In this document: one piece after another, positions 1 through 64,000 of the stretch
Layout of the letters: the number at the start of each line of letters is the position of its first letter
Numbering within the stretch: the first letter of the stretch is position 1
DNA from: Eledone cirrhosa
Taxonomy: Eukaryota
Assembly: GCA_964016885.1 (NCBI GenBank)
Contig: OZ024746.1
Coordinates: forward strand, 95,852,001-95,916,000
Direction: 5' to 3'
Length of the DNA: 64,000 nucleotides
Made by a program: the position numbers and the translations under genes
The notes under the pieces: model-generated
What the model was told of the DNA's origin: nothing
Seen by the model: the letters and a program-made list of their open reading frames with translations, nothing else
Database searches by the model: none

Positions 1-1
1 G

Positions 2-3000
2 CCTATTGTTAGAACAACTAAATTAGAAGATAGTACTGAGAAAGCAATAACAATGAAATATGATTATTTAAAAGAAAAAAGCTTAACAAGTAGTAAAGAA
101 ACAATGATCCTGTTTAATACAATGAAAACCCAATGGACAAAAACATACGAAACAGCTATAGCAACCAACACAACATACAAAGGTTTTACAATTCTATATA
201 TTGTTACATCACCTAAAGAACAACTAATTTCTAAGCCATCTGATACTGATATCATATTAAAACCCCCAGTAAGTTTGATACGAGAGACAATAATATATGA
301 TCGAATTGGAAGAGTGGTGACTGAAGGATTCCTACATGTGAAAGACATCTCAGAAGACAAAGAAATTGTGACATTCAGTTCAAAACATGTGGTATCTGAA
401 GACCAAATAATTCAAGAAACAGATACATATAAATTAATCTATTTAAAAACCAAAGATCAAGACATGATTACATCAATAATACCCCATATAATATCTAAGG
501 CAGTATTGTTTACACATAAATATGGAACTTTTAATGATACCTTCCCTATTGTCTCTATAACAGAAAATATAACATCTGTAGATGTAACATATGTAATATT
601 TACAGTAGAACATGTATCTCCTCAATATATAACAGATGTTACTTTAATATCAGAACATGTAATAATACCTGATACTTATATATCAAAACATATATCATCT
701 AGAGATACACTAACAGACATTTCTACACAAAAACCTGACACATTTAAAGATGAAGTAACATTCACTGATATATCAAACAAAACAACATTTGTACATGTAA
801 TAGGTATTTCTATGATATCAGTTATTATTACATCTAGAGATATAACAGTGGTTAGTACTATACCAGACCATGTGACATCTGCAGATATAACAGCAGTTAC
901 TTCTATACCAGACCATATAACAGCTGCAGATATAACAACAGTTAGTACTATACCAGATCATATGACATCTGCAGATATAGCAACAGTTAGTACTATACCA
1001 GACCACATGACATCTGGAGATATAGTAGCAGTTAGTACAATACCAGACCATGTGACATCTGAAGATATAACAGCAGTTAGTACTATACCAGATCATATGA
1101 CATCTGGAGATATAACAGCAGTTAGTACTATACCAGACTATGTGACATATGGAGATATAACAGCAGTTACTTCTATACCAGATCATGTGACATCTGAAGA
1201 TATAATAGCAGTTAGTACTATACCAGACCATGTGATAGCTGGAGATATAACAGCAGTTACTTCTATACCAGCCCATGTGACATCTGGAGATATAACAGCA
1301 GTTAGTACTATACCAGACCATGTGACATCTGGAGATATAACAGCAGTTAGTACTATACCAGACCATATGACATCTGGAGATATAGCAGCAGTTAGTACTA
1401 TACCAGACCATGTGACATCTGGAGATATAACAGCAGTTACTTCTATACCAGACCATATTACTGCTGGAGATATAACAACAGTTAGTACTATACCAGATCA
1501 TATGACGTCTGGAGATATAACAGCAGTTAGTACTATACCAGATCATGTGACATCTGGAGATATAACAGCAGTTACTTCTATTCCAGATCATGTGACATCT
1601 GGAGATATAACAGCAGTTAGTACTATACCAGACCATGTGATATCTGGAGATATAACAGCTGTTAGTACTATACCAGACCATGTTACATCTGGAGATACAG
1701 ATACTGTTAGTTCTGTACCAGACCATGTGACATCTGGAGATATAACAGCAGTTAGTACTATACCAGACCATGTGACATCTGGAGATATAACAACAGTTAG
1801 TACTATACCAGATCATATGACATCTGGAGACATAACAGCAGTTAGTACTATACCAGACCATGTGACATCTGGAGATATAACAGCAGTTACTTCTATACCA
1901 GACCATATTACTGCTGGAGATATAACAACAGTTAGTACTATACCAGATCATATGACGTCTGGAGATATAACAGCAGTTAGTACTATACCAGATCATATGA
2001 CATCTGGAGATATAACAGCAGTTAGTACTATACCAGATCATGTGACATCTGGAGATATAACAGCAGTTACTTCTATTCCAGATCATGTGACATCTGGAGA
2101 TATAACAGCAGTTAGTACTATACCAGACCATGTGATATCTGGAGATATAACAGCTGTTAGTACTATACCAGACCATGTGACATCTGGAGATATAACAGCA
2201 GTTAGTACTATACCAGACCATGTTACATCTGGAGATACAAATACTGTTAGTTCTGTACCAGACCATGTGACATCTGGAGATATAACAGCAGTTAGTACTA
2301 TACCAGACCATGTGACATCTGGAGATATAACAACAGTTAGTACTATACCAGATCATATGACATCTGGAGACATAACAGCAGTTAGTACTATACCAGACCA
2401 TGTGACATCTGGAGATACAGATACTGTTAGTTCTATACCAGATCATGTGACATCTGGAGATATAACAGCAGTTAGTACTATACCAGACCATGTGACATCT
2501 GGAGATATAACAGCAGTTAGTACTATACCAGACCATATGACATCTGGAGATATAGCAGCAGTTAGTACTATACCAGACCATGTGACATCTGGAGATATAA
2601 CAGCAGTTACTTCTATACCAGACCATATTACTGCTGGAGATATAACAACAGTTAGTACTATACCAGATCATATGACGTCTGGAGATATAACAGCAGTTAG
2701 TACTATACCAGATCATATGACATCTGGAGATATAACAGCAGTTAGTACTATACCAGATCCTGTGACATCTGGAGATATAACAGCAGTTACTTCTATTCCA
2801 GATCATGTGACATCTGGAGATATAACAGCAGTTAGTACTATACCAGACCATGTGATATCTGGAGATATAACAGCTGTTAGTACTATACCAGACCATGTTA
2901 CATCTGGAGATACAGATACTGTTAGTTCTGTACCAGACCATGTGACATCTGGAGATATAACAGTAGTTAGTACTATACCAGACCATGTGACATCTGGAGA

Positions 3001-6000
3001 TATAACAACAGTTAGTACTATACCAGATCATATGACATCTGGAGACATAACAGCAGTTAGTACTATACCAGACCATGTGACATCTGGAGATATAACAGCA
3101 GTTACTTCTATACCAGACCATATTACTGCTGGAAATATAACAACAGTTAGTACTATACCAGATCATATGACGTCTGGAGATATAACAGCAGTTAGTACTA
3201 TACCAGATCATATGACATCTGGAGATATAACAGCAGTTAGTACTATACCAGATCATGTGACATCTGGAGATATAACAGCAGTTACTTCTATTCCAGATCA
3301 TGTAACATCTGGAGATATAACAGCAGTTAGTACTATACCAGACCATGTGATATCTGGAGATATAACAGCTGTTAGTACTATACCAGACCACGTGACATCT
3401 GGAGATATAACAGCAGTTAGTACTATACCAGATCATATGACATCTGGAGACATAACAGCAGTTAGTACTATACCAGACCATGTGACATCTGGAGATACAG
3501 ATACTGTTAGTTCTATACCAGATCATGTGACATCTGGAGATATAACAGCTGTTAGTACTATACCAGACCATGTGACATGTGGAGATATAACAACAGTTAG
3601 TACTATACCAGATCATATGACATCTGGAGATATAACAGCATTTAGTACTATACCAGATCATGTGACATCTGGAGATATAACAGCAGTTAGTACTATACCA
3701 GATCATGTGACATCTGGAGATATAACAGCAGTTAGTACTATACCAGACCTTGTGACATCTGGAGATATAACAGCAGTTAGTACTATACTAGTTCATTTGA
3801 CATCTGGGGAGATAGACACTGTTAGTTCTATACCAGATTATGGGACATCTGGAGATAGAGTTACTGTTAGTTCAATACAAGATCGTGTAACACCTGAAGA
3901 TATAGTCACTTTTAGTTCTATACTAGATCAGGTTAAATCCGGAGAAATCACCACTGTTAGTTCTATACCAGACCATGTGACATTTGGAGATATAGACAGT
4001 GTTAGTTCTGTACTTGATCATGTGACATCTGGAGATATAGACACTGTTAGTTCTATACCAGATCATGTGGTAGATGAAGATATAATTACTGTTAGTTCTA
4101 TACCAGACCATGTGACATCTGGAGATACAGTCACTATTAGTTCTATAGCAGATTATGTGATATCTGGAGACTCAGAGACTATTAGTTCAATACCAGATCA
4201 TGCAATATCTGGATATACAGTTACTGTTACTTCAACACAATATCCTGTGACATCTGGAGATATAGTCCCTGTTAGTCCTATTGTTGATCATGTGACATCT
4301 GGAGATATAGATAGTTCTGTACCAGACTATGTGACAACTGGAGATACAGTCACTGTTAGTACTATACTAGACCATGTTACACCTGGAGATATAACAGCTA
4401 TTAGTTTTATTGCAGATCATGTTACATCTGGAGAGACCGTCAATATTAGTTTTATACCTGACCATGTGACATCTGGAGACACAACGACTGTTAGTGCTAT
4501 ACAAGACCATGTGACATCTGGAGAAATAAGAACTATTAGTTCTATATCAGATCGTTCAACATCTGGAGATGTAACAACTGTTAGCGCTCAACTAGATCAT
4601 GTGAAATCTAGGGACATAACAACTGCTAGTTCTGTGCTAGATAATGTAACATCTGGAGATATAACTACTGTTAGCTCTATACCAGACCATCTTACATCTG
4701 GAAGTATAACAACTATTAGTTCTATACCAGATCATGTTACATCTGGAGAGATAACAACTATTAGTATTGCCCCAGTTCATGCAACATCTGGAGATATAAC
4801 AACTGTTAGTTCTATACCAGATCATGTGACATCTGTAGACAGAGTCAATGTTAGTTCTGTACCAGATGTTGTAACATCTGGAGATATGACAATTACTATG
4901 TCTGTACCAGATCATGTGACATCTACTGTACCAGATGCCACAAGAACAGAATATATAATAACTCTTACAGAACCTGTGAAATCTGAAGATACAACAGAAA
5001 CAGGTGTTACTATTCCAGAATCTACCCAATTTCCAGACATTTTGATCATTACATCACATGCTGCTAGATCAGTAGATAGCACTGTATTAGAAATATCAAC
5101 ACCTGAACTACCTGTGTTGCCAGTAACTGTAACATTTGAATCAGTTGAATTAGTTAGTTCTGTGTATGAGATAACATCTCAACTGACTATTACTTCTATA
5201 CCAGTTTATAGAACAACTAAACATAAAGCAACTGTAACTATTTCTCTAACAAAACATTTAATATCTAATGATACAGAAACTGCTATGTATTTAGCAGATC
5301 CTGTATTATATACAGATAAAGAATCTATTATATTTATAACACAGCCTGTAATATCAGCACAATCAGTAGATTATACAGAGAAATATATAACAGTCAACAC
5401 TACTGGAATTGTTCATTCAATGTCAGAATATATAACAATTAAAGATACAATAGCTTTTACTTCAATACAAGAAATATTAACATCTAAAATAAATGTAAGT
5501 GATATTAGTATCACATCTAAACATACTGTGACATCTATATCTGTGCCTGTAACTGCCATGAAAGTACATGTAAGATCTAAGGGGGATGAAATTCAAATAT
5601 CATACAAAGATAGTGTACAGTTTATTTCTACACCAGATATAACAACAGCTGTAACAATTAGTTCTATAATAGACAAAGCTACACCAGCATTATCAGATAT
5701 AGCAACTGCTATTTCTACACCAGCATTATCAGATATAACAACTGGTATTTCTATACGAGTTATAACAGTTAGTTCTGTTATAGACAAAGCTAAACCAACA
5801 TTATCAGATATAACAACTGCTATTTCTGCACCAACATTATCAGATATAACAACAGCTATTTCTGCACCAACATTATCAGATATAGCAACAGATATTTCTA
5901 CACCAGTTGTAATAATTAGTTCTGTTTTGGACAAAGTCACACCAACATTATCAGATATAACAACTGTTATTTCTACACCAGTTATAACAATTGTTACAAT

Positions 6001-9000
6001 TAGTTCTGTTATAGACAAAGTCACACCAACATTATCAGATATAGCAACAGCTATTTCTACATCAGAACATGTAATATCTACAGATAAGGTTAATGTTTCT
6101 TTTATATGGAGACACAAAATATCTAAATATATGATAGCAGTTACATCTAAATTGGAAAAACTATTTGTCACTGTTGTACCAACTTACAGAATATCTACAG
6201 AAACAGTACCCAGTATTTGGGTATCAAAGGAAATATTATCCAGAGATATAATAACTGTTACATCATCTGAAGATATCACATCTAGCAAGCTTATATTCAG
6301 AACAATATCATTGGTAAAGACAGATGGGGATATTTCAGACACCAGGTTTGAAGATAAAGCTACATATGTTACTAGACTTGAATATATAATATCTGGATAT
6401 ATAGACACCATAACGCCAATATCAAAATATGAAATATTTGAGGAAACAGAAAATATTACTTTTCTAACAGAACATACAACACATAAAGATACAGTAGTGG
6501 TTAATTATCTACAAAACCACACGATATCTGAAATTGTACAAAATGGCACTTTTTTACAGAAGCTTATAACATCTGGTGATAAACATATTGATACTTCCAT
6601 ACTTGAACAAGGAACAGCTAAAGATTTAATAAATTTTACTCGTGTACCAGTTATTTCTATACAAGATCATGTGACATATGAGTATTTAAATGATTCATTT
6701 CTAACAAAACATCTGATATCTAGAGATACAATATATGTTGATTTGATATCAGGATATGCTACACCGGAAGATTTAGCAACAATCACTTCTATATTGAAAC
6801 ACATATTAGCAACATCTGGAGTGGCTGAAAATGTTACATTTATACTGGAACATGTAACATCTAGCTATTTAGTAAATGTCAGTGCTACAACAAAGACTGT
6901 CATAACTAGACATCCAGTAATATACACTTCTGTATCAGAACGTCTAACATTTAGAGAAAGAACAGAACATGGCACATTTGGAGATACATTATCTCTTACT
7001 TTTATGCCTGAAAATGTAACAGACATAGGCACAGTAGAGATAACAACTAGAGAGAAGCTAACTATTACTTCTATGTTATATAATATAACATATAAGGATG
7101 TAGAAACTGTTAGTTTCATACCTGAACATGTAATATCTGAAAAATTAATAAATGCTACTTCTATTGAGGAAACTATAACATATGAAGAAGATATAGCAAC
7201 TATTACTTCTATTCAAGAACTTATATCATCTGGATCATCTGGAGATATAGCTGTTATGCTAACTACAAAATATATAACATATAGAAGTATAACAGATGTT
7301 AGTTTATTACCAGAATCTACCATATCTAGAGATATGACAACTGTCATTTCTATACCAAAACATATAACAACAAGATACAGTATAAATATAACTGTACATT
7401 TTGTCCAGAAACAAGCAGAACCTGAAGATACAACAACTGTTACAAATAAAACAGATCGTGAAATAATTAGAGATATCATAACTTTTAGATCTACACCTGA
7501 AATTGTAATTACACAAGATATGGGAGTTGTTCATTATTCTCTCCCAGAACAAATAACATTTGAATACATGGTAAATATTACTTCTGTATCAAAGCAGCTG
7601 GAAATATCAAAATACCCAATAAATGTTACTTTTATGTCAAAGCATCTAACATCTAAAGAGAGAATAAATGTTACTACCATAACAGATCATTTGAGATCTA
7701 CAGATGAAGTGATACTTATTTCTAAACCTGAATATGTAACATTATTAGATATATTAAGCATAACAACTGAAAAAGCCATAACTGTTGGTTTTATATTAGA
7801 TCCTGTAACATATGGAGATATTGCTACTGTTGTTTCCATATCTGAAGATTTAGTGGAAGTTTCTTCTGTATATATAACATCTAAGGATAAAGCAATTGTT
7901 ATTTCTATATCAAATCAAACAACATCTAGAGATACAATAAATGCTACTCTGACACCTGAATACCTCACATATGAAGATATAACAACAATTGCTTCTACAC
8001 TGAGACAATTAACATCAAGTCAAACAAAGAATATTTCTTTTATACTGAAATATGTAATATCTGAATATACTGCAATTGTCACTGTTAAATCAGATCATAT
8101 ATTATCTGGAGATATGGAAATTGATAGCTCTAAATATGTATATATATTATCAACTGATTCTAAACAAGATGATATAACCCCTGTAACAACAGTAGAGATG
8201 GTAGCTATTACCTCTATAACAGACCATGTGGTATCTGGAGATATCTCATTTGGCTCATTAGCAGAACATATAATATCCAAAGATATAATAACTGCTTTTT
8301 CTATCCCAGAACAAATAACATTCACAGAAACTGCAGATGTAACATCTGGAGAAATAATAACTGTTGTTTCTTTACCAGAACATAAAGCATCTGGGACTTT
8401 TATTCAATTATATATAAAAACTAAAGATACATTAAATGTTACATCAACAGTGAAAACTATAATATCTACAGATATAACAACTGTTTCTTTACTGGAACTT
8501 GTAGCATCTAAACCTACCACAATTGGTACTTCTGTGGATTTATATACAAAAAGTGAAGCTAAAATAATTATTAAAGTTATAATAGATGCAGTCACATGGA
8601 GGACTATCACAGCAGTTATTTATATACCAGAACTGTCAACATCTGGAGCCTCAATAACTAATGTTTCTATTCATGAAAATGTAACATCAAGAGACTTAGT
8701 GATTGCTTATGTACCGGAACATTCTACATCTGAAGACTTGTTAAATATTACTTCTCTGTCAATAGACATATTATACAGAGGTATAGTAAATGTTACTTCC
8801 ATGCAAGAACATCTAGCACTTGTAGATTCAAAGATCAGTACATCTGTATTAAAACATCTAACACATAGAACTAGAGAAGGCTTTCCTTCTGCAACAGAAT
8901 CTGTCGATATATCAGAGCAAGTAACAGTCAAGAATATATCAAAGGATTTACAAACATTTCAAAAACTAACAGGCATAATGGATATAGCATCTATAACATC

Positions 9001-12000
9001 TGGAGATTTAATCACAATTATTTCTATAATTGATCAAATAACATCTGAGGATACAATAATTGATATGTCTACACTTAAGTATGTAATATCTAAAGATATA
9101 GTAACTGTTATGTCAATACCAGACTATGTTGCATCTGGAGTTACAGCAACTGTTGCAAGTATATCAGACCATGTAACACCTGGAGATACAGTAGTTGTTA
9201 TATCTACCCTCGATTATGTAACATCTGGAGATACAATAACTGCTATGTCAATATCAGACTATATTACATCTGGAGATAGAGTAAGTGGTCTGTCTTTACC
9301 AGACTATATTACATCTGGAGATATAGTATCTGTTGGGTCTTTACCAGACTATATTACATCTGAAGATACAGTAACTGGTGTGTCTTTACCAGACTATATT
9401 ACGTCTGGAGATACAGTAGCTGGTGTATCGATACCAGACTATATTACATCTGGAGATATAGCAACTGGTGTATCAATACCAGACCATATTACATCTGTAG
9501 ATACAGCAACTGGTGTGACAATACCAGACTATATTACATCTGGAGATATTGCAACTGGTGTGACAATACCAGACTATATTACATCTGGAGATATAGCAAC
9601 TGGTGTGACAATACCAGACTATATTACATCTGGAGATATAGCAACTGGTGTGACAATACCAGACTATATTACATCTGAAGATATAACAACTGGTGTGACA
9701 ATACCAGACTATATTACATCTGGAGATATAGCAACTGGTGTGACAATACCAGACTATATTACATTTGGAGATACAGTAACTGTTGTATCAATACTAGACT
9801 ATATTTCATCTGGAGATGTAGCAACTGTTACATCTTTATCAGGCTATGTTACATCTGGAGGTACTGTAACAGCTCTATCTATATCATACCATGTAATATC
9901 AAGTGATACTGCATCTGTAACTTTTATATCATCATATCATATAATATCTGATGATACAAAAACAATTGTCTCAATAACTGGAGATAGAATAACTCTTAGT
10001 TCTATACCAGACCATATAATAACAAAAGATAAACCTTCCACTTCTTTATCAGTATATTTGATACCTAAAGATATAATAACTACAACATTTATGTCAGAAT
10101 ATATAACATATAAACATATATATACAATAACTTTAACTTTGATACCAGAACAGATATTAACTCTTACATACAGACGAGAAGATGTAACATATGAACATAC
10201 AGTAACACTTACTTCTATATTAAAACATATGACGTCTGAAGATACAGCAACTTTTACGTCTATACCAGAAGATATGACAACTCCAGATGCTTTGAGTCTT
10301 ACATATAAGCCAGAATATATAACATATGAATACACAGTGACTTTTGCTTCTATACCAGGAGATATGACCTATGAACATAAAGTAAATTTGACTTATGAAC
10401 ATATAGTAAATTTGACTTCTAGTGAAGAAGATATGACATCTGAACACCTATTAACTCTTACATATAAACCAAAAGATATGACTTATGAACCTACAGTGAC
10501 TCCTAGATATAAACCAGAAGATATATCTTATGAACATACAGTAAATTTAACTTCTATACCAGAAAATATGACATCTGAAGATGCAGTGACTCCTATATAT
10601 AGGACAGAATATATAGTTCTTAAGGAAACAGTAACATTTACTTCTATATTAGAACATATAATATCAAAAGATTTAGTGAATGTTACATCTATATCAGGTC
10701 ATGTAATAGATGATGATTTAGTAACTGGCACTATTGAACTAGACTATGCAATATTTCAAACAGCTTCTGTACCTGAACTAATAACATCTGGAGACACTGC
10801 TATTGCTGTGTCGGACGTCTTGATTCCCGAAATAAGTGTAAACGAAACCCTTGTGCTTGAAAGAGAAACTTTGGAAGCTAATAAAACTATGATATCAGAA
10901 AATATTACAGTTAAATATTCCTCATTAGTTAGCTTTGTAGATGAATGTCTATCATGTACAGATATAGCAACTGGTGTTTCTACACCAGAACATGCAACAG
11001 TCATATATATTAAAACTGAAACTTTTGACAGAGGAATTATAACATCTGTTCAAGTTGAAAATATTACATTTATATCAGTATATGTAAAACCTGGAGACAT
11101 GATAACCCTGCCTTCTAAACTTGAATATGTGATATCTAATTATACATTATTTGATACTTCATTGGTTTCATTGGCAGATCAAAATACGACTGCATACTTC
11201 ATAGATGATCTATCTCTACTAGTTCAAACAACACCTGATAGTGATGCACTTGGGGTAACAGGAAGTTTATTAGGAGAACATAGAACATTTGGATATGTCT
11301 GGAGAAACTTCACTACTAGTGAAGATGAAGGGAAATCTGATGTCATAGATATCAAAACAACTGGTAGCTTTTTCACAGATGTAACAACTACAGATGTAAT
11401 AACTGGAATAACTCATCTTTTTATACACCAAAATATATCAGTTGAAAGTAAATATATAGATTCATTAATTTATCAAATAACAATAAGTGGTGTATCTAAA
11501 AGGAAGATATCGCACACTCGTAAGATAACATCAGATATATTGCCTCTTATTGTATTATCAACACAAATGTATGACATGAAAAGTTTAAGAGATGATAAAA
11601 ATATCAGTATAGATACTATGATATCTTCTATGAAATATAGTAAAGTATCCATAACTGATACAGGTGATACTATAAGTCTTCCAAAAATATATTATATACA
11701 ACCACCATATATTACTACAACTGACACAATGGCAACAAAACTCTTTGATTCAGATATAAAAAGTATAGGAACTAATAGAAGTGCATTACCTGCTAAACCT
11801 ATCTCCCTGACTTCTGACATGATACAAAGGAAATCAATTACAACTTCTAATATAAGTCACTTGATGGAAATAATTCTCATTTCAACTGATTTCATGATAC
11901 AAAGTGTACAACCAGAAACATCATTTGTTGTTGATCATAGCCACACTAAAGAGATGTCCACAACAAAGGAAACAGTATCAATAGACAGTACACAGAAAGA

Positions 12001-15000
12001 CATCCAATTTACAGATATAATGTATAGGAGGGTTAGAGAAGATATAAATGATACAACCATTGACCATAGTATATCAGAGATATCCTATATCAGTACAACA
12101 GAGCATCCATTATCTTACATAGAGTATAAAAGAGCTATTACAACTGGAAGTACACCAGATTTAATCACAGTTTCCAGTATTCCGATCACAACTGCAGAGC
12201 CAGAAATTACAACAGATTTTACTACATGCAGTGGGTGTTCTCATTTAGTCACATCTGGTGGTAGGACTGTATTTTACAGGACATTTGCTGCAGAGTCATC
12301 TTCAGAAAGTCAATCCATGCACTTAAAACAGAAAGCATTTCAGATTGATACCTCTTTTATTTCGTTGACAATGTCTGAATCCCCTGAACAGTTTAATTAT
12401 AGTAAAGTATCAAAAGAGATGTCTCCATTAATGCTAACCAGATTAATAACCACTGAAACTGGGTTTCCAATCTCATTGGAGGATGACTACTGGAAATTTC
12501 TCAAAAGTACTACTGAGTTCTACTCAGATAAAATAACATTAAAACTTTTGACTTTTGATCTCCCATCTATAACTGGTTCTCAAATAATAAATAAGACAAG
12601 TATACATGGAACAGTTTTAACAAGTGAAAGTATGTTGGAGTTATTATCAACAAATTTATCAAAACCTATTAAATACTTTCCAGCAGTTATTGATAACACT
12701 ACAAAATCATTAAAATCAATGACCCCAGTTTTTGTGAGTAAGATATGGCTAGATCTAGTTCCAATAACATCTTTGTCAGGAATAACTGAAGCTACGGCTG
12801 ATATAAGTAAAGAAACATTATCATCTGTAGTTGACTCTCAACTAGCATCATTATCATATGTTGATATAATGACACCTTTGTCAACCATTAGTGAAAATAT
12901 AACATTTAAAAGTACAATGTTGTTATTTCCAGATGACAAACTTTCAGTCTCCTTTGCTGATTTATTAACAGATATATCGCCAGTAAGTCACCCTATTGAT
13001 GACTTAAGCAGTATTATACTAACAGAGATAACACCATTAGATAGCAATGTTACTGTGTATAAAAGACCTCAAAGGATGGTCAGTATTACATCTATATCCT
13101 CTATCATGACATCTGAAATGACAGAAACTGTTACTTTAATTCGAAAAGACCTAATAATTGAAGGCAGATTTTCTGAACAGGTAACATTGGTACAAATAGA
13201 AATTGATAGACTCTCTGCTACATCTCTGCCAGAACAGATAACCGCTCTGCCAGAACAAATAACATCTCTGCCAGAACAGATAACATCCCTGCCAGAACAG
13301 ATAACCTCTTTGCCAGAACAGATAACATCTTTGTCAGAAAAGGTAACATCTCTGCCAGAACAGATAACATTTCTGCCAGAACAGGTAACATCTCCGCCAG
13401 AACAGATAACATCTCTGTCAGAACATGTAACATCTCTGCCAGAACATCTAACATCTCTGTCAGAACACGTGACATCTCTGTCAGAACAGGTAACATCTCT
13501 GCCAGAAGAGAGAACAGCTCTGCCAGAACAGATAACATCTCTGTCAGAAAAGACAACATTTATACCAGAACAAATAACATCGCTGTCAGAACAGGTAACA
13601 TCGCTGCCAGAACAGATAACATCTCTGTCAGAAGAGACACCATTTCTGCCAGAAGAGACAACATCTCTACCAGAACAGATAACATCTCTGCCAGAACAGA
13701 TAACATCTCTGCCAGAACAGATAACATCTCTGTCAGAATACGTGACATCTCTGTCAGAACAGATAACATCTCTGTCAGAAGAGACAACATTTCTACTAGA
13801 ACAGATAACATCTCTGCCAGAACACGTGACATCTCTGCCAGAACAGATAACATCTCTGCCACAACAGATAACATCTCTGTCAGAAGAGACATTTCTACTA
13901 GAACAGATAACATCTCTGCCAGAACAGGTAACATCTCTGTCAGAAGAGACAACATCTCTGCCAGAACAGGTAACATCTCTGCCAGAACAGGTAACATATC
14001 TGTCAGAACAGATAACATCTCTGTCAGAACAGGTAACATCTCTGTCAGAAGAGACAACATCTCTGTCAGAAGAGACAACATCTCTGCCAAAAAAGACAAC
14101 ATCTCTGCCAGAACAGATATCATCTTTGCCAGAACAGATAACATCTCTGTCAGAACAGATAACATATCTGCCAGAACACATGACATATCTGTCAGAACAG
14201 GTAACATCTCTGCCAGAACAGCTAACATCTCTGCCAGAACAGATAACATCTCTGTCAGAACAGATAACATATCTGTCAGAACAGGTAACATCTCTGTCAG
14301 AAGAGACAACATCTCTACCAGAAAAGACAACATCTCTGCCAGAACAGGTAACATCTCTGCCAGAACAGGTAACATCTCTGTCAGAACAGATAACATCTCT
14401 GCCAGAACAGATAACATCTCTGTCAGAACAGACACCTCTGTCAGAACAGGTAACATCTCTGCCAGAACAGACAACATCTCTACCAGAAAAGACAACATCT
14501 TTGCCAGAACAGATAACATCTCTGTCAGAACAAGTAATATCTCTGCGAGAACAGATAACATCTCTGCCAGAACGGATAACATATCAGTCAGAACAGATAA
14601 CATATCAGTTAGAACAGATAACATCTCTGCTAGAACAGGTAACATCTCTTCCAGCACAGGTAACATTTGATGAGACAGCAACTGATATTTCAACACAGAA
14701 ACATATAACATCTGTAAGCTGGCACTCAGAAGATGTTATTTCTGTAGTGGAAAATATGACTATTATTGGATCAACAATGACTTTCACAAAGGGACTTATG
14801 TCATCTATATCAATACAGGTAACACCAGAAGCCACATCAACAGTTGTGTCTATACCAGAACATATAATATCTGAAAAGGAAGTCATTGTTACATCTGTAC
14901 CAGACTTTCTAACATCAGATTATATGGTATTTGTTCCTTTACCAGAATATGTGACATCTGAAGGATTATTAAATGTTACTTCTCTACTGCCACATGTGTC

Positions 15001-18000
15001 ATCTAAAGGCCGTATTACTTCTGTAGAAAGACATGTAGCATCTCAAGATATGGCTAACATCACTTCTATAACAAGACATGTAGCATCTCAAGATATGGCT
15101 AACATCACTTCTATAACAAGACATGTAGCATCTCAAGATATGGCTAATATCACTTCTATAACAAGACATGCAGCATTTGTAGTAGATACAGGGGACATTA
15201 CTCCCGTATTGAAAAATTTAACAGCTGGAGTTACAACAATAATTCTTTCTAAATCAGGTCGTGTAGATATATCAGTTGTTAGTCAAACACCAGAACATGT
15301 ATTATCAACAAAGAAGACATCCATTATTGTTATACCAGGACTTGAAACATCAATAGATTCCTCAAGTGTAATATCTGAAGAAATAATAACTGTTACTTCA
15401 ATACTAGGAAACATAACAACTAAGGATATTGTCAGTTTTAGTTCTATACCATTTAGATCTCCGGTGAATCATTCAATTGACATATCTACATTTGTAAGTG
15501 ATTCTCATTACAGCAGTTTATCAACAGAAGCATCTTCATATATTCTTGTCACATATCCTGATCTTAGTACAATGATACAATTCCCCTGTAAGCCAACTCC
15601 ACCATCAAAATATCTACATATTAAATGTACTGGACAACAAAAATTACTTGTTTCCACTTCTCAAACATACTCACTCTGTCATGATGTTCAAAAAGATGTC
15701 ACAACAGAAATATGCTATGGTCTTCAAACAGAATTCAGTGCCATACTAACAACACTAAGTATATATCCATCATATGATTATTCATCTACATTCTATTTAC
15801 ATTATACAACTTCAATGACAGACAAATCTATATATCCAGATACAACTATGTCCTATGTTAGCAGTACACCAACAATCATGTTTCCTGACAAAACTCAGAC
15901 AGGACAGATTGATCTGTTTTATGCTTACACTACAAAACCTTTTTCTTCAGCGTATATGTTAATAGATTATTCATCTTTGAAAGAAATACAAGCTTCAAAA
16001 AAAGATGATACAATGACAGTTATCTTGATACCAGACCATGCTACATCTGGAGATACAGCAACAGTTACTGCAATAGCAGACTATGTCATATCTAGAGATA
16101 CCGTAACTGGTATCTCTCTTTCAGACCATGCTACATCTGGAGATATAGTAACTGTTATTGTTATACGAGACCATGTAACATCTGGAGATACAGTAACTGT
16201 TGTGTCTGTATCAGCTTACATAACATCTGGAGATACAATAACTGTTATCTCTCTACCAGGTAAAATCATATCTGAAGATGCTATAACTGTTAGTACTATT
16301 CCAGACCATGTAACATCTGGAGATACAACAACAGTTACTGCTATATCAGACCATGTAACATCTGGAGATACAACAACAGCAGTCACTGCTATATCAGACC
16401 ATGCCATATCTGGAGATACAACAACAGTCACTGCTATATCAGACCATGTAACATCTGGAGATACAACAACAGTCACTGCTATATCAGACCATGTAACATC
16501 TGGAGATGCAACAACAGATACTGCTCTATCAGACCATGTAACATCTGGATATACAACAACAGTTACTGCTATATCAGACCATGCCATATCTAGAGATACA
16601 TCAACAGTCACTGCTATATCAGACCATGTAACATCTGGAGATACAACAACAGTCACTGCTATATCAGACCATGCCATATCTGGAGATACAACAGTCACTG
16701 CTATATCAGACCATGTAACATCTGGAGATACAACAGTCACTGCTATATCAGACCTTGTAACATCTGGAGATACAACAACAGTCACTGCTATATCAGACCA
16801 TGTAACATCTAGAGATACAACAACAGTCACTGCTATATCAGACCATGTAACATCTGGAGATACAACAACAGTCACTGCTATATCAGACCATGTAACATCT
16901 GGAGATACAACAGTCACTGCTATATCAGACCATGCTATATCTAGAGATTCAACAACAGTCACTGCTATATCAGACCATGCCGTATCTAGAGATACCCCAA
17001 CAGTTACTGCTATATCAGACCATGCTATATCTGGAGATACAACAACAGTCACTGCTATATCAGACCATGCCGTATCTAGAGATACCCCAACAGTTACTGC
17101 TATATCAGACCATGCCGTATCTAGAGATACCACAACAGTTACTGCTATATCAGACCATGCCGTATCTAGAGATGCAACAACAGTCACTGCTATATCAGAC
17201 CACGTAACATCTGGAGATACAACAACAGTCACTGCTATATCAGACCATGCCATATCTAGAGATACAACAACAGTCACTGCTATATCAGACCATGCCGTAT
17301 CTAGAGATACCACAACAGTCACTGTTATATCAGACCATGCCGTATCTAGAGATACCCCAACAGTTACTGCTATATCAGAGCATGCCATATCTAGAGATAC
17401 AACAACAGTCACTGCTATATCAGACCATGCCATATCTAGAGATACAACAACAGTCACTGCTATATCAGACCATGCCATATCTAGAGATACAACAACAGTC
17501 ACTGCTATATCAGACCATGCCGTATCTAGAGATACCACAACAGTCACTGCTATATCAGACCATGCCGTATCTAGAGATACCCCAACAGTTACTGCTATAT
17601 CAGACCATGCCATATCTAGAGATACAACAACAGTCACTGCTATATCAGACCATGCCATATCTAGAGATACAACAACAGTCACTGCTATATCAGACCATGC
17701 CGTATCTAGAGATACAACAACAGTCACTGCTATATCAGACCATGTAACATCTGGAGATACAACAACAGTCACTGCTATATCAGACCATGTAACATCTGGA
17801 GATACAGCAACAGTCACTGCTATATCAGACCATGTAACATCTGGAGATACAACAACAGTCACTGCTATATCAGACCATGTAACATCTGGAGATACAACAA
17901 CAGTCACTGCTATATCAGACCATGTAACATCTGGAGATACAACAACAATCACTGCTATATCAGACCATGTAACATCTGGAGATACAACAACAGTCACTGC

Positions 18001-21000
18001 TATATCAGACCATGTAACATCTGGAGATACAGCAACAGTCTCTGCTATATCAGACCATGTAACATCTGGAGATACAACAACAGTCACTGCTATATCAGAC
18101 CATGTAACATCTGGAGATACAACAACTGTCACTGCTATATCAGACCATGTAACATCTGGAGATACAACAACAGTCACTGCTATATCAGACCATGTAACAT
18201 CTGGAGATACAACAACAGTCACTGCTATATCAGACCATGTAACATCTGGAGATACAACAACAGTCACTGCTATATCAGACCATGTAACATCTGGAGATAC
18301 AACAACAGTCACTGCTATATCAGACCATGTAACATCTGGAGATACAGCAACAGTCACTGCTATATCAGACCATGTAACATCTGGAGATACAACAACAGTC
18401 ACTGCTATATCAGACCATGTAACATCTGGAGATACAACAACAGTCACTGCTATATCAGACCATGCCATATCTGGAGATACAACAACAGTCACTGCTATAT
18501 CAGACCATGTAACATCTGGAGATACAACAACAGTCACTGCTATATCAGACCATGTAACATCTGGAGATACAACAACAGTCACTGCTATATCAGACCATGC
18601 CGTATCTAGAGATACAACAACAGTCACTGCTATATCAGACCATGTAACATCTGGAGATACAACAACAGTCACTGCTATATCAGACCATGTAACATCTGGA
18701 GATACAGCAACAGTCACTGCTATATCAGACCATGTAACATCTGGAGATACAACAACAGTCACTGCTATATCAGACCATGTAACATCTGGAGATACAACAA
18801 CAGTCACTGCTATATCAGACCATGCCATATCTGGAGATACAACAACAGTCACTGCTATATCAGACCATGTAACATCTGGAGATACAACAGCAGTCACTGC
18901 TATATCAGACCATGTAACATCTGGAGATACAACAACAGTCACTGCTATATCAGACCATGCCGTATCTAGAGATACAACAACAGTCACTGCTATATCAGAC
19001 CATGTAACATCTGGAGATACAACAACAGTCACTGCTATATCAGACCATGTAACATCTGGAGATAAAACAACAGTCACTGCTATATCAGACCATGCCATAT
19101 CTAGAGATACAACAACAGTCACTGCTATATCAGACCATGTAACATCTGGAGATACAACAACAGTTACTGCTATATCAGACCATGTAACATCTGGAGATAC
19201 AACAACAGTCACTGCTATATCAGACCATGCCGTATCTAGAGATACCACAACAGTCACTGCTATATCAGACCATGCTATATCTGGAGATACAACAACAGTC
19301 ACTGCTATATCAGACCATGCTATATCTGGAGATACAACAACAGTCACTGCTATATCAGACCATGCTGTATCTGGAGATACAACAACAGTCACTGCTATAT
19401 CAGACCATGTAACATCTGGAGATACAACAACAGTCACTGCTATATCAGACCATGTAACATCTGGAGATACAACAACAGTCACTGCTATATCAGACCATGC
19501 CGTATCTAGAGATACAACAACAGTCACTGCTATATCAGACCATGTAACATCTGGAGATACAACAACAGTCACTGCTATATCAGACCATGTAACATCTGGA
19601 GATACAGCAACAGTCACTGCTATATCAGACCATGTAACATCTGGAGATACAACAACAGTCACTGCTATATCAGACCATGTAACATCTGGAGATACAACAA
19701 CAGTCACTGCTATATCAGACCATGCCGTATCTGGAGATACAACAACAGTCACTGCTATATCAGACCATGTAACATCTGGAGATACAACAACAGTCACTGC
19801 TATATCAGACCATGTAACATCTGGAGATACAACAACAGTCACTGCTATATCAGCCCATGCCGTATCTAGAGATACAACAACAGTCACTGCTATATCAGAC
19901 CATGTAACATCTGGAGATACAACAACAGTTACTGCTATATCAGACCATGTAACATCTGGAGATACAACAACAGTCACTGCTATATCAGACCATGCCGTAT
20001 CTGGAGATACAACAACAGTCACTGCTATATCAGACCATGCTATATCTGGAGATACAACAACAGTCACTGCTATATCAGACCATGCTATATCTGGAGATAC
20101 AACAACAGTCACTGCTATATCAGACCATGCCGTATCTAGAGATACAACAACAGTCACTGCTATATCAGACCATGCCGTATCTAGAGATACCACAACAGTC
20201 ACTGCTATATCAGACCATGCTATATCTGGAGATACAACAACAGTCACTGCTATATCAGACCATGCCGTATCTGGAGATACAACAATAGTCACTGCTATAT
20301 CAGACCATGTAACATCTGGAGATACAACAGTCACTGCTATATCAGACCATGCCGTATCTAGAGATACCACAACAGTCACTGCTATATCAGACCATGTAAC
20401 ATCTGGAGATACAACAACAGTCACTGCTATATCAGACCATGTAACATCTGGAGATACAACAACAGTCACTGCTATATCAGACCATGCCGTATCTGGAGAT
20501 ACAACAACAGTCACTGCTATATCAGACCATGTAACATCTGGAGATACAACAACAGTCACTGCTATATCAGACCATGTAACATCTGGAGATACAACAACAG
20601 TCACTGCTATATCAGACCATGCCGTATCTAGAGATACAACAACAGTCACTGCTATATCAGACCATGTAACATCTGGAGATACAACAACAGTCACTGCTAT
20701 ATCAGACCATGCCGTATCTAGAGATACAACAACTGCTATCTTCATTACAGATTATGCTTCTGCTACATTTCCATATGCAAATGATTCAGTAAGAAATATT
20801 ACCTCCCTCTTATCATATGTTTCCAGCATATTGAGAGAAATATATCTTGACAATATTACAGAAAGTATTTCCCATTTATGTGATAGAATGAAAGATCAAG
20901 TATCTTGTGACACTACAGCATTTCCATGTGATCAAATTACAGAGAAAGTTTCATGTAATGAGACAGAAAGTTTCAATGTTAGTTCCATAATGGAGGAGGC

Positions 21001-24000
21001 GGATTACACTGATATTCCAGTAAAGGACTTTAGCATTACCCAGAAAACTGTAAGCATACTCCCACTCTTTCAACTGAAGTATTATTTATATAGTGGCAAA
21101 ATTACAACATCTATATTTTCAGATTCATATACTACAGATACTAAAACAGATACATATCTTGATTATCCTTCAACAGATTTATTTAGCAAAGAAACGAGAC
21201 AACTATCATATACGTATATCCCATCAAACTATTCACATATTGCTTTAATAACAACAGAGACTCTGCTAGATACATATACTAGAAATTATTCATATCATGC
21301 AAACATAACAACAGAAGTAACAACACAATATACTTTATCAATAAATGAATCAACTAGTGTGAGTCTGTCCCTTGACAACATTACTGAAAACATGTTGATC
21401 CTTACAACCTTAATGAAGGGAATATTTTCAACAAATATTCCAATAAACTGCACATATCTCACAACTATAATGAAAACTATATTCTCTGCACATGTCCCCA
21501 AAAATCACTCGGATCATACTAGTATGATTAAAGAAATAATTATGGGATATTTCCCTAAAACGTCTTCATATTTTATTGATGGAAAAACTAATAAATCAGA
21601 CACTCCAGTTGCCATTACTTTACACAGTAATATAATATCTACAGGAGCACCAGATGTCATTACTGTATACAGTGATGTAATATATACACACATACCAGAT
21701 GTCAGTACTGCATACAGTGATGTATTATCTACAGACACACCAGATGTCAGTATTATATACAGTGATGTAATATCTAAAGACACACCAGATATCAGTACTG
21801 TATACAGTGATGTAATATCTACAGACACACCAGATGTCAGTACTGTTGACAGTGATATAATATCAAGAGACACACCAGATGTCAGTTCTATACACCGTGA
21901 TGTAATATCTACAGACACGCCATATCTCAGTACTATATATAGTGATGAAATATCTATAGACACCCCAGATGTCAGTACTGTTCACAGTGATGTAATATCT
22001 ACAGAAACACCAGTTGTCAGTGATATGATATCTACAGACACACCAGATGTCAGTACTGTTGACAGTGATATAATATCAAGAGACACACCAGATGTCAGTT
22101 CTATACACCATGATATAATATCTACAGATAAACCAGATTTCAGTATTGTATACAGTGATGTAGTATCTGTAGAGACACCAGATGTCAGTACTAGGGAAAG
22201 TCACATAATATCTACAGACACACCAGATGTCAGTACTGTTGATAGTGTTGTAATATCTAGAAGGGCACCAGATGTCAGTTCTATACACAGTGATGTAATA
22301 TCTACAGAGGCACCAGATGTCAGTACTGTACACAGTGATATAATATCTACAGAGGCACCAGATATCAGTGATGTCATATCAACAGATACACCAGAAGTAA
22401 TTACTCTACACACTGATGTAATATCTACAAAGACACCAGATGTCAGTACTGTTGATAGTGATGTGTTATCTATAGACACACCAGATGTCAGTGATATGAT
22501 ATCTACAGACACACCAGATGATAGTACTGTACACAGTGATGTAATATCTATAGGGGCACCAGATGCCATTACTGAATACAGTGATGTATTATCTACAGAC
22601 ACACCAGATGTCAGTACTGTATACAGTGATGTAACATCCACAAAGAGACCAGATGTCAGTGATACGATATCTACAGACGCACCAGATGTCAGTACTATGC
22701 ACAGTGATGTCACATCTACAGACACACCAGATGTCAGTACTGTACACAGTGATGTAATAGCTACAGACACAGTAGATGTCAGTACTGTATACATTGAAGT
22801 ACCATCTGCTGATACACCAGATGTCAGTACTGTATACAGAAAAATACCATCTACAGAGACACCAGAAATAGGTTCTATACACAGTGATATAATATCTACA
22901 GACACACCAGATGTTAGTACTGTACACAGTGAGTTATTATCTACAGACACACCAGATGTCAGTACTATATACAGTGAGATATCTACAGACACACAAGATG
23001 TCAGTTATATACGCAGTGATATAATATCTACAGAGGCACCAGATGTCATTACTGTACACAGTGATATAATATCTACAGAGGCACCAGATGGCAGTATTGT
23101 ACACAGTGATATAATATCTACAGACACACCAGATATCAGTACTGTACATAGTGATATAATATCTACAGACACACCAGATGTCAGTTCTATACACAGTGAT
23201 ATATCTACAGACACAACAGGTGTCAGTACTGTACACAGTGATGTGATATCTACAGAGGCACCAGATGTCAGTACCATATACAGTGATATGACATCTACAG
23301 ACACACCAGATGTCAGTTCTATATTCAGTGATCTAATATCTACAGACACACCAGATGTCAGTACTGTACACAGTGACATAATATCTACAGATACACCAGA
23401 TGTCAGTACTGTACACAGTGATATAATATCTACAGAGGCACCAGATGTCAGTACTGTACACAGTGATATAGTATCTACAGAGGCACCAGATGTCAGTACT
23501 ATATACAGTGATCTAATATCTACAGACACACCAGATGCCAGTTCTATACACAGTGATATAATATCTACAGACACACTAGATGTCAGTACTGTACATATTG
23601 ATATAATATCTACAGACACACCAGATGTCAGTACTGTACACAGTGATATAATATCTACAGAGGCACCGGATGTCAGTACTATATACAGTGATCTAATATC
23701 TACAGACACACCAGATTTCAGTTCTATACACAGTGATCTAATATCTACAGACACACCAGATGTCAGTTCTATATTCAGTGATCTAATATTTACAGACACA
23801 CCAGATGTCAGTTCTATACACAGAGATATACTATCTACAGACACACCAGATGTCAGTACTATATACAGTGATATAATATCTACAGAGGCACCAGATGTCA
23901 GTACTATATACAGTGATATGACATCTACAGACACACCAGATGTCAGTTCTATATTCAGTGATCTAATATCTACAGACACACCAGATGACAGTACTATATA

Positions 24001-27000
24001 CAGTGATATATCTACAAACACACAAGATGTCAGTTTTATATTCAGTGATCTAATATCTACAGACACACCAGATGTCAGTACTGTACACAGTGATATAATA
24101 TCTACAGACACACCAGATGTCAGTACTCCATACAGTGATATAATATCTACAGATACACCAGATGTCAGTACTATATACAGTGATATGACATCTACAGACA
24201 CACCAGATGTCAGTTCTATATTCAGTGATCTAATATCTACAGACACACCAGATGTCAGTTCTATACACAGTGATATAATATCTACAGACACACCAGATGT
24301 CAGTACTGTACATATTGATATAATATCTACAGACACACCAGATATCAGTACTGTACACAGTGATATAATATCTACAGAGGCCCCAGATGTCAGTACTATA
24401 TACAGTGATCTAATATCTACAGACACACCAGATGTCAGTTCTATACACAGTGATATAATATCTACAGACACACCAGATGTCAGTACTATATACAGTGATA
24501 TAATATCTACAGACACACCAGATGTCAGTACTGTACACAGTTATATAATATCTACAGACACACCAGATGTCAGTACTATATACAGTGATATAATATCTAC
24601 AGACACACCAGATGTACACAGTGATATAATATCTACAGAGGCACCAGATATCAGTACCGTACACAGTGATATAATATCTACAGAGGCATCAGATGTCAGT
24701 ACTATATACAGTGATATAGTATCTACAGACACACCAGATGTCAGTTCTATATTCAGTGATCTAATATCTACAGACACACCAGATGTCAGTTCTATACACA
24801 GTGATATAATATCTACAGAGGCACCAGATGTCACTATTGTACACAGTGATATCATATCTACAGAGGCACCAGATGTCAGTACTGTACACAGTGATATAAT
24901 ATCTACAGAGGCACCAGATGTCACTATTGTACACAGTGATATAATATCTACAGAGGCACCAGATGTCAGTACTGTACACATTGATATAATATCTACAGAG
25001 GCACCAGATGTCAGTACTATATACAGTGATATGACATCTACAGACACACCAGATGTCAGTACTGTACACAGTGATATCATATCTACAGAGGCACCAGATG
25101 TCAGTACTGTACACAGTGATATAATATCTACAGAGGCACCAGATGTCACTATTGTACACAGTGATATCATATCTACAGAAGCACCAGATGTCAGTACTGT
25201 ACACATTGATATAATATCTACAGAGGCACCAGATGTCAGTACTATATACAGTGATATGACATCTACAGACACACCAGATGCCAGTACTGTACACAGTGAT
25301 ATCATATCTACAGAGGCACCAGATGTCAGTACTGTACACAGTGATATAATATCTACAGAGGCACCAGATGTCACTATTGTACACAGTGATATCATATCTA
25401 CAGAAGCACCAGATGTCAGTACTGTACACATTGATATAATATCTACAGAGGCACCAGATGTCAGTACTATATACAGTGATATGACATCTACAGACACACC
25501 AGATGTCAGTACTGTACACAGTGATATAATATCTACAGAGGCACCAGATGTCAGTACTGTACACAGTGATATAATATCTACAAAGGCACCAGATGTCACT
25601 ATTGTACACAGTGTTATCATATCTACAGAAGCACCAGATGTCAGTACTGTACACATTGATATAATATCTACAGAGGCACCAGATGTCAGTACTATATACA
25701 GTGATATGACATCTACAGACACACCATATGTCAGTACTATATACAGTGATATGACATCTACAGACACACCAGATGTCAGTACTGTACACAGTGAAACAAC
25801 ATTAACCACAGACATATCAGAAAGTTACACTCATGTCAGTACAGATATGTTTAGATTTACTGTAACTAGAAGAAGTCTAATAATGTACCCAACTACCACT
25901 ACTGTTGAGAAGGAAATATTTCCCACAAACAGACCATCAGAAATATATTCACATGTCACATATGATATACTTGAATCTGATACAAAGAGACCAGATATTT
26001 ATTCTGGCAGCAGCAGAGAAACTATGTTCTCCTTAGATGGACTATCGAATTATTCATATGTTTGTACTGTAGAGGGAGGTGTGTTTACTACATCAACATC
26101 AAAACATTATTTAAATGTCAGTATTGCAGGAAGAGATATGTTTACTACAGAGAAGCTTGAATATTCTTCATATATTAGCACTGTAGAGAGTGTAATTTGT
26201 ACAGAGATATCAGGAAACTATTCATGTATCAGTACAGATAAAACGTATATTTTAGCTACAGATAAGCAAGCAAAATATCCAGATAGTCAGTCATTAGGGT
26301 TTACTATAGATGGGTTTACTACAGAAAAATCAAAAAAATCAAAAAAATATTCATATGTTAGTACACATGATATAGATGAGTTTCTCTCACAAAGACCAAC
26401 AAATCAGTCTTATATTAGTATGTTAGAAAGGGTGATGTTTTCAACAGCAAAAACAAAAGACTATTCATTTGTTAGAGGAGACCTATTTACAGAAGTACCA
26501 AAATATTCACATGTAGTTACTGAGGCTGGAGAATTGTCTACAGAGAAACCAAAGAAATTTTCACATATTGGTGCATCTGACAGTGATTTTCAAACAGGCC
26601 AACAAGTTAGTTATTCAGGTGTTATTGATATAATTTCAACAACTAGGACATTAAATCATACTCTTATCCCTACTCCAGAGATAAGTTTATTTTTAACAGA
26701 GAAATCAGAAAATTTCAGTTATGATTTAACAGAGGAATTTACATCAGGATTACCAAAATATTATTCATATACCAGAACTTACGTTATTGGTGTATCTTCT
26801 ACAGAAAGTTCAAAACCTTTTCCACATATGAAATACATACTTTCTAAAAAGAAGCTAGAAAATTATTCACATGTTAGTTGGGATCTTATAGAATATTCTT
26901 CATACATACCAGAAAATTATTCACATGCGAGTACCAGAGCAATTAAAGAAGGGTTATTCTCTGTAGAGAAATCAGAACATTTAAGTACTGTAAAGAGTGA

Positions 27001-30000
27001 AATATTTTCTGTTGACAAACAAGAAAATTATTCACATACCAGTACAGACCTTATACATGTGTCTTCAACAGGGAGTCCAGAATATTATTCATATATTAGT
27101 ACAGATCTCATCAGTGTATTCTCCACTCTTACACAGGGAATAATATCGATTCTTTATTCCGATTACCAAACAAGCCATCCATATATTATTGAACCAATAT
27201 CAATCACACCAGCATTTACTGATATACCCAGAAATCATTCATCTCCAATGTTTTCACTTCCTCATTACCTTTCTGAAACAAATACAACAATTAAACATAC
27301 CTATGTCTCCTCTAATGTCACATCAAATATTATAGATATCAGTTTATCAAAATTTAACTTGTCTCTTCACTATATCATAACTAATTTCTCCCAACAACTA
27401 TCAGATAAAATTGCTGATAAAATTTCTGACTATATTAGAGAAAAATATCCATACATGAATACATCTATGATTGAAGAACTTTTAGCAGATGTTTTAACAA
27501 ACTATTCTCATCTCTTCCAAATGATTTCCAAGTCACCATTCAGTGAAACAACTCCAAAATCTTTATATTGTTGTGATGGTGTAACAAAGATGCTAAATAA
27601 ATCTACTAGTGGAAGCTATTTACAGCTCAGTAGTATGAAGACTCATGTATCTTTAGATCATATCTCACAAGATTTATTAGACCCCACAAATATATTAGTT
27701 GAGCAATCAACAGATTATGAAAAATATACCAAATACTTGCTTCATATTGAAACGACCACACATACATCCTTTGAGCCTGGTGATGACAGATATTTATCTT
27801 ATAATGTAACTCTTATATATGTAGTTACTGAGAGTACTGAAGTTACTGACATAACTCCTTCTAGTCCTGTCTATGATTATAGAAAATATAGGCTTCAAAG
27901 AATCATCAAAACAACTGCTGATTATGATTATACTAGAGGAATAAAATATATTCTTGCCACTACAAATACAACAGATGTATTTTACACAAATGACACAGTA
28001 GTCCCAACTATATTTACTAGTCATGTGATAATAGAATATTTATATGACAATGATACAACAAAAGAGATAACAATGGATACTGTTGAAATTAATGGGACAG
28101 ATACAAAGATATTTGTGAGTTATCTACCAGAATATACACCTGAAAGTGATAAATTAATAGCAGGATCAACAACCAGTTATATTATTAGCTCAGAAGATTC
28201 ATACACTGATGACACTATGAAAACAATAACAGAATATATAACATGGAAAGACACAACACAGATTTCACCATATTATATCAATGTAACATATCAAGACATA
28301 AAATATACAAGAAGAGATATATCACTAGTTTCTATAAGTATAAGATATTCAGATATGATGGATATATCAACGATATCAAGTGAAAACATTACTCATACTT
28401 CAGATATAATAGAGACTTTCTCACATAATATCAGTACAATATATCCGTTTATAAATATTACAATATCAGAGATATATACAAGTTATATCAGTACAAAATA
28501 TACAGATGTAAGCTACACAATAGAATATTCATCCATGGCTATTAATATAACATATGCAGATATGAAAGATATAAGAGCAAACATATCAGACTATTTTACA
28601 ATGAAATATTCAACTGTGGAATATTCTACATTTACAATATCACCAATCGATATCACTACACAATATCCAGATGTACAACATCCAGGAACAGAAATGATCA
28701 CTGATCACTACACCATGTTATATTCAGATATAAAAGATGTAGAAACAGAAATATCATCAAAATATTTAAGCACAATTAAGCCAGGTTTAAAGACAGAAAG
28801 TTCAAATTTAACAATAAGGCCATTACTTACCTATATAAGTACAATATATGTTGATATCCAACAGACACACAGAGATATAAAAGATATGCTAATAAAGATA
28901 CCACTGGATGATATCACAATGAGTACAAAGGATGAAACAACAGACCTTATCAGTATAAAATACTTTGTGATAGACACAAAAGCAGAGATATCAGATCATA
29001 GTATTAAAAGATATTCAGATACACATCTTATAACACCAAAGATGCTATCAGGCTCTCTCAGCCCAATACATAAGAAAGATGTAACGGAAATGTTATCTTT
29101 TAATATTAGTACAATCTATACAGATACCAAACATGTATTAACAAGAATATCATCACCAGATGATATTAAATCGACATATCCAACAATGAAAGATATAACA
29201 TTAGATTATATAACTGTCATATATCAAGATGTGAAGGATACAACAAAAAAGATATCAACAAGATATTTTCACATAACATATTCTGATAAAGAAGATTCAA
29301 AACCTCTACTATCATTAGACTATGACAGTTTAAAATATATAACCATTACTATAACAGATATGTCTTTTTATGATATCAGTACAATATATTCTGATATAAA
29401 GGATACAACTTCTCTCGTGATACCAGAATTTACAAGTACAACACATTCTATTACGGAACATATAAAAACAGGGATATCAGTTGATTATATAAGTATAAAA
29501 TACCTTGATATGCTAGATATAACAGCAGCAACAACATTAGGCAATATAAGTATAGTTTATACAACAAAACAATATAAAACACCAACTATATCACCTGTTT
29601 ATTCTAGTATAAAATATACACAAATGAAAGACGTAACAACAAAAATACCATCAGATTACAAAACATACCCAGATACAGATATACAACATATCAAAATAGA
29701 ATTGTTGTCAGGATTTTTATATACAACATACCCACCTAGAGAAGGTTTAACAACTGATATATCCTTAATAACTGACATATCCTTAATCTATATCAGTTCA
29801 AAATATTTAGATACAAAAGGAATAACACCAGAAATTTCATCAAAATATATAAGTTCTGAATATTCCAAGTATCCTGATACAAAGATTGTAACACAAGAGA
29901 GTTCATTAGAATATATAAGCTATGAGTATTCAAAGACATCATTATATATTAAACCTACAATGCAGCCTTATATCACTGCTAGAGAAACAGAAAAAGCAAT

Positions 30001-33000
30001 CTACTATATATTATCAACAGTATATCCTCTAACTGAAAGATCTATAGCAATATCTCAAGCAATTTTGAGTAAATATCCCGATATGAGTGCTACACCTGTA
30101 GATAAATCGTATGATTACATCACTGTACGACATTCTTATATGGATGACTTAACAACATCATCATATGGTTATTATAAGCCAATGAAATATTCATATACTA
30201 GTTACAGACAAACACTTGATGATTTTTACACAAGGTATTATTCACAACCACAATTGAAGGCTACAGTAACAGCAATAAGCAGCAGTCCAGTTGACAGATC
30301 AACTAGCTATATAACTACAAAAGATTTACATAAGATATATAGCATTTCAAAATTACCAGATAAAATAGCCAGTGGCTATTCACTCTTTAGTGATATGCTC
30401 AGTGAAACATCAAGGGATTATACCATGGGTGTTAAACATACAAAAGAGGACTTATCAACAGATTTGTCTGGCATTACATTATCTTATCTTCACAGTTATA
30501 TAACAGATGTATCACGTGATCAACTATCTATTAAATACTTTGATTTTAAGGACACAAGCAGACAGACATCTCCAGATTTCTTCCTTATGTCATATCCATA
30601 CCTGAAAAGCATTAAACCTGATTTAACAAAACATGTTCATATCAGCAGTTTAGAAGAAGCTATTACAACTGATAAAATAATGACAAGATATTCCCCCCTG
30701 GAGAGGACAACCACCACAGAGGGAGTATTAAAACATACAAATATTTCATATGTTGTTGTTACAACCAGCGAGATATATTCTTATCCTTCAACTACAAAAT
30801 ATTTATACTTTATTGAGTCACAAATATTAATCCATACTCAACCTATAAATGAATCATTTTACACTGACGAATCAAGAGATATAATTTACTATAAGCCTAC
30901 AATCTATTCATATCTCAATGAAACAGCAGTTATATCAAGTCCTACATCTATACTCTCTTCATTATTAATTGTATCTACTTTTATGCCAAGTAAGGATTCA
31001 TATTACAGTGGAATCACATGGGAGATATCATCCATTTATTCAGCTGATCATTTTTTATTCCCTAATGATAGTACAACGAGAGGATTATCTTCAAAAGATT
31101 TATATTATAACGATACCAAAGAGTTATCCTATTTCACATATATATTTCCTTCATATAGCAGTGATGTAACAGAAAAGATGCCATCCAGTTCTCTGCTTGT
31201 AGAGTTTCTAACAACAGAATTATCATTGTATTTAAGGAAAAACCATACATCAAAGAGTATAACTAGGATCCATGATACAAAATACATATATATTATAGAT
31301 TCAACAACAATTATATATGTTTATATATCCTCAAAATACATAGATGATATTAACATAACAGAGATAGTTTATCACTCTCAACCAAAATACCATCATGAAT
31401 CAGTGACAATATCTCATTTCACACCAACAAATTATTCATACCATAATGATACAAGACTAGTAACATTGCCCAGTTATAGAACTAAAAAGGATTTGTATCT
31501 TGATGTGTCAACAAAAATACAATATTTTCAATATACAAAATATGAATATTATAATATAACACCAGAGATATTTTACTATGTAATATCAACATATCCATAT
31601 GATAGGAAAGTGTCCACAGAAATCTCTCCTTACATACCTCTAGACTATTTTAACATTAGTGACATTTCAGTGACTTTTTATGACATACCAACAGATGCGT
31701 GGTACCTTAGTGACACAGTTACAGCCATAGTACCTTATTATATATCTACTAGTGTTCTAAGTGACATAATATCCAAGGAAATAATTTACTATTTATCCAC
31801 ACAATACCAACATCTAAAGAAAAAAACAGAAATATTATTTTATCGCCCTTCCAAAAGTTATGTAGATTCAACAATTGAAAAACTTCCTGACTCTCCGCAT
31901 TCTATTACAACTCTATCATTTTCAAAATATCTGGAAAGTAACATTTCAAAACAAATACAATATGGTTACATATCTACAAAGGATCTATATTTTAGTACTG
32001 TTGCAATGGACATATCTTCTGATAGCATCCCAACAAAATATTCTCAATACCCAAGTAAACAAATGAAGCATCCATCGATATTAACAACCCAATACCCAGC
32101 CTTTACTACTAGATTTATAGAAGATACTATTATCTTTAGTAATGCATCTAAAGATTATGCATATGTCAGTGATAAAATGCTAACTACATCATCACAGTAC
32201 CTTCTCATATCTGACAGACATGTGGATACAATAAGTGAAATATCTGATGAAACTAGTAACTATTCTTATATCAGTAAGACTCTATTTCCAAATATCACAA
32301 CTTACATATTTAATGATACAATAGTAAATAAATCTTTACCTTCAACAACCAGTCTCTTACAGACGAACATTTCACAGTTTTACATTTCCCAACAAAAATC
32401 AACATTTTTTCATGAGATTTCTACAATTAAAGATATACTAACAACAATCTTTAGCTACATAACATATTCATCTTCTACTACTGTTGCTAAATATGTTTCT
32501 TTAGATGATAAACCCACAGATATGTTGTCTTCTTATGCTCATACAAATTACTCACATCCTTATGAAATAACAACATATATAGCAATAGAATATCTGAGCC
32601 CGGATTACTCAACAAAAATATTATTTGATAATCTCACTGAAAGATATTCTCATTATAACAGATCAATGAAAATAGTTACTGATTCTATTCTAAGTCAATC
32701 TTATCCCACTAGTATAGTTGCACAACTATCTACTGATTACTTTCTAATGAAATATTTACAAACTCGTGAAATAACTACAGTGATATGTCCTGATTATCTA
32801 ACAGCAAATTACTCTGAATTCCATAGAATAAAAACAGATTTTTCGTCAGTTTCTTCTTCTACAAAATATTTATCATATCATACAAACTTTTCCACAATAA
32901 TACCATCTAGTATTATTACAAGCATGCCTCATCATACAACATTTATATCATATATACCATATAATTTTACTATAACAGACTATTCAGTGACTTCATATCA

Positions 33001-36000
33001 ATTTTTTGATCATATCACATTTAACCATTCAACTCATAGTGAAATAGCTTTATATACAACATTGAATTTCACTACAGCAGACTATCCTTATCTCAACAGA
33101 ACATCCACTTATATTTATTCAACTGACTATACCACTACTTCCTTGCATGCATATTACTCATATTTTAGCCAAGATTCAACAGAGTTATCACTTGATTACA
33201 CTTCACTGAATGGCTCACTTCTTAGAGGAATATATTTAGATATATCCACAGTCTATTCCACATTAAACTACACAGATATTACCACATCAGAAGATATATC
33301 CCCAGTTTACTGTACATTAAACTACTCCTATATTACTGATATATCAAAAGATATATCCCCAGTCTATTCTACATTAAACTACACAGATATTACTACATCA
33401 GAAGATATATCCCCAGTCTATTCTACATTAAACTATACATATATTACTGATATATCAAAAGATATTTCCCCAGTCTATTCTACATTAAACTACACAGATA
33501 TTACTGATATACCAAAAGATATATCCCCAGTCTATTCTACATTAAACTACACAGATATTACTGATATACCAAAAGTTTACTCTACATTAAAATACTCCTA
33601 TAGTACTACACCAAAAGCTATATCCACAGTCTATTCTACATTAAACTACACAGATATTACTGATATACCAAAAGAGATATCAAGCTATGTTTCAGATCAA
33701 TACTTTGCACACAAACAATTCACAACAGAAGTATATTTTGATGACATCTCAAGTAATTATTCTAAATATTTGCACTTTGTTGCTATGCCTACAGAACATG
33801 AAAGCTCTTACATTGGAACAAACTATTCCCAAGTTAGTACATCAACTGGTATCATGTTTACAACTAGTTATCTACACCCCATAGATACAACCAGAAATAA
33901 ATCATTAGACTACATTCTTAAAGAATATACAGACTACCCATTAACAACTAGAGAAATTAGTTCTTTTATTAGTCACAAAATTAATGAAACAGCTTCTGTT
34001 AGTGACTTCCTTCTTAGTACAAAAACAGACACTTCTTCAGATCATTCACTTCTTGATCCAAAATTAGATGATACAGATTTTACTGAACCATCAACAAGAA
34101 TTCTACACACTGATGTTGTATCAACAATGATATTGGTTAGTTATGTCTCTCCAATTATTTATGATAATATCTCAGTGGAATATTTGAGGGCTTCATCTGA
34201 ATTTAGTTCAATAACAACTCTGAGTATAATGACAACTGATCCACAAAAAGAAATAACAGATTTTTATTTAAGCACAGACACTTTTCTCTCTAAAGATCAA
34301 ATAATTGACACTACTCTATTTAAAGTTAATATAAGTGACAAGTCAGTATATACACAAACCCAAAGTATATTAATACAGCTAACTACACAAAGAACCTCAT
34401 CACAAGTATCTCAGATAATATTTACTGATATAATAGGAGCAACTAGTGAAATATCCTATAACTATAGCTTATCTAATATATCACATGAGAAGTATGAAGA
34501 TAAATTCATAGGGTATACTCATGTACATGTTGATGATGCTTTATCAAAAACTGCATCAGACAGTAAACCATTTGTCTTGTTAAACGGAACAGTGATGTAT
34601 ATATTGCCAGATTGGACATATTTGATGACAATGACGGATATATCACCCCTGGGGACATATTTGATGACAATGACGGATATATCACCCCAGGGGACATATT
34701 TGATGACAATGACGGATATATCACCCCAGGGGACATATTTGACGACAGTGACAGATATATCACCCCAGGGGACATATTACTCTACAGTGACAGATATATC
34801 ATCCCAGGGGACATATTCCTCTACAGTGACAGATATATCACCCCAGGGGACATATTACTCTACAGTGACAGATATATCACCCCAGGGGACATATTCCTCT
34901 ACAGTGACAGATATATCACCCCAGGGGACATATTACTCTACAGTGACAGATACATCACCCCAGGGGACATATTATTCTACAGTGACAGATACATCACCCC
35001 AGGGGACATATTACTCTACAGAGACAGATACATCACCCCAGGGGACATATTTGACTACAGATATATCACCCCAGGGGACATATTCCTCTACAGAGACAGA
35101 TACATCACCCCAGAGGACATATTACTCTACAGTGATGGATATATCACCCCAGGGGACATATGTGACTACAGTGACAGATACATCATCCCAGAGGACATAT
35201 TCCTCTACAGTGACAGATACATCACCCCAGGGGACATATTCCTCTACAGTGACAGATATATCACCCCAGGGGACATATTACTCTACAGTGACAGATACAT
35301 CACCCCAGGGGACATATTATTCTACAGTGACAGATACATCACCCCAGGGGACATATTACTCTACAGAGACAGATACATCACCCCAGGGGACATATTTGAC
35401 TACAGATATATCACCCCAGGGGACATATTCCTCTACAAAGACAGATACATCACCCCAGAGGACATATTACTCTACAGTGATGGATATATCACCCCAGGGG
35501 ACATATGTGACTACAGTGACAGATACATCACCCCAGAGGACATATTCCTCTACAGTGACAGATACATCACCCCAGGGGACATATTTGACTACAGTGACAG
35601 ATAGAATATTGACTACAGTATATCGGTCAGTATTAAAGACATCATTAGCAATTATTCCACAAACAGATAAAACACCTTCCAATTGGTCAGTTGATATAAC
35701 AATTCATCATACATCAACTAAGATAGCCTCTGTTAGTTCTCAACAAATTATGCAAGATAAGAAAACAATACCGCATTTAATTACTGTGAAAGTACCTTTA
35801 AAAAAGACAAATTACACCCTGCCCAAACATGTTTCTAGCACTGCCACTTTTCATGTAAGTTTGTTAGATATACTATATCGAATATCAACTGAAAATATTA
35901 GTAGTAGTAAGATGACAGATGATTCATTAATTGATAGGAGTGGGAAAAGCTACTTACAAACAGTAATAATAGAAAAATCAACAGCTATTATTTTATCTGA

Positions 36001-39000
36001 GATTAAATCTGACAGGGGTGTATTTATACAAAATATATCAACAATCAAGCCAGGAATTTATGATATAAACATGGAAAGACAAACTAAAAGTAAAACATTA
36101 ACATTCAACTCAACTTTAGCTGAAAAGACTAGACATATTCCGAATATATCAAGTAGTACAGAACCTTGGCAAAAGTTGCTCCCTCTATTAACAACTTTTC
36201 AGTTGGGAGAGAAAAATATTTCTGATTTGGTAGTTAAAGCATCCACAGTCTTTTTAGTGGCTACAGTTAGTAAAGAACCAACTAGTACTGATTTTACCAG
36301 GATTGATAGGTTTTACACCAATTACAGTGAAACTGGTGACAAATCTACATCGATAAAGGATATATTTACTCCAGACATAAAGAAAGGAGAAAGGAAATTG
36401 ATATCAGTTTCCAATGTTTCAATTGATATAGGACTTACAAAAGATCCTTTAGAAAGTCATAAAACATTTATTAGCATTTCAGATGTTTGTGATAGTTCAT
36501 CTGTTACTGGGATATTACATTTAAGTCAATGGAAAACCACAATACATCCAGAAGATGTAAATATTTCATTAATTTATAAACCTGATAAGAATTTCACTCA
36601 AGAACATAGAACATCAATTGGCATATATGAGCAAGAGAAAGACAAAGAAGTATCTTTTAATAAGACAGCAATGCTACATTTTAAAAATCTTACAGCTGTA
36701 GCCAGTGTAATTATACAATCACAGACCAGTTATCAATATCGATCTCCAATAACTACAACTGTAAAACTGGTAGCAACAGTTACTTCAATATACCAAACTT
36801 TAACATTACCACACTATCAGCCAAATATATCCTCAAGTCCGACATTGAAACCTTCAAGTGATCTGTATGACAGTTCCTTTCCCCTTAACCTCACCACTGA
36901 TAGATTATTGACAGGAGATATTGAAGCAATGACAAGTTTATCAATAGATTCTACAGAATCATCTTCTTTCAAGGCTTTAGACAGAATATTACCAGGATAT
37001 AAAAAACTACTTAATACCAGCCTTATACAAGTAACAAAATATATTTCATTTGCTCAAACAGCTACATATGACTCTAGAATATCTTATCAAATTGATAGAA
37101 AAATATTAAAAATCATAACCCCAACATATTCCCTCCAAAATATATCAACTTCAACAGTCAAATCATATAGATACAGGCATGATTATCACACTGCATCTGA
37201 AGAAGTACTTAGTTCTGAGCCATACACCCTTCAGCAGACATCAAAAGATGTTTATAGTGATGTGTTTATAATATTTACATCAAAAATAAAGCCTCATAGC
37301 CATAGTGAATATGATCTACTTCTAACAGACAAGACTCTTTTGCCTTTTAGATCAGTTCTATATTTTAATCTGTCATCTTCAAGTAAGCAATCTGAAAATG
37401 TCACAATTCCACATCATATGGTTGCTATTTCAAAACATGAAGCAATTATTACTGAAACAAGACAAACAAATATAACTACAACATCGGGAATATTTCAAAC
37501 AGAGATTGAATTAACTACTGAAATATCCGAACAAAATATCACTATAACATACATCACAGCAACATTAAAAAATTTCAGTTACGTATATATATCACTGGTT
37601 AAGACAGATCTTGAGATACCCATTACAAGCATTTCTTTATATGATACAACCATATTTATTTTACCATTATCAACTTCATTGTCACCAGTCTTTATAAATG
37701 TATCAGCAGTAAATATCACAGTATCTATTCTACATACATCTATTTCTCCATCAGAAGCTAGAGTATCTATTATGACCACTTCTCTCTCAGCACTAAATAT
37801 ATCATTAACTTTCCTACATACATCTGCATCCACAATAGCCACATCAGTATCATATATATACAAACAACTGTCTACTCCACAGATGTCCATAGATATTCAA
37901 GATACATACACATCAGTCTATAGATTAGATGCATCAAAACCATTTATACATACATCACTGTACCCATTAAATGTAACAGCATCAATCATACATACACCCC
38001 TGTACCCATTAAATACAACAGCAATAATCTTTCATACATCCCTTTACCCATTAAATGTAACAGCAGCAGTCATGTATTCATCATTCGGTCCATTAAATTT
38101 AACAGAAATAGTCTTGCAGACATCCCTATACCAATTAAATTTGACAACACCACTCACACATACATCACAGTACCCATTAAATGTAACTGCACCAATACAT
38201 ATATCAGACTACCAATTAAATGTAACTGCACCAATTCGTACATCACACTACCCATTAAATACAACAGCATCAGTCATACATACATCCATGTACCCATTAA
38301 ATACAACAGCATCAGCCATCCATCCATCCATGTACCCATTAAATACAACAGCACCAGCCATACATACATCCATGTACCCATTAAATACAACAGCATCAGC
38401 CATACATACATCCATTTACCCATTAAATACAACAACATCAGCCATACATACATCCATGTACCCATTAAATACAACAGCATCAGTCATATATACATCCATG
38501 CACCAATTAAATACAACAGCATCAGTCATACATCCATCCATATACCCATTAAATAAAACAATGCCAGCCATACATTCATCCATGTACCCATTAAATACAA
38601 CATCACCAGCCATACATACATCCATGTACCCATTAAATACAACAACATCAGTCATACATACATCCATATACCCATTAAATACAACAGCATCAGTCATACA
38701 TACAACCATATACCCATTAAATACAACAGCACCAGCTATATATACATCCATGTACCCATTAAATACAACAGCATCAGTCATACATCCATCCATGTACCCA
38801 TTAAATACAACAACAACAGTCATACATACATCCATGTATCCATTAAATACAACAGCACCAGCCATACATACATCCATGTACCAATTAAATACAACAGCAT
38901 CAGTCATACATACATCCATGTGCCCATTAAATACAACAACATCAGCATTACATACATCCACGTACCCATTAAATACAACAGCATCAGTCATACATACATC

Positions 39001-42000
39001 CATGTACCAATTAAATACAACAACATCAGCATTACATACATCCACGTACCCATTAAATACAACAGCATCAGTCATATATACATCCATGCACCAATTAAAT
39101 ACAACAGCATCAGTCATACATCCATCCATATACCCATTAAATAAAACAATGCCAGCCATACATTCATCCATGTACCCATTAAATACAACATCACCAGCCA
39201 TACATACATCCATGTACCCATTACATACAACAGCATCAGCTATATATACATCGATGTACCCATTAAATACAACAGCATCAAACATATATACATCCATGTA
39301 CCCATTAAATAGAACAGTATCAGCCATACATACATCCACGTACCCATTAAATACAACAGCATCAGTCATACATCCATCCATGTACCCATTAAATACAACA
39401 TCATCAGCCATACATACATCCATGTACCCATTAAATACAACAGCATCAGCCATACATCCATCCATGTACCCATTAAATACAACAGCATTAGTCATACATA
39501 CATCCATGTACCCATTAAATACAACAGCATTAGCCATACATACATCCACGTACCCATTAAATACAACAGCACCAGTCATACATACATCCACGTACCCATT
39601 AAATACAACAGCACCAGTCATACATACATCCACGTACCCATTAAATACAACATCATCAGTCATACATACATCCATGCACCCATTAAATACAACAGCAATA
39701 GTTCTGCATACATCGATATACCTATTAACTGTAACAGCCCCAATCATGCATATATCAATATATGCATTAAATGTAACAGCTGTAAATATATATACATCAA
39801 CATACCCATTATATATGTCAACATTATACACACCTGCAGCAGTAGATATATATACATCAACATACCCATCACATATGTCAACATTATACACACCTGCAGC
39901 TGTAGATATATACACATCAACATACCCATCACATATGTCAACATTATACACCCCTGCAGCAGTAGATATATATACATCAACATACACATCACATATGCCA
40001 ACATTATACACACCTGCAGCTGTAGATATGTATACATCAACATACACATCACATATGTCAACATTATACACCCCTGCAGCAGTAGATATAAATATGACAA
40101 TGTTAGACACAAACACAACAATGTATCTATCAACTATGTCAACAGCAGATATGTCAACAGCAGATATGTCAACAGCAGATATGTCAACAACAGATATGTC
40201 AACAGCAGATATGTCAACAACAGATATGTCAACAACAGATATGTCAACAACAGATATGTCAACACCAGATATGTCAACAACAGATATGTCAACAACAAAT
40301 ATGTCAGCAGCAGATATGTCAACACCAGATATGTCAACAATAGATATGTCAACAACCGATATGTCAACAACAGGTATGTCAACAACAGATATGTCAACAA
40401 CAGATATGTCAACAACAGATCTGTCAACAACAGATATGTCAACAACAGATATGTCAACAAAAGATACGTCAACACCAGATATGTCAACAACAGATATGTC
40501 AACAGCAGATATGTCAACACCAGATGTGTCAACAACAGATATGTCAACAACAAATATGTCAACACCAGATATGTCAACACCAGATATGTCAACAACAGAT
40601 ATGTCAACAACAAATATGTCAACACCAGATATGTCAACAGCAGATATGTCAACACCAGATATGTCAACAACAGATATGTCAACGACAGATATATCAACGA
40701 CAAATATGTTAACAGATATGTCAACAACAGATTTGTCAACAACAGATATGTCAACACCAGATATGTCAACACCAGATATGTCAACAACAGATATGTCAAC
40801 AACAGATATGTCAACAACAGATATGTCAACAACAGATTTGTCAACAACAGATATGTCAACAACAGATATGTCAACAACAGATATGTCAACAACAAATATG
40901 TCAACAGCAAATATGTCAACAACAGGTATGTCAACAACAAATATGTCAACACCAGATACGCCAACAACAGATACGTCAACAACAGATATGTCAAAACCAG
41001 GCATGTCAACAACAGATATGTCAACAACAGATATGTCAACAACAGATATGTCAACAACAAATATGTCAACAACAGATATGTCAACATCAGATATGTCAAC
41101 ACCAGGCATGTCAACAACAGATTTGTCAACAACAGATATGTCAACAACAGATATGTCAACAACAGATATGTCAACAACAAATATGCCAACAGCAGATATG
41201 TCAACAACAGGTATGTCAACAACAAATATGTCAACACCAGATACGCCAACAACAGATACGTCAACAACAGATATGTCAAAACCAGGCATGTCAACAACAG
41301 ATATGTCAACAACAGATATGTCAACAACAGATATGTCAACAACAAATATGTCAACAACAGATATGCCAACATCAGATATGTCAACACCAGGCATGTCAAC
41401 AACAGATATGTCAACACCAGATATATCAACACCAGATATGTCAACACCAGATATGTCAACACCAGGCATGTTAACAACAGATATGTCTACAACAAATATG
41501 TCAACAGCAAATATGTCAACAACAGATATGTCAACATCAGATATGTCAACACCAGGCATGTCAACAACAGATATGTCAACACCAGATATATCAACACCAG
41601 ATATGTTAACACCAGATATATCAACACCAGATATGTCAACAACAGATATGTCAACACCAGGCATGTTAACAACAGATATGTCTACAACAAATATGTCAAC
41701 ACCAGATATACCTACATCAATGTACCCTACAGATATGTCAACACCAGATATACCTACATCTATGTACCCTACAAATATGTCAACACCAGATATACCTACA
41801 TCTATGTACCCTACAAATATGTCAACACCAGATATATTTACACCAATGTACCCTACAAATATATCAACAGATATACCTACACCAATGTACCCTACAGATA
41901 TGTCAACACCAGATATACCTACATCTATGTACCCTACAAATATGTCAACACCAGATATACCTACATCTATGTACCCTACAAATATGTCAACACCAGATAT

Positions 42001-45000
42001 ACCTACATCAATGTACCCTACAAATATGTCAACACCAGATATACCTACACCAATGTACCCTACAAATATATCAACAGATATACCTACACCAATGTACCCT
42101 ACAAATATATCAACAGATATACCTACAGCAATGTACCCTACAAATATGTCAACATCAGATATACCTACACCAATGTACCCTACAGATATACCTACAGCAA
42201 TGTACCCTAGAAATATGTCAACACCAGATATACCTACACCAATGTACCCTAGAAATATATCAATATCACATATACCTACACCAATGTACCCTACACATAT
42301 ATCAACATTAGATATACCTACACCAATGTACCCAGTAAATATATCAACAACAGATATACCTACATCAATGTACCCTACAAGTGTCTCAACATCAGATATA
42401 CCTATATTAATGTACCCAGTAAATATGTCAACATCAGATGTACCTACATTAATGTACCCCTCAAATATATCAACAGATATACCTACATCAATGTACCCTA
42501 CTAATATGTCAACAACAGATATACCTACATTAATGTACCCTACAGATATGTCAACATCAGATATAACTACTTCAATGTACCCTACAAATATATCAACAAC
42601 AGACATAGATATCTCAATGTACCCATTAAGAGTATCAACATCATTTGATGTATCATCACTTACTGAAATACTTCCTCTTTATACAACTATATCCCCACTG
42701 GATATGACCATATCTCATCCCCATGCCTCAATATCTATATCAAATATATCGGTATTCCCTCCACTTACAACAGTATATCCACTGAGCATATCAGTATCTC
42801 ATTTATATACCTCGATATCCATAATGGATATGTTAGTATCCCATCCATACACCTCAATATCCTCCTTAGATTTATCTCTAGCACAACCAAATACAACAAT
42901 ATCATCATTACATGCATCATTATTCTATACTAAAGCACCAAAGCCTCCATTTGATAAACCAATATCCTATCAGTTTACAGCAACGTCACCCTTAAGTATA
43001 TCTAAGCCACATACAGTATCCACGCCACATGCTTCATCAATCTCAATAAATATATCTATATCCCCTTTACATACATCAATATCTCCATTGGATATATCAG
43101 TATCATCTTCTCAAACATTGATATCTCTATTGGATACAGCAGTATCATTTTTATCTACATCCATATTCCCAATAAAGTATTCAGTATCACTTTCCGACAC
43201 ATCTCCGTCTCCTTCAGATATGTCCATCTCATCTACATCTGTATCTTATCTGGATGTATCAGAATCCCTCTCAGAGATATCAGTATTGCCACTGAATATA
43301 TCCCTACCACATACATCCATGTTTCCACTAGACATATCAGTATCAATATCACCATTAGATATCATTGTGTCTCAACAACAAATACCAGAATCACTTTCTG
43401 ATATGTCACTGTCACCATTCGGTATATCTTTTCCCCAAACATCTATTTCACCATTAGACATATCAGTACCTTTTCCCTATACCCATGACTCCCTATTTCA
43501 TAAATCAATGCTCTATTCTCATTCCCAAATATTTACAAGGGATACATCAATATCCCTTGTAAACACATCAGTAATTCCATTGAATGTAACAGGGTCTTAT
43601 CCACATATATTAATGCATTCATTGACTATATCAGTACCTCTCTCACATACACCAGAATCTGTTGTAGATACATCTGTATCCCCTCTATATATATCACTAT
43701 CACCAACAGATATATCATTATACTCATCACCAACATCAATTTATCCAAGGGATGTCTCACTATATTCTTCACATACACCAATTTATCCAAGGGATGTCTC
43801 ATTATATTCTTCACAAACATCAATTTATCCAAGGGATATCTCATTATATTCTTCACATACACCAATTTATCCAAGGGATATATCATTATATTCTTCATAT
43901 ACACCAATTTATCCAATGGATATATCATTATACTCATCATATACACCTATTTATCCAAAAGATATTTCATTATACTCATCATATACACCTATTTATCCAA
44001 GGGATATATCAATGTATTCTTCCCCTATATCAATATTCTCATCAGATACGTCCTACTCCATTCTACAGACATCACCATCTACACTGGGTGCACCAGTGTC
44101 ACTTCAACATATACCAATGTCTACACATGATATGCCAGTAACATTTTCATACAGTTCACCATTCCCACATTCACTGGATGCCCCATTATCAGTTCCATAC
44201 ACAGTGTTATACTCACTAACTATGTCAACGTTATCTAAGATTCCATTAAATGTATCAATATCTTTTACAAACACATCTCAATTCTCCCTTTATATTTCCA
44301 CATCCCTTCCATCTTCAACCATATTTTTCCATCAATTATCATTATTTCATGTGGAAACAAACATAAGTTACCAGCCTACATCCTTTTCTCCTCAGAAAAT
44401 GTCAGACATATTTTCACATAAGGAAATGTTTTCCCAGAATAGGACTGTATCTCCTTTGTCTATATCTACCCAATCTAAATCAAGTGACTATTTATCAGTT
44501 CCTATAGTAAGTACTTATATTTCCATAGTAAAAGAAAGATATATAAGTTCAACAAAATATCCAGAAACAAAACTAATAGAAAAAACACATCGGAAATATA
44601 AAACTCCTATTTCTACAGCTTATATTATTTTTTCTAAGTATTTGACCAGTGATCTTAACAAAACAGATAAATTTGACAAAATGGCGACCTCTAGTTATTA
44701 TATTGGGACAAGAATAAAACAGGAATTAAATCAAACAAAATATTTTTCTACCATAACATATCAAAATGGAACATTATTTCACGAAACATCTTCAGTTTTA
44801 CTCAGAGCATTGAATGGCAGTACATTAACAGTATGGATTAAAGATGTGGATACATATCAGCAAATATCACGAAAACCCACTATAAAGGCTACAGTTCCAT
44901 TTAAAACAAGAACTGACAGTATTTCACAACCTTTACAGCAAATATCAAGACAACCCCATACAAAGACTATAGTTGCATTTAAAACAAGGGTTGATAGTAT

Positions 45001-48000
45001 TTCACAACCTTTACAGCAAATATCAAGACAACTCACTACAAAGGCTACAGTTCCATTTAAAACAAGAGCGGACAATATCTCACAACCTTTACAATTTCTT
45101 CCAAATGAGACATCAAGTGTTTTATTAACTAAACATTTAACTAGTAGTGAGGACAAAATCCTGCTGATTTCTTCTAGAGATATTAAAATAATTGAAATAA
45201 GTCTGGTTACAGAGAATTTTACTGTGGAAGTGCCAGAAATAACCACAGAAACTGTTCTAATAACAGGACAGCTGAAGTATGTACCACATATTTCCTATGT
45301 TCATGAAAATATGAGTATGTCTGGTTTGGAGACCTCTGATAAAACACAGACAATGTTTGTGGGGTCAAGGAAGACAATAGCAGCAGTAAAACCATATTTA
45401 GAACCATATATTTCTGTTAAATCTGGTATTTTCTACAGTATTTTGATATCAACTGATGCAACACATTTAAGAGAAATATCCAGCAAGGAAAGGAAAAGTT
45501 CAGTTGAAGCAATGGACTTTAAAATATCATTACAACCCCTGAATGTGACCTTATACCAAACTGATGTCTTAACAACAGCAACTCCACTCAACGTGACCTT
45601 ATACCGAAGTGATGTCTTAACAACAGCAGCTACACTCACAACTGCTCCACTCACGACAACTGCTCCACTCACAACAACAGCTCCACTCAATGTGACCTTA
45701 TACCAAACTGATATCTTAATAACAACAGCTCCACTCAATGTGACCTTATACCAAACCGATATCTTAATAACAACAGCTACACTCAATGTGACATTATACC
45801 AAAGTGATATCTTAATAACAACAGCTCCACTGAATGTGACCTTATACAAAAGTGATGTCTTAACAACAGCAGCTCCACTCACAACAGCCACTCCAGTCAC
45901 AACAGAAGCTCCACTCACAACAACAGCTACACTCAATGTTACCTTATACCAAACTGATATCTTAACAAAAACAGTTCCACTCACGACAACTGCTCTACTC
46001 ACAACAGCTCCACTCAATGTGACCTTATACCAAACTGATATCTCAACAACAGCTACACTCAATTTGACAGCTCCACTCACAATTTCTCCATTCAATGTGA
46101 GTATATACCAAACTAATATTTCAACTACAGAAGCTCCACTCATAACAGCAGTTACATTCACAACTGCTCCACTCAATTTGACCTTATACAAAACTAATAT
46201 CTTAACAACAGCAGCTCCACTCATGACAACTTCTCCACTCTCAACAACAGATACACTCACAACAGCTCCACTCAATGTGACCTTATACCAAACAGATATC
46301 TTAACGACAACAGCTACACTCAATGTGACCTTATACAAAACTGATATCTTAACAACTACTCCACTCACAACAACTGTTCCACTTAATGTGACCTTATATC
46401 AAACTGATATCTTAACAACAACAGCCACACTCACAACAGTAGCTACACCCACAAAAGCAGCTACACTCACAAAAACAGCTCCACTCACAACAACATCTCC
46501 ACTCACAACAACAGCTCCACTCACAACTACTCCACTCAATGGGAGTATGTACCAAACTAATATTTCAACTACAGAAGCTCCACTCACAACAGCAGCTACA
46601 CTCACAACAACAGCTCCACTCAATGTGACCTTATACCAAACTGATATCTTAACAACAGCAGCTCCACTTACAACTGCTCCACTCACAACAACAGCCCCAC
46701 TCACAACAGCTTCACTCACAACAGCTTCACTCACAACAACTTCACTCACAACAACAGCTCCACTTACAACTGCTCCACTCAATGTGAGTGTATATCAAAC
46801 TAATATTTCAACTACAGAAGCTCCACTCACTACAGCTTCACTCACAACAACAGCTGCACTCACAACAACAGCTTCACTCACAACAACAGCTCCACTCACA
46901 ACAACAGCTGCACTCACAACAACAGCTTCACTCACAATAACAGTTCCACTCACAACAACAGTTGCACTCACAACAACAGCTTCACTCACAACAACAGCTC
47001 AACTCACAACAACAGCTCCACTCACAACAACAGCTCCACTCACAACAACAGTTCCACTCACAACAACAGCTCCACTCACAACAACAGCTCCACTCACAAC
47101 AACAGCTCCACTCACAACAACAGTTCCACTCACAACAACAGCTCCACTCACAACAACAGCTCCAATCAATGTGAGCTTATATGAAACTGATATCTTAACA
47201 ACAACAGCTCCACTCACAATAACAGCTCCACTCACAACAACAGCTCCTCCACTCAATGTGAGTGTGCATCAACCTAATATTTCCACCACAATGGCTACCA
47301 CTAAAATAACTACAAGACACTTTATAACATCAAAGCCACAGATATTAAAATATTCTGCTACAACTTTATATAATGATACCACTGTATATTATAGTAAAGC
47401 TAGGGATGTGATAACATATACAGATAGTGAGATATATAGTTATACCACTGTATATTATAGTAAAGCTAGGGATGTGATAACATATACAGATAGTGAGATA
47501 TATAGTTATACCACTGTATATTATAGTAAAGCTAGGGATGTGATAACATATACAGATAGTGAGATATATAGTCTGATAGATAACACAACTTTTATATATC
47601 GCCTTAGTGATAATACGACCTTGACTTATGGTGTTTCAGATAGTACGACCTTGACTTATGGTGTTTCAGATAATAGGACCTTGACTTATGGTGTTATAGA
47701 TAATAGGACCTTGACTTATGGTGTTACAGATAATACGACCTTGACTTATGGTGTTATAGATAATAGGACCTTGACTTATGGGATTACAGATAATATGACC
47801 TTGACTTATGGTGTTATAGATAATAGGACCTTGACTTATGGGATTCCAGATAATACGACCTTGACTTATGGTGTTATAGATAATAGGACCTTGACTTATG
47901 GTGTTATAGATAATACGACCTTGACTTATGGTGTTTCAGATAATAGGACATTGACTTATGGTGTTATAGATAATACGACCTTGACTTATGGGATTACAGA

Positions 48001-49322
48001 TAATACGACCTTGACTTATGGTGTTATAGATAATACGACCTTGACTTATGGGATTACAGATAATACGACCTTGACTTATGGGATTCCAGATAATACGACC
48101 TTGACTTATGGTGTTATAGATAATAGGACATTGACTTATGGTATTATAGATAATACGACCTTGACTTATGGTGTTTCAGATAATAGGACATTGACTTATG
48201 GTGTTATAGATAATACGACCTTGACTTATGGGATTACAGATGGATTTCACAAATATAATAAAACAATTAGTTTTGTAAATGGTACAATATCTTCTGTAGA
48301 TATCACAACTTCTAAATCTAATGAAACATATAGATTTGTAGATATAACAACATATTCTTATAGATTTAAAGATAATATTAGTTATACTGTAGATTTTATA
48401 AAAACAACTATTAAATCTTCTGATACATCTATATTTTCCGTAACTTCTACACAAAGCAGCATCTTAGAATACTCATGGGTAGCTTTAAATATTACAAGTT
48501 CCTCTTTATTCAAATTAACTAGTTATTTGTCAGAATTCAATAAAACAACTCAAAGGCCTAGTAGAATATTATCTGATGCTTATTTAACCACAGTTTCACT
48601 GTTGTATGATGACTCTAGGAAAACAGTTAAGAGTTATGATACAGAAAGCCAAACCCAAAAGCTTAAAAGCTTTCTTTATCATACACCATTACATAATAGA
48701 TCTACTACTGAACATTTTATTTCAAAAACTACTGATAGTTTAAGAGGTGAAAATATTACTATTGTATCAGATCCCACTTTTATTGGTCATTTGCTAGTAA
48801 GTACTTTATTAAAAACAGAATATACTAAAACATCTCACCAACCTCTGCTAAGTTCTGGCATAAGATTATTGGACCAAGTCTATAAATCCACACAAATATA
48901 TTCAGGGAATGTTTCCGATATTTCTTCTGCAAAGCCTGTTCCATCAAGTTCCAGTAGGAATGGAACTTTAGAGGCAATGCCAGAAAAAACTTCTGTATTT
49001 TTTTATGTAAAACATTCATTGAAACCAAAACTAGAAAATCACACTTCTTCCCCATTTATGAAAGGTTACAGCTCAATACAACCAGAACACATCTCAACTG
49101 ATGCCCTATATACAAATACTATTGACTTACTATCAACAGCTGACAAAACTGTAACTGTTATACCGGTGTCTTTTACAATAGATACTAGCTTGGAATCAGC
49201 AGTGACACCTACTGTTAGCCAACATATCACCATCACTTCAGAAACTGCTACTACAACTTATAATCTGATAACAAATGGTAGTTATATACCAAAACTGACA
49301 ACTCCATTTGTTAAAGAAACAG
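2..49322 (+). CDS. Giant internal coding exon (>=49.3 kb, 5'-truncated by window) of a mucin-like protein; Thr/Ser/Pro-rich tandem-repeat stalk
   Basis: Frame +2 is open from base 2 (PIVRTTKLEDSTEKAITMK...) through ORF 53..49333. It ends at ACAG|GTAAGA (GT at 49323-49324, phase 1), three codons before the ORF stop. All repeat-unit indels keep the frame, and the phase matches the next exon. Confidence 0.88.
830..4920 (+). repeat. Coding tandem array, 45 bp / 15 aa (TSGDITAVSTIPDHV); homogeneous to ~3800, then degenerate
   Basis: Unit gacatctggagatataacagcagttagtactataccagaccatgt is directly visible. Confidence 0.97.
5620..6065 (+). repeat. Short coding array based on an 11-aa unit (PTLSDITTAIS) alternating with ISSVIDK segments
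   Basis: Repeated accaacattatcagatataacaac segments. Confidence 0.85.
9100..9830 (+). repeat. Coding array, 45 bp / 15 aa (TSGDIATGVTIPDYI)
   Basis: Repeated ccagactatattacatctggagatatagcaactggtgtgacaata. Confidence 0.93.
13220..14665 (+). repeat. Coding array, 21 bp / 7 aa (EQITSLP/EQVTSLS)
   Basis: Repeated agaacagataacatctctgcc. Confidence 0.96.
15029..15170 (+). repeat. Three near-identical 45-bp copies (RHVASQDMANITSIT)
   Basis: Direct triplication visible in DNA and protein. Confidence 0.92.
16030..20736 (+). repeat. Coding array, 45 bp / 15 aa (TSGDTTTVTAISDHV, with AVSR/AISG variants), very homogeneous
   Basis: Repeated aacatctggagatacaacaacagtcactgctatatcagaccatgt, about 100 units. 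Confidence 0.98.
21635..25795 (+). repeat. Coding array, 45 bp / 15 aa (STDTPDVSTVHSDII)
   Basis: Repeated tctacagacacaccagatgtcagtactgtacacagtgatataata, with a 225-bp higher-order unit near the 3' end. Confidence 0.97.
33238..33680 (+). repeat. Coding array, 18-19 aa (DISPVYSTLNYTDITDIPK) carrying NYT/NYS sequons
   Basis: Repeated gatatatccccagtctattctacattaaactacacagatatta. Confidence 0.9.
34613..35601 (+). repeat. Coding array, 39 bp / 13 aa (TDISPQGTYYSTV)
   Basis: Repeated gacagatatatcaccccaggggacatattactctacagt, with a 345-bp higher-order duplication. Confidence 0.96.
37945..39790 (+). repeat. Coding array, 42 bp / 14 aa (YPLNTTASAIHTSM), N-glycosylation sequon in nearly every unit
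   Basis: Repeated tacccattaaatacaacagcatcagccatacatacatccatg. Confidence 0.96.
39782..40090 (+). repeat. Coding array, 60 bp / 20 aa x5 (VDIYTSTYPSHMSTLYTPAA)
   Basis: Five consecutive 60-column lines align. Confidence 0.94.
40136..41700 (+). repeat. Coding array, 15 bp / 5 aa (MSTTD/MSTPD)
   Basis: Repeated atgtcaacaacagat, about 100 units, with a 285-bp higher-order duplication. Confidence 0.97.
41693..42625 (+). repeat. Coding array, 42 bp / 14 aa (MSTPDIPTSMYPTN)
   Basis: Repeated atgtcaacaccagatatacctacatctatgtaccctacaaat. Confidence 0.94.
43709..44025 (+). repeat. Coding array, 42 bp / 14 aa (DISLYSSHTPIYPR)
   Basis: Repeated gatatctcattatattcttcacatacaccaatttatccaagg. Confidence 0.92.
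44858..45092 (+). repeat. Three copies of a basic 78-bp / 26-aa unit (QQISRQ.TTKATVPFKTR.DSISQPL)
   Basis: Visible triplication. Confidence 0.88.
45535..47275 (+). repeat. Composite array of TTTAPL hexapeptides and LNVTLYQTDIL units
   Basis: Repeated acaacaacagctccactc and ctcaatgtgaccttataccaaactgatatc. Confidence 0.93.
47378..47572 (+). repeat. Three copies of a 66-bp / 22-aa unit (TTVYYSKARDVITYTDSEIYSY)
   Basis: Essentially identical triplication. Confidence 0.93.
47609..48241 (+). repeat. Coding array, 30 bp / 10 aa (DN[T/R/M]TLTYGV[I/S/T])
   Basis: Repeated gataatacgaccttgacttatggtgttata, about 21 units. Confidence 0.96.
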
Positions 49323-49412
49323 GTAAGAATTAGCTGGTGATTTTAAATGTTATATTATGAAGGTGGTTCAAATTTAAGAGGGATTAAATTAAAGATTTAT
49401 ATTATACATACA

Positions 49413-49415
<3 letters not shown>

Positions 49416-49455
<40 letters not shown>

Positions 49456-49461
49456 TATTAT

Positions 49462-49497
<36 letters not shown>
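49416..49497. repeat. (TA)n microsatellite; others include (TA)n ~50478 and ~53268, (GT)n ~54343, (GTT)n 59540-59800, (CA)n ~61460
   Basis: Directly visible. Confidence 0.95.
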
Positions 49498-49500
<3 letters not shown>

Positions 49501-49602
49501 TTCTAAGAATGTCAACATGAATGGGCCTGTTATTTTTATCTAAAGACATTTTTTCTAATTCCAACCTGCCTGTCCCTTCAATATATCTTATTTCTCATTC
49601 TT

Positions 49603-49638
49603 TCTTCTGATGAAGGACTAGCGTCCGAAACGTCAAGA
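49603..49638 (+). ncRNA. Minimal type I hammerhead ribozyme motif (Penelope-associated type)
   Basis: tctt-CTGATGA-a-ggac(tagc)gtcc-GAAA-cg-TC-aaga: intact core, 4-bp stem II, and TCTT/AAGA stem I. The tiny palindromic stem III is typical of dimer-acting metazoan minimal HHRs. Confidence 0.8.
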
Positions 49639-49904
49639 CCCTCTCTCTGCTATTTCAAGCGTTAACCTAATATATTCCTTCCATATACTGTACCAATTGT
49701 GTTGTTATTTCTGTTTACCTTTTACATACACATATATATATATATGACAATGTCACTGGACCGAAATCTTTGGCGCTACGCAGTAATACAGAAGACCCGC
49801 CTTGCCTAAGTACAAAGCGAAACCTCCAGTCAGTAGGCACCTCTTAACCAAAATACATCCCGTCCCACTACGCCTACCCCCACCTCCATCTACACCACCC
49901 CTTT

Positions 49905-50192
49905 CGCTGTAAAGTTATGTTGGTACCACAACATCCAGTCCTAAATAAATGAGGTCGTGTAGGTGTCACGACAAAAAAAACACACAGTCCACGCTGTAAT
50001 GTGGCCGTGTAGGTAACACGATAAAAACCTCCCAGTCCACACTGTAAACATGGTTGGTGTTAGGAAGGGCATCCAGCCGTAGAAAACCTGCCAGACAGTC
50101 CTACACGAGCAAGACAACCAATCTTGGGACAATTCCCATCTAAACCCATGTTAGTGTGGAAGATAGACGTTAAACAATGATGATGATGATGA
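49905..50192 (+). mobile_element. SINE-like interspersed repeat (tgtaaa..tggttggtgttaggaagggcatccagccgtagaaa ... gacgttaaa-(gat)n tail)
   Basis: Same family recurs at ~54690-54962 and ~55236-55570; microsatellite tail and internal ~47-bp duplications. Confidence 0.7.
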
Positions 50193-50272
50193 TATATATA
50201 TATATAGTGTAGGTAGTATGGTGAAATACTAGTGTTGGTACCAAATCAAGCACTCTATGCACAGGCAGAGTG

Positions 50273-50473
50273 TATATAATAGAAAAAATGAAGAAGTTTC
50301 GTTTACATACGAAAAATATTTTGTTGCATCACCAGTCTGAGGAGCAGATCGATACTGGAGTCAGGTCCATAACTCCTATGGGTCACCTTGAGCCAATCCT
50401 CTGTGAAACACGTGTAACAGGTTGATACGCAATAAATATTTTTCATATGTAAACGAAACTTCCTTGTTTTTTC

Positions 50474-50482
<9 letters not shown>
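50273..50482 (+). ncRNA. Type I hammerhead motif with long stem II insert, embedded in a ~60-bp-arm fold-back
   Basis: CTGAGGA 50337-50343, stem II gcaga/tctgt, GAAA 50405-50408, palindromic stem III ACACGTGT, UA cleavage site. Flanks agaaaaaatgaagaagtttcgtttacatacgaaaaatattt and aaatatttttcatatgtaaacgaaacttccttgttttttct are inverted repeats. Confidence 0.7.
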
Positions 50483-50522
<40 letters not shown>

Positions 50523-50859
50523 CACACATATATATGTGTGTGTGTATATGTCTAACCCATGCAAAACATGGAAAATAGATGTTAATTGGTGATAATGGTA
50601 TATATATATATATTGTTTCTCTGGCGACCAGCTTGAGGCACGATCGATGTGATGATCGAACCTGACTCTGAAAATCGCAAGGTCCTCAGATACGTCTTGA
50701 TTCTATGAAGCAGATTTTCCTATGAATTTCCATTCGTCGCAACACTGATTCGCTTATTTTTTGTGGTATCATACTCTGCTCTATGAGAGCATTGAGTGCT
50801 CATACGGCCTACCGCATACGGACGTTTTAAGCATCCAACACCAATTATATATATATATC

Positions 50860-51097
50860 ACCTTGATCACCTTGACTGACCAGTCTGTCAGGCGTCCATT
50901 CGGTGCCGCTGGTCAAAGCACGCCGTCCATTCCTCTCTGGATCGGGCTTTCCTCATCCATGTAGTCCCAATCGTATTCCTAAAATCGTAACTCCACCCTC
51001 ATGCGGGTACCACTTGGCAACTGCACGGGTCCACCGATATTCGGTGAACCGGGCAACGTGTCCAGCCCATCTGAACTTGCTGCGCAGATATTCGTGA
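50860..51097 (-). mobile_element. 3' fragment of an RTE-clade LINE
   Basis: Minus strand reads ...SKFRWAGHVARFTEYRWTRAVAKWYP... then (frame break) ...TTWMRKARSREEW..., the typical RTE ORF C-terminus. A short tandem (caaggtgat) tail follows. Confidence 0.8.
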
Positions 51098-51523
51098 TTA
51101 ATATAGAAATGTCTTCTACTGGACTAGAAACCATTTCTATATTAAACATGATGTTTACACTCTACTTATGTATTGAGTACCATACTTACTATGGTTACCC
51201 CCGATTGAACCCAGGTCTCTACATACATACATATATGGTGGCTGCCAACTCGTTTTCGAGTACGGCCACTACTTTATATCCATGTAGGAGAACCCCTACC
51301 GATGCGCTGAACGAGTGTGACTTTTGAGTCCAGCCAGCGACTTGAAAACTCTGGTACAAACACTACACCTGCGACAATTATTGACACATAGTGCTGGGCC
51401 CATGGTACCATGTGACGACAAGTGCAGAGAGATCTCCAGATATAAAGCAATGCCTGTGCCGTGAAGCTTTTATAGTGAGCAACATACATATATACATTCA
51501 TACATACACACATATATATATAT

Positions 51524-51556
<33 letters not shown>

Positions 51557-51682
51557 TGAATACTTTTAGTAATGCTATGAAATAATTGTATTTTCACAGC
51601 ACAATTCGATAATAATCATTTGAAATTTAATTATCCAATGATCACATATATATAGTATAATACTGTTGTGTATGTTTTATAG

Positions 51683-52147
51683 CAATGGTCTCTAACCTTT
51701 TTTATACCACGGACCGGCTTCATGCTCGACAATATTTCCACGGACTGGTAGTTGTGTATATGTGTTATCTAAGTGCATTTTGATAAAGAGAACAACAATT
51801 GTTTCTACTTTTGACACAAGGCCAGCAATTACCCCAGTGCATTACTGGTACTTTATTTTATCGACCCCGCAAGGATGAAAGCAAAGTTAACCTCGGTGGG
51901 ATTTGAACTCAGAATGTTCAAATCCCGCCGAGGTTAACAATAATAAAAACAGTAATTTATTAAAGGGAAGAAAAAGTGTATTGAGTTGATGAATATTGAA
52001 TATTTAAACAAATCTTTCTAAATTAAAGTCCAATATTCAATTTATCTATTATATAATTTTAAACAAGTTAATTATTTTGTTGCGGCCCGGTAGCAAATGA
52101 TACATGGACTGGTACTGGCCCACAGCCTGGTGGTTGGGGGACCTCTG
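51683..52147. mobile_element. hAT-Charlie-type non-autonomous DNA transposon (MER1/Charlie3-like termini) with nested SINE
   Basis: Termini caatggtctctaacctttttt...ccacggaccgg and ...tgcggcccgg...ggttgggggacctctg. Degenerate 8-bp TSD ttttatag/ctttataa. Confidence 0.75.
51796..51915 (-). mobile_element. tRNA-derived SINE fragment (family of 61085-61270) nested in the hAT MITE
   Basis: Reverse complement matches ctgagttcaaatcc...aactttgcctttcatcct..cggggtcgataaaataaagtaccagt...gctggccttgtg. Confidence 0.78.
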
Positions 52148-52907
52148 CTTTATAAGATTTACTTGTTATATTACAGTTCTGTAACTCTAATAAAAATCTA
52201 TAGATGCAGGCACTGCTGTGTGGATAAGGAATCTGCTTGGCTACAACATAATTCTGGCTTGACAAATGCCTTGCGAGTGGGATTTACTGGACGGAAATTA
52301 CAGAAACCCATTTTATATATCATCATCATCATCATTTTACATCCGCTTTCTTTGCTGGCAATATTTGAACAGGTCATCATAATCCAAGGCTAGATGATAT
52401 ATATATAAATGTATATATATATATATATAAGTGTATATATAGTATATTTGGCAATATACTGTATGTTTAATTAAAAACATTTTGAAGACCATTCGCTATG
52501 AGTTTTAAAGAGGTGACTATGTCACTTACTTATTTTCGGTAAAAAAAATTGAAGAATGATCAACAGTCTGTTTCTCGCTTGTTAGCGTTTATCAAGACCT
52601 CTCACTCCTTTGCTTCTGTAGAGAATTATAGAAGCTGGATTCTTATAGAATTCCAGTAATATTTAGGAGCAGATTAAACAGCGATTACTGGTCCAGCAAA
52701 AATTAGGTATTAGTATTGGTGCTCTGAAATAGTGATGTATATATGAATGTATGTATAGTATATTTGGCAATATACTGTATATATATATAAATATATATAT
52801 ATAATATATATATATATAAATAAAATATAGAGTTAATAACTCATATAGATACCCTGCAATTAACAAGCTCAAAGTATAAATACTGAGCATTATAATATTA
52901 ATGTGTG

Positions 52908-53004
52908 TAGAAGTAAACATAGTAAACCCATGTCTAAAATTACGAGGGTAGATTACTAATCTACCCTCGTAATTTTAGACACAGGTTTACTGTATTTACT
53001 TCTA
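52908..53004. repeat. 97-bp near-perfect palindrome (48-bp arms, 1-nt spacer)
   Basis: ...tgtctaaaattacgagggtagatta-c-taatctaccctcgtaattttagaca...; four mismatches, all in the outer half. Confidence 0.92.
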
Positions 53005-53160
53005 TATATATATGATTATGTCAAAGAATGAGTTTTACAGTAGATTGGAAGCACTCAACATAAAATAATTTTCAGGAGTTATTAATATTAAAATATAAGT
53101 ATTAATAAAATACTACCTTGATTAAATCTTAACCATTTAACATCTCAGGGTATGTCATGT

Positions 53161-53230
53161 ATCATTATATTTTGTCTGATGAGGACGTACTGTTGTACAT
53201 CCGAAATATGTATAATAAAATGTAATTGAT
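53161..53230 (+). ncRNA. Type I hammerhead ribozyme motif
   Basis: attatattttgt-CTGATGA-ggacgtac(tgtt)gtacatcc-GAAA-tatgta-TA-ataaaatgtaat. Stem I is 12 bp with two G-U pairs; stem II is 8 bp with one mismatch. Confidence 0.75.
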
Positions 53231-53261
53231 CAAAAGATCATCTATTTTATTAATACTTATA

Positions 53262-53306
<45 letters not shown>

Positions 53307-53386
53307 CAAAAACACCGAAGATTCAAAGCATTATCAAACTGACATATGTTTCTGCCAGCTTAAAAATTTCCACTCTTCGGCCATAA

Positions 53387-53937
53387 TCTATATATCTAAA
53401 ACAGAGAATGTCTGTCGGTCTGTCTGTCTGACTCCCTAACCACCCAACCGATTGTTTTCAAACTTTACACATGTAATACTTATGGTCCTGTGAGTGTTCT
53501 GAGCAAAAATATATTTCAAATTTTCAATGCCCTAGGGGCCGCATTAGGCGATTTAGCGATCTCTCTCTATAATTCTTAGTCTTTCTTTTTAGATAGATAC
53601 ATAGATATAACGTTCCGCCCTTATAATATCTGTCTGTATGTCTGGCTGTCTGCATTACGACATTATGACGCTGTGTGTGTATGTATATATATGTATATAA
53701 GTGTGTGTATATATATAGTGTGTAACATTTTTCGAAATATTTACTTCTGCATTCACAGATTGATTTTTTTAGTTTCAGAAGATCCCGTTAAGGGTGAAAG
53801 CAGCGATTCTTTGCTTAAACTTTAATCTATTATCACAATAACAAAATATAAACAAACGTATTTATGAAACTCAATAAGGATAAATATATATAAGAACCCT
53901 AGAGCAAATCCCGAGTAACGCCGGGCCATTCTGCTAG
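53387..53937 (+). mobile_element. Non-autonomous Helitron
   Basis: 5' A|TCTATATATCTAAAA followed by (GTCT)n. 3' GC-rich hairpin cccgagtaacgccggg just before CTAG|T. Inserted in an AT dinucleotide with no TSD. Confidence 0.78.
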
Positions 53938-54082
53938 TATAATTCTAAAATATTATAATTTTATAACTTAACCAAACATACATCAGTTTGATAATGTTTT
54001 GAATCTTCAGTGATTTTGAAATTAATATATAACAGTTCTGCGTGACTGCCATTCCACCTGGAAATATTTTGACTCAAATCTA

Positions 54083-54171
54083 CACATCTGATGAGCAGAT
54101 CAATACTCGAGTCAGGTCTATTGTATTGATTAAGTCCTAGAGCTAACCATCTGTGAAACACATGTCATATT
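54083..54171 (+). ncRNA. Degenerate hammerhead motif, same family as the 50337 copy
   Basis: CTGATGA 54088-54094, gcagat/atctgt stem II, GAAA-cacatg-TC. Shares gagcagatc.atact.gagtcaggtc with the 50337 copy; stem I is weak. Confidence 0.6.
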
Positions 54172-54340
54172 CTACTTCATTCTTTCATGCATGTCAAAAC
54201 TCTATAACTACAAATATGTAATACACTGATACCATGCAAAGAACACAATTTCTGTTAGACTCACCCTGTTTAAGTAGTAGCATTGGGTGCTCGTATTGGT
54301 ATGGCCTACTATGATTAATAAACATTACTAAATATCCTAC

Positions 54341-54402
<62 letters not shown>

Positions 54403-54689
54403 ATATATATTGAAAAGAAAGCAAGGTTTCAGATTAAGATCTTTATTGATTATACACAGTTACCTCTGGTGCTATGCACTACTACAGAAACCCACCCTCC
54501 CATATGCTTGAGTTGAGGCATATATCTAATAGGCAATGCCTTCCTCTACCATTTCCCCTCCCATGCACCTCCATTTGCTGTAACCATTCCTCCCCTATTA
54601 CCTATGTCCTGAATTTTCCTAAGGATCCTCACCCACCCCCTAGTTCCCATCCCACACCATGTAGTGCCTCCCCCCCCATGTATCAAGAA

Positions 54690-54962
54690 GACAAAAGCAT
54701 CCAGTCTACACAGTAAAGTGGTTGTGTCAGCGACATGACAAAAAGTGCCCAGTCCACATTGTAATGTGGTCGTGTAGGTGATATGACAAAAAGCACCCAG
54801 CACACACTGTAAGTATGGTTGGTGTTAGGAAGGGCATTCAGCTGTAGAAGCCAAGCCAAAATCAGCCCCAGGTGGGCAAAACTTGGTCTTCTGACCTGAT
54901 TCATCCTATGCATGCTAGTGTGTAAAATGGACGTTAAATGATGATGATGGTGATGATGATGA
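54690..54962 (+). mobile_element. SINE-like repeat, same family as 49905-50192
   Basis: ggttggtgttaggaagggcattcagctgtagaa ... ggacgttaaatgatgatgatg. Confidence 0.7.
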
Positions 54963-56261
54963 TATATAATTATAAATACATATAAAATGAATTTGACTGG
55001 TGATTCTCCGTACTAGAAAGGAGAGCACAACCAGTAGCAATGGCAGTACAAGCACTGCAATAGATACATTCTTTTTAGTCTTCAGTGGCTAGGACGATCT
55101 CACTAATGTTAGTGGCATGATGGAATACACCCAGTACCTCCCTCCCCAGTAAATCTGTGGATGAACTAACTAAAACAACATAGGGTTGAGAGAGAATGGG
55201 GTTTTGACCCTGTTAGGGACTTGACAACCTCTCAAGTGTTGGTGCCATCATAAAATGCACCCAATACACTCTGTGAAGTGGTTGGCATTAGAAAGGACAT
55301 CCAGCCATAGAAAACTTACTAGACAAAGAGTTGGGGGAACTCATCAATTATTTCAAAGACATGACAGCCTCCTAAGTTCCAGTGCCAAGTCTAAAATGCA
55401 CTCAGTGCATGTGTAGGGTGTGGGAACATATGTAAGTGAGATTCCAGCCAGCCAGCCCCTCTGGTCTGCTTGAGAGATATGTAGCTCTAACTAAGAACTG
55501 ACTTGGTATGTGACAACACAGTTTGCTACAGGGAAAAATGGACATTAAATGATGATGATGATGATGATGGCAACAACTAGATTTCGAGTAATGCCCTCAT
55601 TTAATATTTAAGCATAAGCATCACGGACGTGGCTTTTTAGTCCTGCTAGGGACCTGCCTATGGCCATCCATGCTATGCATCGCAAAGAAATGTCACATAT
55701 TAAGCAACAAAAGGCTTTGCACGAGGCTAAACCCACTCTCTGAATATCAAATGCATTTGCCCAAAAAGAAGAACTGGTCTACATCATTCTCTCTTCTAGA
55801 GAGATGTTTTAATGAAGACTAGGAGTCTCTTGCTCCACCAAAAAAAAGCTTTATTGGATGGCCGTTGACTCTCCTGAGTTCCTCTGCCCTTTGACGGGTC
55901 TTGTTTTTCATCCCACAGGGTGTCCAAAGTCACCCTCCTCACCAAGCAAGCTTGGTGGGGTTGCCGGTTTAGTCACCGATAACCCGACCATGCACAGGTT
56001 GTACTGGGTTACATGTTACCAGTAGCGCTGAAGAGTGACCTGACATATACATACATATATACATACATACATACATTCATATATACATACATGCATACAT
56101 ATATGTGAGATTATATGTGTGTGATGATGATGATATACATTCATACATGCATACATGCATACATACAAACATACATACTTTCATATATACATGCATACAT
56201 TTATGTGTGTGATGATGATGATGATGATGATGATATATACTTTGTCTACTTTCCATTGCAG

Positions 56262-56377
56262 ACAAAACATTTTCATCTTTTGTTGGTGATGTCCTAAATG
56301 GGGATGATGAGTTATCCCCCCCTTTACACCTCCCTACCACTGTGGCTTTTGGTAAGGATTCTTATGATATTCTATAT
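56262..56377 (+). CDS. Exon: N-terminal part of NIDO-region (DKTFSSFVGDVLNGDDELSPPLHLPTTVAFGKDSYDILY)
   Basis: Acceptor tttccattgcag|AC and donor TAT|GTAAGT, phase 1 in and phase 0 out. The GDD..S..L.L....FG..Y..LY motif typically precedes (V/I)STNG in NIDO-containing proteins. Not in the ORF track; translated by hand. Confidence 0.85.
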
Positions 56378-56562
56378 GTAAGTATTTAGTCTTTTAGTCT
56401 TTATTCTTTTATTCTTTGTTATGGCCTGGAGTACGACATAATAGGCAAGAATAGGGTAAGGACTGAACTCTCACAGGCCCATACCTACATACTAATTGCT
56501 GAACTAATTGCTAACTCTCTTCTTTCTGACAAAAGGTCTATACATGGCTGCCATGGCTCTCA

Positions 56563-57191
56563 CAGAGTTGGATTTGGACCTTAGGGGGCCCCAGGGCACT
56601 TCAAAATTGGGCGGTCCCTCATACACAAAAAATTAGAATACACAGCAAACTCCCCAATTTTATTAAGTATGGTTGATGACATCTTCTTTTAAGTTAAAAT
56701 TTAACTTGAACTACTAATTTAACTTTGTTTAATTTGACCATAAGAAAAGATATAAAAGTTGTAGTCCCTATTTACTCTTCTCTTGAATATTTTAGACTCC
56801 ATGTCGTCTCCAGGAAAGAAGTAACTAGAATCAATTCTCATATAATTTTCCACTGTATGCAGGGTTGGATTTAGACCTTGGGGAGCCCAGGGCACTTCAG
56901 GTTTTGTGTGTGTGGGTGGGGCTGATACACAAAAAATTAGACCCCCCCCCCCCCCCCCAAAAAAAAAAAATTTACATATCAAAGTTAGTTTGTTACAAGT
57001 AATTGTAATTCAAAAGTTATACATACAGGTATTAAATAAAAAAATTCTAACTATCCTAAAACTAAAAAAAGCCCTGCTGAGGGCATAAATAAATTGCTAT
57101 GGCCATCGCTGATGCCCCCCCTCCCCACCCACACACACTGAAGTGGACCCTGGGCAATTGCCCCATTTGCCCTCCATTATATCCTGCCCTG
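56563..57191. mobile_element. Probable hAT-type MITE(s) with duplicated 5' end
   Basis: cagagttggatttggacc (56563) and cagggttggatttagacc (56860) starts; end ...ttatatcctgccctg (57191). No clear TSD. Confidence 0.5.
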
Positions 57192-57504
57192 CATCTACAC
57201 CTAGTTTTCTTAGTAACCACCATACTACAGAGTATAAGTCAATGTCAAAAGTATTCTCTCGGTCAATAAATACTAGGTTTTGGAGTTTGTTCTTAGCTAA
57301 TTCTACAGTTGTCTCATGAGGAAAATGACATTGGTTCTACCCTGACCTCACATAAACCCAAATTATCTTTCCTCTAAGCTAATTATCCTCCTAATTAGTA
57401 AGGTGAGAACTTGTGTTCGGGCCGCAGACGTTCTCCAGTTTAGCACAAGAAGTACTATAACATCCATTGTTGTCTTATCAAGTGAGTGTGTGCTTTTATG
57501 TTCT

Positions 57505-57795
57505 CTCTCTTTCACACTCACTGCCCCCTCTGTCTCTCTCACTCTCCCCATCTCTCTCTTTCACTCACTGCCCCCTCTGCCTCTCTCACTCTCCCCATCT
57601 CTCTCTTTCACACTTACTGCCTCTGTCTCTCCCACTCTCCCCATCTCTCTCTTTCACTCACTCTCTCCATCTCTCTCACTCTCCCCATCTCTCTCTTTCA
57701 CTCACTGCCTCTGTCTCTCTCACTCTCCTCATCTCTCTCTTTCACTCACTGCCTCTGACTCTCTCACTCTCCCCATCTCTCTCTTTCACTCACTC
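57505..57795. repeat. Pyrimidine-rich ~44-46-bp minisatellite
   Basis: Repeated ctctctctttcactcactgcctctgtctctctcactctccccat, about 6-7 copies. Confidence 0.9.
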
Positions 57796-57869
57796 AGGAA
57801 CCCACTTGCTGGCTGCCCCACAGCACTAGCAATCAAAATAGAGAAGTTGTGCTTTAAATCTTTGTATGA

Positions 57870-58356
57870 AGGTGCATGGCTGAGTGGTTAGAGCTTGAGC
57901 TTGCAATCGTGAGTTTGTAAGCTTGATTCTCGGACAAGATGATGTGTTGTGTTCTTGAGCAAGACACTTTATTTCACATTGTCCCAGTTTACTCAGTTGT
58001 AGATTTGAGTCGTGATGTCCCTTGGACAACATCATACATAGTGTACATATAATACACATAGTGTATATATAATATATGTAGTGTATATATAATGTATATA
58101 GTGTATATATAGTGCAAACATAATGTATATAGGGTTTATATATAGTGTATATATAATGTATATATCAGTGGTGCCAAGCAGTATTGGCCATTGTTTTTCT
58201 TTTAGACAACATCGGTGGTGTGGAGAGGAGAGACTGGTATGCATGGGTGACTGCTGGTCTTCCACAAAAAAACTTTGCCCAGACTTGTACCTCAGAAAAG
58301 AACTTTCTAGATGCAAATCCCATGGTCAATCATGGCCGAATGAGGTCTTTACCTTT
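57870..58356 (+). mobile_element. tRNA-derived CORE-like SINE interrupted by an AT-rich microsatellite
   Basis: A-box-like tggctgagtggttag and CORE-like tgtgttcttgagcaagacacttt. A second degenerate copy lies at ~60043-60180. Confidence 0.65.
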
Positions 58357-58697
58357 TAATCTAACTCTTTATATTAGTTTCATAAATTAGTCCATCATTT
58401 TGATGCGTCTATAGTTGTTTCTTTGTACATCTCCTTTGCCTTTGTTGCAGTTGAGGAATGACACTATTACTTCAGTCATTGGGTATGACAGCTCCCTGTA
58501 TTACCTGATTGATTATGTGAGTGACTAGTATGTGTCATAGTTAACTGGTGTTTTAACTGGTATTTTTAGCATCTCAGCAATTATTCCTAATACTCCAGCT
58601 ACATGTATATCCTCAAAAACCCTTTCAACTCTGTAACTGTCAACTTCAGTAGCTCATCCATAATTTTCTGTTCATATTTATAATTTGTTAAATTTAA

Positions 58698-58901
58698 CCC
58701 TTTAGCATTTATATTACTCTATATATACTATTATATTTTTGTGATAAAGGCTCTATCTTACATAATTATCTCACATAATATCGAATCTATGAGATTTTGA
58801 TGTTATTTATTTTCAGAACAATACCTTAACATCAGTATGAGTTTGAACAGAAAGAGGTGAGAGAATTCTGGCCGGATATGGCCAGTTTAAATGCTAAAGG
58901 G
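58698..58901 (+). mobile_element. piggyBac-type MITE, copy 1
   Basis: TTAA|CCCTTTAGCATTTA ... TAAATGCTAAAGGG|TTAA: perfect 14-bp TIR and TTAA TSD. Confidence 0.9.
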
Positions 58902-58936
58902 TTAAATAACACATACAATATTTTTGTGTATTACAG

Positions 58937-59224
58937 ATTTCTACAAATGGTTACATAACATTTGGGAAGAAACAGAATTTTCCTTCACCTCAAAGATTTC
59001 CTGACCCTCCAAATGCTGCTATTATAGCCCCATTTTGGAGTGATTTGGTTGTGGATGAACCTGGCCGAGTAACATATAAATTCTTTGAAATAGGCAGCAA
59101 AAACTTCCATGCAGCAACGAAACTGATCAAGTCTCGTGATGAGAAGAGTTTATTTAAAAAATGGGTACTTATCATAACCTGGGAAAATGTCCAGCCGTCA
59201 AGTAGGCTAAAGAATATCACAGAG
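58937..59224 (+). CDS. Exon: NIDO domain (ISTNGYITFG...IIAPFWSDL...WVLIITWENV...)
   Basis: Acceptor gtattacag|ATT and donor GAG|GTAAGG; 288 nt, phase 0-0. Contains hallmark STNG, IAPFWxD and ITWENV motifs. Confidence 0.92.
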
Positions 59225-59311
59225 GTAAGGTTATATTTGCATCTTATTTACATTTTATTTACATCTTATTTACACCTTATTTGCATCTTATTTACATTTG
59301 CATCTTATTTA

Positions 59312-59478
59312 CCGTATTTCCCGGCATCGAAGATGCTACTTTTTTCCTAAAATAAGTCTCAAAAATCTACCATGCGTCCTGGAGGCTGAAGATTGTTTAT
59401 CATTTTTTCCAATTTTTTGGTTGTCAAAATTAGGGTGCATCCTCGAGGACAAAGCGTCTTCAGCGCCAGGAAATACGG
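59312..59478. mobile_element. Tc1/mariner-superfamily (Tc2/pogo-like) MITE
   Basis: TA|CCGTATTTCCCGGC ... GCCAGGAAATACGG|TA. It interrupts an atttgcatctt tandem repeat that continues on both sides. Confidence 0.82.
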
Positions 59479-60406
59479 TACATTTGCATCTTATTTGTAT
59501 CTTATTTGCATTTGCCTTTACATCTTATTTGCATTTGTTTGTTTGTTTGGTTGGTTGGTTGTTGTTGTTGTTGCTGCTATCATTGTTGTTGTTCTAGCTA
59601 TATCATTGTTAGTTTTGTTACTGTTGTTGTTGTTGCTGTTGTAGTTGGTGTAGTTGTTTTAGTGTTTGTTATAGTAGTTGTAGCTATATCATTGTTAGTT
59701 TTGTTGCTGTTGTTGTTTGTTTGTTTATTTGGTTGATTGATTGTTGTTGTTGCTGTTATTATTTTTGTTGTTTAAAATAAAGAAAGCATTATTGTTGTTG
59801 TTTAGCCCTAGGTCATCCTTGAACAAACACACTTATAATCGAAAGCATTTCAGTCATGAAATAGGCATAGTGTATCAAGAACAACAATATCCTATATGTT
59901 CTTCCTATTTTAAAGATGGTAGGGTATGTTTTGATCCTTGGTTCACTGTAGGAGTTATCTTATCACCAAAGGAGACAGCTGACAGCTTCATTTAGGTTTC
60001 ACATAATTTCATGATACATTTATTCACATTATGTGAAGTTTCATGGCTTAGTGGTTAGGGTGTTGTGCTCACAATCTTATGGTCATAGCTTGTTTCTAGA
60101 CTGGTGAGCAGGCTGTACCTTGAGCAAAATTTATTTTACATTGTTCCTGTCCATTCAGCTGAAAGCAAATGAGTACCAGCAGCATCCAAGATATACTCTC
60201 AGTAGTTTAATCTTCAGCGCGCTGCCAGTGACACGGGGGTGCCATAAGAGTAATCTCCCCTTAATAGATAATGCAGTGTCAGGGGAAACAACTCATAAAA
60301 ATTACTAGCGTGTTAAGGATTAAATAACACTGAACCCAGGATAAGCACTGACATGATGAACATTTGATTTTGAAACAGGCTATAACTTTTTATGCACATT
60401 AGATAA

Positions 60407-60608
60407 CCCTTTAGCATTTACATTATTCTATAATTACTATTATATTTTCATATTTTTATCTCACATAATATCAGATCTACAAGATTTTGGTGTTATTTAA
60501 TTTGAAAACAATGCCTTGATGTAGGTATGAGGGGCCAGTTACACCCGGTTTGATCAGAAATAGGTGAGAGAATTCTGGCCAGATACGGCTAGTTTAAATG
60601 CTAAATGG
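60407..60608 (+). mobile_element. piggyBac-type MITE, copy 2
   Basis: ATAA|CCCTTTAGCATTTA ... TAAATGCTAAATGG|TTAA; internal sequence homologous to copy 1. Confidence 0.88.
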
Positions 60609-60636
60609 TTAAATACCTAACCTTTTTTTTTTTCAG

Positions 60637-60850
60637 ATGGCCACCTTCCAGATGGCACTTGTCCCTACTAAGACAGAAAAAAGAACATTTTTCATCTTCA
60701 GTTATCTCCCTGGAATGCAATCTTGGACAAAAACACTGGAACATACCGAAGTATCCATTGGGTTCTCTGATGGAAACCACAACTATAAACAGAACAAGAA
60801 CTCTTTCTCGCCGTCTGCTCTGGAGTTATACCATATGAAGGGTAATACAG
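60637..60850 (+). CDS. Exon: NIDO domain C-terminal half (MATFQMALV...FIFSY...W...IGFSDG...KGNTG)
   Basis: Acceptor (t)n-cag|ATG with CTAAC branch-like site and donor ACAG|GTATGA; phase 0-1. TFQxxL, GFSDG and GNTG-xPGxW motifs match NIDO. Confidence 0.9.
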
Positions 60851-61084
60851 GTATGAAATAATGAGTAAAGAATTGTATTGTGCCAACTTCATTTAATCAT
60901 CTCCATTCCTCTAACTTTGACTGTTGTAGGTAGGTGGGTGGCTACAGGGAATAACATGTTTGTATGTGGGAAAGCATTGGAGGTGGGTGAAGAACCCTGC
61001 TTCCTTGTTTGTATATGGGAAGGCATTAAGTCTGGGGAGGTGTATCCTGCTTCCTTGTTTGTATATGGGAAGGCATTATCTAAT

Positions 61085-61270
61085 GGTGGATTGGCAATAT
61101 CGGTAAAGGGTCGGACGCCATGCTTTGACGCATAGAGTTATGGCTCTTGCCATTCTGAGTTCAAATCCAGTTGAGGTTAACTTTGCCTTTCACCCTTACG
61201 GGGTCGATAAAATAAAGTACCAGTAATACACTGGATAATTGCTGGCCTTGTGCAAAAAATAGAAACAATT
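61085..61270 (+). mobile_element. tRNA-derived SINE (further copies ~61288-61427 +, ~62767-62977 -, ~63010-63222 +, ~63445-63580 +)
   Basis: ggtggattggca (A-box-like) ... gagttcaaatcc (B-box-like) ... aactttgcctttca.cctt.cggggtcgataaa ... gctggccttgtg. Confidence 0.8.
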
Positions 61271-61716
61271 ATCTAATGTGTCCTCATGGTAGTGGATTGG
61301 CAGTATCAGTAGACTGTTGTACTAAATACTATGCAGTATTTAGTTAAACATTTCTACATTCTGAGTTCAAATCCCACTGAAATCAACATTGTCTTGCATC
61401 CTTCTGGGGTTCATAAAATAAAGTAACAAACACTCAAACAAACACTCAAACATGCACACAAACATGTGCACACACACACACACACACACACGCACACACA
61501 CACACACACATACACACACAGTCATCATGTCTAGACACACACATGCACAAACACAAAGGCACACACACACACACTATACATCCATCAGAGTTATTTCTAA
61601 TCTAGTTTCTCTAGTCCAAATCCATTTTTTCATGCCGCCATTTTATTTTCAGTTCTACAACATTTACTGTTTTCTTTTTCTTTTTTTAAACTTTCACACA
61701 CACAAAATAAAATTAA

Positions 61717-61925
61717 CCCTTTAACATTTACTTTACTCTATATTTACTATTGTATTTTCACAGTAAAGGCTTTACCTCACATAATTATCTCACATAATAT
61801 CAAAGCTACGACATTTTGATATTATTTATTTTGAGAACAATACCTTAACATCAGTATGAGCAGCTGGAGAACAGAAAGAGGTGAGAGAATTCTGGCTGGA
61901 CACAGCCAGTTTAAATTCTAAAGGG
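61717..61925 (+). mobile_element. piggyBac-type MITE, copy 3
   Basis: TTAA|CCCTTTAACATTTA ... TAAATTCTAAAGGG|TTAA; internal sequence homologous to copies 1 and 2. Confidence 0.88.
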
Positions 61926-61951
61926 TTAATTGAAATATTTTTTTACTTCAG

Positions 61952-62377
61952 GCAAACCAGGTGTTTGGGTTGAAACAATTGAAAACGACTTAGACATGCG
62001 AAGGCAACAATGCTTAAACTATGCATATTCTTCCGACTACTGGACCAACGCTCTATCCCATACCTGTCCATGTATACAGACACAAGCAAAAGCAGATTTT
62101 CGATTTAAATTTGTTTCCAGAGAAAATGGTACTTTAAAATTTGAAAGTATTTTTTCCCAGAATGGTCTGAAAGAACAATGTGTTTATGGCAATAGTTCAT
62201 TTGGTGAAACATTGATCATAGGCAGTCCTTTAGGAGGTTCAATCAGTGTTGATAATACAGATACTCTCGATAAACGGATGAAGAAGTTTTGCTGTGAAGG
62301 AATTCCATCTTACTGTAATCAGTACTACAGTCGGAGACCATCATCAAGTTGCAAGAATTATCTTCCTCCGAAACTAG
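61952..62377 (+). CDS. Exon: end of NIDO plus AMOP domain (GKPGVW...QCLNY...CPCIQTQAKADFRF...QCVY...FCC...YCNQYYSRRPSSSCKNYLPP)
   Basis: Acceptor ttttacttcag|GC and donor CTAG|GTAAGT; 426 nt, phase 1-1. CPC...QA..D.RF, QCxY and CC...C..Y..RRP...C..Y.PP are AMOP hallmarks as in MUC4/SUSD2/Mesh. Confidence 0.92.
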
Positions 62378-62766
62378 GTAAGTCTTAAAACCAGAATCAT
62401 AACTAGGAAAAATAGCGCCTATGACAAGCAGTGAAACTGGGCCCCTGCCCAGCACTGTATTTTTACCTTAGGCCTAATAATTTATATAAATGGTTTAAAG
62501 ATCCAGCCACCATAGTGTTGTCAACCATGATAGAGACAGATCATACATCTGAAGGAGTTTCTTTTTACACTCTCTTATTTGACTTTAATAGAACGTGCCC
62601 CTAGTCCAAGTGGCGCCCCCTTCGTGTGACGCTCATGGCACGTGCCATGCTTGCCATACCCTAGTTAGGCCTCTGCTTAAAACAGTGTAAAGGTTTGAAA
62701 GGGAGTATTATGTATCTATAGGGAGAATAAAGTTTGGTTTTTAGGCTAAGTAAATCATGTTTAATA

Positions 62767-62977
62767 TTGGTTTCTGATTTAGGCACAAGACCAACAATTT
62801 TGGGGGAGGGGAAAGTCAATTAAATCAACCCCAGTGCATTACTGGTACTTTATTTTATTGACCCTGTAAGGATGAAAGGTAACCTCAGTAGGATTTGAAT
62901 TCAAATTTGAAAGGGGTGTAACTATATGCTATAAAGCACGTTGTCTGACACTCTACTGAAACTGCCAATCCACTGCT
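62767..62977 (-). mobile_element. tRNA-derived SINE, minus-strand copy
   Basis: Reverse complement begins gcagtggattggcagtttcagtagagtgtcagac... and contains cctttcatccttacagggtcaataaaataaagtaccagt. Confidence 0.78.
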
Positions 62978-63654
62978 CTAATCATATTTAATATTAATAA
63001 GAAATGAATGCTGGATTAGCAAAATTGGTAGAGCATCAGATGAAATGCCATTGTGATATTTGTTCTGACTCCTTATGTTCTGAGTTCAAACCCTGCCATG
63101 GTCAACTCTGCCTTTCAACCTCCTGGGTTTCATAAGGTAATGTTCCAGTCAAGTATTGGGGTTGATTTAATCAACTTTAACTTTAAAATTTGCTAGCTTT
63201 GTGCCTAATTTAGAAATTAATATTAGTGTGATATGGGTGGCAGGGAGAGCTGATAAATAGTAACAACCATGAAATGTATGCATCTTACCCAGTTGCTGAG
63301 GTAGCTGTGACATGATCACATCTCAAAATACAGCAAAACTGTGTGTTTACTATATTTAAACATATTGTATATAGGTCCATTTATGGCTTTATTCTGAATC
63401 ATGCTGTGTTAGTGCTGTGGTTAATCAATATTAGTAATATGAGGAAGAGCAGAATCAGTAGAGTATCAGACAAAATGTCTTGTGGCACTTAGTTACATAT
63501 CTTGATATGCTGAGTTCAGGTCTTGCCTGGGTCAGCTTTGCCTGTCATTATTCTTCCAGTGAAATATAATAAGCACCATCAATTATTTGAGGTCTTGGGT
63601 CTCCGATAGAAATCAATGCTAGAAGAGATTCAGGAAGCATTTAAAAAAATATAT

Positions 63655-63957
63655 ATAGCAGTGGAGACATCTGGTGTCCTTGGCCCTAGGACCACCTCCC
63701 TATTCACCACAATCGGCATCCCATAGCAGTGGTGACTTCTGGTGTCCTTGGCCCTAAGACCACCTCTCTACTCACCACCATCAGTACCCCATAGCAGTGG
63801 AGACTTCTGGTGTCCTTGGTCCTAGGACCACCTCTCAACTCACCACCATCAGCACCCCATATCAGTGGAGACTTCTGGTGTTCTTGGCCCTAGGACCACC
63901 TCCCCACTCACCACCTTCGGCACCCCGTAGCAGTGGAGACTTCTGGTGTCCTTGGCA
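63655..63957. repeat. GC-rich 68-bp minisatellite, ~4.4 copies
   Basis: (g/t)cagtgg(a/t)gac recurs at 63658, 63726, 63794, 63862 and 63930. Confidence 0.92.
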
Positions 63958-64000
63958 TGGAGTCGGCTACCCGCAGGTGTGAGTCTCACAAGCTGGAATG

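Follow-up and report, generated by a model that had tools for sequence, protein, structure and literature searches.

We found that a MUC4-like gene of Eledone cirrhosa carries 128,751 bases without a stop codon, a stretch that is likely to be a single exon translated whole into a predicted type I membrane glycoprotein of about 43,900 residues and 4.8 MDa. In the window (the whole stretch of 64,000 nucleotides that was analysed), frame +1 is free of stops from position 2 to 49330 (16,443 codons, 35% GC, zero N), the runner-up open frame being 4,536 nt long. A preliminary description had placed an open frame from base 2 to a GT donor at 49323, and we recovered the same frame and donor; read-through into the intron meets an in-frame TAG at 49331-49333. 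It had also given the exon as at least 49.3 kb and still open at the window edge. The frame does continue upstream, but the size was understated: in the flanking genome it extends 79,513 nt past the 5' edge, and from stop to stop measures 128,844 nt (42,948 codons without N, a count on which a second tool agreed). The exon proper, from an AG acceptor located upstream to the GT donor, is 128.75 kb long, in phase 1 and single-copy in the genome at both ends, opens with a signal-peptide-like hydrophobic stretch and supplies 98% of the predicted chain. The size benchmark used previously, the exons of MUC16 (>21 kb) and TTN (>17 kb; PMC3467050), is out of date, since MUC12, whose human alleles encode up to 23,080 aa, has what is termed the largest human coding exon (PMC13345508); against these larger alleles 49 kb alone would have been no record.

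The open frame is not a product of chance, because the 21 non-tandem blocks of at least 1 kb in the whole exon contain no stop in 18,410 codons when base composition predicts 1,425; the other five frames of these blocks hold 736-1,888 stops, and the linkers show codon-position bias. Dinucleotide microsatellites are absent from the exon (0 in 128,751 nt, whereas three flanking stretches have 4.1-5.4 per 10 kb), and BLAST of exon against flank gave 18 hits, all in a single low-complexity patch, compared with 3,303 for flank against flank. In 17 arrays we counted 406 distinct single-base variants (omega-like ratio 1.1), of which 310 are missense, 96 silent and 0 nonsense when 11.2 were expected, the zero being partly conditioned on an open frame having been found and the variant count saturating per column. 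The array repeats drift freely in amino acids, yet selection acts against stops. Donors of the form AG/GTRAGT do not occur in the exon. Sequencing matches to a 6.7-kb interior block came from three runs of one sample and study, with no RNA run among the matches listed; compared over 43000-58000, their DNA contigs cross the donor unspliced and differ from the exon part at 5 sites (2 silent, 3 missense, no indel listed). As unspliced DNA contigs, possibly from the assembly's own sample, these runs are neither expression evidence nor independent support.

The exon is a mosaic (Table 1) of about 30 unrelated tandem arrays (46%) and long non-tandem Ser/Thr-rich linkers (54%, ~69.5 kb), and is Ile/Val-rich and sequon-rich. 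Periods are divisible by 3 in 70 of the 73 TRF rows of at least 300 nt; the longest array reaches 4.7 kb and the longest exact repeat 359 nt, and the 22 exact repeats of at least 200 nt are all in frame. The predicted protein has 878 N-glycosylation sequons and 12,753 Ser+Thr; Pro+Thr+Ser make up 35% and Ser+Thr 29% overall, the latter ranging from 19 to 39% in each of 22 blocks of 2,000 aa. Ile, Leu, Val, Phe and Met account for 20-36% of every block and Pro for 2-9% in 21 of the 22. The stalk, encoded by one exon, is large, Pro/Thr/Ser-rich and built in part of tandem repeats, but compared with a classical PTS stalk (that of the mucin on contig C8 described below, for example) it is poorer in Pro and richer in aliphatic residues, Ile and Val in particular.

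Table 1. Features of the giant-exon gene, in window coordinates unless stated otherwise
Feature	Position	Strand	Remark
Giant stalk exon, whole	-79428..49322 (contig 95772572..95901322)	+	3' 49.3 kb (2..49322) inside window
45-nt (15-aa) array, 91 copies	830..4924	+	
Arrays related to 830..4924	9094-9860 and 16028-20733 (105 copies)	+	
21-nt (7-aa) array, 69 copies	13220..14666	+	
45/90-nt array	21597..25794	+	Ser/Thr/Asp/Pro-rich
Long stop-free non-tandem linker	26326..33236	+	Tyr/Ser/Thr/Ile-rich
42-nt array, then 15-nt and 42-nt Met/Ser/Thr arrays	37946..42643	+	one N-T-T sequon per unit in the first
Stalk C-terminal ~2,200 aa	42704..49322	+	colinear with octopod mucin-4-like models
5' splice site GTAAGA	49323..49328	+	donor ACAG/GTAAGA at 49322/49323
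Exon, 116 nt, NIDO region begins	56262..56377	+	junction with giant exon as in four ortholog models
Exon, 288 nt, NIDO first half	58937..59224	+	Pfam PF06119, E 1.6e-12
Exon, 214 nt, NIDO second half	60637..60850	+	PF06119, E 2.2e-6
Exon, 426 nt, Cys-rich AMOP-like segment	61952..62377	+	identity 87% with O. bimaculoides and 72% with Argonauta
Twelve further exons past window	64691-88256	+	VWD, linker, EGF, TM, tail
VWD with GDPH	64691- (GDPH in exon 64691-64869)	+	PF00094 above cut-off on orthologs, 75-92% identical there
EGF repeats	79084-82695	+	Cys-rich EGF-type exons; PF00008 on ortholog P0006
TM exon	85090-85177	+	helix = residues 43,769-43,787, hydropathy 3.25
Stop codon	88254-88256	+	

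Downstream of the giant exon, 16 GT-AG exons encode NIDO, the AMOP-like segment, a GDPH-containing VWD, EGF repeats, a single TM helix followed by basic residues and a cytoplasmic tail of about 100 aa. The four exons inside the window join with the phases given in the preliminary description (1,0,0,1; all AG..GT, then phase 1), and the joined in-window translation, which meets no stop over 16,788 aa, bears out its product of more than 16,700 aa. The MUC4-like architecture that it had put forward likewise holds, as the 3' extension encodes the GDPH-VWD, EGF and TM modules with the tail. Its reading of NIDO followed by AMOP was upheld for NIDO, which PF06119 matches on two exons and also above cut-off in the genome profile search; the AMOP label is weakly supported. 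Pfam AMOP (PF03782) gave no match on exon 61952-62377, on orthologs P0001, P0002 and P0006 or in the genome search, and BLASTP of the exon against one AMOP paralog gave none either. An ESM-Atlas feature match (0.91) leads, with low recognition, to a cluster in which 26% of the members carry AMOP, and the segment folded alone from its single sequence had a pLDDT of 36.6; its Cys pattern and position presumably fit AMOP. The complete gene model, with 17 of 17 introns GT-AG and one terminal stop, has a CDS of 131.7 kb and predicts 43,889 aa (4.83 MDa before glycans). Altogether, these data support a membrane mucin of MUC4-like type whose stalk exon is of record scale.

At the N-terminal end, a hydrophobic stretch (residues 22-40, KD 2.05) directly after the acceptor is a candidate signal peptide. 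Three candidate ATG starts were found (-86917, -82865 and -79489), and the first coding exon of the model is a guess among them. Furin-type RIKR sites lie at residues 538 and 566. The N-terminal 900 aa had no match among 6,331 candidates, Pfam found no family on the first 1,000 aa, ESM-Atlas returned no usable match for the N-terminal Cys-repeat segment at residues ~690-870, and positions 26327-29626 (the first 1,100 aa of the long linker) had no relative among 8,000 candidates. A HMMER search of 1.84 billion representatives produced a lone hit to a nematode repeat translation, which we rejected as a sum of weak repeats only. Blank searches of this kind show neither absence nor novelty.

Octopod databases contain "mucin-4-like" models of this gene from O. 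bimaculoides (XP_014785347.1, 1,648 aa; XP_052824421.1, 1,739 aa) and Argonauta hians (GAB1598474.1, GAB1609470.1). They are orthologous to the E. cirrhosa gene from NIDO to the tail (where compared, the exons are 75-95% identical to those of O. bimaculoides), with VWD, NIDO and EGF Pfam matches, and share with it the stalk-to-NIDO junction (4 of 4 full-length models) and a colinear stalk end. The stalk matches are far above shuffled controls: over 42704..49322, identity is 41-64% in three blocks with O. bimaculoides and 46-47% with Argonauta in the last block only. Ortholog support is confined to ~5% of the exon at its 3' end, at most the final 2,200 residues of the stalk. The models from the other octopods begin mid-stalk and have no signal peptide, and of the ~42,900 residues of the stalk they cover ~1,080 at most. 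It had been anticipated that gene predictors would miss or fragment such an exon, and the four models are indeed truncated to 1,586-1,739 aa. In the newer O. bimaculoides model (P0004), the match to 42704-43756 runs directly into the match to ~44660, and 183 residues of the older model (P0001) are missing, which corresponds to a predicted intron or a gap inside the E. cirrhosa exon. Ortholog P0002 had no match among PDB sequences. A "mucin-4-like" protein is reported from skin mucus (PMC11431876). Among the rows listed of the O. vulgaris skin-mucus protein table (PMC10138644 supplement), 0 of 6 conserved peptide motifs were found, and the mucin-4 or mucin-like rows among those listed belong to other genes. 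Octopod annotations miss ~96% of the predicted protein, and mucus proteomics is therefore blind to it.

The main rival to whole translation is internal splicing. The gene could be real and most of its transcripts trimmed by exitron-type splicing, by starts at internal sites or by early polyadenylation, the 43,900-residue form being rare; we think this unlikely, though it has arguments on its side. The exon contains 34 GTRAGT, 3 Y10-NYAG and 84 AATAAA motifs, P0004 skips at least 183 residues that P0001 has, and a 131.7-kb CDS would be costly to make. However, that skip may be a predictor bridging a gap, GTRAGT is less dense in the exon than in the flanks (2.6 vs 4.4-5.9 per 10 kb; donor and acceptor motifs are both rarer), and there must be some isoform in which any given part is translated, because stops, frameshifts and microsatellites have not accumulated as they do in true introns. 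It is also improbable, and a little more so, that the whole chain is made but serves as a beta-rich structural fibre or part of a cuticle, which the MUC4-type module would anchor or release, rather than as a hydrated mucin brush. The aliphatic and aromatic content of all 22 blocks, the low Pro of 21 of them and the alternation of Val/Ile with Thr/Asp in several arrays would suit a fibre, but the Ser+Thr content of every block, the sequons and entire arrays built on N-x-S/T would not, and near-neutral amino-acid drift suits a glycosylated spacer more than a folded fibre.

Two other explanations have little to recommend them. That the assembly expanded or duplicated arrays and so inflated the size is very improbable: tandem repeats are abundant and a comparable mucin exon on contig C8 does contain an assembly gap, but the giant exon has no N, more than half of it is non-tandem, its arrays and exact repeats are short relative to its length, the exact repeats of at least 200 nt are in frame, and its ends are single-copy. 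We can scarcely credit that the gene is silent or dead and that composition keeps its frame open, an idea for which the sequence offers no support; the AT-rich composition predicts one stop per 13-22 codons, and 16 of 16 downstream exons are intact and, where compared, conserved in O. bimaculoides as given above.

If the stretch is translated whole, as we favour, MUC4 biology suggests that the putative signal peptide would take the chain into the ER, that the stalk would be N-glycosylated at its sequons and O-glycosylated on Ser and Thr, and that GDPH autocleavage would part an alpha chain of ~43,300 aa from a small membrane-anchored beta chain, the stalk forming a micrometres-long glycocalyx filament that may be shed into mucus. 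Furin-type cleavage at the RIKR sites might shorten the head at the N-terminus. The exon may have grown by repeated in-frame tandem expansion, old arrays then decaying into non-tandem linkers, with selection keeping length, open frame and Ser/Thr density but probably not sequence. We infer expression of the full exon and predict the whole-length protein; on balance we lean, with modest confidence, towards a coding exon and an animal protein that are each the longest yet described, 43,900 residues and 4.83 MDa passing through the ER to give a glycan filament of ~10 micrometres on octopod epithelia.

A whole product would set a new size limit for an animal protein, above titin (38,138 aa, 4.2 MDa, 363 exons; PMC12198301), and for a spliced coding exon, at about twice the largest human case in print. 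It would allow tests of exon definition by the spliceosome at 129 kb, of the passage of RNA polymerase through the AATAAA motifs and of the way in which a chain of 44,000 residues travels the secretory pathway. In the genome profile search (12 NIDO matches over 6 contigs), a second NIDO-VWD mucin on contig C8 has open frame for 41 kb on either side of an assembly gap, an indication that octopods tolerate exons of this kind more than once. At 6 of the 7 other NIDO loci, no open frame exceeds 3 kb in the upstream 40 kb (80 kb for one), the longest frames there being mostly microsatellites.

Compared with known systems, the gene shares with vertebrate MUC4, whose layout and GDPH cleavage are described in PMC8660890, and with cnidarian mucin4-like proteins (PMC9080433) a signal peptide (putative here), a large repeat exon, NIDO, (AMOP; an AMOP-like segment here), GDPH-VWD, EGF, TM and a short tail. 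It differs in that the MUC4 VNTR, 27,843 bp in its longest allele (PMC13345508), has one repeat type and the E. cirrhosa exon many unrelated arrays plus linkers, and in an AMOP-like segment too divergent for Pfam. MUC4-like is used here as a name for this layout; a strict MUC4 orthologue would group in a tree with vertebrate MUC4 and not with SUSD2/Mesh or other NIDO-VWD genes. MUC12 and MUC16 also have a very large internal coding exon in a membrane mucin, but another C-terminal module; the complete coding sequence of the longest MUC12 allele fits at least 1.86 times into the E. cirrhosa exon, which is about six times as long as the MUC16 exon. The predicted chain is longer than titin, slightly shorter than PKZILLA-1 (45,212 aa, 4.7 MDa, 17 exons; 10.1101/2024.01.29.577497), whose mass it exceeds before any sugar, and far below the proteins predicted in Omnitrophota (85,804 and 147,155 aa), which deny it the overall record among predicted proteins. 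Titin and PKZILLA-1, which are backed by RNA or peptides, are, like the Omnitrophota proteins, unrelated in sequence and role to the E. cirrhosa mucin, a secreted-pathway animal protein predicted from the genome.

A six-frame scan of the window (GC 35%, no N) returned as its longest open frame +1, bases 2-49330, the runner-up anywhere in the window being 4,536 nt. This confirms the preliminary description, in which a frame was stop-free from base 2 to a GT donor at 49323 (donor sequence GTAAGA). In the genome the window occupies C6:95852001-95916000. When 100 kb of flank was added on each side, the frame proved open as far upstream as -79513 (window numbering), giving 128,844 nt from stop to stop, and a second tool, a genome search, independently returned the same frame, of 42,948 aa. 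The exon begins at a pyrimidine-rich AG acceptor at -79428 (phase 1) and measures 128,751 nt from acceptor to donor, without N. It had been described as still open at the window edge, and its size proved far above that seen in the window.

The four downstream exons joined in phase, as previously proposed (phases of the in-window exons 1,0,0,1,1; joined translation of 16,788 aa with zero stops), and two of the four gave Pfam matches to NIDO, one of the domains they had been said to encode. Two of the 81 candidates were relatives of the exon at 61952, the O. bimaculoides mucin-4-like and Argonauta hians mucin-like proteins, and their sequence clusters yielded two further full models and one fragment. 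Homology thus places the animal among the octopods. Using the ortholog models in tblastn, we mapped 12 additional exons, reaching 88256. The complete model comprises 18 exons and 17 GT-AG introns (131,670 nt, 43,889 aa, 4.83 MDa, single terminal stop). Of the targets named in the preliminary description, the 5' side yielded the acceptor and a hydrophobic stretch that may be the signal peptide, and the 3' side a GDPH-containing VWD, EGF-type repeats and a TM segment.

Exons downstream of the stalk exon and elements of the encoded protein
Feature	Position	Strand	Remarks
Exon	56262-56377	+	AG/GT borders
Exon	58937-59224	+	AG/GT borders
Exon	60637-60850	+	AG/GT borders
Exon	61952-62377	+	AG/GT borders
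Hydrophobic stretch	model residues 22-40		first element of protein
N-terminal region, basic, Cys-bearing	RIKR sites (two) at residues 538, 566		after hydrophobic stretch
Order from stalk on			stalk, NIDO, AMOP-like Cys segment (candidate AMOP), VWD with GDPH, linker, EGF-type repeats
TM	model residues 43,769-43,787		then basic stop-transfer residues and a tail of about 100 aa

Our choice of first coding exon is conjectural, the three candidate starts shifting the length by fewer than 20 residues. Two are small upstream segments on the sequence piece L003 (3041-3089 and 7135-7183; ending ATG...G|GT, phase 1) and the third is an in-frame ATG 61 nt ahead of the acceptor. On the piece L004 (2449-3123; window about -77550 to -76880, residues ~690-870), eight Cys lie between two basic regions, each closing a short hydrophobic beta-like stretch with a spacing of about 19 residues. 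This segment, which had no Pfam match, no Atlas match and no true homolog, could serve as a small head domain, either folded or cross-linking.

Tandem repeats make up 46% of the exon (TRF masking), and the period was divisible by three in 70 of 73 TRF rows of at least 300 nt. In the 21 non-tandem blocks of at least 1 kb (55,264 nt), no stop occurred in 18,410 codons where 1,425 were expected, the other five frames of the same blocks holding 736-1,888; codon-position bias was also present. The exon had no dinucleotide microsatellite of at least 10 units, against 4.1-5.4 per 10 kb in three flanking stretches, and shared with the flanks one low-complexity patch as its only interspersed repeat (18 BLAST rows against 3,303 flank-to-flank). 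In 17 arrays, the 406 distinct single-base variants were 310 missense, 96 silent and no nonsense (293, 102 and 11.2 predicted from the observed mutation spectrum). This count saturates per column, and its lack of nonsense variants depends in part on the frame having been open to begin with. Throughout the recent divergence of the copies, array sequence drifts and stops are purged. The gene is real and intact, with selection maintaining its open frame, and far exceeds in size what the window displayed.

Three separate arrays of 45-nt period (830-4924, 9094-9860 and 16028-20733) have a related 15-aa unit in common, and the linkers beside them resemble decayed copies, which suggests that the linkers are old arrays. 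Intron arrays at 63655-63956 and 57502-57794, in contrast to those of the exon, have periods that are not multiples of three (68 and 22/44). CpG observed/expected was 0.13 over the whole exon as compared with 0.29-0.47 in the flanks; long-term gene-body methylation or codon use could account for this.

Assembly inflation is an unlikely source of the exon size, since the longest exact repeat is 359 nt, the longest array 4.7 kb and the non-tandem part about 69.5 kb. Evidence against a single exon comes from the newer O. bimaculoides model, which is without 183 residues present in the older one, a predicted intron or gap inside the stalk. The stalk-to-NIDO junction is common to all four full ortholog models, and three stalk blocks within 42704-49321 are colinear with O. 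bimaculoides at 41-64% identity, scoring 675-1,058 where shuffled sequences reached 149 at most. The block nearest NIDO aligns to Argonauta as well (46-47% identity); this alignment support concerns the last 5% of the exon, and two control blocks farther upstream scored no better than shuffle. Homology searches with upstream parts returned no true relative, which is to be expected when the stalk evolves fast and the databases hold fragments of 1,586-1,739 aa, and this carries no weight either way. From its sequence, we consider it fairly probable that the 128.75-kb stalk exon is retained and translated whole.

The protein would enter the ER via its putative signal peptide, after the MUC4 pattern (PMC8660890). 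By the same pattern it would be glycosylated on its 878 sequons and on as many as 12,753 Ser/Thr, cleave itself at GDPH and be placed on the apical surface, its stalk projecting or shed. Glycosylated mucins span about 0.25 nm per residue, at which the predicted stalk would reach some 10 micrometres. Pro+Thr+Ser make up 35% of the stalk and Ile/Leu/Val/Phe/Met 20-36% of each block, an atypical composition that makes a structural fibre a rival reading to the mucin stalk. An in-frame TAG lies within three codons past the donor (window 49323-49333), so that read-through of the donor would give an unanchored, secreted form of ~42,900 aa.

Among published sizes, MUC16 and TTN have exons of >21 kb and >17 kb (PMC3467050), MUC12 reaches 23,080 aa and is termed the largest human coding exon, the MUC4 VNTR maximum is 27,843 bp (both PMC13345508), titin has 38,138 aa and 4.2 MDa (PMC12198301), PKZILLA-1 has 45,212 aa, 4.7 MDa and 17 exons (10.1101/2024.01.29.577497), and predicted bacterial proteins attain 85,804 and 147,155 aa; PMC11573180 yielded no maximum. 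Full-text searches, in a scope with few subscription papers, gave no account of this gene's size and no larger exon or animal protein; for that reason of scope, record size for either is provisional. Published work places NIDO-AMOP-VWD mucins in invertebrates (PMC9080433) and a 'mucin-4-like' protein, a possible product of this gene, in octopus skin mucus (PMC11431876). A second E. cirrhosa NIDO-VWD gene (C8:46257360-46339554, minus strand) has a classical Thr/Pro/Leu(/Glu) stalk, with stop-free frames of 41,376 and 40,617 nt flanking a 200-N assembly gap and possibly an exon of at least 82 kb; that stalk is 95% tandem, whereas the exon described here is a mosaic. In its NIDO, GDPH-VWD, EGF, TM and repeat stalk, the present gene is like the MUC4-like membrane mucins, a known kind, and its AMOP-like segment and N-terminal hydrophobic stretch are candidates for the AMOP domain and signal peptide; what is new is the 128.75-kb stalk exon.

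What the first reader, a model, noticed from the sequence alone, without database searches (positions are those of the whole stretch)
49603..54171. Four sense-strand hammerhead ribozyme motifs in the intron directly after the giant exon
Seen: CUGANGA...GAAA..UH cores with stems at 49607, 50337, 53176 and 54088, all on the transcribed strand; the first is ~285 nt after the donor. Established: minimal type I HHRs with palindromic stem III occur in Penelope-like elements and retrozymes and typically need dimerisation. Inference: these are probably PLE relics, but their density and uniform orientation raise the possibility of co-transcriptional cleavage of this pre-mRNA. The 50337 and 54088 copies are one family with ACACGTGT/ACACATGT stem III and could pair in cis.
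Basis: partly seen in the sequence, partly recalled or inferred. Interest (0 to 1): 0.72.

Follow-up and report, generated by a model that had tools for sequence, protein, structure and literature searches.

The report
Penelope hammerhead relics in mucin intron
Four self-cutting-RNA motifs do sit in this intron, each inside a separate copy of a common jumping-gene end, a broken fifth one faces the other way, and sampled introns of other genes show no strand preference, so they are likely inert leftovers rather than a device for cutting the host RNA; three of the five carry an unusually long second arm whose predicted fold is conserved.

Summary
The four type I hammerhead motifs are real and at the stated coordinates. 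Each motif lies in an independent dispersed repeat with Penelope-like (PLE) hallmarks. The 53176 family is traced to a Hydra-clade RT/GIY-YIG ORF. A fifth, 3'-truncated hammerhead at 50689 is antisense, so orientation is not uniform. Such motifs occur every 22-37 kb. In 553 kb of myosin gene bodies they run 11 sense to 14 antisense. 50337 and 54088 are different subfamilies; a cis dimer would have only 2-bp and 1-bp stem I, and 54088 is decaying. Against this reading, four insertions in 6.9 kb is a real density outlier (Poisson about 1e-4, from a descriptor tuned to these motifs). Side result: 50337, 54088 and 50689 belong to a superfamily with a ~60-nt covarying stem II (2,997 exact pattern matches in this genome). 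The scan noted long-stem-II hammerheads in this genome, and sense-strand intronic relics in other genomes, before. Cleavage was not tested and no RNA run was listed. The host is a MUC4-like mucin whose upstream reading frame runs 42,948 codons without a stop.

The parts
2..49322 (+). 3' part of a giant Thr/Ser-rich mucin reading frame; it continues about 79.5 kb upstream of the window
49323..56261 (+). Intron (6,939 nt, phase 1) holding all five hammerhead relics; at least 56% of it matches repeats found in a 1.14-Mb control sample
49498..49730 (+). Element A: 5'-truncated repeat between (TA)n tracts; minimal type I hammerhead, core 49607, stem I 4 bp, stem II 4 bp with an extra nucleotide, stem III ACGU, predicted cut after 49634
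50203..50321 (-). Element B, inverted 5' arm (antisense copy of the element's 3' tail); 50273-50321 is complementary to 50434-50482 (49 nt, 92%)
50312..50480 (+). Element B, sense arm: type I hammerhead with 61-nt stem II domain, core 50337, stem III ACACGUGU, predicted cut after 50416
50612..50723 (-). Element E: fifth, ANTISENSE long-stem-II hammerhead (core starts 50689, GAAAC 50619-50615), truncated by (TA)n before stem III and the cleavage site; its inverted arm follows to about 50850
53012..53112 (-). Element C, inverted 5' arm
53108..53270 (+). Element C, sense arm: 3' end of a Hydra-clade PLE; hammerhead core 53176, stem I 12 bp, stem III AUAUGUAU, predicted cut after 53214; identical to the family majority over 95 nt
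54059..54172 (+). Element D: old, decayed long-stem-II hammerhead, core 54088, predicted cut after 54166; substitutions break stems I, II and III
56262..56377 (+). Next coding exon, in frame with the giant exon and the NIDO exons
58937..59224 (+). NIDO exon (PF06119, E 1.6e-12)
60637..60850 (+). NIDO exon, continued (PF06119, E 2.2e-6)
61952..62377 (+). Cys-rich exon; AMOP-like by recollection, no Pfam hit

Best explanation
The five motifs lie in five separate dispersed-repeat copies, likely 3' ends of Penelope-like retroelements or their non-coding dependants that inserted independently at TA microsatellites of this intron, and they likely do not cut the host pre-mRNA to any functional extent. 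Shown: each motif sits in a repeat family; four of the five abut (TA)n; three have the PLE-type inverted 5' arm; ages differ; one family is continuous with a Hydra-clade ORF. Inferred mechanism: a PLE enzyme nicks (TA)n and copies the 3' end of its RNA. The hammerhead sits in that end, so it survives 5' truncation. TA-rich, repeat-rich DNA collects more such insertions, giving clusters. Orientation is a coin toss. The palindromic stem III gives at most 2 bp as a monomer, so activity needs a like partner or the PLE protein, and the unlike neighbours here cannot supply a matching stem I.
For: Repeat families. Inverted arms; 24 of 90 long-stem loci have an opposite-strand partner. Hydra link for C: RT and EN ORF pieces with CxCX5C, CxxC and CxH in L313. 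Its UTR matches L153 at 92.6% over 499 nt, and L153 matches window 53112-53275 at 89%. Clade features are from PMC8557442 section 11. Background: 16 motifs in 589.8 kb random sample, 0 in 1.77 Mb shuffled. Strand test: 25 motifs in 553,445 nt of 21 myosin genes, 11 sense and 14 antisense, p 0.69; relaxed 15 and 25, p 0.15; single-orientation insertions 3 sense and 7 antisense (hand count); family level 11 and 15, intact 5 of 11 versus 7 of 15. Insertion count rises with TA-array density, rho 0.35, p 1e-4, 119 tiles. Swap table: B core on D gives stem I 2 bp, D core on B gives 1 bp. Monomer stem III probability is at most 0.10 for all four. D carries stem-breaking substitutions. Literature: min-HHR monomer inactive and dimers weak (PMC4209133); an anole PLE hammerhead cleaves only with its protein (PMC11167929); splicing tolerated hammerhead cuts in introns (as reviewed in PMC2995048).
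Against: Density is a true outlier. Four independent intact insertions lie in 6.9 kb, while 0 of 119 control tiles had four and 1 had three; Poisson P is 5e-5 overall and 2e-4 for TA-rich tiles. The descriptor and profiles were built around these motifs, which inflates this but may not remove it. The intron is only in the top 30% for TA density. A, B and C keep intact cores and stems. A has GUC where most copies have GUU. No ORF link was found for A, B, D or E. One unexpected cross-pair is feasible on paper: C core on B substrate, stem I 5 bp and stem III 6 bp. The strand test (n=25-40) excludes only a strong bias.
Confidence: 0.85

Rival explanations
1. Incidental cleavage without function. 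A fraction of nascent mucin transcripts is cut, either by the 50337 monomer (stem I clamped by its own 49-bp inverted arm, long stem II possibly supplying a tertiary contact) or by homodimers in trans with neighbouring nascent chains or repeat RNAs. Splicing proceeds regardless.
For: Intact cores in A, B and C. The B-B stem III duplex is -10.3 kcal/mol, the strongest of 16 combinations. Adding flanks raises B stem I pairing probabilities from 0.04-0.09 to 0.31-0.77 at three of four positions. Inverted arm.
Against: B's core-adjacent stem II forms with probability only about 0.25 and stem III about 0.1. Published PLE hammerheads are slow even as dimers.
Confidence: 0.11
2. Co-option. The host keeps sense-strand hammerheads just after the giant exon to cut the intron in a race with splicing (as proposed for CPEB3), tuning output or releasing the giant 5' fragment.
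For: Four intact sense motifs in 6.9 kb, which no control tile matched. One more sense motif lies in a later intron. Precedent for a timed intronic ribozyme: PMC10919898, passages.
Against: Antisense fifth copy. No sense excess in other genes. D is decaying and A-C differ from family majorities no less in the ribozyme than elsewhere. Partners are incompatible. The cuts lie 2.1-6.6 kb from the acceptor, about 0.5-2 min at mammalian elongation rates (rate; not measured for this animal), far shorter than reported PLE hammerhead activity suggests.
Confidence: 0.03

Closest known systems
Minimal type I hammerheads in pLTRs of metazoan Penelope-like elements (Cervera and de la Pena 2014, PMC4209133; parts 1-2 of 4 read)
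   Same: CUGANGA/GAAA/UH core in type I order, palindromic short helix III, short helix I, extra nucleotide before stem II (49607), mostly solo copies from truncated elements, pairs on opposite strands.
   Different: 50337, 54088 and 50689 have a ~60-nt multi-segment stem II instead of 4-8 bp.
Hydra-clade PLEs and their hammerheads, including Hydra-1_Obim (Craig et al. 2021, PMC8557442; passages, section 11, supplement part 2 and search hits read)
   Same: (TA)n insertion, inverted 5'-truncated arm, sense-strand 3' hammerhead, variable 10.1-11.1 pair; the ORF upstream of family C has CxCX5C, CxxC and CxH and resembles Hydra-1_Obim RT by inspection.
   Different: Family C's hammerhead sequence differs from the listed Hydra-1_oBim one and its 3' UTR is about 1.6 kb. 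Listed Hydra stem II plus loop is 12-24 nt. Long loop 2 (29-35 nt) is listed only for two plant PLE-X elements flagged as deviating.
Metazoan non-LTR retrozymes (Li et al. 2026, 10.64898/2026.07.22.740005; part 1 of 5 and passages read)
   Same: Non-coding, type I hammerhead, PLE-related.
   Different: No tandem monomers here; only 2 of 90 long-stem loci had two same-strand motifs.
Co-opted intronic ribozymes: CPEB3 (PMC10919898, passages) and amniote intronic hammerheads (mentioned in PMC6765202, passages)
   Same: Sense-strand ribozyme motif in a host intron.
   Different: Those are described as single-locus and, for CPEB3, active as a monomer with a 2-3 min half-life; these are high-copy repeat members with no evidence of selection at this locus.
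MUC4-like mucins (NIDO-AMOP-VWD after a large PTS exon; PMC5354666, search listing only)
   Same: Host gene has NIDO and a weak VWD hit (E 0.003) after a Thr/Ser-rich region.
   Different: The open frame is 42,948 codons long; AMOP was not confirmed by Pfam.

Membership tests
Type I hammerhead ribozyme | CUGANGA, GAAA and UH in that order, with stems I-III | tested here: met
   for all four; covariation in the long-stem families, 89.3% of cells paired and 11 of 22 pairs with changes on both sides. 54088 has weak stems I and III; 50689 lacks the cleavage block.
Type I hammerhead ribozyme | Site-specific self-cleavage | not testable with these tools
   No assay possible; no RNA holder listed.
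PLE minimal hammerhead | Short palindromic helix III, implying dimer use | tested here: met
   ACGU, ACACGUGU and AUAUGUAU (with G-U) are self-complementary; ACACAUGU has lost it through one substitution from the family majority.
PLE minimal hammerhead | Stem II of 4-8 bp with a short loop | tested here: not met
   Met for 49607 and 53176; not met for 50337, 54088 and 50689 (60-63 nt).
Penelope-like element end | 5' truncation with inverted arm; insertion at microsatellite | tested here: met
   Inverted arms in B, C and E; (TA)n flanks in A, B, C and E. Not seen for D.
Penelope-like element end | Continuity with an RT plus GIY-YIG ORF | tested here: inconclusive
   Met for C through overlapping copies. 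Not found for A, B, D or E within the 1.5-7 kb examined.
Hydra-clade PLE (family C) | CxCX5C linker, CxxC and CxH in the EN, (TA)n targeting, 3' hammerhead | tested here: met
   L313 ORF pieces against the definition. Pfam gave no RT or GIY-YIG hit; the Atlas gave look-alikes up to 0.95, with RVT_1 on 14-15% of members of two clusters. No tree was built.
Non-LTR retrozyme | Tandem monomers each with a hammerhead | tested here: not met
   Single or head-to-head copies in the window; 2 of 90 loci with two same-strand motifs.
Non-circularly permuted (SGC/CSG) hammerhead | Blocks in SGC, CSG or GCS order (PMC10085705, passages) | tested here: not met
   Stems I and III covary in the standard CGS order.
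Host-co-opted intronic ribozyme | Locus-specific conservation across species | not testable with these tools
   No relatives are held for this genome.
Host-co-opted intronic ribozyme | Sense bias or better preservation on the sense strand | tested here: not met
   11 of 25 sense; intact 5 of 11 sense versus 7 of 15 antisense.

The most novel reading that the evidence does not exclude
The ~60-nt stem II, with its conserved AG-UCAGG / CCU-N-GA-G module, is a functional domain that lets these hammerheads cleave fast as monomers. The 50337 copy, whose stem I is clamped by its own inverted arm, then cuts the nascent mucin RNA 1.1 kb after a ~129-kb coding exon. Thousands of sense-strand intronic copies would do the same across the transcriptome, making exon tethering a routine requirement in this animal.
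Probability: 0.07. Interest if true: 0.75.

Novelty: new variant of a known kind. Interest (0 to 1): 0.3.

Why it matters
The finding as posed is ordinary: PLE-end hammerheads are published, also for octopus, and the sense orientation has no support as a signal. Two things keep some value. First, the long-stem-II superfamily (about 3,000 pattern-perfect copies, missed by Rfam) is a natural test of whether added stem II structure frees PLE hammerheads from dimer or protein dependence. Second, a genome with roughly 80,000 intact-looking motifs (extrapolated) and no strong antisense bias in the sampled introns implies either in vivo silence or tolerance of intron cutting, which one cyclic-phosphate sequencing experiment could decide.

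Tried and rejected
(1) Rfam: no hammerhead hit at E<=1. (2) RNA evidence: no RNA holder listed; the three runs behaved as DNA contigs and gave no splice, end or empty-site information. (3) Cis dimer 50337/54088: rejected on stem I. (4) Scrambled (SGC) topology, a lead from earlier notes: rejected, standard order covaries. (5) 'Anti-core' switch: RNAalifold's only consensus pairs joined the core CUG to the conserved CAG in stem II. Partition functions gave at most 0.15 in full-length RNA for 10 clusters, and 0.45-0.51 in truncated prefixes for two of them, so it is not supported. RNAalifold did not recover my structure on the MAFFT alignment; the structure was assigned by hand and then counted. 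(6) K-turn reading of the conserved loop: did not fit on inspection. (7) ORF links for A, B, D and E: none; the GIY-YIG near a long-stem motif in L178 is a separate insertion. The upstream walk for A returned coordinates only. (8) Long-stem pattern: 0 matches in metagenome and viral contigs; these collections hold little animal DNA, so this says little. (9) Literature: eight searches showed no description of this stem II module or of strand bias of intronic PLE hammerheads. Lunse et al. 2017 and Fong et al. 2009 were not held and are known only through PMC6765202 and PMC2995048. Lunse's variant catalogue, bioRxiv supplements and most of the Craig supplement (1 of 59 parts read, plus search hits) may contain long-stem forms. 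PMC5785220 was opened by mistake and is irrelevant; PMC3365414 gave nothing usable.
Full report
Setting. The window is G000:C6:95852001-95916000 of a 3.0-Gb genome. I take it as octopus-like from recalled repeats and earlier scan notes; this was not tested. One frame is open from 2 to 49333. Adding flanks extends it to 42,948 codons, starting about 79.5 kb upstream. Downstream exons are 56262-56377, 58937-59224, 60637-60850 and 61952-62377. Two hit NIDO, and a later one hits VWD weakly. The host is therefore a MUC4-like mucin transcribed on +, and the intron in question is 49323-56261.

Observation. All four cores, stems and cut sites are as stated and beyond chance: 0 hits in 1.77 Mb of shuffled genome sample and 2 in 200 shuffles of a 9.6-kb stretch. 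Rfam missed them. The same scan shows a CUGAGGA on the minus strand at 50689. It scores E 2e-18 to a profile of the 50337/54088 superfamily, whose training set included other copies of its own family. Those copies end in a complete hammerhead; the window copy is cut off after GAAAC by (TA)n. So the intron holds five insertions, four sense and one antisense.

What they are. Each motif is part of a dispersed repeat. First-look candidates (lower bounds, not copy numbers) were 1,831 for A, 2,762 for B, 18 for C, 161 for D and 2,244 for E; a later upstream probe of C gave 698. A, B, C and E abut (TA)n. B, C and E have an inverted copy of their own 3' tail at the 5' end, the arrangement described for PLE insertions (PMC8557442 passages). 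For C, I walked upstream. L313 holds broken RT and endonuclease ORF pieces with the Hydra-clade CxCX5C, CxxC and CxH motifs. Its UTR matches L153 at 92.6% over 499 nt, and L153 matches the window copy at 89% over 164 nt. Pfam did not recognise the ORF, and the Atlas gave only partial RVT_1 support. No ORF link was found for A, B, D or E, so they may be non-coding dependants. Ages differ: C equals its family majority over 95 nt, A differs at 4 of 85, B at 6 of 124, and D at 12 of the first 97 positions, several breaking stems (the last 7 listed differences are an indel artefact).

Background and strand test. The descriptor that captures the four motifs finds 16 in 59 evenly chosen 10-kb tiles (589.8 kb; one requested tile did not exist). 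I mapped myosin-head exons and fetched 60 tiles, 553,445 nt, in 21 genes of known strand. Four tiles lie just downstream of a head exon and are assumed intragenic, and the tiles include exons. They hold 25 motifs, 11 sense and 14 antisense (p 0.69); a relaxed descriptor gives 15 and 25 (p 0.15); reversed-sequence controls give 0 and 1. Profile searches that include degenerate copies give 11 and 15, with intact cores in 5 of 11 and 7 of 15.

Density, the result against my reading. Collapsing head-to-head pairs by hand leaves 32 insertions in 1.14 Mb. None of 119 tiles has four and one has three. Poisson P for four in 6.9 kb is 5e-5, or 2e-4 for TA-rich tiles. Insertions track TA-array density (rho 0.35, p 1e-4), but this intron is only in the top 30% for TA. 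Three things soften this: the descriptor was tuned to admit the weak 54088 motif, a second descriptor passes only two of the four, and a 3-Gb genome offers about 4e5 such intervals, so tens of clusters are expected by inference. PLEs are also reported to insert beside earlier copies (PMC6765202 passage). I regard the cluster as an insertion hot spot, not fully explained.

Could they cut? As monomers, stem III forms with probability at most 0.10. In a double hammerhead, stem I is swapped between copies (reasoned from the topology; dimer model in PMC4209133). For 50337/54088 the swap leaves 2 and 1 contiguous stem I pairs. The only plausible unlike pair is the 53176 core on the 50337 site (5 and 6 pairs), which competes with 53176's own 12-bp stem I. 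D does not fold as a hammerhead. Published PLE hammerheads were inactive as monomers and weak as dimers, or needed the PLE protein. Splicing survived hammerhead cuts in introns but not a fast HDV ribozyme (secondary account). No RNA data were available.

The long stem II. 50337, 54088 and 50689 share this layout: proximal stem of about 9 bp; 2-3-nt bulge; 3 bp (UGG/CCA or CAG/CUG); a 2x1 AG/G loop; UCAGG/CCU-N-GA with one variable bulged base; and a variable terminal hairpin. On 26 hand-picked sequences, 89.3% of cells pair against 76.1% in shuffles and 28-43% in slid controls, and 11 of 22 pairs change on both sides (first version). The sequences fall into a few related subfamilies, so these are not independent events. 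The inner five pairs show no two-sided change, and RNAalifold alone did not recover the fold. A pattern for the motif has 1,514 forward and 1,483 reverse exact matches and 0 in the control. The published table I read lists 12-24 nt for Hydra stem II plus loop, with longer loops only in two deviating plant elements. My searches found no description of this module, but the main variant catalogue was not held. Earlier scan notes report long or oversized stem II hammerheads elsewhere in this genome; I could not tell whether they are the same families (one search returned nothing).

Verdict. The motifs are real, the origin is known, and host-directed cleavage is unlikely (about 0.03 as a function, about 0.11 as a by-product). 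The elongated stem II is a modest new variant. Interest 0.3.

Noticed in passing
window 2-49322 plus L081-L088 (G000:C6 about 95,772,570-95,901,322): One stop-free frame of 42,948 codons (T 17%, S 12%, I 10.5%), with a candidate acceptor about 79.4 kb upstream of the window. If it is one exon it is about 128.7 kb and the mucin exceeds 43,000 aa, far above exon sizes I recall. DNA contigs of the species match its last 5 kb; no RNA support; in-frame introns are not excluded. This is probably more interesting than the assigned finding.
   Followed up: partly
L059:1293-1391, L097:4819-4917, L178:2660-2758: A long-stem-II subfamily with core CCGUCGA instead of CUGANGA (U4 and A6 both changed) but stems kept; either a dead but spreading lineage or a core variant.
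   Followed up: no
L193-L206, L282-L311: Many long-stem subfamilies have an unpaired 10.1-11.1 position (C-A, A-A, U-A) and a mismatch at stem II pair 4.
   Followed up: partly
L255:4964-6931: Array of identical hammerheads at 310-nt spacing (six antisense, one sense) inside a myosin gene; retrozyme-like.
   Followed up: no
L071:2761 (+), about 2.8 kb past the window end: Another sense hammerhead in a later intron of the same mucin gene; one sense and two antisense motifs lie upstream of the giant exon.
   Followed up: partly
window 49634: This copy has GUC at the cleavage triplet; most family A copies have GUU.
   Followed up: no
window 52909-53003: Near-perfect ~95-nt palindrome just before element C, probably a MITE-like repeat.
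   Followed up: no
G000 whole genome: 10,596 first-look GIY-YIG candidates: PLEs are very abundant here.
   Followed up: partly

What the first reader, a model, noticed from the sequence alone, without database searches (positions are those of the whole stretch)
58694..61951. The same piggyBac-type MITE sits just upstream of the 3' splice site in three consecutive introns, in the same orientation
Seen: three ~205-bp homologous elements with CCCTTTAGCATTTA TIRs and TTAA-type TSDs end 35, 28 and 26 nt before the exons at 58937, 60637 and 61952. All face the same way, and I saw no full copy elsewhere in ~14 kb of intron. Their right TTAA falls in the branch-point zone (copy 3 gives TTAAT; copy 2 is followed by CTAAC). 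The three exons are not duplicates of each other, so segmental duplication does not explain this. Inference: either the transposase targets TTAA at branch points/3' splice sites, or copies are retained because they aid acceptor definition, i.e. a transposon-derived splicing element.
Basis: partly seen in the sequence, partly recalled or inferred. Interest (0 to 1): 0.85.

Follow-up and report, generated by a model that had tools for sequence, protein, structure and literature searches.

The report
Octopus MITE trio beside splice acceptors
Three separate copies of a very common small jumping-DNA element sit just in front of three neighbouring exons of a likely octopus mucin gene, but across the genome the element shows no preference for that spot or direction, so the trio is most likely a coincidence.

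Summary
Three 202-209 bp copies of one TTAA-flanked MITE, all on the + strand, end 35, 28 and 26 nt before three consecutive NIDO/AMOP-region exons of a mucin-4-like gene (87% identical to Octopus bimaculoides). The element is piggyBac-derived: it shares its inverted ends and one terminus with an intact 2,575-bp piggyBac in this genome, and has roughly 43,000 copies. The three copies are independent insertions.

The general inference fails its own test. Among 33,689 exact MITE ends, acceptor-like motifs lie 18-52 nt away no more often than 118-152 nt away (303 vs 278; ratio 1.09, 95% CI 0.92-1.29). Called exons were 11 vs 14 of 140 each, with no orientation bias. The right-hand TTAA is duplicated host target, so the MITE adds no branch point.

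The trio is still rare by chance: 0.0001-0.6 expected per genome, about 0.01 centrally. A gene-specific effect is therefore not excluded. No RNA or orthologous introns could be examined. The scan's notes hold no earlier report of this pattern.

The parts
58694..58905 (+). MITE copy 1, TTAA to TTAA, perfect 14-bp TIRs; ends 31 nt (TSD) or 35 nt (TIR) before the exon at 58937
60403..60612 (+). MITE copy 2; left TSD reads ATAA, one mismatch in the right TIR; the most diverged copy (14% from the family majority); ends 24/28 nt before the exon at 60637
61713..61929 (+). MITE copy 3; one mismatch in each TIR; ends 22/26 nt before the exon at 61952
56262..56377 (+). preceding exon of the mucin-4-like gene; no MITE at its acceptor
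58937..59224 (+). coding exon, NIDO domain first part
60637..60850 (+). coding exon, NIDO domain second part
61952..62377 (+). coding exon after NIDO (cysteine-rich; AMOP-like by recall, no Pfam hit), 87% identical to P0001
60617..60621 (+). CTAAC branch-point-like word in host sequence, outside copy 2
61926..61930 (+). TTAAT branch-point-like word made of the duplicated host TTAA plus a host T
58855..58861 (+). donor-like AG|GTGAG inside copy 1 (GT at 58857; the same site at 60564 in copy 2 and 61881 in copy 3), 80, 73 and 71 nt before the host exon; use untested

Best explanation
Three independent copies of an abundant piggyBac-derived MITE inserted at host TTAA sites in short introns of a mucin-4-like gene, and their shared position and direction are most likely a tolerated coincidence rather than targeting or a splicing function. 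Shown: family identity, copy number, independence of the three copies, and no genome-wide enrichment or strand bias at acceptor-like motifs. Inferred: a piggyBac transposase moved them in an old burst (median 9% divergence from the family majority). These three introns are short, hold few TTAA (13, 7 and 6) and are the only 3 of 11 introns examined in the gene with a TTAA 18-52 nt before the acceptor. The gene lies in a MITE-dense region (13 copies in the 120 kb downstream). Insertion duplicates the TTAA, so the host sequence from TTAA to AG is unchanged. The TIRs are predicted to fold the element into one hairpin, which would help splicing ignore it.
For: Near vs far acceptor motifs: 204 vs 198 and 99 (copy 1 removed) vs 80; pooled ratio 1.09, 95% CI 0.92-1.29. 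Exon calls in 140 near and 140 far fetched matches: Pfam 3 vs 8; codon-and-donor score 12 vs 14; combined 11 vs 14, ratio CI 0.32-1.86. Orientation: 57:43 vs 55:45 in the first 100 listed matches of each; 6:5 vs 9:5 among called exons. No clustering by gene elsewhere: 0 of 19 further copies around 10 acceptor-adjacent copies face an exon-like acceptor (judged by eye). The copies are not each other's closest relatives (from copy 1, ranks 154 and 196 of 203; shared derived bases 3, 1 and 5, within the random range). Copy 1 carries a different internal variant from copies 2 and 3, and the left flanks are unrelated (p 0.95, 0.31, 0.49). Hairpins are predicted in all three (z -6.2, -1.7, -5.6).
Against: The trio is improbable. 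Expected same-direction triples are 0.0001 to 0.6 per genome, about 0.01 for middle assumptions (the acceptor number of 150,000-170,000 and the clustering factors are my assumptions). Only about 1,315 windows of this genome carry notes, roughly 3% of it, which makes a chance sighting rarer still unless one allows for the many other patterns that could have been noticed. Given one insertion in each intron, all three in the zone and in one direction has p about 0.002. The motifs catch only 4 of 13 acceptors of this gene, and 1 of the 10 without a MITE. Exon calls rest on sequence alone. The far control would not reveal enrichment spread evenly over the last 150 nt of introns.
Confidence: 0.74

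Rival explanations
1. Gene-specific retention: the insertions were random, but selection kept these three in this gene because a MITE hairpin or its internal donor-like site 71-80 nt before the acceptor would tune splicing of exons that follow a giant mucin exon.
For: The low chance probability of the trio. All three keep a donor-like GGTGAG at a similar distance from the AG. Copy 1's acceptor-side 60 nt differ from the family majority at only 1 position against a family mean of 5.5.
Against: Copies 2 and 3 show no such conservation (7 and 6 differences). The donor-like site is a family feature (120 of 201 full copies), so its distance follows from the insertion position. Copy 1 seeded the search that supplied part of the family set, which biases it toward the majority. 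No other gene examined shows a cluster (0 of 19).
Confidence: 0.14
2. A weak general preference (up to about twofold) for TTAA words near acceptors, because branch-point-like TTAAY words are long-lived targets or the DNA there is more open, which would make such trios several times more likely without any function.
For: The second motif gave 99 vs 80 (ratio 1.24, p 0.18). The confidence intervals of the exon calls reach 1.6-2.0. Neighbouring copies lean toward the same direction (45 of 73 pairs, p 0.06).
Against: Point estimates from called exons are at or below 1. At least 11 of the first 100 near matches come from a single other repeat that the MITE inserts into, which inflates the near count. 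Only 1 of the 3 TTAA sites reads as TTAAY.
Confidence: 0.07
3. Local copying: one MITE, or a MITE plus intron end, would have been spread between the three introns by local hopping or gene conversion.
For: The copies lie within 3.3 kb and share direction. Local hopping of piggyBac is recalled from the literature (search listing only). A copying event at the time of the burst would leave few shared marks.
Against: Copy 1 vs copy 3 ranks 154 of 203 and copy 1 vs copy 2 ranks 196. They carry different internal variants and different deletions, and the flanks are not homologous. Hopping alone would not choose acceptor-side TTAA sites.
Confidence: 0.03
4. One reading: the transposase targets branch points or 3' splice sites, or copies are kept genome-wide in one direction as acceptor-defining elements.
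For: Only the trio itself, and the existence of other copies 18-52 nt before real exons (for example DCDC1, ZFYVE26 and filamin exons).
Against: One expected trio per genome needs about 3% of acceptors to carry a MITE end in the zone; the estimate is 0.15-1%, no higher than at 118-152 nt. Acceptor-adjacent copies face both ways (6 right, 5 left). Flanks of 241 full copies show a near-symmetric bias next to the TTAA (T at -1 0.49, A at +1 0.47) and no pyrimidine tract on either side.
Confidence: 0.02

Closest known systems
MER85, the MITE derived from human piggyBac PGBD3 (PMC2268245, passages seen)
   Same: A short non-coding element made of the ends of a piggyBac, flanked by TTAA and presumed to be moved in trans.
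   Different: This family has about 43,000 copies against 613. It matches its autonomous relative at only 63% over 164 columns, so the exact parent is not identified. PGBD3 works as an exon trap through its own 3' splice site; these copies lie antisense to the transposase direction and bring no acceptor to the host junction.
piggyBac-like elements, PBLE (PMC5381638, passages seen)
   Same: TTAA target duplication, TIRs of 12-19 bp, and an intact DDE_Tnp_1_7 transposase family in this genome with nearly the same TIR.
   Different: The window's copies are non-autonomous and old (5-14% from the family majority), while 14 of 30 fetched transposase loci are 98-100% identical over full length.
Intronic under-representation zones of TEs near mammalian exons (PMC3088655, passages seen)
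   Same: The same question of distance and orientation relative to splice sites; DNA transposons there are depleted within 50-100 bp of exons. The Pfam-confirmed count here (3 near vs 8 far) leans that way.
   Different: Depletion is not significant here (p 0.22), and three tolerated copies sit inside that zone in one gene.
TIR-transposon expansion in Octopus vulgaris at Jukes-Cantor distance 0.09, about 25 million years ago (PMC13282606, parts 1-2 of 3 read)
   Same: This family's median divergence from its majority sequence is 0.088; piggyBac and MITE families and TE hot spots are reported in that genome.
   Different: The species of this genome is not established. The parts read do not analyse position relative to splice sites. 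The paper's TE library and supplement were not seen and may already hold this family.

Membership tests
piggyBac-derived MITE | TTAA target-site duplication | tested here: met
   Copies 1 and 3 have TTAA on both sides, copy 2 ATAA/TTAA. 233 of 241 full copies have TTAA at both ends (the model includes TTAA, so this is biased upward).
piggyBac-derived MITE | TIR of 12-19 bp starting with CCC | tested here: met
   14-bp TIR, 6 matches vs 0.45 expected.
piggyBac-derived MITE | short, no transposase, high copy number | tested here: met
   202-209 bp; 17,688 exact right ends; 28 of 68 unselected right ends are exact, giving about 43,000 copies, interval 33,000-60,000.
piggyBac-derived MITE | ends homologous to an autonomous piggyBac of the same genome | tested here: met
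   2,575-bp element with an open 558-561 aa PF13843 frame; its TIRs match the MITE's at 13 and 12 of 14 bases; copy 1 positions 73-212 align to its first 163 nt, 63% identity, E 1e-8.
piggyBac-derived MITE | mobilised by that transposase with precise excision | not testable with these tools
   Needs a transposition assay or empty sites in relatives.
transposon-derived (exapted) splicing element | enriched next to acceptors across the genome | tested here: not met
   303 vs 278 motif matches; 11 vs 14 called exons of 140 each.
transposon-derived (exapted) splicing element | orientation bias relative to the host gene | tested here: not met
   57:43 vs 55:45; 6:5 vs 9:5 among called exons. The second sample is small.
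transposon-derived (exapted) splicing element | contributes a new branch point, pyrimidine tract or AG | tested here: not met
   The tract and AG lie outside all three copies; CTAAC is host sequence; TTAAT is the duplicated target plus a host base.
transposon-derived (exapted) splicing element | conserved more than neutral copies | tested here: inconclusive
   Acceptor-side 60 nt: 1, 7 and 6 differences vs a family mean of 5.5. No orthologous introns were obtained.
transposon-derived (exapted) splicing element | changes splicing when removed or inverted | not testable with these tools
   No RNA holder was listed; needs RNA-seq or a minigene.
PGBD3-type piggyBac exon trap | 3' splice site directly before the transposase frame, in sense to the host gene | tested here: not met
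   The three copies hold only the first part of the 5' terminus and lie antisense to the transposase direction. Whether the autonomous element itself has such a site was only looked at by eye.

The most novel reading that the evidence does not exclude
In this one mucin gene, selection fixed three independent piggyBac-MITE insertions at the same place in consecutive introns, because a MITE hairpin carrying a donor-like site 71-80 nt before the acceptor tunes splicing downstream of a giant repeat exon: repeated, gene-specific recruitment of one transposon as a splicing part.
Probability: 0.12. Interest if true: 0.7.

Novelty: new member of a known kind. Interest (0 to 1): 0.17.

Why it matters
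As found, it matters little: one more abundant piggyBac MITE family in a cephalopod, with a striking but isolated cluster. The useful result is negative. The family neither targets nor is generally kept at 3' splice sites, and a 200-bp TTAA element can be tolerated about 20-30 nt from an acceptor because it leaves the host TTAA-to-AG stretch intact. If gene-specific retention were true, it would be a rare case of the same transposon recruited three times in one gene, and it is directly testable with existing octopus genomes and a minigene.

Tried and rejected
Segmental or intron-end duplication: rejected. A strict first pattern (right end plus TTTTTCAG) gave 5 matches, none clearly an exon by eye; its denominator was not measured, so I did not use it as a test.

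Orthologous introns and RNA: no RNA holder was listed. No read or contig overlay of the region was obtained, so empty sites in relatives and use of the junctions stay unexamined. A metagenome scan with the first exon found no relative among 221 candidate stretches.

A donor-side control gave 916 near vs 695 far. At least 12 of the first 100 near matches are the MITE's own internal sequence in tandem or rearranged copies, and I could not check the rest for real exons, so it is inconclusive.

Rows set aside before the Pfam count: L212 (tandem repeat), L292 (weak, E 0.009) and L398 (coiled-coil hits). Keeping them gives 4 near vs 10 far.

Literature: searches (listings and abstract starts only) showed no paper describing MITEs enriched at branch points, or this family. 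The library lacks most subscription journals.

Full report
What is there. The window ends in the 3' part of a mucin-4-like gene. The exon at 61952 matches Octopus bimaculoides mucin-4-like at 87% and an Argonauta mucin at 72%. tblastn maps the exon series from the mucin repeat region to about 24 kb beyond the window. The genome is 3.0 Gb, so an octopod is likely; the species is not established. Three homologous elements lie at 58694-58905, 60403-60612 and 61713-61929, all on +, with 14-bp TIRs and TTAA-type target duplications. Their TIRs end 35, 28 and 26 nt before exons 58937-59224, 60637-60850 and 61952-62377, which are consecutive and in frame. Copy 1 is 85% identical to copy 3 and 72% to copy 2 with gaps counted.

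What the element is. The exact right-end 20-mer occurs 17,688 times, and left plus right exact ends 33,689 times. Of 68 right ends not selected by a search, 28 are exact, which gives about 43,000 copies (33,000-60,000). Copies are clumped: 1 per 9 kb beside another copy, 13 in the 120 kb downstream of the window, none scoring in the 80 kb upstream. A search with the piggyBac transposase family PF13843 found a 2,575-bp TTAA-bounded element with an open frame of about 560 residues and nearly the same TIR. The MITE's right two-thirds align to that element's first 163 nt (63%, E 1e-8). The MITE is thus a piggyBac derivative, about 9% diverged from its majority sequence. The autonomous copies are much younger (14 of 30 loci at 98-100% over full length), so they are relatives and not shown to be the mobiliser.

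Are the three copies independent? Among 203 other full copies, copy 3 ranks 154th and copy 2 196th in identity to copy 1. Shared non-majority bases are 3, 1 and 5, within the range for random copies. Copy 1 carries one internal variant and copies 2 and 3 the other, and the left flanks align no better than shuffles.

Genome-wide test of targeting or retention. Without an annotation I counted exact MITE ends followed by an acceptor-like motif whose AG ends 18-52 nt away (near) or 118-152 nt away (far). A strong-tract motif gave 204 vs 198. A second motif, built to fit the interrupted tracts of copies 1 and 3, gave 100 (99 without copy 1 itself) vs 80. Pooled, the ratio is 1.09, 95% CI 0.92-1.29. 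Most matches are background, so I fetched 140 of the 303 near and 140 of the 278 far matches, taken in listing order, and called exons. Pfam confirmed 3 near and 8 far (three repeat, weak or coiled-coil hits set aside). A codon-and-donor score trained on this gene alone passed 12 and 14 at the 95th decoy percentile. Combined it is 11 vs 14, ratio CI 0.32-1.86. Right and left ends were 57:43 near and 55:45 far in the first 100 listed matches (tallied by hand), and 6:5 vs 9:5 among called exons. Around 10 acceptor-adjacent copies elsewhere, 0 of 19 further copies within about 11 kb faced an exon-like acceptor.

Limits of that test. It sees only exact ends; of the three window copies only copy 1 qualifies. 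The motifs catch 4 of 13 acceptors of this gene. Exon calls have no RNA support. Enrichment spread evenly over the last 150 nt of introns would be missed.

How unlikely is the trio? Scaling the calls up, 0.3-1.3% of MITE ends face an acceptor in the 35-nt zone, and 0.15-1% of acceptors have an end there. One trio per genome would need about 3%. Expected same-direction trios range from 0.0001 to 0.6 per genome, about 0.01 for middle values (the acceptor number and clustering factors are assumed). Local facts soften this. The introns are short, hold 13, 7 and 6 TTAA, and are the only 3 of 11 examined with a TTAA in the zone. About half their length is repeated sequence. Neighbouring copies lean to the same direction (45 of 73, p 0.06). 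The distance, the side and the family were also chosen after the fact. Against this, only about 1,315 windows of this genome carry notes. Chance is the best reading but not a comfortable one.

How it most likely works. Shown: TTAA insertion, independence, and no general bias. From the piggyBac mechanism (PMC5381638, passages seen): insertion duplicates the host TTAA, so everything from the right TTAA to the AG is the pre-insertion sequence. Copy 3's TTAAT and copy 2's CTAAC are host words, and copy 1 has no YTNAY word there. The MITE adds no branch point, tract or AG. Predicted: the TIRs close each copy into a hairpin (copy 2 weakly). Inferred: this makes the insertions near-neutral even inside the 50-100 bp zone where mammalian DNA transposons are depleted (PMC3088655, passages seen).

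Comparison and verdict. It works like, and meets the testable features of, a piggyBac MITE such as MER85 (PMC2268245, passages seen). It fails the tested features of an exapted splicing element. Its age matches the TIR burst reported for O. vulgaris (PMC13282606, parts 1-2 of 3 read; library and supplement not seen). Searches listed nothing on MITE enrichment at branch points. Verdict: a real feature, a new member of a known kind, most likely coincidental (0.74). Gene-specific retention remains the bold alternative (about 0.12-0.14). Interest 0.17.

Noticed in passing
L147-L175 (for example L151:973-3547): A young autonomous piggyBac family, 2,575 bp, with an open transposase frame; 14 of 30 fetched loci are 98-100% identical over full length, so it may still be active. 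A second family with TIR CCCTTTCGTTACC is also present (L156, L159, L161, L163, L166, L168, L172).
   Followed up: partly
window 58817-58856; donor-like GT at 58857, 60564, 61881: The MITE's + strand carries a consensus-like donor AG|GTGAG about 45 nt from its right end (120 of 201 full copies). In copy 1 a TTTTCAG lies 40 nt upstream, outlining a possible 40-nt cryptic exon. Use is untested.
   Followed up: partly
genome-wide: MITE ends face a donor-like motif more often at gap 6-40 than at 106-140 nt (916 vs 695). At least 12 of the first 100 near matches are the MITE's own sequence; the remaining excess is unverified and might reflect more copies just after donors.
   Followed up: partly
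listing (for example L102, L105, L107, L110): At least 11 of the first 100 matches show the MITE inserted at the same TTAA of another dispersed repeat, a recurrent nested target.
   Followed up: no
L036, about 4665 (window-extended 68665): A different TTAA element end (TTAACCCTTTTG) starts about 13 nt after the donor of the exon at 68471 in the same gene.
   Followed up: no
L038, about 3892-3978 (window-extended 87892-87978): A right-half fragment of the MITE on + ends about 120 nt before the last exon's acceptor of the same gene.
   Followed up: partly
window about 600-49300: A very long mucin-type repeat region: a 45-bp unit with over 200 copies near the start, further short-period repeats and long open frames on both strands. 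No MITE copy lies in it.
   Followed up: no
loci with two or more copies: Neighbouring MITE copies 20-3,000 nt apart are in the same direction in 45 of 73 pairs (25 of 37 at 500-1,500 nt), a possible loss of inverted pairs.
   Followed up: partly
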